Positions 1-64,000 are shown, counted from the first letter of the stretch. The stretch: 64,000 nt of DNA from Solirubrobacterales bacterium (GCA_036265675.1 DATAOP010000062.1:39560-103559); one strand, 5' to 3'. The notes: generated by a model from the sequence alone, not told the origin. Numbers and translations: made by a program.

Positions 1-614
1 TCGGCGGCGCGCGAGAGCTGGTCTTCGGAGGGGACGACGTCCGGGCGCTCGTAGCCGGGCGAGGAGTGGACGGTGCCGTGCGAGTGGGGCGGGCTCGGGA
101 CCGCTTCTTCCTCCTGCACGTCATTGGGGACGATCACGCAGGTGACGGTGCGCTCGCTGAGCGAGATCCGCATCGCCCGGTCGATCAGGTGGCGGACCTG
201 GGTCGGCTCGGTCGCCATCTGGACGTACTCGTGGGCGACGTCCTTGAACAGGGTCGTGAGGTCGACCTCCTGTTGGTAGTTGCCGCCGAGGCCGGCGCGC
301 GCCTGTTGGCCGACGATCGCGACCACCGGCTGGTGGTCGAGTTTCGCGTCATAGAGGCCGTTGAGAAGGTGAATCGCTCCGGGCCCGGAGGTGGCGAGGC
401 AGACGCCGGCCTCGCCGGTGAACTTCGCGTGGGCGCAGGCCATGAACGCCGCCATCTCCTCGTGGCGGACCTGGATGAAGTCCGGCCGCGGGCCCCCGCG
501 CTCGAACGCCCCAATGATTCCGTTGATCCCGTCTCCGGGGTAACCGTAGATGCGCTTCACTCCCCACTCGCCCGCAAGCCGCGCGAGGAGGAAGTCGCCG
601 ACCGTTTCACTCAT
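1..614 (-). CDS. TPP-dependent enzyme, pyruvate oxidase/PoxB-like (N-terminal part; gene runs off the window)
   Basis: Reverse translation from ATG at 614 gives MSETVGDFLLARLAGEWGVKRIYGYPGDGINGIIGAF...RHEEMAAFMACAHAKFTGEAGVCLATSGPGAIHLLNGLYDAKLDHQPVVAIVGQ, a TPP-enzyme N-domain signature. It is absent from the ORF track because no stop lies in the window. Confidence 0.8.
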   Translation of the reverse strand, partial: MSETVGDFLLARLAGEWGVKRIYGYPGDGINGIIGAFERGGPRPDFIQVRHEEMAAFMACAHAKFTGEAGVCLATSGPGAIHLLNGLYDAKLDHQPVVAIVGQQARAGLGGNYQQEVDLTTLFKDVAHEYVQMATEPTQVRHLIDRAMRISLSERTVTCVIVPNDVQEEEAVPSPPHSHGTVHSSPGYERPDVVPSEDQLSRAA

Positions 615-671
615 TCATCGCTCCTTCGTCATGGTCTTGACCCGTTACCCGACGGGGGATGCGCCTAACGG

Positions 672-1757
672 TCAGGAGGCGCGAAAGCGTTCGCCCTCTG
701 ACCGATTCAGCTCGATCCCGAGGCCGGGCCGGGCGGGATCGGGCCGCAGCTCCCCTTCCTCGACGCCGATGGCGCCGTCGAAGAGGATCGACTCGACCCG
801 TTCGTGGTCGTGGAAGTACTCGACGTGGACCGGCCTCTCCATCGCGCAGCAGGCGTGCGCCGAGACCTGGGGTGCGCAGTGGGCGGAGAACGGCAGGTTG
901 CGGGCGCGGCAGATGCCGTCGGCCCGCAGCACGTTGGTGATGCCCGCGCAGCGCGTGAAGTCGGCCTGAAGCACGTCGACGCAGGGGGCGAGGCGCTCCA
1001 GTTCCGGCAGGTCCCAGGCGTACTCGCCGGCGGCGATCTCGATCCCGGCCGGGACCGCGTCACGCAGCCAGCGCAGCCCCTCGAGGTCCTCGGAGGAGAC
1101 GGGCTCCTCGAAGTAGGAGACGCCGAACTCGGCATAGCGCTCGGCCCAGCGGGCCGCGGCACGCGCGTCGAAGGCGCCGTTGGCGTCGACCATCAGCGCG
1201 ACGTCGTCGCCGATCGCCTCGCGCGCCGCCGCCAGGCGCTCGGGGTCGCGGTCGGGCTCTCGCCCGACCTTGATCTTCACCCGTCGGCAGCCGCTGTCGA
1301 CCCAGCCCCGCAGCTGCTCGGCGAGCTCGGCGTCGGTGTAGGAGGTGAAGCCGCCGCTGCCGTAGGCGGGGATCGCCTCGCGGAAGCGCCCCAGCGAGTC
1401 GGCGAGGGAGAGCTCGAGCAGCTTTGCCCGCAGGTCCCAGAGGGCGATGTCCACCGCGGAGATCGCCATCGCGAAGAGCCCCTGGCGGCCGAGGTTTCGG
1501 ACCTCACGCTGCATCGCGGCCCAAACCGCGGGCGGCGCCAGCGCGTCCATCCCGATCACGAGCGGCGCGAGCTTCGACTCGGTGGCGGCCGCGATCGAGC
1601 TGTGACCGTAGGTGTAGCCGAGCCCCTGGCGGCCGCCGCTCTCCGCCTCGACGACGACGATCGTCGTCGAGTCCCATTCCAGCGTCCCGTCGGACTCGGG
1701 CCGGTCGGTGGGGATCGTGTACGCGGTGGCCCTGAGATCCTCGACCCGCGCCATCAC
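672..1757 (-). CDS. Enolase-superfamily enzyme (mandelate racemase/muconate lactonizing family)
   Basis: 361-aa ORF with the KIKVG, MVDANGAF and FEEP metal-ligand motifs typical of MR/MLE enzymes. Confidence 0.9.
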   Translation of the reverse strand: MMARVEDLRATAYTIPTDRPESDGTLEWDSTTIVVVEAESGGRQGLGYTYGHSSIAAATESKLAPLVIGMDALAPPAVWAAMQREVRNLGRQGLFAMAISAVDIALWDLRAKLLELSLADSLGRFREAIPAYGSGGFTSYTDAELAEQLRGWVDSGCRRVKIKVGREPDRDPERLAAAREAIGDDVALMVDANGAFDARAAARWAERYAEFGVSYFEEPVSSEDLEGLRWLRDAVPAGIEIAAGEYAWDLPELERLAPCVDVLQADFTRCAGITNVLRADGICRARNLPFSAHCAPQVSAHACCAMERPVHVEYFHDHERVESILFDGAIGVEEGELRPDPARPGLGIELNRSEGERFRAS

Positions 1758-1764
1758 GGGTTCC

Positions 1765-2601
1765 TCAGATCAGGAGCAGCAAGAGGATCGCCACCACGGC
1801 GCTCGGGGTGCCGATCAGCGACAGGTAGCGAAAGAGCCTGGCGAAGCCGCCCTGGTAGCGGACGCTCTCCATCAGGGTCAGGCCGACGACGTGGGCCATG
1901 TTGATCAGCGCCACCCCGATCGCGATCAGGATCGCCGCGGCAGCACGCCCTGACGAAACGCCGTCATCGCCTGTCACGACAGCGGCGAGGATTGCCGCGA
2001 GGATCGTGCCGAGGATGCCGGCGACCATTCCGGCAAAGTCCGAGCGGGTGAGGCCCGGCAGGTAGGCCGAGCCGATCTGATGCTCCTCGTTCGGGTCGCG
2101 GGTCCCGGGCCCGGCGGTCTCGACGTCGACGATGTGGCCGGCGCCGTCCTCCTCGTCACGGACGACGACCATCCGCAGCGGGGGGTCGAGCCCTGCTTCA
2201 GCCCTGTTCATCAGCCCGTCTTCGAACCAGCGTGCCTGGGCACGCTCGTGCTCGAAGATCACGATCTCGTCCATCGGCTCCTTCAGGAGGACGTCCTGCG
2301 CCGCCTGGATCGGGTCGGAGTCGCCGACCTCGCCGGCGGCCTCGATTCCGTTGGCGCGGAGCTCCTCGAGGACGCGTTGGAGCCGGGCCTCGGCCTCGCG
2401 CCTCGGCTCGTCGACGTCGCCGAGCGTGTGCCGGAAAGAGCTCGGCTCGATCGCCGGCACGACGACGCGCAGGTCCATCGCCTCGCTCTCACGCCCGACC
2501 TTCTGGGCCCGGATCTCGCGCAGCGAGTCGGACCCGAGCGGATCGTCGGTCACGATCGCCAGCACATGATGGGTTGCCGCCTCGCTCGTGCCCATTCTCA
2601 T
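1765..2601 (-). CDS. Membrane protein with a USP-like cytoplasmic N-domain and about 3 C-terminal TM helices
   Basis: 278-aa ORF with a hydrophobic C-terminus (AGILGTILAAILAAVV, ILIAIGVALINMAHVVGL, AVVAILLLLLI). A second in-frame ATG lies at 2595. Confidence 0.6.
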   Translation of the reverse strand: MRMGTSEAATHHVLAIVTDDPLGSDSLREIRAQKVGRESEAMDLRVVVPAIEPSSFRHTLGDVDEPRREAEARLQRVLEELRANGIEAAGEVGDSDPIQAAQDVLLKEPMDEIVIFEHERAQARWFEDGLMNRAEAGLDPPLRMVVVRDEEDGAGHIVDVETAGPGTRDPNEEHQIGSAYLPGLTRSDFAGMVAGILGTILAAILAAVVTGDDGVSSGRAAAAILIAIGVALINMAHVVGLTLMESVRYQGGFARLFRYLSLIGTPSAVVAILLLLLI

Positions 2602-2604
2602 GGC

Positions 2605-2631
2605 CTACCCACGGCGACCGGCCGAAAAACC
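2605..2631 (-). promoter_or_regulatory. Candidate SigF/SigB-class promoter GGTT-N17-GGGTAG
   Basis: The reverse strand reads GGTTTTTCGGCCGGTCGCCGTGGGTAG, then gcc, then ATG. The -10 element ends 3 nt before ATG 2601 and 9 nt before ATG 2595, which suggests a leaderless mRNA. Confidence 0.45.
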
Positions 2632-2792
2632 AGAGCTCGGGGTTCGAGCCATGGACCTGAGCCCCTGTGCGCGCGGCCGCTAACGACCCAAAGCCCGGTG
2701 CCCCGCGGTACGATTTCCCCAACGCCCGGCGACGCCAGTCAGACGCATCACCCGTAGGGCCTTCGACCTCGAAATCAAGTGGAGTTGCCTTA

Positions 2793-3185
2793 GTGCCCAA
2801 AGACCCCAGCGCTTCTCCTCCCGACGGAATGCTCCAGGCGGACGTCGTTCGGGACGGAAATGCGGCGAGGCTATCTCTCGCGGGGGAATTGGACCTCGCC
2901 GTCATCGATGTCGCGCGGGAGAAGCTCGCCGAAGCGGGTGAAGGTGAGCCGTCACGGATCGTGATCGACCTCAGCGGCCTCACCTTCATCGACTCGACCG
3001 GGATCGCGTTTCTCGTCGCCGCGGCCAACGGCGACGACGAGCACCGGCTCAGCTTCATCCCCTGCGAGGCCTATGGCGTGCAGCGCGTCCTCTCCGTGAC
3101 CGGCGTCGCAGAGCTGCTCGATGGGCCGACCGGCGAGACCGGAAATGCGCCGGGGGCAGATCAGCAGCCCCATTCGTCCGGTTGA
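2793..3185 (+). CDS. STAS-domain anti-sigma-factor antagonist
   Basis: RLSLAGELDLAVIDVAREKL...IVIDLSGLTFIDSTGIAFLV is the SpoIIAA/RsbV-type STAS motif. GTG at 2793 lies 8 nt after GGAG. The ORF track frame opens at 2667. Confidence 0.8.
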   Translation: MPKDPSASPPDGMLQADVVRDGNAARLSLAGELDLAVIDVAREKLAEAGEGEPSRIVIDLSGLTFIDSTGIAFLVAAANGDDEHRLSFIPCEAYGVQRVLSVTGVAELLDGPTGETGNAPGADQQPHSSG

Positions 3186-3208
3186 GTCCGTCGGCCGACT
3201 GATCTCTC

Positions 3209-3234
3209 GGTTAGGTCCGATCCCACGCGGGTAG
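3209..3234 (+). promoter_or_regulatory. Candidate SigF/SigB-class promoter GGTT-N16-GGGTAG
   Basis: GGTTAGGTCCGATCCCACGCGGGTAG lies 105 nt upstream of the DUF892 gene start at 3339. Confidence 0.5.
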
Positions 3235-3338
3235 GACGGAGTAGAGCCGGGGATCGAAGCTCCCGCCTCCCCCACGGACCTCAGAACGTCGACGCGGCGG
3301 GCTGAGGCCAAGCCCCAACCTGACCAAAGGAGGACGAC

Positions 3339-3839
3339 GTGTTCGAGCGTCTCAACACGCCTGAGGACGCATACAACTACAAGCTTGGTGCCGCTTTGAA
3401 GATGGAGCGCACGGTCCTCGAAATCCTCGAAGACAACATCGAACACGCGCAGGACGGGCGGGTCGAAGAGTTGCTTCAGAGCCATCACGAGGAAAGCCGG
3501 CAGCACCTGGACAACCTCCAGGAGGTTTTCGAGCTGTTCGGCTGGGACATCGACGACTCACCCTGCCCGGCGATCGACGGCCTCGAAAAAGAGGGCAAGG
3601 CCAATGTGAAAAAGAGCGACGACGCGATCGTCGACGTGATCATCCTCCAGGGCTGCGTCGAGGTGGAGCACCATGAGATCGGCGTCTACGAGAACCTGAT
3701 CATCGGCGCCGAGAGCATGGGCCGCCAGGACGCCGTCACCGTCCTGCGCCGCAACATCACCTCCGAGCAGGATGCGCTCGAGAAGGTGAAGTCGCTGGCG
3801 GCCGAGCTGGCGGCAGCGCCGGCGGGCCACCCGGGGTGA
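3339..3839 (+). CDS. Ferritin-like DUF892 (YciE/YciF-type) protein
   Basis: 166 aa, GTG start after AAAGGAGGA. LKMERTVLEILEDNIEHAQD...VEHHEIGVYENLI matches the YciE/YciF four-helix-bundle pattern. Confidence 0.85.
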   Translation: MFERLNTPEDAYNYKLGAALKMERTVLEILEDNIEHAQDGRVEELLQSHHEESRQHLDNLQEVFELFGWDIDDSPCPAIDGLEKEGKANVKKSDDAIVDVIILQGCVEVEHHEIGVYENLIIGAESMGRQDAVTVLRRNITSEQDALEKVKSLAAELAAAPAGHPG

Positions 3840-3844
3840 GACCG

Positions 3845-5851
3845 ATGAGGGTGGTGGTGACAGGCGCGACCGGCAACGTCGGAACCAGCACGGTCGAGGC
3901 CCTGAGTCAGAGACCGGAGGTCGAGGAGATCCTCGGCCTCGCCCGGCGCGAGCCGGCCCGCAGGATCCCGAAGGTGAGCTGGGTCGAGGCCGACATCCTC
4001 AGTGCCGATCTCGCCTCGCTCTTCGACGGGGCGGACGCGGTGATCCACCTCGCCTGGGCGATCCAGCCCTCTCGCGACGAGGTGACGCTGCGGCGGATCA
4101 ACGTCGACGGCAGCGACCGCGTCTTCGAGGCGGTGGCCGCGGCCGGGGTGCCGAAGCTGGTCCACGCCTCCTCGGTCGGCGCATACTCGCGCGGGCCGCA
4201 GGATCGGGAGGTCGACGAGAGCTGGCCGGTCGAGGGCACGCCGTCGTCGTTCTACGCCCGCCACAAGGCCGCCGTGGAACAGCTGCTCGACCGCTTCGAG
4301 GCGTCCCATTCCGATACCCGCGTGGTGCGGATGCGCCCGGCGCTGATCTTCAAGGGCAGCGCCGCGACCGAGATCCGCCGCCTCTTCATCGGCCCATTCC
4401 TCCCCGGCTTCCTGCTCCGCCGGGGCCTCGTCATCGCCCTGCCCCGGATCGAGGGGCTGCGCTTTCAGGCCGTGCACTCCGAGGACGTCGGCAGGGCCTA
4501 CTGCCAGGCGGTCCTCGCCGACGTCGACGGCGCCTTCAACATCGCCGCCGAGCCCACGCTCAGCCCCGAGCAGCTGGCCGAGAGGATCGGGGCGAGGAGC
4601 TTCCCGGTGCCCTCCTCCGTCGTCCGGCGGCTGGCCGACCTGAGCTGGCGGATGCGGCTGCAGCCGACCCCGCCCGGCTGGCTCGACATGGCCCTGAACG
4701 TGCCGCTGATGTCCTCCGAGCGCGCCCGCGCCGAGCTCGGCTGGCAACCTCGCCACACATCCGTCGAGGCGCTCGAGGAGCTGGTCGAGGGTTTGCGGGA
4801 GGGCCGGGGCGACAAGACCCCGCCGCTCGAAGCGGACGGCGCCGGCGCTCGACTCGAGGACCTGAAGACAGGTGTCGGGGGACGTCAGTGGGACCGCGAT
4901 CGCGACGAGCAGCTCGTCAAGTACCTGGCCGACGTCCACTCGATCGAGCTCCAGGCGCTGGCGCAGCTGCGCGCGGCGCCGGCGATCGCCGGCGACGAGC
5001 GGATCGCCGAGCCCTTCGAGCGGCATCTGGTCGAGACCGAAGACCAGGAGCGTCGCGTCAGCGAGCGCCTCGAGGCCCTCGGCGGCAGTCCCTCCAAGCT
5101 CAAGGACGCCGCCGGCGCCGCCGGAGGCTGGGGGATGGTCGCCTTCGCCGCCTCCCAGCCCGACACTCCGGGGAAGCTCGTCGCACACGCCTACTCCTAC
5201 GAGCACATGGAGCTGGCCGCCTACGAACTGCTGCGGCGGCTCGCCGAGCGCGACGAGGACGAGGAGACCGAGCGGATGGCGGCCGGGATCGCCGAGGAGG
5301 AGGGCCGGATGGCGGGGCGCCTGGAGGATTGCTTCGACGCGGCGGTCGAGGCGTCGCTCTCGTCGGTCGGCCCGGAGGAGCTCGACCAGGCCCTGATCTC
5401 CTACCTGCGCGATGCCCACGCGCTCGAGGAACAGGGGCTGAAACTGCTGGAGTCCGGCGCCGGCCGGGTCGAGGACGAAGAGCTGGAGGTCGCGTTCCGG
5501 CGCCATATCGGCGAGACCCGAAAGCACATCAAGGCGATCGAGGGCCTGCTCGAGGAGCGGGACAGCAAGCCGTCGCTGGTCAAGGACACGGCGCTGAAGG
5601 GAGGCGGGCTCAACCTCTCCGCCTTCTTCGGCGGTCAGCCCGATTCGACCACCAAGCTCGCCGGCTTCGCGTTCGCGTTCGAGCACCTCGAGATCGCCGC
5701 CTATCAACTGCTGCAGCGGGTGGCGGCAAGGGCCGGGGCCGATGACGTCGTCGCCACCGCCCGCGAGATCCTCGTCGAGGAGCAGCAGGCGGCGGCGCGG
5801 GTGGCGGAGAGCTGGAATCGGCCGGGAGTCCCCCTCGGCCTGGCGTCATGA
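3845..5851 (+). CDS. Fusion protein: NAD-dependent epimerase/dehydratase (SDR) domain plus two DUF892 ferritin-like domains
   Basis: The N-terminus MRVVVTGATGNVG is a Rossmann motif. The C-terminal half holds two DUF892-like repeats (YLADVHSIELQALAQL...YSYEHMELAAYELL and YLRDAHALEEQGLKLL...FAFEHLEIAAYQLL). An alternative GTG at 3836 overlaps the upstream stop as GTGA. Confidence 0.8.
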   Translation: MRVVVTGATGNVGTSTVEALSQRPEVEEILGLARREPARRIPKVSWVEADILSADLASLFDGADAVIHLAWAIQPSRDEVTLRRINVDGSDRVFEAVAAAGVPKLVHASSVGAYSRGPQDREVDESWPVEGTPSSFYARHKAAVEQLLDRFEASHSDTRVVRMRPALIFKGSAATEIRRLFIGPFLPGFLLRRGLVIALPRIEGLRFQAVHSEDVGRAYCQAVLADVDGAFNIAAEPTLSPEQLAERIGARSFPVPSSVVRRLADLSWRMRLQPTPPGWLDMALNVPLMSSERARAELGWQPRHTSVEALEELVEGLREGRGDKTPPLEADGAGARLEDLKTGVGGRQWDRDRDEQLVKYLADVHSIELQALAQLRAAPAIAGDERIAEPFERHLVETEDQERRVSERLEALGGSPSKLKDAAGAAGGWGMVAFAASQPDTPGKLVAHAYSYEHMELAAYELLRRLAERDEDEETERMAAGIAEEEGRMAGRLEDCFDAAVEASLSSVGPEELDQALISYLRDAHALEEQGLKLLESGAGRVEDEELEVAFRRHIGETRKHIKAIEGLLEERDSKPSLVKDTALKGGGLNLSAFFGGQPDSTTKLAGFAFAFEHLEIAAYQLLQRVAARAGADDVVATAREILVEEQQAAARVAESWNRPGVPLGLAS

Positions 5852-5869
5852 ACGGGGAAGGAAGATCCG

Positions 5870-6676
5870 ATGGCGGCTGAGGACGGCACTCCACTGGCGG
5901 TGGTGACCGGGGCCTCGAGCGGGATCGGCTTCGAGCTGGCGAGGGCCTTCGCCGCGGAGGGCTTCGATCTCCTGATCACCGCGGAGGATGCGGAGCTGGC
6001 GGCCGCGCAGGAGCAGCTGACCGGGCTCGGCGTCCACGTCGAAGCGCACCGGGTCGACCTCGCGACCGAAGCCGGGGTGGTCGAGATCTACCGCCACATC
6101 TCCAACACCGGCCGTCCGGTCGACGCGCTGGCGCTCAACGCCGGAATCGGCGCCGGAGGCGCCTTCGCGACCGAAACGGATCTCGGCGACGAGCTGAGGC
6201 TGATCGACCTGAACGTGCGCAGCACCGTGCATCTGTGCAAGTTGGTGATCGCCGACATGGTCAGGCGCGACGAGGGTCGGATTCTCTTCACGTCCTCGAT
6301 CGCGGCGACGATGCCCGGCGCCTTCCAGGCCGTCTACAACGCCTCGAAGTCGTTCGTCCAGTCCTTCGCCCTCGCGCTCCGCAACGAGCTCAAGGACACT
6401 GGGATCACGGTCACCTCGCTGATGCCCGGCCCGACCGACACCGAGTTCTTCGAGCGGGCCGAGATGGAGGACACGACGGTCGGCGCCGGCGAGAAGGACG
6501 ACCCGGCCGAGGTCGCGCGCCAGGGATTCGAGGCGCTGATGGCCGGCGACGAGAGAGCCGTCGCCGGCTCCTTCAAGAACAGAGCCCAGGTCGCCGCCGG
6601 CCGGATCCTGCCGGACAGCATCAAGGCCGAGAAACATCGCGAAATGGCCGAGCCCGGCTCGGCGAAGGAGGACTGA
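5870..6676 (+). CDS. Short-chain dehydrogenase/reductase
   Basis: TGASSGIG cofactor motif and YNASK catalytic motif; 268 aa. Confidence 0.9.
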   Translation: MAAEDGTPLAVVTGASSGIGFELARAFAAEGFDLLITAEDAELAAAQEQLTGLGVHVEAHRVDLATEAGVVEIYRHISNTGRPVDALALNAGIGAGGAFATETDLGDELRLIDLNVRSTVHLCKLVIADMVRRDEGRILFTSSIAATMPGAFQAVYNASKSFVQSFALALRNELKDTGITVTSLMPGPTDTEFFERAEMEDTTVGAGEKDDPAEVARQGFEALMAGDERAVAGSFKNRAQVAAGRILPDSIKAEKHREMAEPGSAKED

Positions 6677-6678
6677 CG

Positions 6679-7866
6679 GTGAAGGCGCTGACATTTCACG
6701 GCAAACGCGACGTCCGCGTCGAGGACGTGCCCGACCCCCGGATCGAGGAGCCGACCGATGCCATCGTCCGCATCACGTCGACCGCGATCTGCGGCTCGGA
6801 CCTCCACCTCTACGAGGTGCTCGGGATGTTCATCGAAGAAGGCGATGTCCTGGGCCACGAGCCGATGGGGGTCGTCGAGGAGGTCGGCCCCGAGGTCAAC
6901 CACATCAAGGCGGGGGACCGCGTCGTGATCCCGTTCAACATCTCCTGCGGCGATTGCTGGATGTGCAACCAGGGGCTCTTCGCCCAGTGCGAGACCACGC
7001 AGGTCCGCGACGAGGAAAAAGGCGCATCCCTCTTCGGCTACACCAAGCTCTACGGGGAGGTGCCGGGCGCCCAGGCCGAGTACCTGCGGGTGCCGCAGGG
7101 TCACTTCGGGCCGATCAAGGTTCCGCAGAACAGCGCTCCCGACGAGCGCTTCCTGTTCCTCTCCGACGTCCTTCCCACCTCCTGGCAGGCGGTGGAGTAC
7201 GCGGCGATCCCCGACGGCGGCAGTGTCGCGGTCTTCGGGCTCGGGCCGATCGGGCAGATGTCCGCTCGAATCGCGCTGCACCGCGGGGCCGGCCAGGTGT
7301 TCGGGATCGATCGGGTGCCCGAGCGCCTCGAGATGGCCAGACGGCACGGGGTCGAACCGATCGATTTCGAACAGCACGACGACATCTCCGAGGTGCTTCG
7401 CGAGCGGACCGCTGGTCGCGGCCCCGACAGCGTCATCGAGGCCGTCGGGATGGAGGCGCACGGCGCGCCGGTCGGCAAGGCGGCACAGACGATGGCCGGC
7501 CTCCTGCCCGATGCCCTGGCTGCGAAGTTGGTCGAAAAAGCCGGTACTGACCGGATGGTTGCCCTGCTAGCGGCAATCGACAGCGTCCGCCGAGGTGGGA
7601 CGCTCTCGATCTCGGGCGTCTACGGGGGCGTGCTCGACCCGATGCCGATGATGCAGTTGTTCGACAAGGGGATCCAGATCCGGATGGGCCAGGCTCACGT
7701 GCGGCGCTGGACCGACGAGATCCTGCCGCTGCTCGAGGGCGACGAGGACCCGCTCGGCGTCGATGACCTGACCACGCATCAGGTGCCGCTGGAGGACGCG
7801 CCCGGCGCCTACGAAATGTTCCAGAAGAAGGAGGACGGGGCGATCAAGGTCGTCCTCAAGCCCTGA
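6679..7866 (+). CDS. Zinc-dependent alcohol/formaldehyde dehydrogenase family
   Basis: VKALTFHGKRDVRVEDVPDP...ICGSDLHLY...GHEPMGVVEEVG...CGDCWMC. GTG at 6679 follows GGAGGA. The upstream part of track ORF 6235..7866 overlaps the SDR gene and is not coding. Confidence 0.9.
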   Translation: MKALTFHGKRDVRVEDVPDPRIEEPTDAIVRITSTAICGSDLHLYEVLGMFIEEGDVLGHEPMGVVEEVGPEVNHIKAGDRVVIPFNISCGDCWMCNQGLFAQCETTQVRDEEKGASLFGYTKLYGEVPGAQAEYLRVPQGHFGPIKVPQNSAPDERFLFLSDVLPTSWQAVEYAAIPDGGSVAVFGLGPIGQMSARIALHRGAGQVFGIDRVPERLEMARRHGVEPIDFEQHDDISEVLRERTAGRGPDSVIEAVGMEAHGAPVGKAAQTMAGLLPDALAAKLVEKAGTDRMVALLAAIDSVRRGGTLSISGVYGGVLDPMPMMQLFDKGIQIRMGQAHVRRWTDEILPLLEGDEDPLGVDDLTTHQVPLEDAPGAYEMFQKKEDGAIKVVLKP

Positions 7867-7884
7867 ACGGGAAGGAGATTCGCC

Positions 7885-8037
7885 ATGGCGAAAGACCACG
7901 GCTCCAGCGTCAAGAACGACAAGCAGTACGAGGGGCTTCGCAAGAAGGGGATGAGCAAGGAACGGGCGGCCAAGATCGCCAATTCCAAGGGCTCCTCGAA
8001 GCGAGGCGGGGAAAAGAGCGGCAAGAAGTCGAGCTAG
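7885..8037 (+). CDS. Small lysine-rich protein (50 aa)
   Basis: MAKDHGSSVKNDKQYEGLRKKGMSKERAAKIANSKGSSKRGGEKSGKKSS with GGAG 8 nt upstream. It is below the ORF-track size cutoff. The KDxxQYExLRxKGMSKExAAxIAN pattern recurs in small actinobacterial proteins (from memory). Confidence 0.6.
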   Translation: MAKDHGSSVKNDKQYEGLRKKGMSKERAAKIANSKGSSKRGGEKSGKKSS

Positions 8038-8286
8038 ATGGCCGGCACTCCGATCACGATCACCCCCTATCGCGACGGGCCATACCTCGTCCGCGGCCCG
8101 TTCTCCCTCGTCGACCAGGATGGCAACGAGATCGATGTCAAACGGCGGGTGGTCGCCCTCTGCCGATGCGGGCGCTCGCGGATCCGTCCCTTCTGCGACG
8201 GGACCCACAAGGCGATCGGGTTTCAGGCCGACAGCGGGCCGGCGGTCTCGATCTCCGACGCCGCCGCCGATAGTCGCATGCGATGA
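8038..8286 (+). CDS. CDGSH iron-sulfur domain protein
   Basis: LCRCGRSRIRPFCDGTHK is the CDGSH 2Fe-2S motif. The ATG immediately follows the upstream TAG. Confidence 0.85.
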   Translation: MAGTPITITPYRDGPYLVRGPFSLVDQDGNEIDVKRRVVALCRCGRSRIRPFCDGTHKAIGFQADSGPAVSISDAAADSRMR

Positions 8287-9281
8287 CGGCGGCGCAGCCG
8301 TCGCAGCGAGGTGGCCGAGTGGGGGAGCCGGCGCTCGCCGTAGCGCACCCCTCCGCGTAGCTTCGCGGCCAGGGCCAGCCAGGCGCACAGCGATCGCTCC
8401 GCCACCCAGGCCGGCGCCAGGAGCGACCCGCTGAGCGGGAACCGGTCCGCGCCTCCCGCCCGCCTTCTTCCCGCCTCGGCGAGCGCGATGGTCGCGAGGG
8501 CGCCGGCGAGCAGGACGCGGCCGCGGCGGCGGCGCAGGAGCTCGGCGCAGAGCGGCCCGATGCAGAGGAAGGCGCCGATGCGGGCCGGGACCGCGAAGTC
8601 GTCGTATGCCTGGCGCACCCTCTGCGAGAGGAAGTGCCTCGTGCTCGGCGGCCGCCGTGGGACGTAGAGGTCGAGCGGTGTCAGCACCCGTCCGCCGGCG
8701 GCGTGGACCGTCCGCATCAGCTCGAGGTTCTCGAACAGTGCATCGCCGTCGTAGGCGCCGCTGGCGAGGAAGGCGCTGCGGCGGACCGCGAGGGTGCCCG
8801 GGAAATCTCCGACCGGGAACGCCGGATCGCCGGTGAGGACCCGGTTCAGCAACGATCGTCCGGTGTCCCAGCGCGCGTGCCAGGGCAGCTCGGCGAAGTA
8901 GTTCTGGGGGCGCACGAGGTCCGACTCGCCGAGCAGCGAGAGGGCCCGCCTCAGAGAGACCCGGTCGTAGCGGACGTCGTCGTCGGCGATCACGATCCTC
9001 TCCGCGGTGCTCTCGCGGACGCCGGTGACGACGCCGTTCACCTTTCCCATCCCGAAGTCGAGGTCGGGGTGCGGCACCAAATGCCGGGCGACGCCGCGCA
9101 GCGCCCGCGCGTTCCGATCGTAGAGGTCCGGCGGCGAGCCGTCGACGACGAGAATCTCCTCGACCTCATCGTCCAGCGAGCGCAGATAGCGGGCGAGCTC
9201 CTCGATCGGGCCGGGCTCGGTCCAGCGCAGCGGCAGCACATAGGCCGCGGTCGGGCCGCCCGCGGCAGCTCCGTCGCTCAC
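8223..9281 (-). CDS. Glycosyltransferase family 2-like protein with hydrophobic C-terminal region
   Basis: YVLPLRW...ILVVDGSPP...VIADDDVRY is a GT-A DxD-type pattern. GTG at 9281 overlaps the upstream TGA as GTGA. The 3' end overlaps the convergent CDGSH gene by 64 nt. Confidence 0.75.
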   Translation of the reverse strand: MSDGAAAGGPTAAYVLPLRWTEPGPIEELARYLRSLDDEVEEILVVDGSPPDLYDRNARALRGVARHLVPHPDLDFGMGKVNGVVTGVRESTAERIVIADDDVRYDRVSLRRALSLLGESDLVRPQNYFAELPWHARWDTGRSLLNRVLTGDPAFPVGDFPGTLAVRRSAFLASGAYDGDALFENLELMRTVHAAGGRVLTPLDLYVPRRPPSTRHFLSQRVRQAYDDFAVPARIGAFLCIGPLCAELLRRRRGRVLLAGALATIALAEAGRRRAGGADRFPLSGSLLAPAWVAERSLCAWLALAAKLRGGVRYGERRLPHSATSLRRLRRRHRMRLSAAASEIETAGPLSA

Positions 9282-10309
9282 AGGGGGCGAAGCAGGGAGG
9301 AGCGCCCGGCCTTCCACGCGTCCAGCAACCTCTGTCCGAAGCGGCCTTCGAGCAGTAGCAGGGCGCGGGCGCCGAAGAGGATGTCCGGCGCCAGTCCGGG
9401 CTCTTCGCGGGCGAGCCCTCCGGCGAGGTCGTGGGCGGCGATGTTCTCGTGGACGGCGTCGGCCTCGACGTGCTCGTCGTAGAAGTCGGTCGCCTCCTCG
9501 TCGAGGCCGAGCCGTCGGAGCGCGTTGCCGTAGCGGCGGTTCGGCAGCGATGAGGTCATCTCGAACATCGCCAGGTGGCCGACGATCGCCCCGCGCCGCG
9601 CGCGACTGAGGCCGCAGGCGGACATCAGGTTGACGGTCGCCAGGGTGGTTCCCGGGACCCGATCCAGGTACGCGTTCTCGCGATCGTCGAGCCCGAGCGC
9701 CCGCATCGTCTTCGCGAAGAGGACCGAGTGCATGCGCTCCGGTCGCCCGCCGCCGTACTCGTCTTGCTGCACCTCCATCAGCGCGGTCTTCGGCGGCCCG
9801 GTCAGGCGCGGGATCGCCCAGCTGTGCGGGTCAGACTCCTTCAGCTGGTAGAGGGAGCGGTGGACGACGAACTCTCGGAATTCCTCGAGCCCGGCTTCGA
9901 CCTCGAGATATCGCGAGAGCGAGACCCCCTCGTCCTCCGCCTCGAGACGGAAGAGGGTCTCCCCGACCCGCAGCGGGTCGACCGAGTCGCTCTCCTCGAT
10001 CTCCTCCTCGAGGCCGCCCAGGAACGCCCGCTCGAGCCGCCCGCGGAAGGCGATCAGCTCCGGGCTCCACTCCCAGCCGGGGTCGATCCCGGGGAAGGAG
10101 CGGTAGTGGAGCTCGTAGCAGAGGTAGAGGGCGAGGTGAAGGTCATCGTCCCCGAGCGGGTCCTCGACGCCGGCGAGGAGTGCGGCCATCTCATCGGCCC
10201 CGGCCGCCGGGCCCGCCGCCGGGGATCCGGCCAGCATCTCGGCCACCCGTTCGGAGATGGGACCGGATGTGGGGAGGGCTATCCTCGCCTTTTCCTCGAC
10301 GATCGTCAC
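9278..10309 (-). CDS. Iron-containing redox enzyme family protein (heme-oxygenase-like fold)
   Basis: LYLCYELHYRSF...FREFVVHRSLYQLKESDPHSWAIPRL...EVQQDEYGGG...HLAMFEMTS...EHVEADAVHE. The start is taken at GTG 10309. Only the last third of track ORF 9278..11119 is coding. Confidence 0.75.
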   Translation of the reverse strand: MTIVEEKARIALPTSGPISERVAEMLAGSPAAGPAAGADEMAALLAGVEDPLGDDDLHLALYLCYELHYRSFPGIDPGWEWSPELIAFRGRLERAFLGGLEEEIEESDSVDPLRVGETLFRLEAEDEGVSLSRYLEVEAGLEEFREFVVHRSLYQLKESDPHSWAIPRLTGPPKTALMEVQQDEYGGGRPERMHSVLFAKTMRALGLDDRENAYLDRVPGTTLATVNLMSACGLSRARRGAIVGHLAMFEMTSSLPNRRYGNALRRLGLDEEATDFYDEHVEADAVHENIAAHDLAGGLAREEPGLAPDILFGARALLLLEGRFGQRLLDAWKAGRSSLLRPL

Positions 10310-10372
10310 GCAATCCGAGTTCCCCGGGTCGAGGTGCGACAAACCGCCGTCGTGGGTACCAAGCGATCCCAG

Positions 10373-11392
10373 ATGAAGCCGCCGAGTCCGCGGAAGCGGC
10401 TCAGACGATCGGACTGTTCGGGACCGGGGATCAGCCGCCGCCGTCGCGGCAGCGGCTTCGGCTACGTCGACCCCGAAGGGGGCCGCGTCACCGACGAGGA
10501 CACCATGGAGCGGATCCGCGGGCTGGCGATCCCGCCCGCATGGCGAGAGGTCTGGATCTGCAGCGATCCGCTGGGCCACATTCAGGCCACCGGTTTCGAC
10601 GAAGCCGGCCGCAAGCAGTACCTCTACCACGAGCGCTGGCAGCTGCGGGCGGCGCAGCGCAAGTTCGACTCGATGCGGGAGTTCGCCGCGACGCTGCCGA
10701 AGCTGCGGCGAGCGGTGAAGAGGGACCTGGCGCTCGACGGGATGCCGCGTGAGCGGGCGTTGGCCTGCGCGATCCGACTGCTCGACCTGGGCTTCTTCCG
10801 GATCGGAGGCGAGGAGTACGCCGAGGAAAACGAGAGCTACGGCGTGGCGACGGTCCTGCGTGAGCACGTTTCGATACAGGAGGAAGAGGTCGTCTTCGAC
10901 TTCCCGGCGAAGAGCGGGCAGCGCCGCATCCAGTCGATCCGCGACCCCGCGGTCAGGGAGGCGATCGAAGCGATGCGGCGCCGGCGCAGCGGTCCCGAGG
11001 ACCTGCTGGTGTTCCGGGCGAACGGCGCGTGGCGCGACGTCCGCTCCGACGAAGTCAACGAGTACCTCCAGGAGAAGGCCGGCGAGGAGTTCTCGGCCAA
11101 GGACTTTCGCACCTGGCACGGGACGGTGCTGGCGGCGGTCGAGCTCGCGAGGGAGGGTGCGCCGTCATCCAAGGGTGGGGCGGAGGGCAAGATCCGGGCG
11201 GCGATCAAACGGGTGGCCGAGCGGCTCGGGAACACGCCGGCTGTTTGTCGCAGCTCCTACATCGACCCACAGGTGCTCGATTGTTTCCGCGACGGCACGA
11301 CGATCGAGCTGCCGCGAGCCGCCTCCGACGGCCGCATCACTCCCCGCGCGCAACGGCAGATCGAGCGTCGCGTCCTCGACCTGATCGACTAG
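10373..11392 (+). CDS. DNA topoisomerase IB
   Basis: GFGYVDPEG...IPPAWREVWIC...GHIQATGFDEAGRKQYLYH...AKDFRTWHGT...TPAVCRSSYIDP is the poxvirus-type TopIB catalytic-domain pattern, including the SSY active-site Tyr. Confidence 0.9.
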   Translation: MKPPSPRKRLRRSDCSGPGISRRRRGSGFGYVDPEGGRVTDEDTMERIRGLAIPPAWREVWICSDPLGHIQATGFDEAGRKQYLYHERWQLRAAQRKFDSMREFAATLPKLRRAVKRDLALDGMPRERALACAIRLLDLGFFRIGGEEYAEENESYGVATVLREHVSIQEEEVVFDFPAKSGQRRIQSIRDPAVREAIEAMRRRRSGPEDLLVFRANGAWRDVRSDEVNEYLQEKAGEEFSAKDFRTWHGTVLAAVELAREGAPSSKGGAEGKIRAAIKRVAERLGNTPAVCRSSYIDPQVLDCFRDGTTIELPRAASDGRITPRAQRQIERRVLDLID

Positions 11393-11398
11393 GAGCGG

Positions 11399-11884
11399 CT
11401 ACGGCGGCAGGAGGTGGCGGACGGAGGCGCCCACTTCACGCTCGAGGTGCTCGGCGATCAGCGAGCGATGGCAGGCCGCGGCGTCGCGCTCGACGCAGAG
11501 CAGAGCCGGGTGCCGCTGAAACGTCAGTTCGTCGAGCGGAGTGAGATCGGCCGGGTCGAGGATCTGCTCGTTGTAGAGGCGGCGGTAGATGGGCGCAAGG
11601 ACAGTGCGTGAGCGTTTGCCCTCGCCCCGGCGTTCGTCCTCGCGGTACTGCGCTTCGCGCATCTCGGTGGTGGGCGCGAGCTCCTTCATGTGCACGTAGT
11701 CGACGCCCGCCTCGGCCAGCGCCGCCTGCAGCCGCTTCGCGTTCGCCCAGGCGTACTCGCTGCCTCGCACGCCGCGCCGCTGCCTGACGTCGACGACGAC
11801 GTCGATCCCGGCGTCCCGCAACGTCTCGAGAAAGCTCTTTCGGTCGAACTCGTAGACGCCGATCGTCGCGATCGTTGCCGCCAT
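11399..11884 (-). CDS. DUF488 domain protein
   Basis: TIGVYEFDRKSFLETLRDAGIDVVVDVRQRRG...ALLCVERDAAACHRSLIA is the DUF488 signature; 161 aa. Confidence 0.85.
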   Translation of the reverse strand: MAATIATIGVYEFDRKSFLETLRDAGIDVVVDVRQRRGVRGSEYAWANAKRLQAALAEAGVDYVHMKELAPTTEMREAQYREDERRGEGKRSRTVLAPIYRRLYNEQILDPADLTPLDELTFQRHPALLCVERDAAACHRSLIAEHLEREVGASVRHLLPP

Positions 11885-11926
11885 CTATGTCACCTGCCTG
11901 GCTTCAGATACGACGCCCGAGTGTCG

Positions 11927-12283
11927 ATGCTGCGATCGCATGCACCTCTTGCCGCGCTCTCTCACATTCTTCTATGGGTTACCGCAGGGTTTTGGCTTCT
12001 TAACGTCGGGCTGGGCCACATTTCTGGCAGAGATGCGGAGCCGACGGAGGCGAGGCGCAGAGCGATTGCCGCCTCCCGGCTGCGGACGAAGGGCCACCTC
12101 TGGCTGCTCGGGGCACTGATTTCCCTGTTGGTCGTGTTTGCCCTTCTCGCTCGTCCTGAGCGTCCGGCATTCGGGCACGGCCTGACCGTTTTGATCGTCG
12201 GCTTCACCGGAGCCATGGCTTTCTGCGCCAGCCGCATGGTCAAGGCCTATCGCGATGCCGGGCGCGCCCGTCACCAGGGTTGA
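11927..12283 (+). CDS. Small hypothetical membrane protein
   Basis: The ATG-initiated part of track ORF 11690..12283 has three predicted TM segments (ILLWVTAGFWLLNVGL, LWLLGALISLLVVFALL, LTVLIVGFTGAMAFC). No recognisable family. Confidence 0.4.
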   Translation: MLRSHAPLAALSHILLWVTAGFWLLNVGLGHISGRDAEPTEARRRAIAASRLRTKGHLWLLGALISLLVVFALLARPERPAFGHGLTVLIVGFTGAMAFCASRMVKAYRDAGRARHQG

Positions 12284-12302
12284 GCCGGGCGACTGCGGGT
12301 AG
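12278..12302 (+). promoter_or_regulatory. Candidate SigF/SigB-class promoter GGTT-N15-GGGTAG
   Basis: GGTTGAGCCGGGCGACTGCGGGTAG lies 33 nt upstream of the DUF892 gene ATG at 12335, which has an AAGGAG Shine-Dalgarno. Confidence 0.5.
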
Positions 12303-12334
12303 TCGCAGGGTTCCCGACCAAGGAGTGAGCAGAG

Positions 12335-12910
12335 ATGGCTGACGTCAATGAGCGCGATGCGAAGCTCATCCAGTACCTCGGAGAGGCATACGGCAAGGAG
12401 CGCGAACTCGAGACCGCGCTCAACGCCCACATCACGATGACGACGAGGCCGGCCTACAAGAAACGGCTGAAAGAGCATCTGCGTGAGACGAAACGCCATG
12501 CGAAAGAGGTCGAGCGCCGGATCAAGAAGCTGGGCGGCGGCGGCCAATCGACCCAGACCCTGCTCGGCAAGGCGATGGCCGCGGCGAAGGGCCCGATGCA
12601 CATGGTTCGCGGCGGCAGCGAGCAGGAGAAAATGCTGAAGAACGCCAAGACGGAGTACTTCAACGAGCACGAGGAGATCGCGACCTACACGGCGATCGAG
12701 ACCCTCGCCGAGAAGGTCGGCGATCGCGAGACCGCGAAACTCGCCCGCCAGATCCGTCGCGACGAGGAGCGGATGGCGCGCTTCCTCGAGGGCCAGATCA
12801 AGGTCCTGACCGCCGCCGTCGTCCAGGAAGAGATCCCCGCCTCCCAGCGCCGCTCGAACGGACGCGCCCGATCGCGCTCGAGAAGCCCCGCCGGCGCCCG
12901 CAGTAAGTAG
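12335..12910 (+). CDS. Ferritin-like DUF892 (YciE/YciF-type) protein with basic tail
   Basis: LIQYLGEAYGKERELETALNAH...EYFNEHEEIATYTAIETLA is the same pattern as the 3339 gene; 191 aa. Confidence 0.85.
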   Translation: MADVNERDAKLIQYLGEAYGKERELETALNAHITMTTRPAYKKRLKEHLRETKRHAKEVERRIKKLGGGGQSTQTLLGKAMAAAKGPMHMVRGGSEQEKMLKNAKTEYFNEHEEIATYTAIETLAEKVGDRETAKLARQIRRDEERMARFLEGQIKVLTAAVVQEEIPASQRRSNGRARSRSRSPAGARSK

Positions 12911-12926
12911 AGACGCTGAAAGCCGG

Positions 12927-15900
12927 TCAGGCGATCGCCCGGTCGGGATCCTCGATCGCTGCGCTGACCCGGCGCTCCAGCGTGCGGCATCCGAACTCGC
13001 CGGCGGCGTCGAGCGCCTTCGCCAGGAGCGACTCGGCGCTCTCGCGATCGCCGGGCGAATTCCGGCGCAGCAGCATCAGCGCCCACTCGTGGCGGGTGCG
13101 GGCGAGCCAGCTCGGGGCCTCGATCCGTTCGCAGGTGGCGGCCGAGCGGCGGAAGTGCTCCTCGGCCTCCTCATAGCGCCCGGCGCAGGTCGCGGTCAGG
13201 CCGAGGTACCGCTCGATCGTGCCGAACAGGGTGACGCCGCTGTAGCAGAGCTGGTCGCGGAACGGGAGCAGCTTCTCGTGGAGCAGCGCGCACGAGTCGC
13301 GGTCGCCGAGCCTCGCCGCGACCTCGGCGATGAAGCACAGCGCGGGCCGTGAGGAGAGCGTCGCCGTCATCGCGAACTTCTTCGCCGCAAGACGCTCGAG
13401 CACGACCCGGGCCTGGTCCGAATCCTCGAGCTCGATGTAGCTGAGGGCGAGCGCGCTCAGATAGGCGTCGAGCAGTGGCGCTTCCGCGACGGCCTGCTCC
13501 TGGATCTCGAGCACCTCGTCGAGGCGGCCCTGCTCATAGCGGATCACGTGGATCTGGGCGGCGTAGATCGCCAGCACGTCGGGCTGGCCCGACTCCGATC
13601 CGAGCTCGGCCGAGCGGTTCGTGATCTCCTCGGCCCGCTCGAAGTCGCCGGCCAGGGTCGCGAGCAGCGCCGGGGCGAAGGTGTTGACCCAGTGAAACAT
13701 CGGCTGTCCGGTCGCCTCGGCGATCTCCTCCTGCACGACCCGGTGGCGCCCCTGGGTCTCGAGGTCGCCGAGTTCGAGCGCGTCCATCGCCCGCCAGACG
13801 TGGGCCCAGTAGCGCAGCATCGTGTCGTCGAGGTCGTCGGCGAGGGCGACCATCTCGTCCGCCTCGGCGAGGCGCTCCTCGAGGGTCTCGGCCGCGGCGA
13901 TCGCGATCTGGCGCCGCGCGAGGGCCCAGGCGAGGGCGTGGCGATCGCCGCTCTCCCGTGCCAACCGCACCGCGTCGGCGCTGAGGCTCATCCTCCGATC
14001 GAGGTCGGCGTCGTAGCTGAGCTCGACCGCCAGCAGTGAGAGCAGCGCCGCCCGCGAGCGATCCTCTTCGCACAGCTCGAGGGCTCCCTCGAGGGCCTCG
14101 ACCCGGCGCTCGTCAACCTGGCCGACGACGCTGGTGAAGCCGCGGGTGTTGGCCTGGGCGGCGCGGGCCATCCGCGGGCCGTCCGAGTGCTCACTGGCGA
14201 GTTCGCAGGCTTCGAGCAGGGTCTCGCTGTACTCGGGGTCGCCGAGCTGGCGCTGGGCGTCGCCGAGCCCGATCACCGCGTCGCAGCGCAGGCCGGGGTC
14301 GGCCTCGGGGGTCTGGTCGAGGACTTCGATCGCGCGCTGGAACCAGTCGAGCGCCTCGGCCGGGGCCAGCGCCTCCAGCGCTCGCTCGCCGGCGCGGATC
14401 GAGTGCTCGGCCGCCTTCAGCGGCATCTGCGGGGTCGTCGTCCGCAGCCAGTGCCAGGCGAGCTCCTCGGAACGCGCGCCGAGCTCGGCGCCGCACAGCT
14501 CTTCCAGCGACTCGGCGATCCGGCGGTGGATCTGGGCTCGCCGGGTCGCGCCGAGCTCCTCGTAGAGGGTGTTGTTGACGAGCGAGTGGGCGAAGATGAA
14601 CCGCCCCGGCGATCGCCCCTCCAGCAGGAGCGCCCCCTTGACGGCGCCGTCGAGGCGGTCCAGCACCTCGTCCTGGCCCTCGCCGGCGGCGTGGGCGAGC
14701 AGCTCGAGGTCGAAGTCGCGGCCGATGACGGCGGCGGTCGAGAGGAGGGAGGCGGTCTCGGTCCCGAGTCGCTCCGCCCGGCTGGTCACCACCTCGCGGA
14801 TGCTCTGCGGCAGGTCCTCGCTCCCGAGCGAGCCTCCTTCATCGAGGTGGCGCAGGATCTCGCCGACGAAGAAGGGGTTACCGTCGGTCTCGCTGCTGAT
14901 CTCATCGGCGAGCTCGGATCGACCATCGGCGGAGGAGGCGCCGAGAACCGACTCCATCAGCGCGCCGACGTCGTCCGCCTCGAGGCCGGTCAGTCCGATC
15001 CGCCGCACTCCCTCCTCGCGGCGGAGGTCGCCGAGGACCTGGTTCAGCGGGTGGCCGCGGGTCAGTTCCGAGTCGCGATGGGTGCCTAGAACGAGCAGCT
15101 CGCAATCGGCGGTCGAGGAGACGAGGTGCTTGAGCAGCGCCAGGCTCTGGGAGTCCGCCCACTGGACGTCGTCGAGGATGACGACCACCGGCTGTTCGCG
15201 GGTCGCCTCGACGAACATCCCGATCGCGGCCGCGCGGAGCATGTAGCGCACGGTCTCGGCGTCGGTGCTCTTCGGCGCCGGGACGTCGGGAATCCGGTCG
15301 GCGAGGCCGGGGACGACCCTCAGCAGCTCGCCGCCATGGCGCTCGACGTGGCGCTCGATCACCGGTCGCGGCGCGTGCTCGACGTAGTGAGAGAGGGCTT
15401 CGGTCCACGGCCGGTGGGGAGGGTCGACGTCCTCGGTGCTGCGGCCGAACAGGGCGGCGGCGCCGCGCGAGTGCATGTCGAGCGCCGCCTGGGCGGCGAG
15501 GCGGGACTTGCCGATCCCCGGCTCGCCGGAGATCAGCGCCACCTGGCGGTGGCCGCCTTCCGCGGCGGCCGCGATGTCCGCCAGCTCGGCCCGCTCGTCG
15601 AGGCGGCCGACGAACCCGATCGACGGCGCCCGGCTGAGGCGGGGCGGCAATGGGATCCCGCTCGCGTCGTCCCCCGACGTTCGCGCCAGCCGGAACGCCT
15701 TCACCGGCTCCGCCATGCCCTTCAGATCGAGCTCGCCGACCTCCTCGAGGGTGTGGTCTCCCGATATCGCCATCACCCGGACGAGGTCGGAGAGGAGGAC
15801 CTCGTCGCCATCGGCGGCCGCGCACAGGCGCGCCGCCTCGATCACCGGGTGGCCGAAGTAGTCGTCCTCGCGCCGGGTCGCCTCGCCGAGGCTGATCCCG

Positions 15901-16184
15901 ATCCGGACCGAAAGCGGCTCCTCGGCGCGGCGGTTGCGGCGGGCGATCTTGCGCTGCATCGCGGCCGCGCAGGCGAGCGCGGCCGAGGCGCTGCCGAAGG
16001 TCACCATCAGACCGTCGCCGAGGTTCTTCACCTCCTCGCCGCCGGTCTCGCCGATCGCCTCGCGGAGGAGGCCGAAGTGCTCGAGCCGAACCTCCTCGGC
16101 GGCGGCGGGACCTATTCGCAGCGTCATCTCGGTGCTACCGACCAGGTCGGTGAACAACACCGTCACCGTCTCTACGGGGTCCAT
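12927..16184 (-). CDS. Class III adenylate/guanylate cyclase fused to an AAA/STAND-type ATPase and TPR-like repeats
   Basis: VTVLFTDLVGSTEM...KNLGDGLMVTF...RIGISLGEA is the cyclase domain. GEPGIGKSRL is a Walker A motif. A long helical repeat region forms the C-terminus; 1085 aa. Confidence 0.9.
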   Translation of the reverse strand: MDPVETVTVLFTDLVGSTEMTLRIGPAAAEEVRLEHFGLLREAIGETGGEEVKNLGDGLMVTFGSASAALACAAAMQRKIARRNRRAEEPLSVRIGISLGEATRREDDYFGHPVIEAARLCAAADGDEVLLSDLVRVMAISGDHTLEEVGELDLKGMAEPVKAFRLARTSGDDASGIPLPPRLSRAPSIGFVGRLDERAELADIAAAAEGGHRQVALISGEPGIGKSRLAAQAALDMHSRGAAALFGRSTEDVDPPHRPWTEALSHYVEHAPRPVIERHVERHGGELLRVVPGLADRIPDVPAPKSTDAETVRYMLRAAAIGMFVEATREQPVVVILDDVQWADSQSLALLKHLVSSTADCELLVLGTHRDSELTRGHPLNQVLGDLRREEGVRRIGLTGLEADDVGALMESVLGASSADGRSELADEISSETDGNPFFVGEILRHLDEGGSLGSEDLPQSIREVVTSRAERLGTETASLLSTAAVIGRDFDLELLAHAAGEGQDEVLDRLDGAVKGALLLEGRSPGRFIFAHSLVNNTLYEELGATRRAQIHRRIAESLEELCGAELGARSEELAWHWLRTTTPQMPLKAAEHSIRAGERALEALAPAEALDWFQRAIEVLDQTPEADPGLRCDAVIGLGDAQRQLGDPEYSETLLEACELASEHSDGPRMARAAQANTRGFTSVVGQVDERRVEALEGALELCEEDRSRAALLSLLAVELSYDADLDRRMSLSADAVRLARESGDRHALAWALARRQIAIAAAETLEERLAEADEMVALADDLDDTMLRYWAHVWRAMDALELGDLETQGRHRVVQEEIAEATGQPMFHWVNTFAPALLATLAGDFERAEEITNRSAELGSESGQPDVLAIYAAQIHVIRYEQGRLDEVLEIQEQAVAEAPLLDAYLSALALSYIELEDSDQARVVLERLAAKKFAMTATLSSRPALCFIAEVAARLGDRDSCALLHEKLLPFRDQLCYSGVTLFGTIERYLGLTATCAGRYEEAEEHFRRSAATCERIEAPSWLARTRHEWALMLLRRNSPGDRESAESLLAKALDAAGEFGCRTLERRVSAAIEDPDRAIA

Positions 16185-16233
16185 CCGTCCAGTCGCAAGC
16201 TAGCACCAGTTCAGCGGTTAGGGTGGGAAGGAC

Positions 16234-17736
16234 GTGAGGGAGAAGCTTGGCTGCTACTCCGGCCTCTACTCTTCTGAGGCAGAGGTGCGCACACCCACCG
16301 ACGTGGACGAGCTGCGTGCCATATTCGCCGAGGCTCGCGACGCCGGGCGGCGGGTGACCTTCCGCGCCGCGGGTCATTCCTTCGACGGCCAGTCGCTCGG
16401 CGGGGACCTCGTCGTCTCGATGCTCGGCATGGACTCGATCGAGGTGCTCGACGATGGACGGATGAAGGTCGGGCCCGGCGCGACCTGGGGAGCGATCCTC
16501 GCGGCTCTGAAGCCGCTCGGGCTGGTCCCGGCCGTCACGGTGACGACCGAACATGCGACGGCCGGCGGCACCCTCTCGGGCGATTGCCTCTCGCGCTTCT
16601 CGCCCTCGTTCGGGAAAGAAGGGGAGTGGATCGACAGCTTCGACCTCCTCACCGTCGGCGGCGAGCTGATCACCTGCACGGCCCCGGGGAAGGACGAGCT
16701 GCCCTCGACCCGCGAGGAGCGCGCGTTCTGCGGCGCGATCGGCGGCCTCGGCTACCTCGGCGCAGTCGTCTCGATCACCTACCGGGTGATGGAGGCGCCG
16801 GGCCGGGGAGACGAGCTGGCTGTGCGGACTATCGTCCGCAAGTACGACACCTTCCGCGACCTCGCCGCCGACCTCGTCCCGGCCACCGAACAGGCCTATC
16901 TCGAGGAGTCCGACCCTTCGGACCCGGAGAAGCTCGACGCGATCTGGTCGGCCCTCGACACCCGCGGCGACGGGACCAAGTCGGCGCTGTTCTTCACCTC
17001 CGCGTTCGCCTCGACCCGGACCCGGCGGCGGATGGCGCTGCACCGGCCGAAGCTGCTGCTGCGGGTGCTGGTCGAGTGGCTGATGCGGGTGCCGTTCATC
17101 TCGAAGCTGATGTGGCGCTTCTACGTCCGGTTTCTGTTCAAGGACGGCGACGAGTACCTCGACGACCTCGAGGGCTTCAGCTTCTTCATGGACGGGAACG
17201 CGCGGGCGAAGCGGATCGGGAAAAAGCTCGGCTTCAAGATGCAGAACGCCCAGCAGACCTTCGTCGTGCCGAGCGAGCCGGGGACCGAGGGCGGCTGGGA
17301 CCGGGCCGCCGATGACCTCGTCGAGTGGCTCGAGTTCGCGCACGAGTACCTGCTGGCGCGCGACCTCACCCCGACCCTGAACGACGTCCTCTTCGTCCCC
17401 CGCGACCGCCCGTTCCTGCTCTCGGCGAGCAACAACAAACCGGGCTTCGCGGTCAGCTACGCGTTCGAGACGTCGGACCAGGACCGGCTCGCGCGGGCGA
17501 AACAGGCCTTCGACGAGCTCGCCGACGTGCTTTGGGACAAATTCCAGGGCCGCGTCTACCTGGTGAAGAACGTGTTCGCCAAACCGCAGACGCTGGCGGC
17601 GATGTACGGCGACGCGGCGGTCGAGTTCTTCCAGCTCAAGAGCGAGCTCGACCCCCAGATGCTGCTCCGCGACGAGTTCCTCGAGCGGACCTTTCCCGCG
17701 CTGCTCGACTCAGGTGGTCTTGACGACCAGGACTGA
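16234..17736 (+). CDS. FAD-binding (PCMH-type) oxidoreductase
   Basis: RVTFRAAGHSFDGQSL...GPGATWGAILAAL...TVGGTLSGDCLSRFS is an FAD_binding_4-like N-domain; 500 aa, GTG start. Confidence 0.8.
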   Translation: MREKLGCYSGLYSSEAEVRTPTDVDELRAIFAEARDAGRRVTFRAAGHSFDGQSLGGDLVVSMLGMDSIEVLDDGRMKVGPGATWGAILAALKPLGLVPAVTVTTEHATAGGTLSGDCLSRFSPSFGKEGEWIDSFDLLTVGGELITCTAPGKDELPSTREERAFCGAIGGLGYLGAVVSITYRVMEAPGRGDELAVRTIVRKYDTFRDLAADLVPATEQAYLEESDPSDPEKLDAIWSALDTRGDGTKSALFFTSAFASTRTRRRMALHRPKLLLRVLVEWLMRVPFISKLMWRFYVRFLFKDGDEYLDDLEGFSFFMDGNARAKRIGKKLGFKMQNAQQTFVVPSEPGTEGGWDRAADDLVEWLEFAHEYLLARDLTPTLNDVLFVPRDRPFLLSASNNKPGFAVSYAFETSDQDRLARAKQAFDELADVLWDKFQGRVYLVKNVFAKPQTLAAMYGDAAVEFFQLKSELDPQMLLRDEFLERTFPALLDSGGLDDQD

Positions 17737-18129
17737 GCAGTTCGCCCGGTGCGTGACGGAGTTGGGGACGCTGCCGAGGACCCGGCGCTGCATCCCCTTG
17801 TTGCCGATTACGAGCAGGTCGGCGCCGCACTCCTCGGCCAGGTCGACCAGGACCTTGGCGGGGTCGCCGGGGGCGGCCCTCGTCTCGGTCTTGATCCCTT
17901 CAAGGTTCAGATCCTCCTCGAGGCGCTCGAGGATCGACCTCACCCGCGCTGCCGGGTTCGAGGCCCACTGGAGCTCGACGTCGTCGCCATCCGAGCCCCG
18001 CGACGAGTCGTCGAATGCGCTGAGCAGATAGAGCCTGGCCCCGAACTGCCGCGCGATCCCAGCGGCCTGCTTGACCGCCTCGTTCGCAGTTGCGGTCCCG
18101 TCCGTCCCGACGGCGATCGTGGAAATCAT
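17710..18129 (-). CDS. Universal stress protein
   Basis: IAVGTDGTATANEAV...DLLVIGNKGMQRRVLGSVPNSVTHRANCSVLVV is the canonical UspA C-terminal motif. Confidence 0.9.
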   Translation of the reverse strand: MISTIAVGTDGTATANEAVKQAAGIARQFGARLYLLSAFDDSSRGSDGDDVELQWASNPAARVRSILERLEEDLNLEGIKTETRAAPGDPAKVLVDLAEECGADLLVIGNKGMQRRVLGSVPNSVTHRANCSVLVVKTT

Positions 18130-18279
18130 CTGGCTCTCCCCTTCGGAAGGGCCAGCCTATCGCGGGAACGGCGATCCTCGTCGGTGGGATCACCATCTTT
18201 CTGCGCCGGCGCGGGTCTCTGGGGTCGAAGCCGCTGGGCGGTCTAAGCTGTCCGTCGCTTGGCTTCCTGAAGCGAATCC

Positions 18280-18350
18280 GGCGCCTTGGCGGAGTGGCTA
18301 CGCAGCGGCCTGCAAAGCCGTTTACACCGGTTCGATTCCGGTAGGCGCCT
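18280..18350 (+). tRNA. tRNA-Cys (GCA)
   Basis: Manual cloverleaf: acceptor GGCGCCT/AGGCGCC, anticodon stem GCGGC/GCCGT, loop CTGCAAA, T-arm ACCGG-TTCGATT-CCGGT, discriminator U73 (a Cys identity element). 71 nt, no encoded CCA. Confidence 0.9.
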
Positions 18351-18629
18351 CTGATTCCAGAGCGGTTTGCGGGTCTCTCGATGGAAAACGGGTCCCGAAT
18401 AGGTCCGAGACCCGTGCTCTAGCCCAGGCTGTCCCTCCAGCTCTGGTCCTGCGTACTACCTCAAGAACCAGATAGAGGTCTCCCATCCAAGGACGACGGC
18501 GAGGCTCGAAGAGGCGCTGACCGATGCGGGACCCTTCAATCGGGCCGATCGCACAGCCCGCTCGATCGAACTGAGTCGACCGTGAGCCTCCCGCGCCCCG
18601 CATCCGGACCAGCGCGGTGGGTGGGCGCG

Positions 18630-19589
18630 CTAATGCAGTCGCTTCTTCAGAATCAGTTTCCTGCTCTGGCTGTTCGGGAGACCACCCGTTGGGGTGTAGG
18701 TGACGGTGACCTTCACCTTCACCTTCCCAGCCTTGTTCAGCTTTTTCTTCTGCTTGCCCTTCGATTTGACCAAGAGGTTCACGGTGCCTGCCGCTGTCGA
18801 CGTCTTCGTTTGGTTGACCACCCCCTTGCCGGCCAGCGTCAGGGTGCCGGGACCGGGGACCGTGACCGGCTCCTTGGCGGTCCCCTTCTTCTTGTTGCGT
18901 TTCGGCTTGCCGAGCGTTATGACGTTCGACGGCGGCGTGCTGGTGATGGATACGGAGTCAACACCGCCATTCAGCCCTGCTGTGTTGACAACTACGGCCA
19001 TGCGCAGGCGCACCGTCTGGCCGGCAAACGGCGTCAAATCGACGCTGAACTGAGTGGGGCCCATTTCTTTGGGGCCACCAGTCCTGGTGGCGAAAACCGG
19101 CGCGAGGATGTCGGATGGGTTGACAGAATCGAGCGGAGCAGCCGGGGACATGACGTCGATCCGGTACTGCTGGTTAGGGGAACCTTCGCCTTCGCCTTCG
19201 GGACTCAGGGTGTTGGCCGTCTCAATCGGGGCATTGGATTTGTAATAGGCGGTGAGCGTCAACTGGTGCTTGTAGAAGGGCTCCAGAGGGACGTCTTGGT
19301 AGAGGATCTGCCTGCTAACGAACTGCTGAAGCGTGATCGCGGCGAAGTTTCCCTGCGGCACCGGTGGAACCGGCACCGGGGGTGCTTCGGGGAGCTGAGC
19401 CGAGGAGTCGGTGTAGGCGACCCAGGCACCAGGGCCGACGTTGCTCGACTGCCAACCGCTGAGGTTCCCGGCCTCGAAGTCTCCGTTGACGACGGTTGCG
19501 GCGCCCGCGCTAGCGGGCGCGACAACGACGACTGCCACGGCCGCTACCACAACTTTGGCGTAGGCGATTCTCGGTCGCAGATTCTTCAT
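18630..19589 (-). CDS. Secreted protein: jelly-roll/CBM-like N-domain plus Lys-rich basic C-terminal module
   Basis: Signal peptide MKNLRPRIAYAKVVVAAVAVVVVAPASAGA, then NGDFEAGNLSGWQ. The C-terminus NKKKGTAKEPVTVPGPGTLTLAGKGV...KVKVKVTVTYTPTGGLPN is homologous to the C-terminus of the 26606 gene. GC content is visibly lower than in neighbouring genes. Confidence 0.75.
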   Translation of the reverse strand: MKNLRPRIAYAKVVVAAVAVVVVAPASAGAATVVNGDFEAGNLSGWQSSNVGPGAWVAYTDSSAQLPEAPPVPVPPVPQGNFAAITLQQFVSRQILYQDVPLEPFYKHQLTLTAYYKSNAPIETANTLSPEGEGEGSPNQQYRIDVMSPAAPLDSVNPSDILAPVFATRTGGPKEMGPTQFSVDLTPFAGQTVRLRMAVVVNTAGLNGGVDSVSITSTPPSNVITLGKPKRNKKKGTAKEPVTVPGPGTLTLAGKGVVNQTKTSTAAGTVNLLVKSKGKQKKKLNKAGKVKVKVTVTYTPTGGLPNSQSRKLILKKRLH

Positions 19590-19843
19590 GTTCAGACCTC
19601 CCCAAAATTGACCGTGACCAGCCTACCCCCGGCAAGGACCGGGTCGCAGACTTCGACCAATGTCGGGGCTCATCGCCGGCCGATGCCGGTCGGCGATGCT
19701 GCCGCGGTAGGCGCCTGGCCGGTGGCCGGGGCGACCACCAGGACCCCCCGAGAGATCAGGCGAGCCTGGAGGGAGGCTCGCGGAGATGAGATCGCTTCCA
19801 GCGATACGAATGCGTCCGACGAGACCGTCGATGAATCGCGAGA

Positions 19844-21271
19844 TTGGGGCAACTTCGGATAGCCCGGCGCTCGGGCTCCGCCCGACTGGGTCGTTGCCCT
19901 CCTCTCGGTCGCCAGGCGTCGTTGGTCGAGCGGCGTGATCATGGGGCCGCCTTGCCTGCTCCCGTAACGTCAGAGGATCGAGCCCCGCGAAAGCTGCGTC
20001 GGGTCGTCTCGCGGCGGATGCTGTTCTTCTTCATCCTCGGTGACATTCTGGGTGGGGGGATCTACGCCCTCGTCGGGGTGGTCGCAGGCAAAGTGGGGGG
20101 CGCGATATGGGTGCCGTTCCTTGTTGCCCTCCTGCTCGCCACGCTGACCGCCGGCTCCTATGCCGAGCTGGTGACGAAGTATCCCCGCGCGGGTGGGGCG
20201 GCCCTCTATGCGAAGAAGGCATTTCAGCATCCGCTCGTCGCATTCCTCATTGCCTTCGCCGTGATGGCGTCGGGCGTCACTTCGGCGAGCGCGCTTGCAA
20301 GGGCTTTCGGCGGCAACTATCTGGCCGACTTCGTCACCGTCCCCGTCGAGGTGGCCGCCCTCGCCTTCATCGCCGCCCTCGCCGTGGTCAATTTCATCGG
20401 GATCGTGATCTCGGTTCGACTCAATGTTGTGCTGACGCTCGTCGAGCTGGGAGGCCTTGCTCTTGTGGTGATCGTCGGAGTCGCCGCGCTCCTCAACGGA
20501 GAAGGTGAGCCCGGCAGGGCCGTCGAGTTCAAGGAGGGGACCGCCACCGCCCTGGCGGTTCTCGCCGGCACCGCACTCGCCTTCTACGCCCTGATCGGCT
20601 TCGAGGACTCGGTCAACATCGCCGAGGAGACCATTCGCCCGGAGCGCTCCTACCCGCCTGCGCTGTTTGCGGGTCTCGCCACCGCCGGAGCGGTCTACCT
20701 GGCGGTGACTCTTGTTGCGTCGATGGTGGTTCCCACCGAGCGCCTCCAGGCCTCCACCGGGGCTCTGCTCGAGGTCGTTCAGGTCGGGCCCCTGGCGGTT
20801 CCGACGAGGTTGTTCTCGGCAATCGGGCTGATGGCCCTGACGAACGGCGCGCTGATCAACCTGATCATGGCTTCCCGACTGCTCTATGGAATGGCGCAGG
20901 AGGGAGTCATGCACTCGTCGTTCGGGCGCCTGAGCGGGCGCGAGACTCCATGGGTCGCGATCGTCTTCACCGCCTCGATCGCCGCCGGCCTGACTCTCAC
21001 CGGTGATCTCGGAGCGCTCGCCGATACGACCGTGCTTCTCCTCCTGGGCGTCTTCATCTCGGTCAACGTCGCCGCTCTCGTCCTACGCCGGGACCGGGTC
21101 GCCCACCAGCATTTCGTGGTTCCGTTCGTGGTTCCCCTCCTCGGGATCGCCGCCTGCTCCGTGGTCATGACTCAGATCGACTGGGTGACTTGGCTGCGGG
21201 CAGGTGCGCTGCTCTGCCTCGGGCTGGGGCTGTGGGGGATCCAAGCGATCGCTGCCCGGTCGGATGACTAG
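19844..21271 (+). CDS. APC-family amino acid permease
   Basis: FFFILGDILGGGIYALVG plus about 12 hydrophobic segments. The true start is uncertain; in-frame TTG 19922 and ATG 20018 are alternatives. Confidence 0.8.
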   Translation: MGQLRIARRSGSARLGRCPPLGRQASLVERRDHGAALPAPVTSEDRAPRKLRRVVSRRMLFFFILGDILGGGIYALVGVVAGKVGGAIWVPFLVALLLATLTAGSYAELVTKYPRAGGAALYAKKAFQHPLVAFLIAFAVMASGVTSASALARAFGGNYLADFVTVPVEVAALAFIAALAVVNFIGIVISVRLNVVLTLVELGGLALVVIVGVAALLNGEGEPGRAVEFKEGTATALAVLAGTALAFYALIGFEDSVNIAEETIRPERSYPPALFAGLATAGAVYLAVTLVASMVVPTERLQASTGALLEVVQVGPLAVPTRLFSAIGLMALTNGALINLIMASRLLYGMAQEGVMHSSFGRLSGRETPWVAIVFTASIAAGLTLTGDLGALADTTVLLLLGVFISVNVAALVLRRDRVAHQHFVVPFVVPLLGIAACSVVMTQIDWVTWLRAGALLCLGLGLWGIQAIAARSDD

Positions 21272-21359
21272 CGCACGCGATGTCGGGGTCCAGCCCTCCC
21301 ACCTGTGAGGCGTTCCCCGGATGACGGGGGCCGGGCCGTCCCCTAGATTCGACAGGCGC

Positions 21360-21581
21360 ATGTCCGATTCAGCGTCAGATCACCCCGTGCTGCGAGCGGA
21401 GCCGGGCGATCGCCTGGTCGTCCGGGGACATCATCAGGGGGAGCCGCAGCGCGACGCCGAGGTCCTCAGGGTGCTCGGCGAGGACGGAGCGCCGCCCTAC
21501 CTCGTGCGATGGGACGACGGACACGAATCCGAGGTCTTCCCCGGGTCGGACATGTTCATCCAGCATCTCGGGGACTCATGA
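21360..21581 (+). CDS. DUF1918 domain protein
   Basis: GDRLVVRGHHQGEPQRDAEVLRVLGEDGAPPYLVRWDDGHESEVFPGSD matches the DUF1918 pattern. Confidence 0.8.
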   Translation: MSDSASDHPVLRAEPGDRLVVRGHHQGEPQRDAEVLRVLGEDGAPPYLVRWDDGHESEVFPGSDMFIQHLGDS

Positions 21582-22075
21582 AAGTCCTGGTCGCCTACGC
21601 ATCGAAGAGAGGCTCGACCGCCGAGATCGCAGCGGCCGTCGCGGAGACTCTCCGGAAGGCCGGCCTCGAGGTCGACTGCCTGGAGAGCGGCGAAGTGGAC
21701 GACGTCTCGCTCTACGACGCGGTCGTCCTCGGGAGCGCCGTCTACATGAAACGCTGGCGCGGCGACGCCAGACACTTTCTCCGCGAGCACTCCGATCGGC
21801 TCGCCGAGCGGCCGCTGTGGGTGTTCAGCTCCGGACCGGTCGGCGATCCCGAGCAGCCAGAGAAGCCCGAGTGGGAGGAGCCGCCGAAGATCGTCAAGGC
21901 GGTCGAGCGGCTGGGGGCCCGCGACCACGTCGTCTTCGGCGGCCGGCTGCCCGTCGAGCCCCAGGGCTTCATCGAGAAGGCGATGGTCAAGGGGACCCCC
22001 GCCGAGTTCCATGACCGCCGCGACTGGGATCAGATCCGGGGCTGGGCGGAACGCATCGGCTCCGAGCTGGCCTGA
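21578..22075 (+). CDS. Flavodoxin-domain protein (HemG-like)
   Basis: MKVLVAYASKRGSTAEIAAAVAETL...AVVLGSAVY. The ATG overlaps the upstream stop as ATGA. Confidence 0.85.
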   Translation: MKVLVAYASKRGSTAEIAAAVAETLRKAGLEVDCLESGEVDDVSLYDAVVLGSAVYMKRWRGDARHFLREHSDRLAERPLWVFSSGPVGDPEQPEKPEWEEPPKIVKAVERLGARDHVVFGGRLPVEPQGFIEKAMVKGTPAEFHDRRDWDQIRGWAERIGSELA

Positions 22076-22076
22076 G

Positions 22077-22406
22077 TCAGGCGCTCAGCGCCTCGCCGAC
22101 CGCGGCAAGCTGGGCTTCGATCCCGCCGCAGACCTGCTCGCAGAGATCGAACACCGAGGGGTCGGCGATCGCATAGATCGAGCTGGTGCCCTGCTTGCGG
22201 CGCGACACGAACCCCTCGGCGTGAAGCGTGGCGAGGTGCTTCGAGACGTTCTGCTGGGAGGTGCCGAGTGCATCGGTCAGCTCGCGGACCGATGCCCCCT
22301 CACGCGTTCTGAGGAGATCGACGATGCGCAGCCGGGTCGGGTCGGAGAGGGCCAGGAAGCGGTGGGCAATCAGCTCGGCGGCGTCGGGGGTGAGTGGGGT
22401 CTTCAT
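22077..22406 (-). CDS. ArsR/SmtB-family transcriptional regulator
   Basis: FLALSDPTRLRIVDLL...SVRELTDALGTSQQNVSKHLATLHAEGFV is the ArsR winged-HTH motif. Confidence 0.9.
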   Translation of the reverse strand: MKTPLTPDAAELIAHRFLALSDPTRLRIVDLLRTREGASVRELTDALGTSQQNVSKHLATLHAEGFVSRRKQGTSSIYAIADPSVFDLCEQVCGGIEAQLAAVGEALSA

Positions 22407-22423
22407 CGTTCTGCTATTCTTTC

Positions 22424-22439
22424 ACAACTGTAAAGTTGT
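22424..22439. promoter_or_regulatory. Palindrome ACAACT-GTAA-AGTTGT in the divergent ArsR/DUF2892 promoter region (candidate operator)
   Basis: 6-4-6 inverted repeat inside the only AT-rich stretch (22410-22467) between the two divergent genes. Confidence 0.35.
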
Positions 22440-22467
22440 TCAACGGTAGGTCGGAGAAAGGATAGCA

Positions 22468-22719
22468 ATGTCGACCGTCGATCAGATCAGTATCGATCGG
22501 ACCTCCCGGCGGCTCTGGCCCCTGGAGCGCGTCCTCTTCCTGATGGCGGGCGCGATGACGATTCTCAGCGCCGTCCTCGCGGCCCTCGTCAGCCCCTGGT
22601 TCCTGCTGCTGACCGTCTTCGTCGGCGCCAACCAACTCGCCTTCGTCGTCTTCGGCGACTGTCCGAGCTCCTGGCTTCTGCGGCGCTACGCCGGCCTGGA
22701 GCGTGGGTGTTCCCGGTGA
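22468..22719 (+). CDS. DUF2892 (YgaP-like) small membrane protein
   Basis: 83 aa with two TM helices and a C-terminal GDCP motif; divergent from the ArsR gene. Confidence 0.75.
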   Translation: MSTVDQISIDRTSRRLWPLERVLFLMAGAMTILSAVLAALVSPWFLLLTVFVGANQLAFVVFGDCPSSWLLRRYAGLERGCSR

Positions 22720-24887
22720 GCGCTCTGGGACCGATCGGGCGGCTGGGCCATTTCGCCGCCACGCACCGCCGCACCGTCTTCATCAGCTGGGCCGTCCTCG
22801 CCGTCGCCCTCGGCTTCCTCGCGCCGCGGGTCGAGACAGCCCTATCGGGAGCGGGCTGGCAGGCGGATGGCTCCGAGTCGGTCACCGTGCGCGAAGCGGT
22901 CGACCGCGCTTTCGGCGGCAGCGGTTCGTATGCGATCCAGGTGGCGGTCCACTCCCCGGAGCTGACCGTCGCGGATCCGGCCTTCCGCCGCAGCATCGCA
23001 GGCGTGCGACGCACCCTCGCCGCCGACCCGGCGGTGCGCGCGGTGATGACGCCGCGCTCTCCCACCTCGATCTCCGCTGACGGTCACACGGCAATCGTCG
23101 TGGGTACCGCCGCAAGGGGGCCGAATGAAATGGTGGCTGCCGCCGGCGACCTCAAGTCCGAAGTCGCAGCGGTCACCGCCCCGGGGGTGGAAGCGAACCT
23201 GACGGGCGCCGCCGGCATGTGGTCGGACTTCAACGAGGCCAACCGGGAAGCGATGATGCGCTCCGAGCTCTTCTCCTGGCCGGTCACGCTGGCCATCCTG
23301 GTGCTGGCCTTCGGCTCACTGGTCGCCGCCGGGCTGCCGCTGCTGCTGACGATCACCGGGCTCGTCGCCTCCGCCGGCGTCCTCTATTTGGGGACCCTGA
23401 TCTCGCCGGTTTCGATCTGGGCGATGAACTTCGCCCTGATGTTCGCGCTGGCGCTCGGCATCGACTACGCGCTGTTCATCGTCATGCGCTTCCGTAGCGC
23501 TCTGTTCGGGCAGGACCAGGGTGCCGCCGCAGCCGTCGGCGAGACGATGGACACCGCCGGCAAGGCGGTCCTCTTCTCGGGGATCACGGTCCTGATCTCG
23601 CTCTCCGCGGTGATGCTCGTCCCCAGCCCCGCCTTCCGATCGATGGCTCTCGGGATCATGATCTCGGTCATCTTCGTGCTGGCCGCGACGCTGACGCTGC
23701 TGCCGGCCGTGCTAAGCAAGCTCGGACCCCGGGTGGACAGGCTGGCACTGCCCTGGGCGCACGCGGGCGAGCACCGCTCGCCTCGCTTCGCCCGCTGGGG
23801 GGAGCTGCTCTGGCGACGGCCGCTCGTGTTCGGCGGCCTCGCGCTGGCGGTCCTGCTCGGCCTGGCGCTCCCGGTGCTGAGCCTCGACACCGGGATGCCA
23901 TCGATCAAGGTCGTGCCGAAGAACGATCCGTCGCGGGTCGGCTACCGGCAGGTGAGCGCCGCCTTCGGCGAAGGCGCCCCGGGCACCCTGCAGGTGATCG
24001 CGCCGCCGTCCCAGCGTGCGGCCACGCTGGCCATCTTGAGGTCTGATCCCGACATCGCCGCCGTCTCGCCGCCGCTCGCGAGCGCCGGCGGCCTCGTCCT
24101 GATCCAGGCGGTGCCGACGGGCGGCCCCTCGAGCGCCGCCGCCGGTGAAACCATCGACCGGCTGCGCGGACAGCTCCCCCCGGGAGCGCTGGTCGGTGGT
24201 CCGTCGGTCGAAAACTACGATCTCGAAGCCGCCCTGGCGGCGAAGACCCCGCTCGCGATCGGCGTCGTGCTCGGGCTTGGCTTCCTCCTCCTGCTGGTCG
24301 CCTTCCAGGCGCCGCTGGTCGCGGCGATCGGCGTTCTCGCCAACCTGCTATCGACCGGCGCCGCCTTCGGCGTCGCCAAGCTGATCTTCCAGGACGGGCA
24401 CCTCTCGGGCCTGCTCGGCTTCGAATCGCAGGGCTTTCTCGACGCCTGGGGGCCGATCTTCTTCTTCGCGATGATCTTCGCGATCGCGATGGACTACACG
24501 GTCTTCCTGCTCTCTTCCGCGCGCGAGCACTGGGAAGCCTCGGGCGACCCGAAAGAGGCGATGGTCGGTGGGCTCGCACACTCCGGCCGGGTGATCCTCG
24601 CCGCCGGAGCGGTGATGGTCGCGGTCTTCTTCACCTTCGCCCTCTCAGGGCCGTTGCCACCGAAGGAGATGGGGATGATCCTCGGGATCGCTGTCCTCCT
24701 CGACGCCTTCCTCGTTCGCCTCCTCCTGCTGCCTGTGTTTCTGCGGCTGAGCGGGCGGGCTGCCTGGTGGCTTCCCGGCTGGCTCGACCGCATCCTCCCG
24801 GACGTCCACTTCGGGCACGGACCGCCCTCGCCACGGGCTCGCCCGGCCGGGGAGCCGGAGCTGGCCGGCGCCGGCAAGCTGGGGTAG
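22707..24887 (+). CDS. MMPL-family (RND superfamily) membrane transporter
   Basis: 726 aa with two 6-TM bundles and two soluble loops. MNFALMFALALGIDYALFIV and IFFFAMIFAIAMDYTVFLL are duplicated MMPL motifs. Confidence 0.9.
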   Translation: MFPVSALGPIGRLGHFAATHRRTVFISWAVLAVALGFLAPRVETALSGAGWQADGSESVTVREAVDRAFGGSGSYAIQVAVHSPELTVADPAFRRSIAGVRRTLAADPAVRAVMTPRSPTSISADGHTAIVVGTAARGPNEMVAAAGDLKSEVAAVTAPGVEANLTGAAGMWSDFNEANREAMMRSELFSWPVTLAILVLAFGSLVAAGLPLLLTITGLVASAGVLYLGTLISPVSIWAMNFALMFALALGIDYALFIVMRFRSALFGQDQGAAAAVGETMDTAGKAVLFSGITVLISLSAVMLVPSPAFRSMALGIMISVIFVLAATLTLLPAVLSKLGPRVDRLALPWAHAGEHRSPRFARWGELLWRRPLVFGGLALAVLLGLALPVLSLDTGMPSIKVVPKNDPSRVGYRQVSAAFGEGAPGTLQVIAPPSQRAATLAILRSDPDIAAVSPPLASAGGLVLIQAVPTGGPSSAAAGETIDRLRGQLPPGALVGGPSVENYDLEAALAAKTPLAIGVVLGLGFLLLLVAFQAPLVAAIGVLANLLSTGAAFGVAKLIFQDGHLSGLLGFESQGFLDAWGPIFFFAMIFAIAMDYTVFLLSSAREHWEASGDPKEAMVGGLAHSGRVILAAGAVMVAVFFTFALSGPLPPKEMGMILGIAVLLDAFLVRLLLLPVFLRLSGRAAWWLPGWLDRILPDVHFGHGPPSPRARPAGEPELAGAGKLG

Positions 24888-25110
24888 TCGCGCCCGACCT
24901 TTCCTCATCGAATAATCAACATGCTCCTCGCCGCCAGGTCCCGGCCCGCCAAATCCAAGGCAGTTAGTGAGGACGGCCGTGGGATCCGCGCTTAGGGGCA
25001 GGCAGGATCCCCCTAGAACCGCCCTCATCTCCCTGTGGGCAGTCATCGAGCAAATACCTGCTGTCGTTCCGAACGGTTCGCGGTATTCGCGAGACTGCCT
25101 TATGATTCAG

Positions 25111-25136
25111 ATACCCGCAGCAACGTGGGCAAAACC
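25111..25136 (-). promoter_or_regulatory. Orphan candidate SigF/SigB-class promoter GGTT-N16-GGGTAT
   Basis: The reverse strand reads GGTTTTGCCCACGTTGCTGCGGGTAT and points into the gene-free gap 24888-25110. Confidence 0.35.
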
Positions 25137-25167
25137 ACCGCTTTTGCAGGCAAAAGTTGACCCCCGG

Positions 25168-25620
25168 TCAAAGGGGCGACTGCGTCCCGGCAGCGCGCTT
25201 CAGGAAGTCGATTTGATGCTGCTTCCGCATGATCTGGTGCTCCAGCAGATGCTCGAGGGCCTCCGAGCGTCCCTCTCGACCGGTTGGCTCGATCGCTTCT
25301 TGGAGGGCTTCGACAACCTCCTCCTCGCACTGGACCAGCCACTCGACCGACTCCATCGCGTCCGCATGGAACTCGAGCTTGGCGACGTTCACGGTTGGCG
25401 CTCCGTCGAAGGAGATGATCTTTTCGATCAGCTCGCGGGCGCCGCTCAGCTCTTCGTCGCCGAAACCCTTGAGCTTCTCGCCGAGGGCTTGGGCCTCCAC
25501 ACCCAGAAGGCTCGCAGCGACGACCGAGTACTGCAGGGCCGATCGATACTGCTGTTCCAGAGCGGCATTGAGTTTCTTGACCGCGAGTTCCTCGTCGAGT
25601 CGCTCCTCCTGATCGGGCAT
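25168..25620 (-). CDS. Ferritin-like (Bfr/Dps superfamily) protein
   Basis: LNAALEQQYRSALQYSVVAASL...DEELSGARELIEKII...LLEHQIMRKQHQIDFL. The start is taken at ATG 25620; the track start at 25659 is possible. Confidence 0.7.
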   Translation of the reverse strand: MPDQEERLDEELAVKKLNAALEQQYRSALQYSVVAASLLGVEAQALGEKLKGFGDEELSGARELIEKIISFDGAPTVNVAKLEFHADAMESVEWLVQCEEEVVEALQEAIEPTGREGRSEALEHLLEHQIMRKQHQIDFLKRAAGTQSPL

Positions 25621-25675
25621 TTCTGGTTGGTCCCCGAGGTGGAGGGTTACGAAACCCAACCGCGTCCGGGCTCTT

Positions 25676-26503
25676 CTAGTTCGCCGACCGCAGTTGGCCC
25701 TCGTAGGGACCGTGTCCAGTCATGCACGCTGCGCCGCAGCGGGCGCCGAGCTCGACGGCCCGCTCCGGCGGTAGGCCCGACCCAAGCCCGTAGGTCACTC
25801 CCGCGGCAAAGCTGTCGCCCGAGCCGTAGGCGTCCGCGGCGGGACCCGGCAGCGGCGCGGCCTCCCAGCGCCGGGTTCGGCCGTCGGCCCACTGCAGCTC
25901 GCCGCCGGCGGCCCCGGCGGTGCGGGCGACGACCGCGGGGGGCGGATCGAGGCCTTCCGCTCCGTAGCGCTCGCCGCTGTCGGCCGAGCTGGCGACCAGC
26001 ACGTCGATCGCGACGCCGGCCGCGGCCGGCCCGTCCATCGCCCGCGGGGTCGAGACCAGGTTGGTGGCGGCGCGGGCAGCCTGCACCGCGCCCCCGTCGC
26101 CGGCTGTGAGGTAAACGGCGTCGACATCCCGCAGCTCGTCCCACGGAAGCGAATCGTCCCCTCGGGGTTCGAGCCGCTTGCCGATGGTCGTGATCGTCCG
26201 CTCCGCATTCGCGTCCAGCATCACGAAGGCGCGCCGCTGGGGCTCACTCCGCCAGGCGGCTGCAACCCGCACTCCCATGTCGAGCAGCTCCCGCTCGGCC
26301 GCGTGCCCGAGCTCGTCGTCGCCGAGGGCCGTCAGGAACAGGCACTCGCCGGCGAGTCGCGCGAGCTGCACCGCGGCGACCGCCCCGCCCCCGGCCACCT
26401 GGGACCAGGGCTCGCCAGCTTCGACGATCTCGCCCGCGACGGGAACGCGATCGACTCGGACGAACTCGACCCACTCGACGTGACCGACGACGGCGACTCG
26501 CAT
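25676..26503 (-). CDS. PfkB-family carbohydrate kinase
   Basis: MRVAVVGHVEWVEF...GGGAVAAVQLARL...DAYGSGDSFAAG is the PfkB C-terminal signature. Confidence 0.85.
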   Translation of the reverse strand: MRVAVVGHVEWVEFVRVDRVPVAGEIVEAGEPWSQVAGGGAVAAVQLARLAGECLFLTALGDDELGHAAERELLDMGVRVAAAWRSEPQRRAFVMLDANAERTITTIGKRLEPRGDDSLPWDELRDVDAVYLTAGDGGAVQAARAATNLVSTPRAMDGPAAAGVAIDVLVASSADSGERYGAEGLDPPPAVVARTAGAAGGELQWADGRTRRWEAAPLPGPAADAYGSGDSFAAGVTYGLGSGLPPERAVELGARCGAACMTGHGPYEGQLRSAN

Positions 26504-26605
26504 CGGCCGATTAGTCTCGCAAGCCCGTCCACAAGGGCCGATCGCAAGTTGGTGCTGCTTCGCCGACCCGTTGCCTCACTCCCCCGCCGAGCCTATGCTT
26601 GCGGC

Positions 26606-27769
26606 GTGAGCGGATCGCGAGGACTTCGCTCGAGCGGGCGCCTGGGCGGCGTCATCTTGGCGACCGCCGTCCTCATCGCCTGCGGCTCGCTCGATTCCGC
26701 ACCCGCCCTCGCGCAGACCTTCGTCTCGACCAGCGCCGAGCAGACGTTCATCGTTCCGCCGGGGGTCGCGAGTGTCGCTGTCGACGCCGTCGGCGGCCAC
26801 GGGGGCAGCGCTGGGATCATCGCGGGCGGCGCGCCCGCCCGGGTCTCGGCCGTGCTGCCGGTGGCGCCGGGAGAGGTCCTCTATGTGGAGGTGGCCGGAA
26901 ACGGGGAGAGCGCCGCGGAGGGCGGAGACGGCGGCTTCAACGGCGGTGGCGCGAGCGGCGAGGAAGACGCCGCCGGCGGGGGCGGCGCCTCGGACGTGCG
27001 GACCCTTCCGCGCGCCTCCGGGCTTTCCCCCGACAGCCGGTTGCTCGCCGCCGGCGGTGGAGGCGGCGCGGCCGAGGGCGCAGGCGGGGACGCCGGCAGC
27101 GACGGCGCGATCGGCAACGCTCCGGAAGAGGGCGGCGGGGCGGGCACTCTGACCAGCGGCGGCGCCGGGGCAACCGGCGGCTGCGGCGACGGCACCGACG
27201 GACAGCTCGGCCGGGGCGGGGACGGCGGCACAAGCAACGTGAAACCGAACAGCGGCGCCGGCGGCGGAGGCGGCGGCTACTACGGCGGAGGCGGCGGAGG
27301 CGCGGGCTGCATGAGCGGCGGAGGTGGAGGGGGCGGTGGCTCGAGCTTTGTCACGTCGACCGCCTCGAACATCTCTATCGGGATCGATCCGACCGCGGCC
27401 CCCGCCATCGAGATCACCCCGATCGTCCCTCTCGGCAGGGTGCCATCGAACCGCTTCAGCTTCGGCCGGCTGAGGCTGAACAGGAAAAAGGGGACCGCGA
27501 CCCTTCCGGTGAGGCTCCCCGATGCCGGCGTCCTCCTCCTCAATGGCAGGGGTGTCTTTCGCAGGGAACTCGGAACCCCCGGCGCGAGCCGGGTCAGCTC
27601 CGTGGCCGGACCGGGACCCGTGATGCTCCGCATAAGAGCAAGGGGCAAATGGCTCCGCAGGCTCCGGACGACCGGTCGAGTGAAGGTGAAGGCGGCGGTG
27701 ACCTTCACTCCTACCGGTGGGACGCCCAATACGAAGCGCAAGCGGATCGTCCTGAAGAAGGCCCGCTGA
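26606..27769 (+). CDS. Secreted glycine-rich protein with Arg-rich basic C-terminal module
   Basis: GTG 26606, signal peptide ...ATAVLIACGSLDSAPALA, long Gly runs (GGGGGGYYGGGGGGAGCMSGGGGGGGGSSF). The C-terminus NRKKGTATLPVRLPDAGVLLLNGRGV...RVKVKAAVTFTPTGGTPN is homologous to that of the 18630 gene. Confidence 0.75.
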   Translation: MSGSRGLRSSGRLGGVILATAVLIACGSLDSAPALAQTFVSTSAEQTFIVPPGVASVAVDAVGGHGGSAGIIAGGAPARVSAVLPVAPGEVLYVEVAGNGESAAEGGDGGFNGGGASGEEDAAGGGGASDVRTLPRASGLSPDSRLLAAGGGGGAAEGAGGDAGSDGAIGNAPEEGGGAGTLTSGGAGATGGCGDGTDGQLGRGGDGGTSNVKPNSGAGGGGGGYYGGGGGGAGCMSGGGGGGGGSSFVTSTASNISIGIDPTAAPAIEITPIVPLGRVPSNRFSFGRLRLNRKKGTATLPVRLPDAGVLLLNGRGVFRRELGTPGASRVSSVAGPGPVMLRIRARGKWLRRLRTTGRVKVKAAVTFTPTGGTPNTKRKRIVLKKAR

Positions 27770-27791
27770 TCATCGTACGAGTGTTCGACCC

Positions 27792-28235
27792 ATGACGATC
27801 CAGCGGATGGATCACATCGGCGTCGTCGTCGAGGACCTCGAGGCCGCGGTCGAGTTCTTCATCGAGCTCGGGCTCGAGCGGCAGGGGGAGGGGTCGGTCG
27901 GGGGAGACTGGGTGGACCGGATAATCGGAGTCGAGGGAACCCAGGCGGAGCTCGCGATGCTCCAGACCAGCGACGGCCACGGAAAACTCGAGCTGGTCAA
28001 GTTCCGCTCCCCGCCCGCCGTGGCCGGCGACGGACAGGCGCCGGCGAATGCGCTCGGCATCCGCCACATCGCCTTCGAGGTCGAGGACATCGACGATCTC
28101 CTCGCCGGCCTGCGGGCTCGCGGTGGCGAGCTCGTCGGCGAGCTCGAGCGCTACGGGGACATATTTCGGCTCTGTTATGTCCGCGGCCCCGAGGGGATCA
28201 TCGTCGAGCTGGCGGAAAGGATCGGCGCCGACTGA
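27792..28235 (+). CDS. VOC/glyoxalase-family protein
   Basis: MDHIGVVVEDLEAAVEFF...GIRHIAFEVEDID...GPEGIIVEL. Confidence 0.9.
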   Translation: MTIQRMDHIGVVVEDLEAAVEFFIELGLERQGEGSVGGDWVDRIIGVEGTQAELAMLQTSDGHGKLELVKFRSPPAVAGDGQAPANALGIRHIAFEVEDIDDLLAGLRARGGELVGELERYGDIFRLCYVRGPEGIIVELAERIGAD

Positions 28236-28383
28236 AAAACCGACCTTTCCTCAATCAGAAACGCGATCCTCTACACTGCCATCCCTCGTGTCTGACGGTC
28301 GGCACAGCCGGCCGGGGCACGACACCGCGTCTCCCCTGGCGCGAAGAACACCGCGCGGGACGGTTGGCGGCGGATATTCCCTT

Positions 28384-29007
28384 TCAGCCGCCGGCCTCCT
28401 GCGCGTGCCTGTTGCCCGGAAAGGCCGACGCCACCAGGCGGTGGAAGTCGGGCACTTCCGCGGCGAAGTCCCGCGGCCTGCCCCTGAGCAGGGCACCGTT
28501 CACGGAGTGGCGGATCGAGCCGAGCATGAAGGCGGCCGTCAGCGAGGGCGGGGCGCTCCCGGCCTCGTCGCGTTCGCTCCGCTCCTCGTCCAGGGTCCGC
28601 TCGAGGCGCGCGATCATCTCGGCCCGCTTGCGAAGGGCCCGCCCGCCGGCGACGTGGACCTCGAGGAAGAGCCCCCGCGCCAGCGCCGGCCGCTCGCCGA
28701 TGAACGCAGCGGTGCGGCGCAGCCCCTCGAGCAGGCCGTCGGTCCAGCCATCCCCGCCGACGACGATCTCCATAAGTTCCATGTGGCGGCGCTCGATCTC
28801 CCTTTCGTAGGCATCGGCAAAGCACTCGACCTTGCTCGGGAAATGGGCGTAGAAGTCGCGACGGCTGCCCCCGTAGCGGTCGATCAGGTGCTGAACGGAG
28901 ACGTTGCGATAGCCCCTCTCGCCGCATGCTTCCAGCATTGCCTCCATGATCTGGGCTGCGCGGGGCCCACCGCTCCCGCGGCGTCTGGTTGTACCCCTGC
29001 CAGGCAC
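28384..29007 (-). CDS. TetR-family regulator (paralog 1)
   Basis: GYRNVSVQHLIDRYGGSRRDFYAHFPSKVECFADAYE is a TetR HTH with the CFxxAYE subfamily motif. Confidence 0.85.
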   Translation of the reverse strand: MPGRGTTRRRGSGGPRAAQIMEAMLEACGERGYRNVSVQHLIDRYGGSRRDFYAHFPSKVECFADAYEREIERRHMELMEIVVGGDGWTDGLLEGLRRTAAFIGERPALARGLFLEVHVAGGRALRKRAEMIARLERTLDEERSERDEAGSAPPSLTAAFMLGSIRHSVNGALLRGRPRDFAAEVPDFHRLVASAFPGNRHAQEAGG

Positions 29008-29083
29008 AGCCGGGAAACATATCTTTCCTGTTGAGATACTGCACTGTTTCTATCTGGGGACATCGCTCGGCTATCCTCGGCTC

Positions 29084-29761
29084 ATGGTCTCGCTGCCCGA
29101 CTACCTCACCCAGGGACCGGTCGGCAGGGAGGAGGTGTCGCGCGATGTGATCGACTCTCAGCATCGCGACCACATCCTTGACGTCGCGACCGAGGTCTTC
29201 GCCAAGCGTGGCTACCCCGCGACGACGGTCGACCACATCGTCTCCGCCGCGCGGATCGGCGTCGGCCGCTTCTACTCGCTCTTCGACGGCAAGGAGGACT
29301 GCTTCCTCCAGGCCTACGAGCGCAACCTGGCGACCGGGCGTGCCCGGGTCGCCGAAAGCATCCCCGAGGAGGCGGATTGGCCGGAGCTCGCCTGCGCGAC
29401 GCTGCAGAGCGTCCTCGGCATGATCGCCGCAGAACCGCTTGCCGCCCGGCTTCTCCTCGCCGAGGCCCAGACCGCGGGCGGCGCTGCGCTGCGTCGCTAC
29501 GAGGAGACGATCGATCAGCTGGTGCCGGTCCTGCGCGCCGGGCGCGAGGTGAGCCCGATGGCCGACGAGCTGCCGCAGACGCTCGAGGTCGCCGTGCTCG
29601 GCGGCCTGCTCTGGTTCCTCCAGCAACGGGTCGTGCTCGGCGAGCTCGACGGCCTCGAGGATCGGCTCCCCGAGGTGGCCGACATCGTCCTCGCGCCGTA
29701 CCTCGGCAAGAAGGAGACCAAGCGCGTGCTGAAGTCGGTGAGCCGAGTGGCTGCCGCTTGA
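29084..29761 (+). CDS. TetR-family regulator (paralog 2)
   Basis: GYPATTVDHIVSAARIGVGRFYSLFDGKEDCFLQAYE ... LAPYLGKKE. Confidence 0.85.
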   Translation: MVSLPDYLTQGPVGREEVSRDVIDSQHRDHILDVATEVFAKRGYPATTVDHIVSAARIGVGRFYSLFDGKEDCFLQAYERNLATGRARVAESIPEEADWPELACATLQSVLGMIAAEPLAARLLLAEAQTAGGAALRRYEETIDQLVPVLRAGREVSPMADELPQTLEVAVLGGLLWFLQQRVVLGELDGLEDRLPEVADIVLAPYLGKKETKRVLKSVSRVAAA

Positions 29762-29777
29762 CCTTCTGAGGCTCGCT

Positions 29778-30458
29778 GTGGAGACTCTGGGCGGAAGGAG
29801 CTTGACCTTGCTCTCGAGCCCGACACCCGATTCGCGGGCGAGGATCCGCAGCGCCGTCATGAATCTCGTCGTCGAGCGGGGCTTCGACGGCACCACCGAG
29901 GAGATGGTGATCGAGCGCGCCGGGGTGGAGCGGGAGGATTTCGAGCGCGAGTTCGGCGACCTCAGGCAATCCTGCATGGCGATCTACCGAGAGAACATCG
30001 AGGACTTCAACCAGGCGGTGTTCGGAGCGGCGGAAGGGGGGGACCCCTGGCGCGATCGGCTCCGGTCCGCTGCCTACGCGGCCGCCCGTTACATAGACGC
30101 GCGCCCGGTCCAGACCCGCTTCGACATGATCCAGATGCTCGGGGTCGGCGACATGGCGCAGGCGTATCGCGATCGGTACCTCGGCGAAATCGTGAACCTG
30201 ATCGACGAAGGCAGGGAGGAACTGCCGGACCCCGACTCGATGTCCCGCGACGTCGCGACCGGCGTCTTCGGGTCGATCTACCAGTTCCTCCTCAGGGAAC
30301 TGGAGGGGCGCCGCGAACCGGTCACCGCGGAGAGCTTCGTGCCGCAGCTGATGTACATCGCCGTCCGGCCCTACCTCGGCCACGATGCGGCGCGCGAAGA
30401 GCTGGAGGTCGAGGCCCCGCCGGCCACCGAGTCGCAGGAGACCGGCCCGCAGCGATGA
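29778..30458 (+). CDS. TetR-family regulator (paralog 3, most divergent)
   Basis: GFDGTTEEMVIERAGVEREDFEREFGDLRQSCMAIYRE ... VRPYLGHDAA; GTG start. Confidence 0.8.
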   Translation: METLGGRSLTLLSSPTPDSRARIRSAVMNLVVERGFDGTTEEMVIERAGVEREDFEREFGDLRQSCMAIYRENIEDFNQAVFGAAEGGDPWRDRLRSAAYAAARYIDARPVQTRFDMIQMLGVGDMAQAYRDRYLGEIVNLIDEGREELPDPDSMSRDVATGVFGSIYQFLLRELEGRREPVTAESFVPQLMYIAVRPYLGHDAAREELEVEAPPATESQETGPQR

Positions 30459-30480
30459 CCGCGTCGACTATTTTGGCCGC

Positions 30481-31161
30481 GTGAACGCAGGGAAAGGGAA
30501 CGATCCAGAGGGCGGGCCGCTCGGCCGCCTTCCATCGGGCCGGCATGGGCTCTCTCGCGAGTTCGTGGTCCGAAACCAGCGCGACCGGCTCACGGCCGGG
30601 ATGATCCGGGCGGTCGCCGAGAACGGCTATCACGAGGCGACGATCAGCCAGATCACCGAGGCGGCCGGCGTCTCGCGGCGGACCTTCTACACCTACTTCA
30701 ACTCGAAGGAAGAGTGCTTCTTCGACACCTACGAGATCATCGCCGAGGGCCTGCGGGAGCTCGCGAGGGATGCGGCCTCGAAGGAGTCCGATTGGCCGGC
30801 GCAGGCGCGGGTCAGGGTCGCGACGACGCTCCAGTTCTTCGCATCCAACCCGGACCTGGCGAGGTTCTGCCTGATCGTTCCCGCCCGGGCCGGCGACAAG
30901 ATCGCCGCCCGCTTCCAGCAGGCGGTGAAGGAAGTCTATGACGAACTCGCCGCCGGAATGCCGGCGAAGGTGGCGGATCGCGCTCCCTCGCCAGCGGTGC
31001 AGCAGTCGATGATCGGCGGTATGGCGGCGCTGGTGATGGAAAGGGTGGAAGCCGGCGAGGGGGAGAGGCTGACCGCGCTCCTCCCCGACCTGCTCGAGAT
31101 CTTCTTCACGCCCTACCTCGGCCGCGAGGAGGCGGTCAAGGAGGCGCGAAAGGGCTCCTGA
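30481..31161 (+). CDS. TetR-family regulator (paralog 4)
   Basis: GYHEATISQITEAAGVSRRTFYTYFNSKEECFFDTYE ... FTPYLGREEA; GTG 30481. Confidence 0.85.
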   Translation: MNAGKGNDPEGGPLGRLPSGRHGLSREFVVRNQRDRLTAGMIRAVAENGYHEATISQITEAAGVSRRTFYTYFNSKEECFFDTYEIIAEGLRELARDAASKESDWPAQARVRVATTLQFFASNPDLARFCLIVPARAGDKIAARFQQAVKEVYDELAAGMPAKVADRAPSPAVQQSMIGGMAALVMERVEAGEGERLTALLPDLLEIFFTPYLGREEAVKEARKGS

Positions 31162-31172
31162 CGGCGCCGCCG

Positions 31173-31982
31173 ATGGCCACCGCCGATTCCCAGTCTCGCT
31201 TCGGGCCCTTGCTCCGCCAATGGCGCGAACGGCGTCGCCTGACCCAGATGGAGCTCGCCCTCGACGCCGGGGTCTCGACCCGGCACCTGAGCTTCATCGA
31301 AAACGGCCGCTCGCAGCCGAGCACCGAGATGGTGCTGTTGCTCGCCGAGCGGCTCGGGGTGCCGATCCGCGGCCGCAACGAGCTGCTGCTCGCCGCCGGC
31401 TACGCGCCGGTCTTCCCCGAGCGCCCCTTCGGCGACCCGGAGCTCTCCGAGGTGCGCGAGGCGCTCGACCTGATCCTCTCCGAGCAGGAACCGTCGCCGG
31501 CGGTCGTCGTCGATCGCCACTGGAACATCGTCGCCGCCAACCTTGCGATGGCGGCGCTGGCGGCGGAGGTCGACCCGGCGCTGCTCGAGCCGCCGATGAA
31601 CGCGATGCGGATCGGGCTCCATCCGCAGGGCTTCATGCGGCAGATCCTCAACCCCGGCGACGTGCAGGCCCACTTCATCGGCCGGCTCGAACGCCAGGTG
31701 GCGCTCGGCGGCGACGCCGGGCTGGTCGCGCTGCTGGAGGAGGTGTCCTCCTACCCGCGCCACGAGCAGGAGCACGACCCGACCTCGATCCCCGCCGGCG
31801 GCGAGGTGCTGACGCCGATGTGGCGAATGCGGTCGCCGGACGGCGACGAGCTGCGGCTGTTCGCCTCGGTCGCGACATTCGGGACGGCGGTCGAGGTGAC
31901 GACCTCCGAGCTCTCGATCGAGCTCACCTTCCCCGCCGACGCCGCCACCGCCGAGGCCCTGCGGCGACTACCTCGGAGGTAA
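31173..31982 (+). CDS. MmyB-like transcriptional regulator (XRE HTH plus MmyB ligand-binding domain)
   Basis: LRQWRERRRLTQMELALDAGVSTRHLSFIENGRSQPS is the HTH. VVVDRHWNIVAAN...TSELSIELTFPAD is the MmyB-type C-domain. Confidence 0.85.
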   Translation: MATADSQSRFGPLLRQWRERRRLTQMELALDAGVSTRHLSFIENGRSQPSTEMVLLLAERLGVPIRGRNELLLAAGYAPVFPERPFGDPELSEVREALDLILSEQEPSPAVVVDRHWNIVAANLAMAALAAEVDPALLEPPMNAMRIGLHPQGFMRQILNPGDVQAHFIGRLERQVALGGDAGLVALLEEVSSYPRHEQEHDPTSIPAGGEVLTPMWRMRSPDGDELRLFASVATFGTAVEVTTSELSIELTFPADAATAEALRRLPRR

Positions 31983-32019
31983 TCGACAGGCCGCTCCTGT
32001 GCTGGCAGGGTGGCGGGCG

Positions 32020-33342
32020 ATGGACGGGAACTCCGAGCGGTTCGACGTCGTGGTGGTCGGGGCGCGCTGCGCCGGCTCGCCGCTGGCGACGATGCTCGCC
32101 CGCCGCGGCCTCCGCGTCTGCCTGCTCGACCGCTCGACCTTTCCCAGCGACTCCCTCTCGACCCACCTGATCCAGCCCTGCGGGGTGGAGGTGCTGGAGC
32201 GGCTCGGCCTGCTCGACCGTCTGCTCGCCGCCGGCGCAGCGACGGTCGGTCGCTTATCCCTCGTCAGCGACGGCGTCCGGATCGAGGCCGCGACCGATGC
32301 CGAGACGTTCGCGGCGCCGAGCCTCTGCCTGCGCCGGATCCGCCTCGACCACCTGCTGGTCGAGGCGGCCGCGGCAGCCGGCGTCGAGGTCCACACCGGC
32401 AGCGGCGTCACCGAGCTGCTCCAGGAGGGCGGGCGGATCGCCGGCGTGAGGACCAGGCAGAGGGCCTTCCGGGCGCCGCTCGTGGTCGGCGCCGACGGCC
32501 GCGCCTCGACCGTCGCGAACCTGGCCGGCGCCGCGGAGTACCGCGCCGAGCCGCCGGGTCGCCTCTTCTCCTGGGGCTACTTCGAAGGGGTGGCGGAAGA
32601 CGAAGGCCGCCTGCGGCTGGGGAAGATCGGCGAGCTCGCCTACCTCTCCTGCCCGACCGACTCCGGCCTGTTCCTCGCCGGGGTCTGTCCCTTGATGGCG
32701 GCAAGGGACGCTTACCTCGCCGACCGCGAGGGCGGGTTCGCGGCCGGGATCGCGGGCTGGCCGGAGCTTGCCGGGCTGCTGGCGGGGGCACGGCGCATCG
32801 GGCCGATTCGCGTTCTCGCCGACTGGCACGGCTTCATGCGCGAGGCGGCGGGACCCGGCTGGGTCCTGCTCGGCGACGCCGGCCACTTCAAGGACCCGAC
32901 GCCGGCGCAGGGGATATCCGACGCCCTCCGCCAGGCCGAGCGGCTGGCCGGGGTGATCGCCGAGGCGACCGGGGGAGACGTCGCCGAGCTCGACGGCGCC
33001 CTGCGCTCGTGGTGGCGCTGGCGCGACGATGACGCGCACGAGATGTATGGGTTCGCGAGCGACATCGGCTCTGACGACTCGGGCCTGCTGAGCCACGAGC
33101 TGCTCGCACGGCTGGCGGCGGAGAGCGACGGTGGGGAGCAGCTCCTGCGGGTGCTCAACCACGAACTCCTCCCGTCGCAGCTGTTCAGTCTCAGGCGCGT
33201 CGGCGGCGCGGTCGCCGGAATCGTCCGCGAGCGGCCCCGCCGGGCCCCCGCCGTCGCCGCCGAGCTGGCTTTCGAGCTGCGCAAGGAAGCCCGCCGCGCC
33301 TGGCAGCACCACCGCCGGCCCGCCGCGGCGTCGCTCTCTTAG
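32020..33342 (+). CDS. FAD-dependent oxidoreductase/monooxygenase
   Basis: FDVVVVGARCAGSPLATMLARRGLRVCLLDR is a GxGxxG dinucleotide fold. LLGDAGHFKDPTPAQGISDA is the flavin monooxygenase motif. Confidence 0.85.
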   Translation: MDGNSERFDVVVVGARCAGSPLATMLARRGLRVCLLDRSTFPSDSLSTHLIQPCGVEVLERLGLLDRLLAAGAATVGRLSLVSDGVRIEAATDAETFAAPSLCLRRIRLDHLLVEAAAAAGVEVHTGSGVTELLQEGGRIAGVRTRQRAFRAPLVVGADGRASTVANLAGAAEYRAEPPGRLFSWGYFEGVAEDEGRLRLGKIGELAYLSCPTDSGLFLAGVCPLMAARDAYLADREGGFAAGIAGWPELAGLLAGARRIGPIRVLADWHGFMREAAGPGWVLLGDAGHFKDPTPAQGISDALRQAERLAGVIAEATGGDVAELDGALRSWWRWRDDDAHEMYGFASDIGSDDSGLLSHELLARLAAESDGGEQLLRVLNHELLPSQLFSLRRVGGAVAGIVRERPRRAPAVAAELAFELRKEARRAWQHHRRPAAASLS

Positions 33343-33509
33343 CGCAATTGCGATCGCCTCCGCAGCCGCCTTCTTCTTCGTCCGCGACCAGGCCACCGAG
33401 CGCGCCGGGCGGACCGCGATCTCGCACACGCAGGAGATCGCTCGCGCGGTCAGCGTCCCGGGCTAGCGGCCGGGCAGGGCGGAGGCGTGGCTATGCTCGC
33501 CGCTTGAGC

Positions 33510-33932
33510 GTGCCCGACGTGATCGTCCGCAGTGCCGAGGCGGCCGACCTGCCGCGGGTGCTGACCCTCTGGGAGGAGTCCCGGAGCGGCCACGCGAGCA
33601 CGGCGGATCGGGTCGAGGACCTGGAGCGGCTGGTTGCCGACTGCCCGGGCGCGCTCCTCGTCGCCGAGCGGGGTGGTGAAATCGTCGGCGCCCTGATCGC
33701 CGCCTGGGATGGCTGGAGGGGAAACATGTACAGGCTCGCGACCCGCGACGACTGTCGTCGCCAGGGGATCGGGACCGAGCTGACCCGGGCCGGCGAGGCG
33801 TACCTGCGGAGCCGCGGCGCCCGCCGCGTCACCGCCCTCGTAGCCTTCGACGACGAGGTCGCCGGCGGTTTCTGGGAGGCGGCCGGATACCCCGTGGACG
33901 AGGCGATCGGCCGGCGCGTTCGCAACCTCTAG
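33510..33932 (+). CDS. GNAT N-acetyltransferase
   Basis: RLATRDDCRRQGIGTELTRAGEAYLRSRGARRV is the acetyl-CoA-binding motif A; GTG 33510. Confidence 0.85.
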   Translation: MPDVIVRSAEAADLPRVLTLWEESRSGHASTADRVEDLERLVADCPGALLVAERGGEIVGALIAAWDGWRGNMYRLATRDDCRRQGIGTELTRAGEAYLRSRGARRVTALVAFDDEVAGGFWEAAGYPVDEAIGRRVRNL

Positions 33933-33939
33933 AAATAAT

Positions 33940-33979
33940 GGAAGTGCGCCGATGGCTCGTTTAGGGTGAGCGCACTTCC
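33940..33979 (+). other. Perfect 10-bp inverted repeat GGAAGTGCGC-N20-GCGCACTTCC
   Basis: It lies between the GNAT stop (33932) and the USP reading frame. The 3' arm is followed by AGGGAG (33982-33987). Confidence 0.6.
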
Positions 33980-33987
33980 ACAGGGAG

Positions 33988-34785
33988 ATCAAGACGTCCA
34001 CCCAGTTCAAAAGCATCCTCTGCGGGGTCGAAGGCAACCCCCACAGCACCGAGGCTGCCCGCCAGGCGGTCGCGCTTTCGACGCCGGAGACCAGGCTCCG
34101 CTTCATCGCCGTCTACACCAGCTTCGAACCGGGGCCCGACCACACCAAGGAGAGGCTGCAGGAAGCCCTCGACGAGGCGGTCGCGATCGCCGAGGAGGCC
34201 GGGATTCCGGCCGAGGCCGAAATGCAGGAGGGGCGCTACGCCTCGAAGGTCCTGCTCGCCGAGGCCGAGAACCACGACCTGCTGGTGATCGGGGGGACCC
34301 ATGGTCGCTCGCGGGTTGCGGGCATGCTGCTCGGGAGCACCGCCGGCGAGGCGGCGCACGCCACGCACCACCCACTGCTGATCGCCCGCGAGCAGCCAGG
34401 AAGGAACGGACAGGCCCGCAGGGTCCTGGTCGCCAGCGACGGCTCGGAGTGCTCCTGGCCGCCGGCCCGGCTCGCCGGGCGCCTCGGCGCCGGGGGCGAC
34501 ACGACGATCGAGCTGATCCACGTCGACGACGGCAAGCACCCCGGCGCCGACGAGGTCATCGCCGAGCAGGCCGCCGAGATTGCCGCTGCGATCGGCAGCG
34601 AGCCGGAGCTCCTCAGGGCGGAGGGACACGCCACCGAGCGGATCGTCGAGGCCGCCAAGGAGCGCGAGGTCTCCCTGATCGTCTGCGGCCGGCGCGGGCT
34701 GACCGGGCTGAAGTCGCTCGGCAGCGTCAGCGAGCGGCTCGCCCACCAGGCCGGCTGCTCGGTGCTGCTGGTCCCCGGAAGCTGA
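33988..34785 (+). CDS. Tandem-domain universal stress protein (start codon unresolved)
   Basis: The frame is open from 33970. FKSILCGVEGNPHSTEAARQAV and VLVASDGSECS...SLIVCGRRGLTGLKSLGSVSERLAHQAGCSVLLV are two USP domains. The first ATG/GTG/TTG in frame is only at 34222, inside domain 1. 33988 is an in-frame ATC used as a nominal start. Confidence 0.6.
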   Translation: MKTSTQFKSILCGVEGNPHSTEAARQAVALSTPETRLRFIAVYTSFEPGPDHTKERLQEALDEAVAIAEEAGIPAEAEMQEGRYASKVLLAEAENHDLLVIGGTHGRSRVAGMLLGSTAGEAAHATHHPLLIAREQPGRNGQARRVLVASDGSECSWPPARLAGRLGAGGDTTIELIHVDDGKHPGADEVIAEQAAEIAAAIGSEPELLRAEGHATERIVEAAKEREVSLIVCGRRGLTGLKSLGSVSERLAHQAGCSVLLVPGS

Positions 34786-34800
34786 CCTCTCGAGAACGGA

Positions 34801-34828
34801 AAAGGGCCCCATGCGGGGCCCTTTGGTT
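34801..34828 (+). terminator. Rho-independent terminator-like hairpin
   Basis: AAAGGGCCCC-ATGC-GGGGCCCTTT followed by GGTT, 16 nt after the USP stop. Confidence 0.6.
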
Positions 34829-35071
34829 CCGAAGGACGTACCACCAAGCTGATCAAGAAATCGCTGGCTCGTCGGTCCTCAAGCTTGAAACTCTTCGTCG
34901 CGGTCGGCGACTGTAGATAAAGAAACACGCCGTCCGCCGAGAAGTTTCACCACTTGCATCGGCACTTGCAGACCGACTCTCAATCCCCAAAACACGGTGC
35001 GTCCTGATTCAGAAAAACGTTGATTTGCCGGAGGTTCGGCCCCGGCCACTCACTGCTAGATTCAGATCCCC

Positions 35072-35144
35072 GGGCGCATAGCTCAGTTGGGAGAGCGCCA
35101 GCTCGACAAGCTGGAGGTCACTGGTTCGAGCCCAGTTGCGCCCA
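35072..35144 (+). tRNA. tRNA-Val (GAC) with unusual C33
   Basis: Manual cloverleaf: acceptor GGGCGCA/TGCGCCC, D-arm GCTC-AGTTGGGA-GAGC, anticodon stem CCAGC/GCTGG, loop TCGACAA, T-arm ACTGG-TTCGAGC-CCAGT, discriminator A73. 73 nt. Confidence 0.8.
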
Positions 35145-35150
35145 TTTCGC

Positions 35151-35579
35151 TCAGGCGGTGGCGGGGAGTTTCACCTGAGTCAGCCGGAAGTTGTTCCCGG
35201 AGGGATCGCGGAATGCGGAGTCGATCCCGTAGGGCCGCTCTTCCGGGGTTTCGACGAACTCGACCCCTCGGGCCTTGAGCTCCTGGTAGGAGCCCTCGCA
35301 GTCCTCGGTGGTCAGGAACACGGTGCCGGCGAACCCCTTCGCCATCAGCTCCCGCACCTGCTGCTGGGTCTCCTCGTCCATCACCGGCGCGCCCGGGATC
35401 GCCATCAGGACGATCGTCACGTCCTCCTGTTCCCGGGGCGAGACGGTGAGCCAGCGGAAGTCGCCCATCTCCGGCAGGGTCACATCGGATCTGACCTCCA
35501 TCCCGAGCTTCTCGGTGTAGAAGGCGAGCGCCTCGTCCTGGTCATGGACCCAGAGCTGGGCGTTTGAAATGCGGATCAT
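35151..35579 (-). CDS. VOC/glyoxalase-family protein
   Basis: LWVHDQDEALAFYTEKLGMEV...FLTTEDCEGSYQELKARGVEF...FRDPSGNNFRL. Confidence 0.9.
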   Translation of the reverse strand: MIRISNAQLWVHDQDEALAFYTEKLGMEVRSDVTLPEMGDFRWLTVSPREQEDVTIVLMAIPGAPVMDEETQQQVRELMAKGFAGTVFLTTEDCEGSYQELKARGVEFVETPEERPYGIDSAFRDPSGNNFRLTQVKLPATA

Positions 35580-35591
35580 CTTCGGTCCTCC

Positions 35592-36059
35592 TCAGCGTCG
35601 ATTGAACTGTTCCTCGGCGATGCTAGGTCGGGGCGGAGGCCCTGTCTTCTCCAAACGTGCGGTCTTCGGCGGGGCGTAGAGGCGCATGAAGCAGGCCGGG
35701 ACCCGGGCCTGCAGGGTGGCCGGTGGGTGGGCGTCGCGGTAGGCCGTCGGGGTACGGCCGAAGGTCCGCTTGAAGCTGGTCGTGAACGAGCCGACGCTCT
35801 GGAGGCCGACCGAGAAGCAGATGTCGGCGACCGAGCGATCCGTGGTGCGCAGGAGATCGGCCGCGCGCTCGAGCCGGCGCCGGAGCAGGTAGGAGTGCGG
35901 CGGCTCGCCGAACGTGCGCCGAAACTCGCGGCTGAAGTGGGCCCTGGAGAGGCCCGCGGCGCCCGCCATGTCGTCGACGTCGAGGGGCTCGGAATAGCGC
36001 GCGTCGGCGAGGTCCTTGGCGCGCAGCAGGTGCCGGGCGGGCGGTACGAACGCCATCAC
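35592..36059 (-). CDS. AraC-family transcriptional regulator (HTH domain only)
   Basis: LDVDDMAGAAGLSRAHFSREFRRTFGEPPHSYLLRRRLERAADLLRTTDRSVADICFSVGLQSVGSFTTSFKRTFGRTPTAYR. Confidence 0.85.
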   Translation of the reverse strand: MMAFVPPARHLLRAKDLADARYSEPLDVDDMAGAAGLSRAHFSREFRRTFGEPPHSYLLRRRLERAADLLRTTDRSVADICFSVGLQSVGSFTTSFKRTFGRTPTAYRDAHPPATLQARVPACFMRLYAPPKTARLEKTGPPPRPSIAEEQFNRR

Positions 36060-36094
36060 CAGAGTCTAGGACCAGGCTCTAAGCTCGCCGGCCT

Positions 36095-37870
36095 GTGATC
36101 GGAACCTACGCAGCCGTGGTCGCCGTCTGCGTCTCCTCGCTGGCGATCGGGCAGGCGGTCCTCGCGCTGTGCGGAGTCCCGCGCTGGTCCTGGCTCGCGC
36201 CGGCGGTGGGCCTCGCGCTCGTCTGCGCGATCAGCTGGGGCACGGTGCGATTGCCGGGCGATGGGGTGATCGGGGCGGTCGTGATCGCGCTCGCGACGCT
36301 CGCCGCGGTCGCGTTCCTGTGGCGGCGTGTGCGCGACGTCCCCGCGGCGGCCGCGATCGGCGCCGCCGTCGCGATCGGCGCCCTCGCCGGCACCGCGCTG
36401 CCGTTCATCGCCGAAGGCCACTTCGGCATCCTCGGCACCGGCTTCAACCCCGACATGTCCCAGCACCTGCTGGCCGCCGATCGGCTCGCCGACGGGTTCA
36501 GCTCCGAACTGCTGCGCCAGGGCTACCCACTGGGCCCGCACGCGATCGTCGTCTCGCTCGAAAAGGGCCTCAGTGTCTCGCTCGTCCACGGTTTCACCGG
36601 CCTCACGATCGCGGTCGCGGTGCTGGCGGCGCTGACCGCGCTCGCCGCCTTCCCCGACCGCTCGCGGGCACAGCGGGTGGCGGCCGCGCTCGTCATCGGC
36701 CTGCCCTATCTGGTCGCCTCCTACTTCGCCCAGGGCGCGTTCAAGGAGACGATGCAGGCCCTCTGGGTGCTCGCCTTCCTGCTCACCCTGCGCGAGACGA
36801 CCCGGAACCCGCTCTGGCGCGACCTCGAGCTGCGCTTCGTCCCGGCGGCGGTGATCGCGATCGGCGCGGTCTACACCTACAGCTTCCCGGGGCTGATCTG
36901 GCTCGCCGCGCTTCTCGCCGCCTGGCTCGTCATCGAGCGCGAGCTGCCGCTGAGGCCGCTGCTGCTGGCGCTGGTCGTCTTCGCCGTCGGGGCGCTGCCG
37001 GAGCTGGGACGGATGATCGAATTCCACAACTTCGAGACCTTCGACCCCAACGGGCCCGGCCTCGGCAACCTCTTCGGCCAGATCTCGCCCCTGACCGCGC
37101 TCGGGATCTGGTTCTCCGGCGACTTCCGCGTCGCCGCCGGCGACGGCGCGGCGCCGGCGGTCGCCTACTACCTGGGCGCGGCCTTCGCCGCTGTCCTCCT
37201 CGTGCTCGGCCTCGTACGCTGCGCCCGCGGCCGCGAGAGCGCGATGCTCGGCGGCTTCGCCGCGGTCGTCGCTCTCTATCTCGCGGCGCGGATCGGCGGC
37301 ACCCCCTACACGTCGGCGAAGGCGCTCGAGGTCGCGGCGCCGGTCCTGACGCTCGTGATCCTCGCGCCCTTGTCCGAGGGTGTGTGGCGCTTTTCCTCAC
37401 CCATGGTTCGGAAAAGCGCCACGGGCGCTCGGCTCGAGGCGCTGACGCTGCCCGCATACCTCCTGGTCGCCGGGTTCTGCTCTGTCCTCGCCCTTGCCAA
37501 CGCCCCGGTGGGACCGACCACGTACTCACCGGCGCTGACCGGCCTCCGCCCGCTGATCGCCGCCGACTCGACCCTCGTCCTTGCGCCACGCGAGCTGCTC
37601 GACGAACAGCACGGCGTCCGCTACATCGATTGGGAGCTGCGCGGCGGCCGGGTCTGCATCGCCGACGAAGACCGGGCGCCGGCCTCGATCCCGCCCGGGG
37701 TCCGGTTCGTGATCACCTCCGGTGAGCCGACCCGGGCGCCGTACGCGGGCATGACGCTCCACAAGGAGGCCGACCCGTATCTGCTCTGGACGGTGAAGGG
37801 ATCGGTCAGGGGCAAGAGCGACTGCCCGCTGATCGCGGTCCGCCAGGCCAGGCAGGGCGAACCAGGGTGA
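36095..37870 (+). CDS. Polytopic membrane protein (possibly a GT-C-like glycosyltransferase)
   Basis: 591 aa, with more than 10 hydrophobic segments in the first 430 aa and then a soluble C-domain. No motif I can name. Confidence 0.65.
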   Translation: MIGTYAAVVAVCVSSLAIGQAVLALCGVPRWSWLAPAVGLALVCAISWGTVRLPGDGVIGAVVIALATLAAVAFLWRRVRDVPAAAAIGAAVAIGALAGTALPFIAEGHFGILGTGFNPDMSQHLLAADRLADGFSSELLRQGYPLGPHAIVVSLEKGLSVSLVHGFTGLTIAVAVLAALTALAAFPDRSRAQRVAAALVIGLPYLVASYFAQGAFKETMQALWVLAFLLTLRETTRNPLWRDLELRFVPAAVIAIGAVYTYSFPGLIWLAALLAAWLVIERELPLRPLLLALVVFAVGALPELGRMIEFHNFETFDPNGPGLGNLFGQISPLTALGIWFSGDFRVAAGDGAAPAVAYYLGAAFAAVLLVLGLVRCARGRESAMLGGFAAVVALYLAARIGGTPYTSAKALEVAAPVLTLVILAPLSEGVWRFSSPMVRKSATGARLEALTLPAYLLVAGFCSVLALANAPVGPTTYSPALTGLRPLIAADSTLVLAPRELLDEQHGVRYIDWELRGGRVCIADEDRAPASIPPGVRFVITSGEPTRAPYAGMTLHKEADPYLLWTVKGSVRGKSDCPLIAVRQARQGEPG

Positions 37871-37904
37871 CGTCGCCGGCGGGCGCCCACGTAGCATGGG
37901 AACG

Positions 37905-37973
37905 ATGAGAGCGGAGCGAGCAAGCATCCATCTCTGTTTCGTTGCGCAGCGAGCGAAGCGCGAAATTTGTTGA
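37905..37973 (+). repeat. Junction repeat copy R1 with micro-ORF (22 aa) coupled to thrS
   Basis: ATGAGAGCGGAGCGAGCAAGCATCCATCTCTGTTTCGTTGCGCAGCGAGCGAAGCGCGAAATTTGTTGA encodes MRAERASIHLCFVAQRAKREIC. Its TGA overlaps the thrS ATG as TGATG. Confidence 0.8.
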
Positions 37974-39907
37974 TGGCCACCCCGGCGACGAAGACCACCG
38001 TCACGCTGCCCGACGGGACCCCGCTCGAGCTGCCCGACGGCGCCTCCGGCGCCGACGCCGCGGCGGCGATCGGCCCCGGCCTCGCCAAGGCGGCGCTTGC
38101 GATCAGCGTCGACGGCGAGCTGCGCGACCTCGCGGCGCCGCTCCCGGACGGGGCCGAGATCGCGATCCTCACCGACCGCGACCCTGAGGCGCTGGCGCTG
38201 ATCCGCCACGACGCCGCCCACGTCATGGCGGAGGCGGTCCAGGAGCTCTATCCGGGCACGAAGGTGACGATCGGCCCCGCGATCGAGGACGGCTTCTACT
38301 ACGACTTCGAGTTCCCGGAGGACGTCAAGATCACCGAGGCCGACCTCGGCGAGATCGAGGAGGCGATGCGCGCCCACATCGCCGCCGACGAGCAGTTCTC
38401 GCGGCGCGACGTCCCGGTCGCCGAGGCGATCGAGATCTTCCGCGACCAGGGCGAGGACTACAAGGTCGAGCTGATCGAGGACCTGGTCGCCGACGAAGGG
38501 GTCGAGACCGTCTCGCTCTACCGCAACGGCCCGTTCGAGGACCTCTGCCGCGGCCCGCACGGCCCCTCGACCGCGCGGATCAAGGCGATCAAGCTGAACT
38601 CGGTCGCCGGCGCCTACTGGCGCGGCGACGAGACCCGGCAGATGCTGACCCGGATCTACGGGACCGCGTTCTTCAGCAACAAGGACCTCGAGGCCCATCT
38701 CGAGCGGATCGAGCAGGCGAGGGCCCGCGACCACCGCCGCCTCGGCCCCCAGCTCGGGCTCTTCATGCTCCGCGAGGAGGCGCCGGGGATGCCGTTCTGG
38801 CTGCCGAACGGGACGACGCTGCTGCGGCTGATCGAGGCCGAGGTCCAGAAGCAGCTGAGGAAGCGCGGCTACGAGGAGATCAAGACGCCGCAGGTGCTCG
38901 ACGTCGAGCTCTGGCACCGATCGGGGCACTGGGACAACTACCGCGAGAACATGTTCTTCACCGAGTCCGGCGATCGCCAGTACGCGATCCGGCCGATGAA
39001 CTGCCCGGGCGCCTGCCTCGTCTTCGGCTCCGAGCGTCACTCCTACCGCGAGCTGCCGCTGCGGCTGGCCGAGTTCGGCCAGGTCTCGCGCGCCGAGCGC
39101 GAGGGCGTCCTCCACGGACTGCTCCGGGTCCGCGCCTTCACCCAGGACGACGCCCACGTCTACTGCACGCCGGAGCAGATCGTCGACGAGGTGACCGAGA
39201 TCTGCGCCGCGATCGACGAGCTCTACGAGCGGTTCGGGTTCGACGACGTCCGGGTCGAGCTCTCGACCCGGCCCGAGAAGTCGATCGGCACCGCCGAGCA
39301 GTGGGAGCAGGCCGAAGCGGCATTGCGTGGCGCGCTCGAGGCGCAGGGGCGCGAGTACCAGCTCAATCCCGGCGACGGCGCCTTCTACGGGCCGAAGATC
39401 GACTTTCACGTCACCGACGCGCTCGGCCGCTCCTGGCAGTGCGGCACCTGCCAGGTCGACTTCTTCATGCCGGAACGCTTCGACCTCACCTACACCGACG
39501 CCGATGACGAGCAGCGGCGGCCGGTGATGATCCACCGCGCCCTGCTCGGCTCGATGGAGCGCTTTGCCGGAATCCTGATCGAGCACCACGCGGGCCGCTT
39601 CCCGGTCTGGCTGGCGCCGGTGCAGGCGGCGATCCTGCCGGTCGCCGACCGTCACCTCGAGTACGCGGCGAGCACCGCCGCCGAGCTCCGCGCGGCCGGA
39701 GTCAGGGTCACCGTCGACGAGCGTTCGGAGTCGGTCGGCAAGAAGATCCGCGACGCCGAGCTCGGCCGCTACCCGTACATGCTCGTCGTCGGTGACCGCG
39801 AGCAGGAGGCCGGGGCGGTCGCCGTCCGCTCCCATGAGGAGGGCGAGCTCGGCGCGATGCCGGTCGCCGACTTCGCCGCCCGGGTCGCTGCTGAGAGCGG
39901 GGCCTGA
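37973..39907 (+). CDS. thrS: Threonine--tRNA ligase
   Basis: TGS, editing and class II core motifs (HDAAHVMAEAVQ, RPMNCPG, FTQDDAHVYC, RALLGSMERF). ATG 37973; the track opens at TTG 37967. Confidence 0.95.
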   Translation: MATPATKTTVTLPDGTPLELPDGASGADAAAAIGPGLAKAALAISVDGELRDLAAPLPDGAEIAILTDRDPEALALIRHDAAHVMAEAVQELYPGTKVTIGPAIEDGFYYDFEFPEDVKITEADLGEIEEAMRAHIAADEQFSRRDVPVAEAIEIFRDQGEDYKVELIEDLVADEGVETVSLYRNGPFEDLCRGPHGPSTARIKAIKLNSVAGAYWRGDETRQMLTRIYGTAFFSNKDLEAHLERIEQARARDHRRLGPQLGLFMLREEAPGMPFWLPNGTTLLRLIEAEVQKQLRKRGYEEIKTPQVLDVELWHRSGHWDNYRENMFFTESGDRQYAIRPMNCPGACLVFGSERHSYRELPLRLAEFGQVSRAEREGVLHGLLRVRAFTQDDAHVYCTPEQIVDEVTEICAAIDELYERFGFDDVRVELSTRPEKSIGTAEQWEQAEAALRGALEAQGREYQLNPGDGAFYGPKIDFHVTDALGRSWQCGTCQVDFFMPERFDLTYTDADDEQRRPVMIHRALLGSMERFAGILIEHHAGRFPVWLAPVQAAILPVADRHLEYAASTAAELRAAGVRVTVDERSESVGKKIRDAELGRYPYMLVVGDREQEAGAVAVRSHEEGELGAMPVADFAARVAAESGA

Positions 39908-40045
39908 GGAAAACCTGCCGCGATGGCGCCCTGGCTCTATACTGCGCTGCACTTGATTGACGCCACGCCGAACATTCCACGCCGCTGAGCGTCCCGTGGC
40001 CTTGTCCGATTCACTCGTCCTCTTGAATATCCACCTCCTCTCCTA

Positions 40046-40642
40046 GTGCCGGTCCCCCGTAGGTTCGATCGGCGCCCCCCTGAGCGCGACACCACGCGGA
40101 TCAACGAGCGGATCCGGGTTCCGAAAGTGCGCCTGATCGGCGCCGACGGCGAGCAGCTCGGGATCGTCGAGACGCCCGACGCCCTGAAACAGGCGCAGGA
40201 GGCCGATCTCGACCTGGTCGAGGTTGCGCCGAACTCGAAACCCCCGGTCACCCGCCTGCTCGACTACTCGAAGTACAAGTACGAGCAGGAGCAGAAGCAG
40301 AAGGCCGCCCGCAAGCACCAGCAGCAGGTCAACGTCCGCGAGATCAAGCTCCGCCCGAAGATCGCCGACCACGACTACGAGACCAAGCGCGGCCATGTCG
40401 AGCGCTTCCTGCGCCAGCAGAACAAGGTCAAGATCACGATCATGTTCCGCGGCCGCGAGCAGGCCCACCCCGAGCGCGGCCGGGCGCTTCTCCAGCGCCT
40501 CTACGAGGACCTCGACGGCCTCGCCGTGATCGAGTCCGAGCCGCTCCAAGAGGGGCGCAACATGAGCATGATGCTCGCCCCGAGCAAAGAGGTGGCGAAG
40601 GCCAAACAGGCCGAGGCCGAGGCCGAGGCCGGCGCGGAATAG
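40046..40642 (+). CDS. infC: Translation initiation factor IF-3
   Basis: [23 protein letters not shown]...[26 protein letters not shown]...[21 protein letters not shown] lies directly after an in-frame TAG, with no Shine-Dalgarno, so the exact start is uncertain. Confidence 0.9.
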
Positions 40643-40675
40643 GACGAGACTTCCGCGGCCCTGAGCGGGGCCAGG

Positions 40676-41320
40676 TCAGTCCGTGGAGCCGGTGACGTCG
40701 CTGATCTGTACAGCGACGATGTTGGCGCTGACCCGAGCCCCGGAGGCGGCATTGTCCTTGTAGCACTCCAGGTCGAGCCTCTGCCCGGACGTGACCTGGA
40801 AGAGGGCGGTGAGCGTGAAATTGTCCGCCGTGCTGTCTTCACGAACCGGCTGAGCCCGCATGGTCGCGCTGCGGACCCCGGCGCCACCCTCGTTGATCAA
40901 CCTGCAGATGACCGTGCTGGTGATCGCGTTGACGGTTTCTGCGCCGACCGAGGCCGTCGCAAAATATGCGCCCGGGGGCACGCCGAGGCTGACGACGGTG
41001 GACCCGAACGGGCTCGAGCTGAATTTGTCGTAGTTGACCGAGCCGAACGCCTGGAATCCGCGGCTGGTCCCAGGGATCCCCGGTGGCCCCTGCGGCCCTT
41101 CTGCTCCCTGCAATGCTCGCTGTGCGAAGTCCTCGGGTCTCAGCGACCCGTCTTTCACTTTCAGGCTCGTCACCGAGTTCCTCTTGAGTTGCCTGTTGCC
41201 GACCGAGTTCTTGCTCAGCTGATCGGCGGCGTAGGCGCCGCCCCCCAGCGCAATGAGGAGGGCGAGGTAGGCGACCACGGTTGCGTGGCTTGGACGCCGG
41301 AGCTTCAGGTGCTTGCCCAT
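40676..41320 (-). CDS. Secreted/anchored protein with short collagen-like triplets and a globular C-domain
   Basis: MGKHLKLRRPSHATVVAYLALLIALGGGAYAA is a signal or anchor sequence, followed by GPQGPPGIPG. The N-terminus is paralogous to the 55411 gene. ATG 41320 follows GGGGG. Confidence 0.65.
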   Translation of the reverse strand: MGKHLKLRRPSHATVVAYLALLIALGGGAYAADQLSKNSVGNRQLKRNSVTSLKVKDGSLRPEDFAQRALQGAEGPQGPPGIPGTSRGFQAFGSVNYDKFSSSPFGSTVVSLGVPPGAYFATASVGAETVNAITSTVICRLINEGGAGVRSATMRAQPVREDSTADNFTLTALFQVTSGQRLDLECYKDNAASGARVSANIVAVQISDVTGSTD

Positions 41321-41406
41321 CTTGACCCCCGTTGGGATTGTGGCTTTTAGCCTCGCCCGCACGAAGGCCCGGGACGACGGTAGTCCCGAGGGGGCGGTAG
41401 GTCAAA

Positions 41407-42483
41407 TCAGCCGGCGCCGAGCACGACGTCCGCGATCCGCTCGGCGGCATCGCCGTCCCAGAGGGGGGGAGGGTTGCGGCGCCCGGGCGGGCGATCGGCA
41501 AGGGCGGCCGGGATGCCCGCTATCGCCGCCGGGTCGAGCCCGAGCAGCGTATTTGTGCCGGCCCTGATCGTGACCGGGCGCTCGGTGTTGGCGCGGAGGG
41601 TGAAGCAGGGGACGCCGAGGTAGGTCGTCTCCTCCTGGATCCCGCCCGAGTCGGTGAGGACTGCGCCGGCGTCGGCGATCAGCGAGAGGAAGTCGATGTA
41701 GCCGAGCGGCTCGGTCAGGTGCAGGCCCGGCTGCTCGGCCCCTGCCCCGGCCAGCATCTTCCGCGTCCGCGGGTGGACCGGGAAGACGACCGGCATCTCG
41801 GCGGCGACCGCCGCGAGCTGCGCCATCGTCTCGGCGAGCAGCGGTCCGTCGACGAGCGCGGGACGGTGGAGGGTGACGAGCAGGAATGCGCCCGGCTCGA
41901 CCCCGAGCCGCGCGGCCGCGCCGGCGTCCCGGAAGCGCCCCTCGAGCGCGGCGAGCGTGTCAATCATCGTGTTGCCGACGAAGTGCATGCGCTCGTCCGG
42001 GATGCCCTCTGCCCGCAGGTTCTCGACCGCCTCGTCGCTGTGGAGGAAGAGGTGCTGGGAGAGGACGTCGGCGACGATCCGGTTGATCTCCTCCGGCATC
42101 GTGCGGTCGAAGCTGCGCAGGCCGGACTCGATGTGGGCGACCGGCAGCAGCGCCTTGGCCGCGGTCAGCGCCGCCGCCAGGGTCGAGTTGACGTCGCCGG
42201 GGACGAACACCAGGTCGGGCCGCTCCTCGAGCAGGACCGGCTCGAGCCGCTCCATCACCTGCGCCGTCTGCCGCGAATGACTGCCGGACCCGACCTCGAG
42301 CATGTGGTCGGGCTCGGGTACCCCGAGCTCCTCGAGGAAGACCTCGGACATCATCCGGTCGTAGTGCTGGCCGGTGTGGACGATCGCGTGGCGGCCGTTG
42401 GGGTCGCGGGCGCGCAGGGCGGCGATCACCGGCGCCGTCTTGACGAAGTTCGGACGGGTGCCGACCACATACACGAATCGCAT
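41407..42483 (-). CDS. wecB: UDP-N-acetylglucosamine 2-epimerase (non-hydrolysing)
   Basis: MRFVYVVGTRPNFVKTAPV...HTGQHYD...GDVNSTLA...HIESGLRSFD...EEINR...DSGGIQEE. Only the last 358 codons of track ORF 41407..42792 are coding. Confidence 0.9.
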   Translation of the reverse strand: MRFVYVVGTRPNFVKTAPVIAALRARDPNGRHAIVHTGQHYDRMMSEVFLEELGVPEPDHMLEVGSGSHSRQTAQVMERLEPVLLEERPDLVFVPGDVNSTLAAALTAAKALLPVAHIESGLRSFDRTMPEEINRIVADVLSQHLFLHSDEAVENLRAEGIPDERMHFVGNTMIDTLAALEGRFRDAGAAARLGVEPGAFLLVTLHRPALVDGPLLAETMAQLAAVAAEMPVVFPVHPRTRKMLAGAGAEQPGLHLTEPLGYIDFLSLIADAGAVLTDSGGIQEETTYLGVPCFTLRANTERPVTIRAGTNTLLGLDPAAIAGIPAALADRPPGRRNPPPLWDGDAAERIADVVLGAG

Positions 42484-42539
42484 CGGGCGGGAGCGTACCG
42501 GCGGCGCTCGGCGGCGCTTCTGCTTCAATACTCGTCCCG

Positions 42540-42740
42540 ATGCCGAAGATGAAGACCCATTCCGGCGCCAAGAAGCGCTTTCGCAAGACCGCCAAGGGCA
42601 AGCTCCGTGGCCGTCGCGCCTTCTCGAGCCACATCCTTGAGAAAAAGTCACCGAAGCGGAAGCGGCACATGCGGCGCCCGGTCGAGATCGCCCCGTCCGA
42701 CGAGAAGCGGATCCGGACCCTGCTCGGAGGCAAGAAGTGA
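42540..42740 (+). CDS. rpmI: 50S ribosomal protein L35
   Basis: [33 protein letters not shown]. Confidence 0.95.
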
Positions 42741-43096
42741 GCCGGGTCAAGCGCTCCGTCCACGCGCGCAAGAAGCGCCGCAAGGTCCTCAAGGAAGCGA
42801 AGGGCTACTACGGCCGCAAGCACTCCTCCTACCGGTTCGCGAAAGAGCAGGTGCAGCGGTCGGGGATGTACGCCTACCGCGACCGCCGCAACCGCAAGCG
42901 CGAGTTCCGGCGCCTCTGGATCACCCGGATCAACGCCGCCGCCCGGCTCGAGGGCATGAGCTACTCCGAACTGATTCACGGCCTCGACACCGCCGGCGTC
43001 GAGGTGAACCGCAAGATGCTCGCCGACATCGCGGTCAACGACCGCGATGCGTTCCGCCGATTTGTGGAGCTCGCCCGGGAGGGTGCGGCCGCGTAG
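42737..43096 (+). CDS. rplT: 50S ribosomal protein L20
   Basis: [25 protein letters not shown]...[13 protein letters not shown]. The GTG overlaps the rpmI stop as GTGA. Confidence 0.95.
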
Positions 43097-43123
43097 CTGC
43101 AGCCACACTCCGATTCCCAGGGC

Positions 43124-43156
43124 GGGCCGCTTGGCGACAGGCGGCCCGTTTTCGTT
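43124..43156 (+). terminator. Rho-independent terminator after rplT
   Basis: GGGCCGC-TTGGCGACAG-GCGGCCC followed by GTTTTCGTT. Confidence 0.6.
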
Positions 43157-43192
43157 CCAGGAGAAAATTCGACCAAACAGAAACCCACGACG

Positions 43193-43927
43193 ATGATCAC
43201 AAGCCCACAGAACGAGAAGCTGAAGCTGGTCCGCAGGCTTCGCGAGCGCCGCCATCGCGATCGCGAGGGCCTGTTCGTGACCGAGGGCGAGGATCTGGTC
43301 GACGCCGGTCGCGCCGCGGGCATCGAGCCGGCGGTGCTGCTGACCGCCGCGGGATCGGGCCTCGGAGGCGAGGAGGTGGGCGCCGAGCTGCTTGCCGAGG
43401 TCTCGGCGCTCGGGTCTGGGACGCGCGCTATCGCGGTCTGGCCGCAGTGCTGGGCCGAGGAGATCAAGCCGCCCTGTGTCTACATGCACGCCGTCGGTGA
43501 CCCGGGCAACGTCGGCGCGATCGTCCGCACCGCCGGGGCGCTGCTCGGGGGGACCGTCGTCCTCGGGCCCGACTGCGCCGATCCCCACGGCCCGAAGGCG
43601 GTGCGGGCGAGCATGGGCGCGATCTTCGCCCAGCCGCTCGCCCGCGGCGCCGTCGAATCGACGGCCGAGCCGCGGGCGGCGCTCGTCGCCCACGGTGGCG
43701 ACGGTCCCGACGCGCTCGAGGGCTGCGCGACGATCTGCCTCGGCGCCGAGCGGGAGGGGCTCCCGGCCGAGGTCCTCGACCACTGCCGCCGGCGGGTGAC
43801 GATCCCGCTGCGGGCCGGGGCGGCCGAGTCGCTCAACGTCGCCGCCGCAGCCGCCATTGCCCTTGAGCGCGTCGCGAGCGCAGCGTCCATATCTGATTCA
43901 TCGCAGGCGAGCGAGCGCGAAATATGA
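43193..43927 (+). CDS. TrmH/SpoU-family RNA 2'-O-methyltransferase
   Basis: DPGNVGAIVRTAGA...ICLGAEREGLP...VTIPL...ESLNVAAAAAIAL are SpoU motifs. The last 17 codons derive from junction repeat R2. Confidence 0.85.
   Translation: MITSPQNEKLKLVRRLRERRHRDREGLFVTEGEDLVDAGRAAGIEPAVLLTAAGSGLGGEEVGAELLAEVSALGSGTRAIAVWPQCWAEEIKPPCVYMHAVGDPGNVGAIVRTAGALLGGTVVLGPDCADPHGPKAVRASMGAIFAQPLARGAVESTAEPRAALVAHGGDGPDALEGCATICLGAEREGLPAEVLDHCRRRVTIPLRAGAAESLNVAAAAAIALERVASAASISDSSQASEREI
43874..43927 (+). repeat. Junction repeat copy R2, absorbed into the 3' end of the methyltransferase CDS
   Basis: GCGAGCGCAGCGTCCATATCTGATTCATCGCAGGCGAGCGAGCGCGAAATATGA. The core TCCATATCTGATTC and the 3' GCGAGCGAGCGCGAAAT match R1 and R6 with small indels. 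Confidence 0.7.
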
Positions 43928-43969
43928 ATTCCCGGATATCGTCGCCCGCGATTGGAGAGGCCGCCCAGG

Positions 43970-45028
43970 ATGCTTGACCGGATCGAGGAGATAAGAGCCG
44001 AGGCGGCTGCGGCGATCGAGGCCGCGTCCGGGACCGCGGAGCTCGAGGAGCTGCGGGTCCGCCATCTGGGCCGCAAAGCCGAGCTGACCTCGATCCTGCG
44101 CGGGATCGCCGACCTCCCCCAGGAGGAGCGGGGACCCGTCGGCAGCAGCGCCAACCGCGCCCGCCAGGAGCTCGAGGCGCTGCTCGAGGCCCGCGCCGCC
44201 GAGCTCGACGCCGCCGAGCTCGAGACGACCCTCGCCGGGGACCGGGTCGATGTGACCCTGCCCGGGGCGCCGCCGGCGCCTGCCGGCCACCTGCACCTGA
44301 TCACCCGCACCACCCGCCAGATCGAGGACGTGATGATCGGGCTGGGCTACCGGGTGATGGAGGGGCCCGAGGTCGAGCACGACTACTACAACTTCACCAG
44401 CCTCAACCACCCGCCGGGCCATCCGGCGCGGATGCTCCAGGACACCTTCTACGTCCAGTCCGACCCCGAGGTCCTGCTGCGGACCCATACCTCTCCGGTC
44501 CAGACGCGGGCGATGGAGGCCGAGCCTCCGCCGATCTTCGTGATCATGCCGGGCAAGGTCTACCGCCGCGACTCCGACGCGACCCACAGCCCGATGTTCC
44601 ACCAGGTCGAGGGCCTCGCGATCGGCGAGGGGATCACGCTCGCCGACCTTCAGGGAACGCTGGAAGAGATGCTGCGGGCGATCTTCGGCGAGGGGCGCGA
44701 GGCGCGGATGCGGCCGCACTACTTCCCGTTCACCGAGCCCAGCGTCGAGTTCGACGTCTCATGCTTCGCCTGTGACGGGACCGGCACCCTTGCGGGCGGC
44801 GAGCGCTGCGGCCTCTGCAAGGGGATCGGCTGGATCGAGGTCGGCGGCGCCGGGATGGTCGACCCCAACGTCCTCGAGTTCGTCGCCGACAACGGCTACG
44901 ACCCCGAGCAGGTCCAGGGCTTTGCCTTCGGGATGGGGGTCGAGCGGATCGCGATGCTGCGCCACGGCGTCCCTGACCTGCGGCGCTTCTTCGACAACGA
45001 CGTGCGGATGCTGAGGCAGTTCCTCTGA
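43970..45028 (+). CDS. pheS: Phenylalanine--tRNA ligase alpha subunit
   Basis: LRTHTSPVQTRAM...PGKVYRRD.DATHSPMFHQVEGL...FPFTEPS are class II motifs. ATG lies 9 nt after GGAGAGG. Confidence 0.95.
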   Translation: MLDRIEEIRAEAAAAIEAASGTAELEELRVRHLGRKAELTSILRGIADLPQEERGPVGSSANRARQELEALLEARAAELDAAELETTLAGDRVDVTLPGAPPAPAGHLHLITRTTRQIEDVMIGLGYRVMEGPEVEHDYYNFTSLNHPPGHPARMLQDTFYVQSDPEVLLRTHTSPVQTRAMEAEPPPIFVIMPGKVYRRDSDATHSPMFHQVEGLAIGEGITLADLQGTLEEMLRAIFGEGREARMRPHYFPFTEPSVEFDVSCFACDGTGTLAGGERCGLCKGIGWIEVGGAGMVDPNVLEFVADNGYDPEQVQGFAFGMGVERIAMLRHGVPDLRRFFDNDVRMLRQFL

Positions 45029-45032
45029 GCCA

Positions 45033-45098
45033 ATGCGAAGCGAACGTCGAAATCTGGTTCTCCGTGAGCGGAGCATTGGCGAAGGCCGGGTGGTTTGA
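45033..45098 (+). repeat. Junction repeat copy R3 (diverged) with 21-aa micro-ORF between pheS and pheT
   Basis: ATGCGAAGCGAACGTCGAAATCTGGTTCTCCGTGAGCGGAGCATTGGCGAAGG... shares AATCTGGTTCT and GCGAAGCGA with the family. The micro-ORF TGA (45096) directly abuts the pheT ATG (45099). Confidence 0.55.
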
Positions 45099-47558
45099 AT
45101 GAGGGTCCCGTACACATGGCTGCGCGAGCACTGCGACCCCGGCGTCCCGGCCGAGGAGCTGGCCCTGCGGCTGGCGATGACCGGGACCGAGGTCGAGCGG
45201 GTCGGGTCGATCGGCCCGCCGAGCGGCAGCGGCTTCGTGATCGGCAGGGTCGAGACCCGCGAGCCGCACCCGAACGCCGACCGACTCAGCGTCTGCACCG
45301 TCGACACCGGCGAGTCCGAGCCGCGGACGATCGTCTGCGGGGCGCCAAACGTCGACGCCGGCCAGACCGTCGCGGTGGCGCTGCCGGGGGCGACGATGCC
45401 GGGCGGGGTCGAGCTCGGCGAGGCCAAGCTTCGCGGCGTCACCTCCTCGGGGATGATCCTCTCCGCCGCCGAGCTCGAGATCGGCGAGGACGCGGACGGG
45501 ATCATGGTCCTCGACGACGGGCCCGAGCCCGGCACGCCGCTCTCCGAGGCGCTGCCCCTGGCCGAGCAGGTGCTCGAGCTCGAGGTGACTCCGAACCGCC
45601 CCGACTGCCTCGGTGTCTACGGGGTCGCTCGCGAGGTCCACGCGGTGACCGCGGCGCCGCTCGGCCCCGCGCCGTGGGAGGACGACGTGCACGCCGACGG
45701 CGACGGCAAGGTCGAGGACCACGCCTCGGTCACCGTCGAGGTCCCCGAGCTCTGCCCGCGCTTCACCGGCCGGGTCTTCACCGACGTCAAGATCGGCCCC
45801 TCGCCGCCATGGCTGCAGGCCCGCCTGACGGCTGCCGGCCAGCGCCCGATCAACAACGTCGTCGACATCACCAACTACGTGATGCTGCTGACCTCGCAGC
45901 CGCTCCACGCCTTCGACCTCGACCGCGTTCCCGACGGCGAGGTGATCGTCCGCACCGCCGCCGACGGCGAGGGGATGACCACCCTCGACGGCGTCGAGCG
46001 GGAGTTCGACACCGAGACCGTCCTCGTCTGCGATCGCGAGGGGCCCTCGGGCGTCGCCGGGATCATGGGCGGCCAGGTCTCCGAGGTCTCGGAGAGCACG
46101 ACCAGGGTGCTGCTCGAGGCGGCCAACTGGAACGGGACCAACGTCCTCCGCACCTCGCGCAAGCTCGGGCTTCGCTCGGAGGCGTCGGCGCGATTCGAGA
46201 AAGGGCTGCACCCGGAGCTCTGCATGCGGGGCCAGATCGTCGCCTCGCGGCTGTTCGTCGAGCTCTGCGGCGCGAAGCTGGTGCCGGGGACGATCGACGT
46301 CGCTGGCGAGATACCCGACCACCACCACATCGGCCTGCGCGAGGAGAAAGTCGGCGAGCTGCTCGGGATGGAGGTCGGCGAGGCCGACCAGATCACCTAC
46401 CTCGAGCGGCTCGGGTTCAGCATCCACACCGCCCACGGCAAGCTCCTGGTCGAGGTCCCCGCCGACCGCCACAGCGACGTCACCCGCGAGGTCGACCTGA
46501 TCGAGGAGATCGGCCGGATCCACGGCCTCGACGAGCACCTTCCCTCGACCCTGCCGACCGCGATGGGCCAGGTCGGCGGACTGACCCGCGCGCAGCGCCT
46601 GCGGCGCCGGGCCGAGGACGCGATGCGCGACCTCGGCTTCGACGAGATCGTCGGTTGGAGCTTCACCGACGCCGGCGAGGCCGACCGGTTGCGGGTTCCC
46701 GCCGACGACCCGCGCGCGGGCGCGGTCGTCGTCTCCAACCCGCTGTCCGAGGATCAGTCGGTGATGAGGACGACGCTGCTCGGATCGCTGCTCGACGTCG
46801 CCCGCGGCAACCTCGCCCGCGGCGCCGACCGGATCGCCCTGTTCGAGTCGGGCCGCGTCTACCTGCCGCCGGACGGGATCGGGGACGGGCCGCTGGCCGG
46901 AGACTTCCCGGGCGAGCGCCCGGCTCCGTTCGCCGAGCCGCACCGGGTCGGCTCTCTCGCGGTCGGCGATCTCGGGCCCGCCTCGTGGCGGGGCGCTCCT
47001 ACCCCGGCCGACTTCTTCGCCCAGAAGGGCGTCCTCGAGGGCCTCGCGTCGCGGCTGGGCGTCGAGCTCGCCTTCGGGCCCGTCTCGGAGCCGTTCCTGC
47101 ATCCGGGCCGTGCCGCCGCGGTCCTCGTCGAGGGCGCCGCGGCGGGCTGGGTCGGCGAGGTGCACCCGCTGGTCTGCCGGGCATGGGACGTCGCGGCGGC
47201 CTCGGCGTTCGAAATCGACCTGGCGCCGCTGGTGGCCGCCTCACCAGCATGGCAGGAGGAGTTCGAGGACCTGACGACCCACCCCGCCGTCCTCCAGGAC
47301 CTCGCCGTTGTGGTCGAGGACTCGGTCCCGGGGGCCGAGGTCCGTGCCGCGGTGCTGGCCGGCGGCGGCGAGCTGCTGCGCTCGGCCGAGGTCTTCGACC
47401 TCTACCAGGGCGAGCAGCTCGGCGACGGCCGCAAGAGCCTGGCGCTGCGGCTCGAGTTCCGGGCCGCCGACCGGACCCTGACCGACGACGAGGTCGCCGG
47501 CCTGCGCGACTCGATCGCCGCCAGCCTCGACAAGATCGGGGGGACGTTGCGTGGATGA
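45099..47558 (+). CDS. pheT: Phenylalanine--tRNA ligase beta subunit
   Basis: MRVPYTWLREHC..., tRNA-binding domain GRVETREPHPNADRLSVCTVD, B3/4 and B5 domains and a FDX-ACB C-terminus; 819 aa. Confidence 0.95.
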   Translation: MRVPYTWLREHCDPGVPAEELALRLAMTGTEVERVGSIGPPSGSGFVIGRVETREPHPNADRLSVCTVDTGESEPRTIVCGAPNVDAGQTVAVALPGATMPGGVELGEAKLRGVTSSGMILSAAELEIGEDADGIMVLDDGPEPGTPLSEALPLAEQVLELEVTPNRPDCLGVYGVAREVHAVTAAPLGPAPWEDDVHADGDGKVEDHASVTVEVPELCPRFTGRVFTDVKIGPSPPWLQARLTAAGQRPINNVVDITNYVMLLTSQPLHAFDLDRVPDGEVIVRTAADGEGMTTLDGVEREFDTETVLVCDREGPSGVAGIMGGQVSEVSESTTRVLLEAANWNGTNVLRTSRKLGLRSEASARFEKGLHPELCMRGQIVASRLFVELCGAKLVPGTIDVAGEIPDHHHIGLREEKVGELLGMEVGEADQITYLERLGFSIHTAHGKLLVEVPADRHSDVTREVDLIEEIGRIHGLDEHLPSTLPTAMGQVGGLTRAQRLRRRAEDAMRDLGFDEIVGWSFTDAGEADRLRVPADDPRAGAVVVSNPLSEDQSVMRTTLLGSLLDVARGNLARGADRIALFESGRVYLPPDGIGDGPLAGDFPGERPAPFAEPHRVGSLAVGDLGPASWRGAPTPADFFAQKGVLEGLASRLGVELAFGPVSEPFLHPGRAAAVLVEGAAAGWVGEVHPLVCRAWDVAAASAFEIDLAPLVAASPAWQEEFEDLTTHPAVLQDLAVVVEDSVPGAEVRAAVLAGGGELLRSAEVFDLYQGEQLGDGRKSLALRLEFRAADRTLTDDEVAGLRDSIAASLDKIGGTLRG

Positions 47559-48582
47559 GCGGGTCCCACAGCCGCTCGCGGGCGAGCCGGCCGCGAGGGT
47601 CCTGGTCGCCGGCGCCTCCGGCTTCACCGGGGCGCTGGCGGCGCAGATCGTGTGGCATCACCCGCGCCTGGAGCTGGCCACGATAACCTCGCGCAGCGAC
47701 GCCGGGACCCGCCTCGACCGCCTCTATCCGCGCTACCGGGTGCCGCTCGAGCTGACCGAGCTCGACCTCGACCGGCTCGAGGGGATCGACGCCGCGATCG
47801 TCGCCTACCCGCACGGCGCCTCGGCCCCGACGGTCGCCGCTCTGCGGGGGCTGGGGGTGATGGTCGTCGACCTCTCGGCCGACTTCCGGCTCCGCGACCT
47901 GCCGACGTACGAGCGCTGGTACGGGGAGCACGGGGCGCCGGAACTGCTCGAGAACTCCGTCTACGGCCTGACCGAGCTCTACCGCGACGAGCTGCGGGAG
48001 GCGGAGCTGGTGGCGACGCCCGGCTGCTACCCGACGGCCAGCGTCCTCGCGCTCGCGCCGCTCGCCGAGCGCGGGCTCCTCGCCGACGTCGTGATCGACG
48101 CCAAGCAAGGGGTCTCCGGTGCCGGCCGGGGCGGGGGGGACGAGATGCACTACGTCTCGATGGACGAGAACGCCTTTCCCTACAAGACCGAGGGCCACCG
48201 CCACCGGCCCGAGATCGAACAGGAGCTGACCGCGCTCGGCAGCCCGGCGCCGGTCACCTTCGTCCCCCACCTGCTGCCGCTCGACCAGGGGGAGCTGACC
48301 AGCTGCTACGCGACGCTCTCAGAGCCGATCTCGAAGGAGGAGGCGCAGGCCCTGTATGCCGAGCGCTATGCGGGCGAGCCGTTCGTTCACGCGGTCGAGG
48401 CGCCACCGGGCCTGCGCGACGTCCGCGACACCAACGAATGCCATGTCTACGTCACGGTCGAGGAGCGGGGACGCCTCCTCGCCTTCTCGGCGATCGACAA
48501 CCTCTGGAAGGGGGCCTCGGGCCAGGGCGTCCAGAACCTCAATCTGATGCTCGGCCTCGACGAGACGGTGGGATTGACATGA
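47551..48582 (+). CDS. argC: N-acetyl-gamma-glutamyl-phosphate reductase
   Basis: VLVAGASGFTG...VATPGCYPTA (active-site Cys)...AIDNLWKGASGQGVQNLNLMLG. Overlaps pheT by 8 nt. Confidence 0.9.
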   Translation: MDERVPQPLAGEPAARVLVAGASGFTGALAAQIVWHHPRLELATITSRSDAGTRLDRLYPRYRVPLELTELDLDRLEGIDAAIVAYPHGASAPTVAALRGLGVMVVDLSADFRLRDLPTYERWYGEHGAPELLENSVYGLTELYRDELREAELVATPGCYPTASVLALAPLAERGLLADVVIDAKQGVSGAGRGGGDEMHYVSMDENAFPYKTEGHRHRPEIEQELTALGSPAPVTFVPHLLPLDQGELTSCYATLSEPISKEEAQALYAERYAGEPFVHAVEAPPGLRDVRDTNECHVYVTVEERGRLLAFSAIDNLWKGASGQGVQNLNLMLGLDETVGLT

Positions 48583-49778
48583 GCCCGGAAGCGGACGCGA
48601 AGCGGAGCATCTCGGCCAGTGAGTTTTTTCGGTCCCGCTGGGTCGAGCCGCCCGCCGGAGTCGAGGAGCTCGATCCGTCCCGGCTGGCCCCGGGCTTCGC
48701 CGCCGGCGCCGTCGCCTGCGGCCTGAAGGAGAGCGGCAACACCGACGCCGCCGTCGTCGTAGCCGGCTCCGAGAGCTGCGAATCGGCCCTGCTCCTGACC
48801 CGCAACGCGGCCGCCGCGGCCCCGGTTCGGCTCTGCCGCGAGAGCCTCGACTTCGGCGCGATCCGCGCCGCCGCTGTCAAGGCCGGCAACGCGAACGCCG
48901 CGACCGGGGACCAGGGGATGCATGACGCCGTCGCGATCCAGCGGGCGGCGGCCGAGGAGCTCGATCTCGACCCCTCCGTCGTCGCGATCGGCGCGACCGG
49001 GAAGATCGGCGAGGCGCTGCCGATGGAGAAGGTCCTCGACGGCGTCCGCCGCGCCGCTGCGGCCGTCCGCCCCGACGGCGGCGAGGAGTTCGCGGAGGCG
49101 ATCATGACCACCGACCGCGGCCCGAAGCGGTGCACCGTCAGCTGCGACGGGGTCACGCTCTCGGCCCAGGCGAAGGGGGCCGGGATGATCCAGCCCGGCT
49201 TCGCCACGATGCTCTGCTTCGTCCAGACCGACGCCGTCCTCGATGGCCCCTACGGCGCCGAGGCGGCGCTGCGCGAGGCGGTCGATCGCTCCTTCGAGCG
49301 GATCACGGTCGACGGCCAGATGAGCACCAACGACATGGTCCTGCTCCAGGCGAGCGGCGAGTCCGGCCGGCCGCTGCCGCAGGGCATGCTCGACGCCGTG
49401 CTCCTCCAGCTCGCGCTCGAGATCGTCGCCGACGGCGAGGGGGCGACGCGGGTCGGGCGTGCGCGGGTCAGCGAGGCGGCGAGCCAGGAGGAGGCCGAGC
49501 GGATCGCCCGCGCGATCGCCAACTCGCCGCTGGTCAAGACCGCCCTCTTCGGCCGCGACCCGAACTGGGGACGGATCGCGCAGGCGGCCGGGATGGCGCT
49601 GGCCGGCGAGGAGGTCGAGGAGCTCGGCCCCGACCACATCGACGCCGAGGAGTTCGCCGGCGAGGGGGCGGAGGCCGATGTCACGTTGCGGCTGGGACGC
49701 GGCGACCACTCCGCCCACGTCTGGTTCTCGGATCTCGGCTACGAGTACGTTCGAATCAACGCCGAGTACACGACCTGA
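48579..49778 (+). CDS. argJ: Bifunctional glutamate N-acetyltransferase/amino-acid acetyltransferase
   Basis: KGAGMIQPGFATMLCFVQTD (autocleavage ATML site)...DGQMSTNDMV...GRDPNWGRI. ATG overlaps the argC stop as ATGA. Confidence 0.9.
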   Translation: MSPEADAKRSISASEFFRSRWVEPPAGVEELDPSRLAPGFAAGAVACGLKESGNTDAAVVVAGSESCESALLLTRNAAAAAPVRLCRESLDFGAIRAAAVKAGNANAATGDQGMHDAVAIQRAAAEELDLDPSVVAIGATGKIGEALPMEKVLDGVRRAAAAVRPDGGEEFAEAIMTTDRGPKRCTVSCDGVTLSAQAKGAGMIQPGFATMLCFVQTDAVLDGPYGAEAALREAVDRSFERITVDGQMSTNDMVLLQASGESGRPLPQGMLDAVLLQLALEIVADGEGATRVGRARVSEAASQEEAERIARAIANSPLVKTALFGRDPNWGRIAQAAGMALAGEEVEELGPDHIDAEEFAGEGAEADVTLRLGRGDHSAHVWFSDLGYEYVRINAEYTT

Positions 49779-49826
49779 ATGGAGACCATGATCGCGGAGC
49801 GAGCGAAGCGGGAGTATTTGCCGTGA
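49779..49826 (+). repeat. Junction repeat copy R4 (short form) with 15-aa micro-ORF between argJ and argB
   Basis: ATGGAGACCATGATCGCGGAGCGAGCGAAGCGGGAGTATTTGCCGTGA encodes METMIAERAKREYLP. It starts right after the argJ TGA and ends GTGA on the argB GTG. It lacks the ATCCATATCTGGTTCT core. Confidence 0.65.
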
Positions 49827-50662
49827 ACGCCAGCGTCGACACCCTGCTCGAGGCCCTTCCCTACATCCGGGAGTTCCACGGCCGCACGGTGGTGATCAAG
49901 TACGGCGGCTCGGCGATGCGCGACGAGGCGCTGCGCGAGGGCTTCGCGACCGACGTCGTCCTCCTCAAGTACGTCGGCCTCAACCCGGTGATCGTCCACG
50001 GCGGCGGGCCCGAGATCACCGAGTACATGGAGCGGCTCGGACTCGAGGTGCGATTCCACGAGGGACTTCGCGTCTCCGACGCCGAGACGGTTGAGGTGGC
50101 GCGGATGGTGTTGCTCGGCAAGGTCAACTCGGACATCGTCCAGCGGATCAACCGCCATGGGCAGCCGGCGGTCGGGCTCTCGGGCCAGGACGGATCGCTG
50201 TTCGGAGTCTCTCCGGTCCCGAACGCCGAGCAGGTCGGGTTCGTCGGCGCGATCGACCGGGTCGACGTCGACGTCCTCAACCACATCGCCGTCGACTACA
50301 TCCCGGTCGTCGCCTCCTCGGCCTCCGACCGCGACGGGAACGCCTACAACGTCAACGCCGACGAGGCCGCCGGCAAGGTCGCCGCCGCGTTGCAGGCATA
50401 CAAGGCGATCTTCCTCACCGACGTCGTCGGCTGGCTCGCCGACCCCGCCGACGATTCGAGCCTGACCTCGCGGGCGAGCGTCGCCGAGGTCGAGGAGAGG
50501 CTCGACGGGATCGACGGCGGGATGCGGCCGAAGCTCACCGCCTGCGTCGATGCGATCAGGGGCGGCGCCCAGTCGGCCCACATCATCGACGGCCGCAGGC
50601 CGCACAGCCTCCTGCTCGAGCTGTTCACGGACGCCGGGATCGGGACGATGGTGACGTCATGA
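49823..50662 (+). CDS. argB: Acetylglutamate kinase
   Basis: LPYIREFHGRTVVIKYGGSAM...NPVIVHGGGPEI...YNVNADEAAG. GTG 49823. Confidence 0.9.
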   Translation: MNASVDTLLEALPYIREFHGRTVVIKYGGSAMRDEALREGFATDVVLLKYVGLNPVIVHGGGPEITEYMERLGLEVRFHEGLRVSDAETVEVARMVLLGKVNSDIVQRINRHGQPAVGLSGQDGSLFGVSPVPNAEQVGFVGAIDRVDVDVLNHIAVDYIPVVASSASDRDGNAYNVNADEAAGKVAAALQAYKAIFLTDVVGWLADPADDSSLTSRASVAEVEERLDGIDGGMRPKLTACVDAIRGGAQSAHIIDGRRPHSLLLELFTDAGIGTMVTS

Positions 50663-50694
50663 CTTTCCGCCCATCTGCTCTGCTCCGGGCACGG

Positions 50695-50723
50695 CCAGAG
50701 AATCAGATATGGATGGCCGCGCC
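50695..50723 (-). repeat. Junction repeat copy R5 (core in inverted orientation) between argB and argD
   Basis: The reverse strand reads GGCGCGGCCATCCATATCTGATTCTCTGG. A 43-aa plus-strand ORF (50659..50790) spans the whole spacer, with ATGA overlaps at both the argB stop and the argD start. Confidence 0.6.
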
Positions 50724-50786
50724 CCTCCGCGTCCGCGATGGGCGGGTGGGTGGCAGCTCGGCGTCCGCGGCGGGCGGTCCAATGTC

Positions 50787-51974
50787 ATGAACCTCACGGA
50801 GCTGCAGGGACTCGAGGAGCGCTACCTGATGGGGACCTATCGCCGCGGCGAGGTCGAGTTCGTGCGCGGCGAGGGAGCCATGCTCTGGGACTCGGACGGG
50901 AAGGAGTACCTGGACCTCCTCGCCGGGATCTCGGTCTGCTCGGTCGGCCACTGCCACCCGGACGTGGTCGAGGCGATCCGCGAGCAGTCCGGGCGGCTGA
51001 TGCACACCTCGAACCTCTTCTACACCGAGCCGATGGTGCGCCTCGCCGAGCGACTCTCGGAGTCGAGCCTCGGCGGCCGCGTCTTCTTTGCGAACTCGGG
51101 GACCGAGGCCAACGAGTGCGCGATCAAGATCGCCCGCAAGCACGCCCACCGGCGCGGGGTCTCCTCGCCGGCGATCATCAGCTTCGAGCGCGACTTCCAC
51201 GGCCGCACCTACGGCTCCCTCTCGGCGACCCCCGGGCTGGCGGCGAACCCGGCTCTCGGACCGATGCTCGAGGGCTTCCGCTCGGTCCCGTTCGACGACG
51301 CCGATGCCCTGCGCGACGCCGTCGACGGGCAGACGGCGGCGGTCCTGATCGAGCCGATTCAGGGCGAGGCCGGGATCTACCCCCTCAGCGAGGACTCGCT
51401 GATCGCCGCGCGTGAGGCCTGCGACGCAGTCGGCGCGCTCCTGATCCTCGACGAGATCCAGACCGGGGTCGGCCGGACCGGCTCGCTCTGGGCCTACGAG
51501 CAGACCCCGGTGCGCCCCGACGTCCTCACCAGCGCCAAGGCGCTCGGCGGCGGGATGGCGATCGGCGCCTGCATCACGAACGAGGCGGCCGGCGCGGTGC
51601 TGGAGCCGGGCGACCACGGCTCGACCTTCGCCGGCGGCCCGGTCGCCTCGGCGGCGGCCCTCGCCGTCCTCGACATCGTCGACGACCCGGTCCTGCTGCG
51701 GGCCGTGAGGGAGCGTGGGCGGCGCCTGCGCGAGGGGCTCGAGGCGCTCGACGGCGTTCGCGAGGTGCGTGGCCGCGGCCTGATGATCGGCGTCGGGCTC
51801 GAGGAGGGCCTCGACTCGGCGGCCATCACCGTCGACCTGCTCGGGCGGGGCGCCGTCGTCAACGCGCCCGAGCCGCGGACCCTGCGGCTGCTCCCCCCGC
51901 TGACGATCGATGACTCCCAGGCCGACCGCGCCATTGCGCTGATCGGCGAATCGCTCCTAAGCTACAAGCCATGA
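50787..51974 (+). CDS. argD: Acetylornithine aminotransferase
   Basis: YLDLLAGISVCSVGHCHP...NSGTEANECAIKIAR...LILDEIQTGVGRTG...TSAKALGGG (PLP Lys). Confidence 0.9.
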   Translation: MNLTELQGLEERYLMGTYRRGEVEFVRGEGAMLWDSDGKEYLDLLAGISVCSVGHCHPDVVEAIREQSGRLMHTSNLFYTEPMVRLAERLSESSLGGRVFFANSGTEANECAIKIARKHAHRRGVSSPAIISFERDFHGRTYGSLSATPGLAANPALGPMLEGFRSVPFDDADALRDAVDGQTAAVLIEPIQGEAGIYPLSEDSLIAAREACDAVGALLILDEIQTGVGRTGSLWAYEQTPVRPDVLTSAKALGGGMAIGACITNEAAGAVLEPGDHGSTFAGGPVASAAALAVLDIVDDPVLLRAVRERGRRLREGLEALDGVREVRGRGLMIGVGLEEGLDSAAITVDLLGRGAVVNAPEPRTLRLLPPLTIDDSQADRAIALIGESLLSYKP

Positions 51975-52042
51975 ACGCGGAGCGAGCAAGCATCCATATC
52001 TGGTTCTGTGCGCAGCGAGCGAAGCGTGAGGCGTTGTCATGA
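51971..52042 (+). repeat. Junction repeat copy R6 with 23-aa micro-ORF between argD and the next ORF
   Basis: ATGAACGCGGAGCGAGCAAGCATCCATATCTGGTTCTGTGCGCAGCGAGCGAAGCGTGAGGCGTTGTCATGA encodes MNAERASIHIWFCAQRAKREALS, with ATGA overlaps at both ends. Confidence 0.8.
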
Positions 52043-52500
52043 ACGCGAGCAAAATGCCGCCCAAAGGCCGCAAAGGCGGCTCCGACCCCGTCGGCGGGGC
52101 GGCCGAGCGCCTGGCCGAGATCGTCGGCGCCGCCGAGCGGGCGGCGGCCGCGGTCATCGACGACGCGGAGAAACAGGCGCAGGGCCGGATCGACGAAGCG
52201 CAGGAGCGCGCCGACCGGATTGCGGCCGACCGCCTGCGGGCGATCGCCGACGAACTCGACCCGCCCAGCGCCGGAGGCGAGGAGCGGCCGCGGCTGCGGA
52301 CGGTCGAGGCGGTCCCCGAGCCGGCCGAGAGCGCCGCGCCGGCCGGGCCCCGGTCCGACGAGGCGGGCGCGCGGCTGCTGGCGACCCAGATGGCCGTCTC
52401 CGGCGCCAGCCGCAAGGAGATCGAGAACCGGCTCCGCGCCGGCGCCGGCATCGAAGACCCGGCGCCGCTGCTCGACGCGATCCTGGGCCCCGAGGAGTAG
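52039..52500 (+). CDS. Hypothetical coiled-coil protein (sits where argF/argR are expected)
   Basis: 153 aa. AERLAEIVGAAERAAAAVIDDAEKQAQGRIDEAQERADRIAADRL is a helical N-half, followed by the C-terminal ARLLATQMAVSGASRKEIENRL. No family I can name. Confidence 0.55.
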   Translation: MNASKMPPKGRKGGSDPVGGAAERLAEIVGAAERAAAAVIDDAEKQAQGRIDEAQERADRIAADRLRAIADELDPPSAGGEERPRLRTVEAVPEPAESAAPAGPRSDEAGARLLATQMAVSGASRKEIENRLRAGAGIEDPAPLLDAILGPEE

Positions 52501-52506
52501 GCCCCG

Positions 52507-52869
52507 ATGCACGACGACCCGACCCGGGTGATGGGACAGCCACCCGACCGTGACGGTGGCGGCGGCCGGCCGCACGGCAACATGCGACTGCTGATCGCCG
52601 GCCTGATCGCGGTCATCGTCGGCCTGGTGATCGCGGTCATCGTCATCGCCGGCGGCGACAGCGGCGGCGAAACGACCCCGACGGGGACCGAACTGACGAC
52701 CGAAACGACCGAAACCACGGAACCGACGGAACCGACGGAAACCACCGAAACCACCGAGCCGGGGCAACCGAGCCCCGAAGAAGCCGAACCGACCACCCCG
52801 ACGACTCCGACGCCGGAAGCGCCCGAATCCGGCGAAGAAGGGGGCAGCGGCGGGCTCGAAGCCCCTTGA
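52507..52869 (+). CDS. Single-pass membrane protein with Thr/Glu/Pro-rich tail
   Basis: TM segment LLIAGLIAVIVGLVIAVIVIAGG, then TELTTETTETTEPTEPTETTETTEP. The stop overlaps the argG TTG as TTGA. Confidence 0.55.
   Translation: MHDDPTRVMGQPPDRDGGGGRPHGNMRLLIAGLIAVIVGLVIAVIVIAGGDSGGETTPTGTELTTETTETTEPTEPTETTETTEPGQPSPEEAEPTTPTTPTPEAPESGEEGGSGGLEAP
52702..52755 (+). repeat. Six tandem 9-bp units (GAA-ACS-ACS / GAA-CCG-ACG)
   Basis: GAAACGACC GAAACCACG GAACCGACG GAACCGACG GAAACCACC GAAACCACC encodes ETT and EPT repeats. Confidence 0.7.
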
Positions 52870-54131
52870 GCGCCGGGGGCCGTACAGCTTCCTACGAGGC
52901 CGACCCCGCCGAGGTCAGTCGCGTCCTGCTGCTCTACTCCGGCGGCCTCGACACCAGCGTGATGCTGAAGTGGATCCAGGAGCAGTACGGGGCCGAGGTC
53001 GTCTGCCTGACCGTCAACCTCGGGCAGCCGGGCGAGGACTACGGGGTGATCGAGGAGAAGGCGAAGCGGCTCGGCGCCCTCGAGTGCCACGTCGTCGACG
53101 CCCGCGAGCGTTTCGCCGAGGACTTCATCGCCCCGTCGATCAGGGCGAACGCGATCTACGGCCTCGGCTATCCGCTGTTCACCGCGCTAGGCCGGCCGCT
53201 GATCGCCGAGCTCGCGGTCGAGCAGGCGCGGCAGAGCGGCTGCGACACGATCGCCCACGGCTGCACCGGCAAGGGCAACGACCAGGTCAGGATCGAGGCG
53301 ACGGTGGCGACCCTGGCGCCGGAGCTGCGGACGATCGCGCCGGTGCGCTCGTGGGAGATGGGCCGCGAGGAGGAGATCGCCTACGCGCGCGAGCACGGGA
53401 TCCCGGTCAAGGGCGGGACCGAGTCCCCGCCCTACTCGATCGACGACAACCTCTGGGGGCGTTCCTCGGAGGGCCGCTGGATCGAGGACCTCGACCACGC
53501 GCCGGAGGACGACGTCTTCCAGCTCGTCACCCGGCCCGAGGACGCCCCGGACGAGCCGGAGACGATCCGCGTCGAGTTCGAGGCCGGGGTGCCGGTCGGG
53601 CTCGACGGCGAGCGTCTCGGCCTCGTCGAGCTGCTCGAAAGGGTCGCCGAGATCGGCTGCCGGCACGGGATCGGGATCGTCGACCACATCGAGGACCGGA
53701 TCGTCGGCCTCAAGGTCCGCGACATCTACGAGGTCCCGGCGGCCGAGATCCTGCTCACCGCCCATGCCGAGCTCGAGAAGTTGGTCGGGACGATCCACCA
53801 GAACCAGCTCAAGCCGGAGCTCGACCGCCGCTGGGCCTACCTCGTCTACGCCGGCCTCTGGTGGGAGCCGCTGCGGACCGATCTCGACGCCTTCATGGAG
53901 GCCGCCAATGTCCAGGTCACGGGGTCGATCGGCCTCAGTCTCTACAAGGGAACCGCTCGCGTCGTCACCCGCTCCTCGCCGAATGCCGTCTACGACGCCC
54001 AGCTCGCATCGTTCGCCGAGTCGGGTGGCCTGTTCTCGCAGGCGGCCTCGCCGGGATTCATCGAGCTCTGGTCGCTGCAATCGCGGATGGCGCATCAGAT
54101 CCGGCGGCGCGGGGTAGAGGGCGGAGACTGA
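52866..54131 (+). CDS. argG: Argininosuccinate synthase
   Basis: VLLLYSGGLDTSVMLKW...AHGCTGKGNDQVR...SIDDNLWGRS. TTG start. Confidence 0.9.
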   Translation: MSAGGRTASYEADPAEVSRVLLLYSGGLDTSVMLKWIQEQYGAEVVCLTVNLGQPGEDYGVIEEKAKRLGALECHVVDARERFAEDFIAPSIRANAIYGLGYPLFTALGRPLIAELAVEQARQSGCDTIAHGCTGKGNDQVRIEATVATLAPELRTIAPVRSWEMGREEEIAYAREHGIPVKGGTESPPYSIDDNLWGRSSEGRWIEDLDHAPEDDVFQLVTRPEDAPDEPETIRVEFEAGVPVGLDGERLGLVELLERVAEIGCRHGIGIVDHIEDRIVGLKVRDIYEVPAAEILLTAHAELEKLVGTIHQNQLKPELDRRWAYLVYAGLWWEPLRTDLDAFMEAANVQVTGSIGLSLYKGTARVVTRSSPNAVYDAQLASFAESGGLFSQAASPGFIELWSLQSRMAHQIRRRGVEGGD

Positions 54132-54307
54132 TGGAACGAATCAGCAGCCCCATCTACGAGCAGATCGGGAGGGCGGTCGTCAAATACGGCTTGCTCTACG
54201 CCCGCCGCCGCTACTCGCGCCAGATCCGGATGGGCGCGGGGGCGGTCGCGATCGCGATCGGGGTCGTGATCGCGTACCTGGCGAAGAAGGAAGTGCCAGA
54301 GGGCTGA
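54131..54307 (+). CDS. Small membrane protein (58 aa) translationally coupled to argG
   Basis: MERISSPIYEQIGRAVVKYGLLYARRRYSRQIRMGAGAVAIAIGVVIAYLAKKEVPEG. ATG overlaps the argG TGA as TGATG. Below the track cutoff as a Met-initiated ORF. Confidence 0.45.
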   Translation: MERISSPIYEQIGRAVVKYGLLYARRRYSRQIRMGAGAVAIAIGVVIAYLAKKEVPEG

Positions 54308-54315
54308 TCGTCGAG

Positions 54316-54339
54316 GCCGCAAGATCCGTTGCGGCTTAT
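54316..54339 (+). terminator. Terminator-like hairpin closing the arg cluster
   Basis: GCCGCAA-GATCCG-TTGCGGC followed by TTAT. Confidence 0.45.
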
Positions 54340-54389
54340 CGTCGACCTGTGAGGGTTTGCTCACAGACTCCGTTACCCTCGCCGGTCGC

Positions 54390-55370
54390 GTGCGGCGAAT
54401 CTCTGCAATTTCCGTCCTCGTCCTTGTCGTGCTCGCCGGCGCCTCGGCCCGCGCGGCCGACATCGGCGGCCTCCAGGGCCGGGTCGAGAGCGCTCGCTCC
54501 GAGGCCGGCGCGCTCGCGGCGCAGATCCGCTCGACCCAGGAACAGCTTGCATCGGCGGAAGAGCGAGCCGACGCCGCCGCCGCCCGCGAGCGGCGGCTGA
54601 GCGCGCTGCTCGCGACCGGCCAGGAACGCGCCGCCCGCCTCGCCGCCAAGGTCGAGGCGACCCGCCGCCACCTCGCGCTCGCGCGAAAAAGGCTGCACCG
54701 CGCCCGCCGTGCCCTCGCCCAGCGGCTGGTCGCGATCTACATGAGCGGCCGGCCCGACGGCGCGAGCATGATCCTCGCCTCCTCGAATCTCGACGAGCTC
54801 GCCGCCCGGACCGAGTACATCGACCGGATCGAGTCCTCCGACAGCGCCCTCGCCCGCCGGGTCGAGGAAGTACGCGACGAGGTCAAGCACGGGCTCGAAC
54901 GGGTCGCGGCGCTGAAGGCCCGGGTCGACGCCTACAACGAGCGGCTCGCGGCGGCGCGCGAAGAAATCGCCGCGGTCCGGAGCCGGGCCGAGGCAAGCGC
55001 CGCGGAACTGGCCTCGCTGCGATCGGCACGCGAGTCCTCGCTGGCCGAGCTGAAGGACAAGATCGGCCAGTGGGTGAGCGAGATCGAGGCGGCCGAAGCG
55101 GCGAGCCGGGCCGCGGCCGAAGAAACGGTCGGCCGCTGGCTCGGCGGCCCGTACTCGATCCCGACCTACATCGTGATGTGCGAGTCGGGGGGCAACTACG
55201 GCGCGGTCAACCCCTCGAGCGGGGCCGGCGGCGCCTACCAGATCCTGCCCTCGACCTGGGCCCTCTACGGCGGCGAGGGCGCCCCGCAGGACGGCTCGAA
55301 GGAAGAACAGGACCGGATCGCGGCCGAAATCTGGGCCGACTCCGGCGGCAGCGCCTGGGCCTGCGCCTGA
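54390..55370 (+). CDS. Secreted coiled-coil protein with C-terminal Rpf-like transglycosylase domain
   Basis: Signal peptide VRRISAISVLVLVVLAGASARA, about 230 aa of coiled coil, then MCESGGNYGAVNPSSGAGGAYQILPSTWALYGG...AWAC. Confidence 0.8.
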   Translation: MRRISAISVLVLVVLAGASARAADIGGLQGRVESARSEAGALAAQIRSTQEQLASAEERADAAAARERRLSALLATGQERAARLAAKVEATRRHLALARKRLHRARRALAQRLVAIYMSGRPDGASMILASSNLDELAARTEYIDRIESSDSALARRVEEVRDEVKHGLERVAALKARVDAYNERLAAAREEIAAVRSRAEASAAELASLRSARESSLAELKDKIGQWVSEIEAAEAASRAAAEETVGRWLGGPYSIPTYIVMCESGGNYGAVNPSSGAGGAYQILPSTWALYGGEGAPQDGSKEEQDRIAAEIWADSGGSAWACA

Positions 55371-55410
55371 TCTTGGAACGGTCCGAGGCGGCCGCTACCT
55401 TGGCGCCAGC

Positions 55411-56202
55411 TTGGGGCGGCTGCGCCGACATCTCACCTACGCCAACGTGATGGCGACGATCGCGGTCGCGCTCGCGGTCGGCGGCGCCGGCGCCTACGCG
55501 GCGTCGAAGCTCGGCAAGAACGTCGTCAGGTCCCGCAACATCGCCCCGAACGCGGTGAAGACCTCCGACATCGCCAAGAACGCGGTGAAGCGCGGGAAGA
55601 TCGCCGGCGGCGCAATCGACGACTCCCGCCTCGCCAACGGCTCGGTCGGGACCAACAAGCTGGTCGGCGGAGCCGTCACCACCGGCAAGCTCGCCTCGGC
55701 ATCGGTCAGCGAAGGGATCCTCGCTCCCTCGGTGCAGACCAAGCTGAACGCGATCCAGGCGGGCGGCATCGTCCGCGTCGACGCCTCGAACGGGCTCGAA
55801 AGCGCCGCCCCGGCCTACAACCTGATCCAGCGCGGGCCGTTCACCGTCTACGCCAAATGCTTCACCGGCGGCGGGCTCCAGGCCAGGGTGTACGTGGCGA
55901 GCAGCGCCGCCGGCGCCCTGAAGGTCGGAGGCGGCGCCTACGACTACCCGGGCGGAAGCGCGAGCGGGTACCTCAACCCCAACACCCCGGAGAACAAACG
56001 GATCATCGGCCAGTCCGGCCTGGTGATCCCCAGTGGCGGCGGGACGCTGACGGCGGGCGCCAGCCTGATCTTCGGCGCGACCAACATCCAGGTCGTCGTC
56101 GCCGGCTTCGTCAAGGGCGCCGAAGTAGCAAGCGACGTCAACAACTACGGCGGCGGCGGCTCACGCTGCCTCTTCTCCTCCTACGTCATCAACGCGGGCT
56201 GA
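55411..56202 (+). CDS. Secreted/anchored protein, paralog of the 40676 gene
   Basis: MGRLRRHLTYANVMATIAVALAVGGAGAYAASKLGKNVV aligns with MGKHLKLRRPSHATVVAYLALLIALGGGAYAADQLSKNSV. It also has repeated NAVK/GAVT heptad-like units. TTG start. Confidence 0.65.
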   Translation: MGRLRRHLTYANVMATIAVALAVGGAGAYAASKLGKNVVRSRNIAPNAVKTSDIAKNAVKRGKIAGGAIDDSRLANGSVGTNKLVGGAVTTGKLASASVSEGILAPSVQTKLNAIQAGGIVRVDASNGLESAAPAYNLIQRGPFTVYAKCFTGGGLQARVYVASSAAGALKVGGGAYDYPGGSASGYLNPNTPENKRIIGQSGLVIPSGGGTLTAGASLIFGATNIQVVVAGFVKGAEVASDVNNYGGGGSRCLFSSYVINAG

Positions 56203-56292
56203 TCGGTCTCCCAAACTGGGGGATCTCCGCTCAGACCGCGCGTATTTCGTGACCTTGGCATCTGCCTCGATTGGCATCATCGGCGGCGATCG

Positions 56293-59200
56293 ATGAGCAA
56301 CGCCTCGGCCGTCCATCTCCATGCCCACAGCGAGTACTCGCTGCTCGACGGCGCCTGCAAGATCGACGCGATGGCGGCCCGGGCGGCCGAACTCGGACAG
56401 CCCGCCCTCGGACTCACCGACCACGGCGTGATGAACGGCGCGGTCGACCTCTACAAGGCCTGCGGCAAGCACGGGATCAAGCCGATCATCGGCCTCGAGG
56501 CCTACTTCGTCGACGACCGCAAGGCGGTCAAGGAGCAGGTGCGGTACGAGCGCAACCACCTGACCCTGCTGGCCGCCAGCGACGCCGGCTTCGCCAACCT
56601 CGTCCAGCTCACCTCGGCCGGCTTCCTCGAGGGGTTTTCGCGCGGCAAGGCAAACGTCGACATGGAGCTGCTGGCCAAGCACGCCGAGGGGGTGATCGTC
56701 CTCACCGGCTGCCTGCAATCGCGATTCTGCCGCCGTCTGGTCGAGGAGCGGCGCGACGACGCGCGCGCCCACGTCGATGACCTGATCCAGGCGTTCGGCC
56801 CCGACCAGGTCTACTTCGAGGTCCAGAAGAACGGGATCGAGGAGCAGGAGCGGGCCAACCGCGGCATCGTCGAGATCGCCCGCGAGGTCGGCCGGCCGCT
56901 GGTCGGCACCGCCGACGTCCACTACCTGCGGCGCGAGGACTTCGACAACCACGCGGCGCTCCTCTGCGTGCAGACGAAATCGACCCTTGAGGCGCCGAAG
57001 CTGAGCTTCGATACCAACGAGTTCTTCCTCAAGAGCAACGGAGAGATGGCGACGTCGTTCTCGGAGTGGCCGGAGGCGATCCCGAGCACGGTCGAGATCG
57101 CCGAGCGCTGCAACGTCGAGATCGAGCTCGGCAAGCTGCTGCTGCCGCGCTACCCGACCCCCGACGGCTCCGACCCGGAGCGGATGCTGCGCGAGATCGC
57201 CACCGAGGGGCTGCGGGCGCGCTACGGCGACCCGGTCCCGGCCGAGGCCGCCGAGCGGCTCGAGTTCGAGCTCGGGGTGATCGAGGAGATGGGCTTCTCC
57301 TCCTACTTCCTGATCGTCTGGGACTTCGTCCGCTACGCCAAGGAGAGCGGGATCGCGGTCGGGCCGGGGCGCGGCTCGGCGGCCGGCTCGATCGTCTCCT
57401 ACGCGCTCAACATCACCGACGTCGACCCACTTGCCAACGACCTCCTGTTCGAGCGCTTCCTCAACCCCGGCCGCAAATCGATGCCAGATATCGACATCGA
57501 CTTCTCGGTCCGCGGTCGCGAGCGGATGATCCGCTATGTCGGCGACAAATACGGGCGCGAATCGGTCGCCCAGATCATCACCTTCGGCAAGATGGCGCCG
57601 CGGGCCGCGACCCGCGACGCCGCCCGGGTCCTCGGCTACGACTACGCGACCGGCGACCGCCTCGCGAAGCTGATCCCGGAGCCGATCATGGGCCGCAGCC
57701 CGTCGTTCGCCGAGTGCCTGAAGCCGGGCCAGGACCTGAAACAGACCTATGACGCGGAGCCCGACGCGAGGCGGATCGTCGACGTCGCCCAGGGGCTAGA
57801 GGGGATCGTCCGCAACAACTCGATCCACGCCGCCGCGGTCGTGATCGCCGACCGGCCGCTGCACGAGATCGTCCCGCTCCAGCTCGCCGAGGACCGCAGC
57901 GCCGGCGCCGGGAACGGGAACGGCACCAACGGCGGCGGCAAGGCCGAGCGCCAGTACAAGATCGTGACCCAGTACTCGATGGGGCCGATCGAGGAGATCG
58001 GGCTGCTGAAGATGGACTTCCTCGGCCTCCGCAACCTCGACGTGATCGAGGACGCGATCGAGATCATCGAGCGCTCGCGCGGGGAGCGGATCGACATCGA
58101 GGCGATCCCGATCGACGACCCGAAGACCTACGAGATGCTGGCCAGCGGCGACTCGACCGGAGTCTTCCAGTTCGAGTCCGACGGGATGCGCGACGCGCTG
58201 CGCAGGGTGAAGCCGACCGAGTTCGCCGACGTCGTCGCCCTCGGCGCCCTCTACCGACCCGGCGCGATGGCCTACATCCCCGCCTACGCGAAGGGCAAGC
58301 AGGACCCCTCATCGGTCCGCTATCCAGACCCGCGGCTGCGGGCGATCACCGAGGAGACCCACGGCTGCGTCATCTACCAGGAGCAGCTGATGGAGATCGC
58401 CCGCTCGATGGCCGGCTTCTCGGGCGCCGAGGCGGACGACCTGCGCAAGGCGATCGGCAAGAAGAAGCGCGACCTGATGGCGACGATGAAGGACAAGTTC
58501 ATGCAGGGGATGGAGGCGTCGGGGACCTCGCCGGCCGTCGCCAGGGACCTCTGGAAGCTGAACGAAGCCGCCGCCGACTACTCGTTCAACAAGTCCCACG
58601 CCGCCTGCTACGCGCTGATCTCCTACCGGACCGCGTACCTCAAGGCCAACTACCCGGCCGAGTACATGGCGGCGGTGATCTCCTCGGTGATGAACACCAA
58701 AGACAAGGTGCCGTTCTTCGTCAACCGCTGCGAGGAGATGGGGATCGACGTCCTGCCGCCGGACGTCAACTCCTCCGACCACAGCTTCGTCGTCAGCGAG
58801 AACGCGATCCGGTTCGGCCTCGACGCGGTCAAGAACGTCGGCCACTCGGCTGTCGAGGCGATCCTCCGCGCCCGCGAGGAGGCGCCGATCGCCTCGATCT
58901 GGGACTTCTGCGAGCGGGTCGACGCGCGCGCGGTCAACAAACGCGCGATCGAATGCCTGATCAAGTGCGGCGCCCTCGACTCGACCGGGGCGACCCGGCG
59001 CGGGATGCTCGAGGCGCTGCCGGCGGCCCAGTCGGCGGGGCAGAAGGCGCAAGAGGACGCGCAGCTCGGCCAGGGCTCGATCTTCGACTTCGCCGAGCCG
59101 GCGGCGGGCGATGAGGCGAAGGCCGCGGGCCACCAGCACCGGCCGCCGATCTCGGCCGCCGAGTTCGATCGCGCCGCGCTGCTCGCGTTCGAGAAGGAGA

Positions 59201-59826
59201 CGCTCGGGACCTACCTCTCCTCGCACCCGCTCTCCGAGGTCCGCGAGGCGCTGCGGGCGAGGGTCGACTGCCCGATCGCCGAGCTCGCCCGCAAGCCCGA
59301 CGGCGCCTGGGTCACGGTCGGCGGGATCGTCACCGAGACGAAGAAGATCCGGACCAAGAGCGGCACCCAGATGATGTTCGCGACGCTCGACGACGTCGAG
59401 GGCCAGATCGAGATGCTGGTGTTCAAGGCCGACCAGTCCGAGAGCGCCGAGGTGATCGCGCCCGACGCGGTCGTCGTCGTTCGCGGCCGGATCGACCACA
59501 AAGACCGCGGCGAGACCAAGCTGGTCGTCCAGGAGGCCGAGCGCTTCGAGCCCGACCAGCAGGAGATCGCCGCCGCCTCGGCTCCGGCCGGGCCGCTGCG
59601 GCTGACGATCGACGCCGCGACGCTGCAGGGCCGGCCCGGCATCGTCGACGAGCTGAAGGAGGTCCTCGTCCACCACAAGGGCAGGGCCGACGTCCTGCTC
59701 GCAATCGACGGCGGCGAGGGCGGGCCGATGGAGCTGCGGCTCGGCGACGGCTACCGGGTCCGGCTCTCGAACGGCCTCCGGGCCGAGCTCGACCACGTCC
59801 TCGGCCCCGACGCTCTGGCCGCCTGA
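56293..59826 (+). CDS. dnaE: DNA polymerase III alpha subunit
   Basis: PHP domain HLHAHSEYSLLDGA, then GPGRGSAAGS, DIDIDF, KMDFLGLRNL and an OB fold; 1177 aa. Confidence 0.95.
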   Translation: MSNASAVHLHAHSEYSLLDGACKIDAMAARAAELGQPALGLTDHGVMNGAVDLYKACGKHGIKPIIGLEAYFVDDRKAVKEQVRYERNHLTLLAASDAGFANLVQLTSAGFLEGFSRGKANVDMELLAKHAEGVIVLTGCLQSRFCRRLVEERRDDARAHVDDLIQAFGPDQVYFEVQKNGIEEQERANRGIVEIAREVGRPLVGTADVHYLRREDFDNHAALLCVQTKSTLEAPKLSFDTNEFFLKSNGEMATSFSEWPEAIPSTVEIAERCNVEIELGKLLLPRYPTPDGSDPERMLREIATEGLRARYGDPVPAEAAERLEFELGVIEEMGFSSYFLIVWDFVRYAKESGIAVGPGRGSAAGSIVSYALNITDVDPLANDLLFERFLNPGRKSMPDIDIDFSVRGRERMIRYVGDKYGRESVAQIITFGKMAPRAATRDAARVLGYDYATGDRLAKLIPEPIMGRSPSFAECLKPGQDLKQTYDAEPDARRIVDVAQGLEGIVRNNSIHAAAVVIADRPLHEIVPLQLAEDRSAGAGNGNGTNGGGKAERQYKIVTQYSMGPIEEIGLLKMDFLGLRNLDVIEDAIEIIERSRGERIDIEAIPIDDPKTYEMLASGDSTGVFQFESDGMRDALRRVKPTEFADVVALGALYRPGAMAYIPAYAKGKQDPSSVRYPDPRLRAITEETHGCVIYQEQLMEIARSMAGFSGAEADDLRKAIGKKKRDLMATMKDKFMQGMEASGTSPAVARDLWKLNEAAADYSFNKSHAACYALISYRTAYLKANYPAEYMAAVISSVMNTKDKVPFFVNRCEEMGIDVLPPDVNSSDHSFVVSENAIRFGLDAVKNVGHSAVEAILRAREEAPIASIWDFCERVDARAVNKRAIECLIKCGALDSTGATRRGMLEALPAAQSAGQKAQEDAQLGQGSIFDFAEPAAGDEAKAAGHQHRPPISAAEFDRAALLAFEKETLGTYLSSHPLSEVREALRARVDCPIAELARKPDGAWVTVGGIVTETKKIRTKSGTQMMFATLDDVEGQIEMLVFKADQSESAEVIAPDAVVVVRGRIDHKDRGETKLVVQEAERFEPDQQEIAAASAPAGPLRLTIDAATLQGRPGIVDELKEVLVHHKGRADVLLAIDGGEGGPMELRLGDGYRVRLSNGLRAELDHVLGPDALAA

Positions 59827-59850
59827 GCCGGCGCTCCCTAGACTTCTTCC

Positions 59851-60225
59851 ATGCCGGCCATACGCGAGAAGACGGGCGAGTGCCGCCAGTGTCGCGCCTT
59901 CTGCGACAAGATGATCGAGCCGCGCGGCTGCGTCGAGCTCGGCTGCCGGTACCTCTACAGCTTCGTCGACGCCCTCACCGGCACCCAGTACGTCGGCTGC
60001 ATGCAGGAGGTCTTCGGGGCGAAGGTCGAGCTCGACGCCGTCCTCCAGCCCGGCGGCTTCGGCGGCGTCAAGATGACCGGCGACGGCCTGCCGCACTGCC
60101 AGTTCTCGGTCGAGCGGGCCTACGAGGGTGACGGCCCCAGCTACGACTGCGTCAACCGGCGCTTCTTCGATTGCTCCGACGAGGGCCAGGAGGGCCTGCG
60201 GGCCTTCGACCTGCGCGACGTCTGA
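59851..60225 (+). CDS. Cysteine-rich hypothetical protein
   Basis: 124 aa with 9 Cys, including CRQCRAFC; ATG 24 nt after the dnaE stop. No recognised family. Confidence 0.55.
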   Translation: MPAIREKTGECRQCRAFCDKMIEPRGCVELGCRYLYSFVDALTGTQYVGCMQEVFGAKVELDAVLQPGGFGGVKMTGDGLPHCQFSVERAYEGDGPSYDCVNRRFFDCSDEGQEGLRAFDLRDV

Positions 60226-60312
60226 GCGCTTTCGGGATTACACGATTCCGTGTACCATCCCGCGACCCCTCAGGGCGGGCAGGGCCCGGGCCCTCGGACG
60301 GGCAGGAAACCA

Positions 60313-61602
60313 ATGAGTGAGCGAGGCGCAGTGGCAGAGGCGGAAGAGCTCGTCGCGGAGGCGGCCGGCGGCGGCGGGAGCACCGACGGTCCGGCGTTCA
60401 CGCTCGAGCTGAACCAGGACCAGAAGGACATCCGCGACTGGGTCCACGGCTTCGCCGAGAACGTCGTGCGGCCGGCGGCCTCGGAGTGGGACGAGCGCGA
60501 GGAAACGCCCTGGCCGGTGATCCAGGAGGCGGCCAAGATCGGCCTCTACGGATTCGAAGGCCTGGCTCAGTTCTGGGCCGACGAGACAGGCCTGACGCTG
60601 CCGATCGTCAACGAGGAGCTGTTCTGGGGCGACGCCGGCATCGGGATGAGCATCTTCGGCACTTCGCTTGCCGTCGCCGCGATCTTCGGGCAGGGGACCC
60701 CGGAGCAGTTGGGCGAGTGGATCCCGCAGTGCTTCGGCACCGCGGAGGAGCCGAAGGTCGCCGCCTTCTGCTCCTCGGAGCCGGACGCCGGCTCCGACGT
60801 CTCGGCGATCCGCACCACCGCGAAGTACGACGAGGCGAAGGACGAGTGGGTCCTGAACGGCCAAAAGGCGTGGGCGACCAACGGCGGGATCGCCGACGTC
60901 CACGTAATCATCGCCAGCGTCGACCGCAAGCTCGGCTCGCGTGGCCACGCCGCCTTCGTCGTGCCGCCGGGGACCGCGGGGTGCGAGCAGGGCGCCAAGG
61001 TCAAGAAGCACGGCCTGCGCGCATCCCACACCGCCGATGTCCACCTCGACGATTGCCGGGTTCCGGGCTCCTGCCTGCTGGGCGGGAAGGAGAAGCTCGA
61101 TGAGCGGCTCGCCCGGGTGCGCGAGGGCAAGAAGTCGAAATCTCAGGCGGCGATGCAGACCTTCGAGGCGAGCCGGCCGACGGTCGGCGCCCAGGCGGTC
61201 GGCATCGCCCGCGCGGCCTACGAGTACTCGCTCGAGTACGCGAAGGAGCGCGAGCAGTTCGGCCGCCCGATCGTCGAGAACCAGGCGATCGCATTCGCAC
61301 TCGCCGACATGAAGCTCGAGATCGACGCCGCCCGGCTGCTGGTCTGGCGCGGCGCCTGGATGGGGAGATCCGGCCAGACCTTCGAGAACGCCGAGGGCTC
61401 GATGGCGAAGCTGAAGGCCGGCGAGGTCGCGGTCTGGGTCACCGAGCGCGCGATCCAGATCCTCGGCGGCAACGGCTACACCCGCGAGTTCCCGGTCGAG
61501 CGCATGTCCCGCGACGCAAAGATCTACACGATCTTCGAGGGCACCTCCGAGATCCAGCGCCTGGTCATCTCGCGCGCGATCTCCGGCATGCAGATCAGAT
61601 AG
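60313..61602 (+). CDS. Acyl-CoA dehydrogenase
   Basis: CSSEPDAGSDVSAIRTTA...NGQKAWATNGG...GGNGYTREFPVERMSRDAKIYTIFEGTSEIQR. ATG 60313 follows AGGAAA. Confidence 0.9.
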   Translation: MSERGAVAEAEELVAEAAGGGGSTDGPAFTLELNQDQKDIRDWVHGFAENVVRPAASEWDEREETPWPVIQEAAKIGLYGFEGLAQFWADETGLTLPIVNEELFWGDAGIGMSIFGTSLAVAAIFGQGTPEQLGEWIPQCFGTAEEPKVAAFCSSEPDAGSDVSAIRTTAKYDEAKDEWVLNGQKAWATNGGIADVHVIIASVDRKLGSRGHAAFVVPPGTAGCEQGAKVKKHGLRASHTADVHLDDCRVPGSCLLGGKEKLDERLARVREGKKSKSQAAMQTFEASRPTVGAQAVGIARAAYEYSLEYAKEREQFGRPIVENQAIAFALADMKLEIDAARLLVWRGAWMGRSGQTFENAEGSMAKLKAGEVAVWVTERAIQILGGNGYTREFPVERMSRDAKIYTIFEGTSEIQRLVISRAISGMQIR

Positions 61603-61624
61603 CTGCTCCCGGCCTTCGCAAGAC

Positions 61625-61894
61625 TTAGACGTTCGCTACTACCTCGCGGACCTCAACGCTTTCGAGCGTGACGTTGTCGTCAGCGTCGGCCATCGCCGCC
61701 GCTCGCTCGCGCGCCGCGTTGGCGGCATCCTCGGACTCGAAGACAATCATCCCGATCCCCGAGTCATCCTTACGTGTCCAGTGTCCGGTTACGAGGCCGG
61801 GGGCCTGTTTCACGACGGGCACAACCTCCTCACGCAGTTTGCTGATGGCGGCCTCGGGGTCATGGATGGTGACCATCAAGACGACTGCATGCAT
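61625..61894 (-). CDS. Small hypothetical protein (ABM/dimeric alpha-beta-barrel-like)
   Basis: 89 aa, ATG after GAAGGAGGA. The pattern ...MIVFESEDAANAA... resembles ABM-type folds (weak evidence). Confidence 0.55.
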   Translation of the reverse strand: MHAVVLMVTIHDPEAAISKLREEVVPVVKQAPGLVTGHWTRKDDSGIGMIVFESEDAANAARERAAAMADADDNVTLESVEVREVVANV

Positions 61895-62036
61895 CGGGTC
61901 CTCCTTCGTCGGGTTGCACGACTCTATCCGCCAGCTAGGGAGCCGAAGCCAGGGGAGCCGTGGCGCAGACCTGGCGGGCGACTGCGAGCGCCGAGAGGCG
62001 CTGACTGGCGAACCGATTGCCGGACAGATCCTTGCG

Positions 62037-62074
62037 GTGGGAGAAACCCGCCCTCAAGGCGGGGCTTCTCCCAC
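62037..62074. other. Long hairpin GTGGGAGAA-A-CCCGCC-CTCAA-GGCGGG-GC-TTCTCCCAC
   Basis: 15 paired positions inside the 232-nt gap downstream of nfo; no U-tract on either strand. Confidence 0.5.
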
Positions 62075-62126
62075 CGGAGCGCCCGGGCCGCCGGTTCTTC
62101 ACACCGGAAGCATCCACCGGACGGTG

Positions 62127-62990
62127 TCAGCCGCCCCGTTTCTTCAAGCCGGATTTGCGCAGGCGCCTGGCGGCCAGGACTTCCTTGCGGTCGGGGCCTT
62201 TCTTGCGCGGGCCCGGCGTCTCGAGCGTCGCCGGCAGGCCCTCGAACCGCGGCTCGGAGAGGAATGCGGCGAGCCCGGCCTTGCCCATCTCGCCCTTGCC
62301 GATGTTGGCGTGGCGGTCGCGGCAGGAGCCGAGCGGCGCCGCGGCGTCGTTGACGTGGAGGCAGCGCAGGCGGTCGAGCCCGACCTTGGCGTCCGCCTCG
62401 TCGACGACTGCGGATAGGTGCTCGGAGTCGGTGACGTCGAAGCCCTGGACGAAGAGGTGGCAGGAGTCGAGGCAGAGGCCGAGCCGCCTGGCGCCACCCG
62501 CAAGCTCGATCAGCTTCGCGGTCTCGTCGAAGTCGCGGCCGAGAAGCCCTTTGTGGCCGGCCGTCTGCTCGAGCAGCAGCGGGCAGCTCTCGCTGTCCTC
62601 GAGGGCGGCGGCGATCACCTTCGCGGCTCGTTTCATCGACGGCCCGTGGGGCTCGCCTTTCTGGGCGCCAGGATGGAGCACGACGCCGTCCGCCCCGATC
62701 CCGTCACCCGTCCGCAGCGCATGCGTGAGGGAGGTGAGCGATTTCTTTCGCAGCTCTTTGTCTTTCGTCGCGCAGTTGATCAGGTAGACGGCGTGGATCA
62801 CGACGGCTTCGATCGGGGACGCGTCCATCGCCTCGCGGAAGGCGGCGAAATCGTCCGGCCCGTAGCGGGTCGGACGCCACATTCGCGGGCTCTGGTTGAA
62901 GATCTGAATCGATTGGCAGGCGAGATCGGTCCCGCGCTCGATCGCGTTGGGAAGGCCGCCGGCCGTCGAAACGTGGGCTCCGATCAGCAT
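62127..62990 (-). CDS. nfo: Endonuclease IV (deoxyribonuclease IV)
   Basis: MLIGAHVSTAGG...VIHAVYLINCA...VVLHPG...LCLDSCHLF...LHVND are AP endonuclease 2 metal-ligand motifs, with a basic C-tail. Confidence 0.9.
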   Translation of the reverse strand: MLIGAHVSTAGGLPNAIERGTDLACQSIQIFNQSPRMWRPTRYGPDDFAAFREAMDASPIEAVVIHAVYLINCATKDKELRKKSLTSLTHALRTGDGIGADGVVLHPGAQKGEPHGPSMKRAAKVIAAALEDSESCPLLLEQTAGHKGLLGRDFDETAKLIELAGGARRLGLCLDSCHLFVQGFDVTDSEHLSAVVDEADAKVGLDRLRCLHVNDAAAPLGSCRDRHANIGKGEMGKAGLAAFLSEPRFEGLPATLETPGPRKKGPDRKEVLAARRLRKSGLKKRGG

Positions 62991-63015
62991 CGGCGTGCAC
63001 TCTAAGCTCAGAGGC

Positions 63016-63339
63016 GTGGCGGGGCCTCGCGTCGAGTTCCTCTGGTGGAGCGGCTGCCCCTCGTGGGAGCGGGGGCTCGCCGAGCTGCGCGGGGCGATGG
63101 AGGAGGCCGGGCTCGATCCCGCCTCGATCGAGATGCGTCAGATCGAGACCGAGGACGATGCGGCGCGGGAGTCGTTCCCCGGCTCGCCGACGATCCGGGT
63201 CGACGGCGCCGACGTCGCCGAGGCGGCGCCGTCGGCCGACTCGCCGCTGACCTGCCGCGTCTACCGCCGCCGCGACGGGCGCCCCTCGCCGCTTCCCGAC
63301 CCCGAGGACGTTCGCGCGGCGCTAGGTTCCCCGGAATGA
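63016..63339 (+). CDS. Thioredoxin-fold small protein (DUF2703-like)
   Basis: VEFLWWSGCPSWERG...FPGSPTIRVDGADV...LTCRVY. GTG 63016. The present C-terminus and stop lie inside junction repeat R7. Confidence 0.7.
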   Translation: MAGPRVEFLWWSGCPSWERGLAELRGAMEEAGLDPASIEMRQIETEDDAARESFPGSPTIRVDGADVAEAAPSADSPLTCRVYRRRDGRPSPLPDPEDVRAALGSPE

Positions 63340-63392
63340 GCCCGGAGCGAGCCCAATGAGCCATATCTGGTTCTTCGCGCGGCGCTAGGTTC
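63330..63392 (+). repeat. Junction repeat copy R7 plus the second copy of a 19-bp flanking direct repeat
   Basis: CCCGGAATGAGCCCGGAGCGAGCCCAATGAGCCATATCTGGTTC followed by TTCGCGCGGCGCTAGGTTC, which is identical to 63311-63329. Two chained micro-ORFs (7 aa and 10 aa) are linked by ATGA. Confidence 0.75.
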
Positions 63393-63398
63393 AGTGCC

Positions 63399-64000
<602 letters not shown>

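Follow-up and report, generated by a model that had tools for sequence, protein, structure and literature searches.

The 64,000-nt stretch of Solirubrobacterales DNA analysed here (the window) raises the question of what kind of sequence recurs at its gene junctions, and how the genes accommodate it. The first-pass annotation listed seven related copies, R1 to R7, all at junctions between genes in the region from 37.9 to 63.4 kb; blastn, nhmmer and motif counts located all seven as described. R1 and R6, judged by eye to be about 85% identical over about 57 nt, share 88% identity over 59 nt (blastn, E 3e-14); significant blastn matches were also obtained for R7, R2, R5 (on the minus strand) and R4, with R3 marginal. 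An nhmmer profile made from copies of other genomes matched R6, R1, R7, R2, R5 and R3 and nothing else in the window (E 2e-20 to 2e-3). The loop motif TCCATATCTGRTTC, allowing up to two mismatches, occurs six times in the window against 0.22 expected, a count reached in none of 100 shuffles, and every one of the five occurrences of the 5′ motif TGANCGCGGAGCGAGC in the window falls at a claimed copy site. A search of positions 1-37,000 found no copy, as had been reported for the first 37 kb, and Pfam agrees with the names given to the flanking genes thrS, SpoU, pheS, pheT, argC, argJ, argB, argD and redoxin; it gives no support for the 'trx-like' ORF upstream of R7, whose proposed stop in the R7 ATGA is thus no more than putative. 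The copies, which fall into two types (A and B), and their sub-features are as follows.

37892-37897, + strand: −10-like TAGCAT of R1, 7 nt ahead of the micro-ORF ATG
37905..37975, + strand: R1, type A, in front of thrS (nhmmer E 4e-18)
37905-37973, + strand: R1 micro-ORF MRAERASIHLCFVAQRAKREIC, ending TGATG on the thrS ATG at 37973
43860..43927, + strand: R2, older type A of the sub-lineage GCGCAGCG...CGCAAGCG, upstream of pheS (nhmmer E 8e-10)
45026..45101, + strand: R3, strongly diverged, filling the pheS/pheT junction (nhmmer E 2e-3)
49779..49826, + strand: R4, type A with the core deleted, ATGATCGCGGAGCGAGC/GAAGCGGGAG... (blastn to both ends of R6; exact 5′ motif)
50659..50790, − strand: R5, type B hairpin at the argB/argD junction, 124 nt plus the duplicated ATGA
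51971..52042, + strand: R6, best-preserved type A, after argD (nhmmer E 2e-20)
51975-78 paired with 52024-27, + strand: stem P1 of R6, from the structure columns of the alignment
51990-92 paired with 52009-11, + strand: stem P2 of R6, with the loop at 51993-52008
63334..63392, + strand: R7, rearranged type A with left half and loop intact (nhmmer E 8e-11)

All five spanning micro-ORFs described earlier are present. Besides that of R1, R3 extends from the pheS TGA (45026-45028) through a 21-codon ORF (45033-45098) whose TGA abuts the pheT ATG at 45099, and the ORF across R4 ends GTGA on argB. The gene (+) strand of the R5 region (50659-50790) carries a 43-codon ORF running from ATGA to ATGA, and at R6 the stop codon of argD lies within the ATGA at 51971-51974, as had been claimed, while the 23-codon ORF (51971-52042) ends ATGA on the ATG of the next gene at 52039. 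The SpoU frame reads through R2, which thus provides its final ~20 codons (the SpoU Pfam domain stops at residue 224 of 244), and copies at the same SpoU/pheS junction are found in relatives' loci L091, L033, L149, L159, L178 and L127. R4 occupies the start of argB, with the original GGAGACC Shine-Dalgarno (SD) sequence still preceding it; relatives read TGA-GGAGAC-ATG at this position. A deletion between its internal direct repeats, GAGCGAGC and GCGAGCG, has removed the core, and L120 has a similar deletion form. R5, first taken for a 29-nt inverted fragment, proved to belong to an independent hairpin element of 124+4 nt, whose loop it forms; read on the minus strand, this element has the outer stem CCGCCCATC/GATGGGCGG, within it a stem of 11 bp, and TCCATATCTGATTCTC as its loop. 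The right half of R7 is replaced by a copy of the upstream 19 nt TTCGCGCGGCGCTAGGTTC (63311-63329 = 63374-63392), and a TAGGTT box is part of what was duplicated, so that both the ATG of the micro-ORF (63336) and that of the redoxin gene (63399) are preceded by such a box at a distance of 7 nt. A scan with an E. coli-type promoter model gave no match upstream of R1.

Type A, a sequence of ~64 nt, is present in about 55 MAG contigs of Solirubrobacterales, which are soil Actinobacteria, with 77 nhmmer matches across Solirubrobacterales MAG loci and the window; genes in the MAG loci were called with a crude GC3-based caller. In L024, L008, L098 and L021, 2-4 units follow one another in tandem, with a period of 68-70 nt in the first two loci. 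Comparison with relatives had been proposed as a check on the suggestion of an insertion element, and it bears the suggestion out: the type A copies are insertions, because the size difference between a filled junction and its empty orthologue is exactly 68 nt. In most relatives the junctions pheS/pheT, argB/argD and argD/next gene consist simply of an (A/G)TGA overlap of stop and start, and filled sites read ATGA + 64 nt + (A/G)TGN, a gain of 68 nt that equals the period of the tandem arrays. At pheS/pheT a bare 4-nt ATGA/GTGA overlap is found in 36 of 40 relatives, L127 having the 66-nt insert in common with the window. The argD/next gene junction is empty (ATGA) in L178 and many others and reads ATGA + 64 nt + ATGG/ATGA in L159 and L048; argB/argD is empty in L178, L159 and L145, is ATGA + 64 nt + GTGA in L166, and in the window holds the type B element as ATGA + 124 nt + ATGA, where L121 and others have just GTGA. 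Across 0.92 Mb of argB-orthologous loci (77-90% ArgB identity) there are only seven family matches, and deletion remnants lie at the same junctions (R4, L120, L135, L119, L091). A cleanly duplicated tetranucleotide is seen in only a handful of filled/empty pairs. Because the fourth base on the right frequently differs from A, what is duplicated may be ATG; alternatively, the element may bring its own ATGA. The loci examined yielded no transposase, autonomous partner, insertion-sequence (IS) partner or terminal inverted repeats for the family. We consider it probable that the 64-nt repeats constitute a family of small, non-autonomous insertion elements confined to a Solirubrobacterales lineage.

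The target of these insertions is the start codon and not the operon junction, since they lie at operon (A/G)TGA overlaps, at SD-led starts and at leaderless-like starts. The downstream start falls at column 71 ± 3 in most type A copies, 50 of the 52 that could be scored point the same way as the gene downstream, and in at least 12 copies the stop of the upstream gene is the element's own TGA. The element ATG sits either on an upstream TGA or, in a leaderless-looking arrangement, 6-7 nt after a TANNNT box; such a box lies 5-9 nt before it in 15 of 31 uncoupled copies but in none of the 31 when two control offsets are examined, and from their sequence the starts behind it are probably leaderless. 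The earlier description of the element as intra-operonic is therefore too narrow, given that about half of the uncoupled copies stand behind this −10-like motif and R4 behind an ordinary SD sequence. Clustering of the 47 downstream proteins gave 41 unrelated groups, so the family is not a regulon.

The micro-ORF that spans the element has 22-23 codons, and its terminal TGATG or ATGA includes the start codon of the gene downstream. Its stop overlaps that start in 24 of the 29 copies with G at column 35 (TGG), compared with 1 of the 15 with A at this column (TGA), a difference that is significant by Fisher's test (p = 1e-6, or 2e-5 with orthologous duplicates removed); likewise, 26 of 31 G35 copies (p = 1e-8), but 3 of 9 A35 copies, have a start column of 2 mod 3. 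The spanning ORF is thus kept in frame beyond chance, as the first-pass annotation had anticipated. Its further idea, that the element is tolerated only when coupling is preserved, is too strong: intact copies keep the spanning ORF with its overlapping ends far more often than chance would give, but there are about a third of copies in which the in-frame TGA at column 33-35 stops the ORF early and the coupled spacing is lost. The variable 3′ tail keeps both frame and overlapping stop while the ORF is open and drifts once the in-frame TGA is present. This pattern suggests that the micro-ORF is translated. Reinitiation would then follow, and initiation at some copies may be leaderless.

Type A copies contain two short covarying stems around an almost invariant 16-nt loop, UCCAUAUCUGRUUCUU, and conserved internal loops. 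The stems are paired in 96.9% of cells, with double changes in six of nine pairs, a result equalled in none of 500 shuffles and compared with at most 61% for slid controls, and RNAalifold independently gives the same two stems. Type B is a subfamily of longer hairpins that carries the type A loop antisense to the genes, with fully compensated stems of 9-12 bp and outer stems that vary in sequence; some copies (L155, L171, L001) are read through as N-terminal extensions. The element had been said to lack a strong hairpin, which is true of type A in that its stems are thermodynamically weak and its folding is no more stable than that of shuffled sequence (z +0.4 to +1.7), but it overlooks the covariation and the compensated stems of type B. 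An amplified 293-nt MITE bounded by TIRs in a Verrucomicrobiae MAG contains a closely similar core hairpin, so that the 16-nt loop is common to this hairpin, to type A and to type B, the latter two being opposite in orientation to transcription. Loop and stems together are most likely what a putative mobilising machinery recognises.

In a window of 70% G+C, from which de novo repeat finding yields many weak spurious families, one might suspect that GC-rich intergenic regions resemble one another by chance, or that the repeats are an artefact of assembly, but the motif counts lie far above those of shuffles and the same 64-nt sequence is found in dozens of independent assemblies from differing projects and assemblers. 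The motif counts, the nhmmer matches and these MAG-contig copies together refute both possibilities, the artefact having been raised in the first-pass annotation, and we regard their probability as negligible. The repeat might instead be a cis-regulatory RNA module, a leader or upstream ORF with a hairpin that binds protein or RNA, that is kept site by site to control the downstream gene and looks mobile only secondarily. The covarying stems, the near-invariance of the 16-nt and internal loops over many species, the fixed distance to the start codon and the SD-like GAGG at columns 60-63 of many copies all fit such a module, as does the retention of copies at the SpoU/pheS junction (in the window and all of the loci named above other than L127) and at the argD junction (window, L048, L159); loop-retaining copies at one junction in several species could reflect selection for an in-place function and not neutrality. 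However, most close relatives are without the element at the same junctions, the downstream genes have unrelated functions, tandem arrays exist and many copies are decayed, core-deleted or rearranged (R3, R4, R7, the L159 loop, L120, L135). Nor does the element match any Rfam covariance model: at gathering thresholds the window gave only two tRNAs, and a permissive search of 49700-52150 and the Verrucomicrobiae element gave only noise. We consider a regulatory module unlikely.

The compensated stems, especially in type B, the short target duplication and the hairpin within the Verrucomicrobiae MITE would also suit an ordinary REP, REPIN or MITE hairpin repeat moved by a trans-acting transposase, in which the ORF and its overlaps would reflect survivorship at ATGA junctions and play no part in translation. 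Retention of frame and stop in the 3′ tail only where the ORF is open is hard to explain in this way, type A has neither terminal inverted repeats beyond the 4-bp stem nor a GTAG motif, and strict co-orientation with genes is unexpected for a repeat acting purely at the DNA level, making this explanation quite improbable.

We therefore favour as the likely explanation a start-codon-targeting mobile family, the 64-nt type A, that hands ribosomes on through its micro-ORF. The 64-nt element would insert exactly on a start codon, duplicating ATG(A) with a gain of 68 nt, and its left ATG would take over the initiation route of the gene, whether coupling to an upstream stop, an SD sequence or a 5′-terminal AUG. 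The 22-23-codon ORF would then traverse the element to end TGATG/ATGA on the gene's own start, where termination-reinitiation would pass ribosomes to the gene, so that insertion would cost little expression; because 68 = 3n+2, the frame would work automatically, tandem arrays included. As ssDNA or RNA, the element is predicted to fold into the two short stems around the 16-nt loop. It is a tentative and rather doubtful proposal that the invariant loop and internal loops are the site read by an undiscovered mobilisation that targets (A/G)TGA through an ssDNA or RNA intermediate; in a weaker variant, transcripts of type A and type B could interact as RNAs through their complementary loops. If recognition of the loop is real, the many filled and empty sites would make this a tractable system for MIRU-type movement and start-codon choice.

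REP and REPIN sequences are GC-rich palindromes of 20-40 nt with a GTAG-like head, often arranged in inverted pairs and linked to RAYTs. The present family resembles REP, BIME and REPIN sequences as short, non-autonomous extragenic hairpin repeats with compensated stems that are often co-transcribed in operons. In contrast, type A is barely palindromic and folds no better than shuffles, the family has neither a GTAG-type 5′ motif nor inverted dimers, and start-codon placement with a coupled ORF is not a property of REPs; we do not assign it to REP/REPIN. Correia/NEMIS and ERIC are examples of MITEs, and Correia and ERIC copies are co-transcribed; Rickettsia palindromic elements (RPEs) lie within ORFs, where they have inserted without breaking the frame. 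The elements described here share with MITEs and RPEs the character of small non-autonomous insertions tolerated through compatibility with expression, and the N-terminal extensions formed by type B recall RPEs, but their target and frame logic is centred on the start codon. Type A, lacking terminal inverted repeats, with ends that pair over only 4 bp (P1, covarying, not conserved) and with no IS partner in the loci examined, does not fit the definition of a MITE.

In behaviour and layout, the closest known analogue is the mycobacterial MIRU (Supply et al. 1997). According to PMC3184786 and PMC12548453, MIRUs are 40-100-bp units, dispersed and in tandem, that lie between the genes of polycistronic operons and share their orientation. 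They carry small ORFs that overlap the adjacent stop codon at one end and the adjacent start codon at the other, with −4 spacing, and have apparently inserted at start codons, leaving tetranucleotide direct repeats at filled sites while homologous loci of relatives are empty. The present family likewise has a small unit (64 nt), dispersed and in tandem (68-nt period), between co-oriented genes and in their orientation, with an overlapping small ORF, insertion at start codons, empty loci in relatives and short direct repeats at filled sites; the copies behind a −10-like box extend that definition. The first-pass annotation did not recognise the repeat as a described element; the family does look undescribed, but its kind is not new, since MIRUs behave in the same way (PMC3184786, PMC12548453). 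It differs from MIRUs in its host (Thermoleophilia/Solirubrobacterales as opposed to Mycobacterium), in the near-invariant 16-nt loop on covarying stems, in having a sister hairpin subfamily of opposite orientation and in the many copies at probable leaderless promoters instead of inside operons. Actinobacteria also have short upstream ORFs, coupled or leaderless (Shell et al. 2015, cited in PMC12548453), which are similar in starting at a leaderless 5′ AUG or over a stop codon and in having ribosome delivery downstream as their sole apparent role; here, the short ORF belongs to a repeated mobile sequence and not to a locus-specific leader.

The seven repeat sites reported in the window (69.7% G+C) by the first-pass annotation are mutually related. 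In blastn searches R1, located before thrS, aligned with R6 at 88% identity over 59 nt (E 3e-14), and matches were also obtained for R7 (before the redoxin gene), R2, R5 (inverted) and R4 (between argJ and argB), with a marginal match for R3 (between pheS and pheT). When a profile derived from the copies of other genomes was searched against the 64 kb, it recovered R6, R1, R7, R2, R5 and R3 and none besides. Allowing two mismatches at most, the loop motif TCCATATCTGRTTC occurs six times in the window against 0.22 expected, and all five window occurrences of the 5′ motif lie at the claimed sites; a de novo repeat search of the whole window missed the family and returned weak GC-rich noise only. 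Three copies occupy the following positions:

43860–43927: R2, before pheS; the SpoU-type methyltransferase ORF crosses it, so that the last ~20 residues are element-encoded (the Pfam domain stops at residue 224 in a protein of 244 residues)
50659–50790, inverted: R5, between argB and argD
51971–52042: R6, between argD and the next gene

Genes with Pfam support are thrS, infC, the SpoU gene, pheS, pheT, argC, argJ, argB, argD, argG, dnaE and the redoxin gene; the ORF upstream of R7 formerly described as ‘trx-like’ lacks such support. Re-reading the sequence reproduced the small ORFs and the TGATG, ATGA and GTGA junctions described at first pass. The window holds copies of differing age, with R1 and R6 still intact, an older R2 that other species also carry, and a heavily diverged R3. 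The core of R4 is lost, likewise in metagenomic locus L120 and in a 25-nt remnant before thrS in L091, while R7 is rearranged and flanked by a 19-nt duplication. Separately, a 9-nt unit (CGACCGAAA-like) is repeated six times in tandem at 52688–52768, within a 120-codon ORF (52507–52869) that has no Pfam match.

Scanning one genome per species with the pattern GCGAGC-N5-9-CCATATCTGRTTC yielded at least 116 loci, and among the matches listed ~55 Solirubrobacterales MAG contigs carry the same ~64-nt sequence, which we term type A (consensus CATGAGCGCGGAGCGAGCAAGCGTCCATATCTGGTTCTTCGCGCCGCGAGCGAAGCGCGAG-N8-ATG). Synteny around thrS between the window and one of these loci, L091, places the window within Solirubrobacterales. 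In the actinobacterial loci among the matches listed, together with the window, nhmmer identified 77 copies, including tandem arrays with a period of 68–70 nt. Proteobacterial matches (L004, L006, L015 and ~35 more loci) proved to be rpoC codons for LASPVAHIWF, picked up by the pattern by chance; the likeness of the micro-ORF peptide ASIHIWF to this rpoC segment is likewise a pattern coincidence, not homology. Three viral contigs have nothing in common except the pattern and are also ascribed to chance. The Verrucomicrobiae MAG CAVXLD01 accounts for 17 loci among the matches listed. Here the core hairpin GCGAGCGAAGCGCCCATATCTGGTTCATACGGGTCGAGCGAGC lies inside a 293-nt MITE, usually beside YTA and bounded by 31-bp terminal inverted repeats (GTGTCCTGTCCCATAAATAACGTGGCTTTCG), which is present in at least 19 places (among them L013 1653–1945, L002, L018, L027 and L029) at 96–99% identity. 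This MITE holds a hairpin with a 25-bp stem, the apex of which is near-identical to the Solirubrobacterales core (GCGAGCGAAGCG-CCCATATCTGGTTC-...GAGCGAGC). The amplification in this MAG, which belongs to another phylum, is due to the MITE.

Repeats at gene starts could be conserved leaders or insertions, and the first-pass annotation had proposed a small insertion element. We compared 80 metagenomic loci with ArgB 77–90% identical and 10-kb flanks (0.92 Mb in total), in which the type A profile matched only seven times. Empty orthologous junctions were found in relatives:

pheS–pheT: empty, with a 4-nt ATGA/GTGA overlap, in 36 of 40 relatives; filled by a 66-nt insert in the window (R3) and L127
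argD–next gene: empty, with an ATGA overlap, in most relatives (L178, ...CCTCA ATGA GCAAGCG); filled in L159 and L048 (ATGA + 64 nt + ATGG/ATGA + GCAAGCG)
argB–argD: empty in L178, L159, L145 and ~30 others ((A/G)TGA ACCTGAC); filled in L166 (ATGA + 64 nt + GTGA ACCTGAC)

Filled sites are 68 nt longer, owing to 64 nt of element and a second copy of (A/G)TG(A), and this matches the tandem period. To judge from these junction sequences, the copies are insertions and not conserved leaders. The argB–argD junction has been struck several times independently, its occupants being type A (L166), type A remnants (L135 and L119) and a longer hairpin subfamily with the same loop, type B (the window, L124 and L127). 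A further independent hit at this junction is the unrelated palindromic insert GCTTCCGGTGCGCTCTATGCCATCTATGCGCACATAAAGCGCACCGGAAG of L162, between ATGA and GTGA. A different intergenic insert of ~145 nt (…CGCTGCAAACCGGCGCATCTCGGGGTCTTCGGTCGGTTGCCTCGGGTCACGCAC…) is found repeatedly in relatives at junctions within operons, namely argJ–argB in L131, L184 and L133 and argB–argD in L179, and looks like a second repeat family at the same kind of site.

Placement was examined in an ungapped alignment of 46 copies over 72 columns, with the element ATG at column 3 and its TGA at columns 4–6. Most copies have the downstream start at column 71 ± 3, and the downstream gene is co-oriented with the element in 50 of 52 scorable cases. 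Three 5′ contexts were observed. In at least 12 copies and R6, a co-oriented upstream gene ends on the element TGA. Of the 31 uncoupled copies, 15 have TANNNT 5–9 nt (mostly 6–7) before the ATG, whereas two control offsets each gave 0 of 31; examples in the window are TAGCAT + 7 at R1, TAAGCT + 7 at R6 and TAGGTT + 7 at R7. Finally, R4 has an ordinary Shine-Dalgarno (SD) sequence before the ATG. The TANNNT spacing would correspond to the geometry of actinobacterial leaderless transcripts; since a scan for E. coli-type promoters and terminators around R1 gave no match, this reading takes its whole basis from the TANNNT enrichment. The first-pass view that the element is intra-operonic therefore needs to be extended, as operon junctions are indeed targets but TANNNT-led and SD-led start codons are occupied too. 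The common denominator of the insertion sites is a gene start codon, and the (A/G)TGA target seems to be common to several element types. As a separate observation, the last argD codons contain TAAGCT/TAGGCT (51958–51963 in the window), ~10 nt before the ATG of the next gene; this hexamer is kept in ~40 relatives, persists across 60–72% protein identity and may act as an internal promoter within the coding sequence.

RNAalifold and manual assignment concur on two stems, P1 (columns 7–10/56–59) and P2 (columns 22–24/41–43), that close a 16-nt loop, TCCATATCTGRTTCTT. Pairing is maintained in 96.9% of cells with double changes in six of nine pairs (37 cells), a level reached by 0 of 500 shuffles, and slid controls gave at most 61%. 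The earlier statement that the element has no strong hairpin holds for thermodynamic stability, type A stems being unremarkable (z +0.4 to +1.7), but not for the presence of a conserved structure, and weak stems suit an element that has to be traversed by ribosomes. Counts of G·U versus A·C pairs across both types (~12 for the loop-sense strand, ~4 for the other) are no more than suggestive of a hairpin formed by the loop-sense strand. R5, first taken for a short inverted copy, is the loop of a longer type B element, ordered as outer variable stem, CGCGGACGCGGGA, inner variable stem of 9–12 bp, type A loop, GGAGCAGAGSAG and outer stem. Type B is antisense to both flanking genes in 10 of 11 copies. 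On the gene strand it carries an ORF from (A/G)TGA to ATGA in the window, L151, L159 and L124, or forms an in-frame N-terminal extension of the downstream gene (L155 ~13660–13720, L171 ~18490–18550 and L001 ~5150–5270); the extended genes are CinA-like and Dus-like by eye, with the recurring peptide PEESDMDR.SLPRPG.

Because 68 equals 3n + 2, a reading frame opened by the ATG at column 3 can close at column 69 (TGATG/TAATG/TAGTG) or 72 (ATGA/GTGA). Column 35 provides an internal control, being G (TGG) in about two-thirds of copies and A, which creates an in-frame TGA, in the remainder. Among 29 G35 copies, column 3 is ATG, GTG or TTG in 26; overlap between the ORF stop and the downstream start is seen in 24 of the 29 (19 of 24 without orthologous duplicates), versus one of 15 A35 copies (Fisher p = 1e-6; 2e-5 deduplicated). 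For 26 of 31 G35 copies the downstream start falls in a column that is 2 mod 3 (p = 1e-8), so that the spanning ORF is in frame beyond chance, compared with three of nine A35 copies. In A35 copies the start has drifted (columns 68–87) and SD-like sequences appear. The 3′ tail (columns 60–70) is variable in sequence and keeps its frame, which points to translation of the small ORF. A conserved peptide is rejected, as the first-pass annotation had anticipated: the columns that vary are at codon positions 1 and 2, tracking base pairing rather than codon structure. A regulon or riboswitch is also rejected, since the genes downstream are unrelated: 47 proteins form 41 unrelated clusters, and the genes include metK, aldehyde dehydrogenase, atpD, a response regulator, tilS, ribF, purA, rph, coxB, rpe, thrS and pheS. 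Rfam searches at gathering and permissive thresholds gave no family. The original proposal of an element accepted only when coupling is preserved was largely right and has to be widened to a start-codon target, to loss of coupling in a third of copies and to the presence of structure.

The elements produce unannotated ORFs of 20–45 codons and lengthen or change gene ends, as for the SpoU gene here, and they will mislead the prediction of start codons and operons in MAGs of Solirubrobacterales. They offer dozens of clean empty and filled junctions, an internal translation control in the TGG and TGA copies and a structured conserved core, all concrete handles for finding the mobilising machinery.

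To our knowledge, MIRU-type repeats (mycobacterial interspersed repetitive units) have been known since 1997 from mycobacteria only, where they serve mainly as typing markers. Our literature search turned up no publication about repeats in Solirubrobacterales. The family appears to be new, although its kind has been described, and is a second one with MIRU logic, in a distant, mostly uncultured actinobacterial order. This second family, together with the junction pairs, the TGG/TGA control and the structured core, suggests that small mobile DNA in high-GC genomes with many leaderless transcripts generally resorts to coupling-preserving start-codon insertion. According to reviews (PMC3184786 and PMC12548453, both citing Supply et al. 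1997), MIRUs are 40–100-bp units within polycistronic operons, their ORFs overlap adjacent genes, filled sites have tetranucleotide direct repeats with homologous sites empty, and insertion appears to occur at start codons with −4 coupling. All the functional features listed there are found in the Solirubrobacterales family, a likeness judged against published descriptions. The element is not a REP sequence, as it has neither GTAG nor a strong palindrome, and not a typical MITE, as it lacks terminal inverted repeats.
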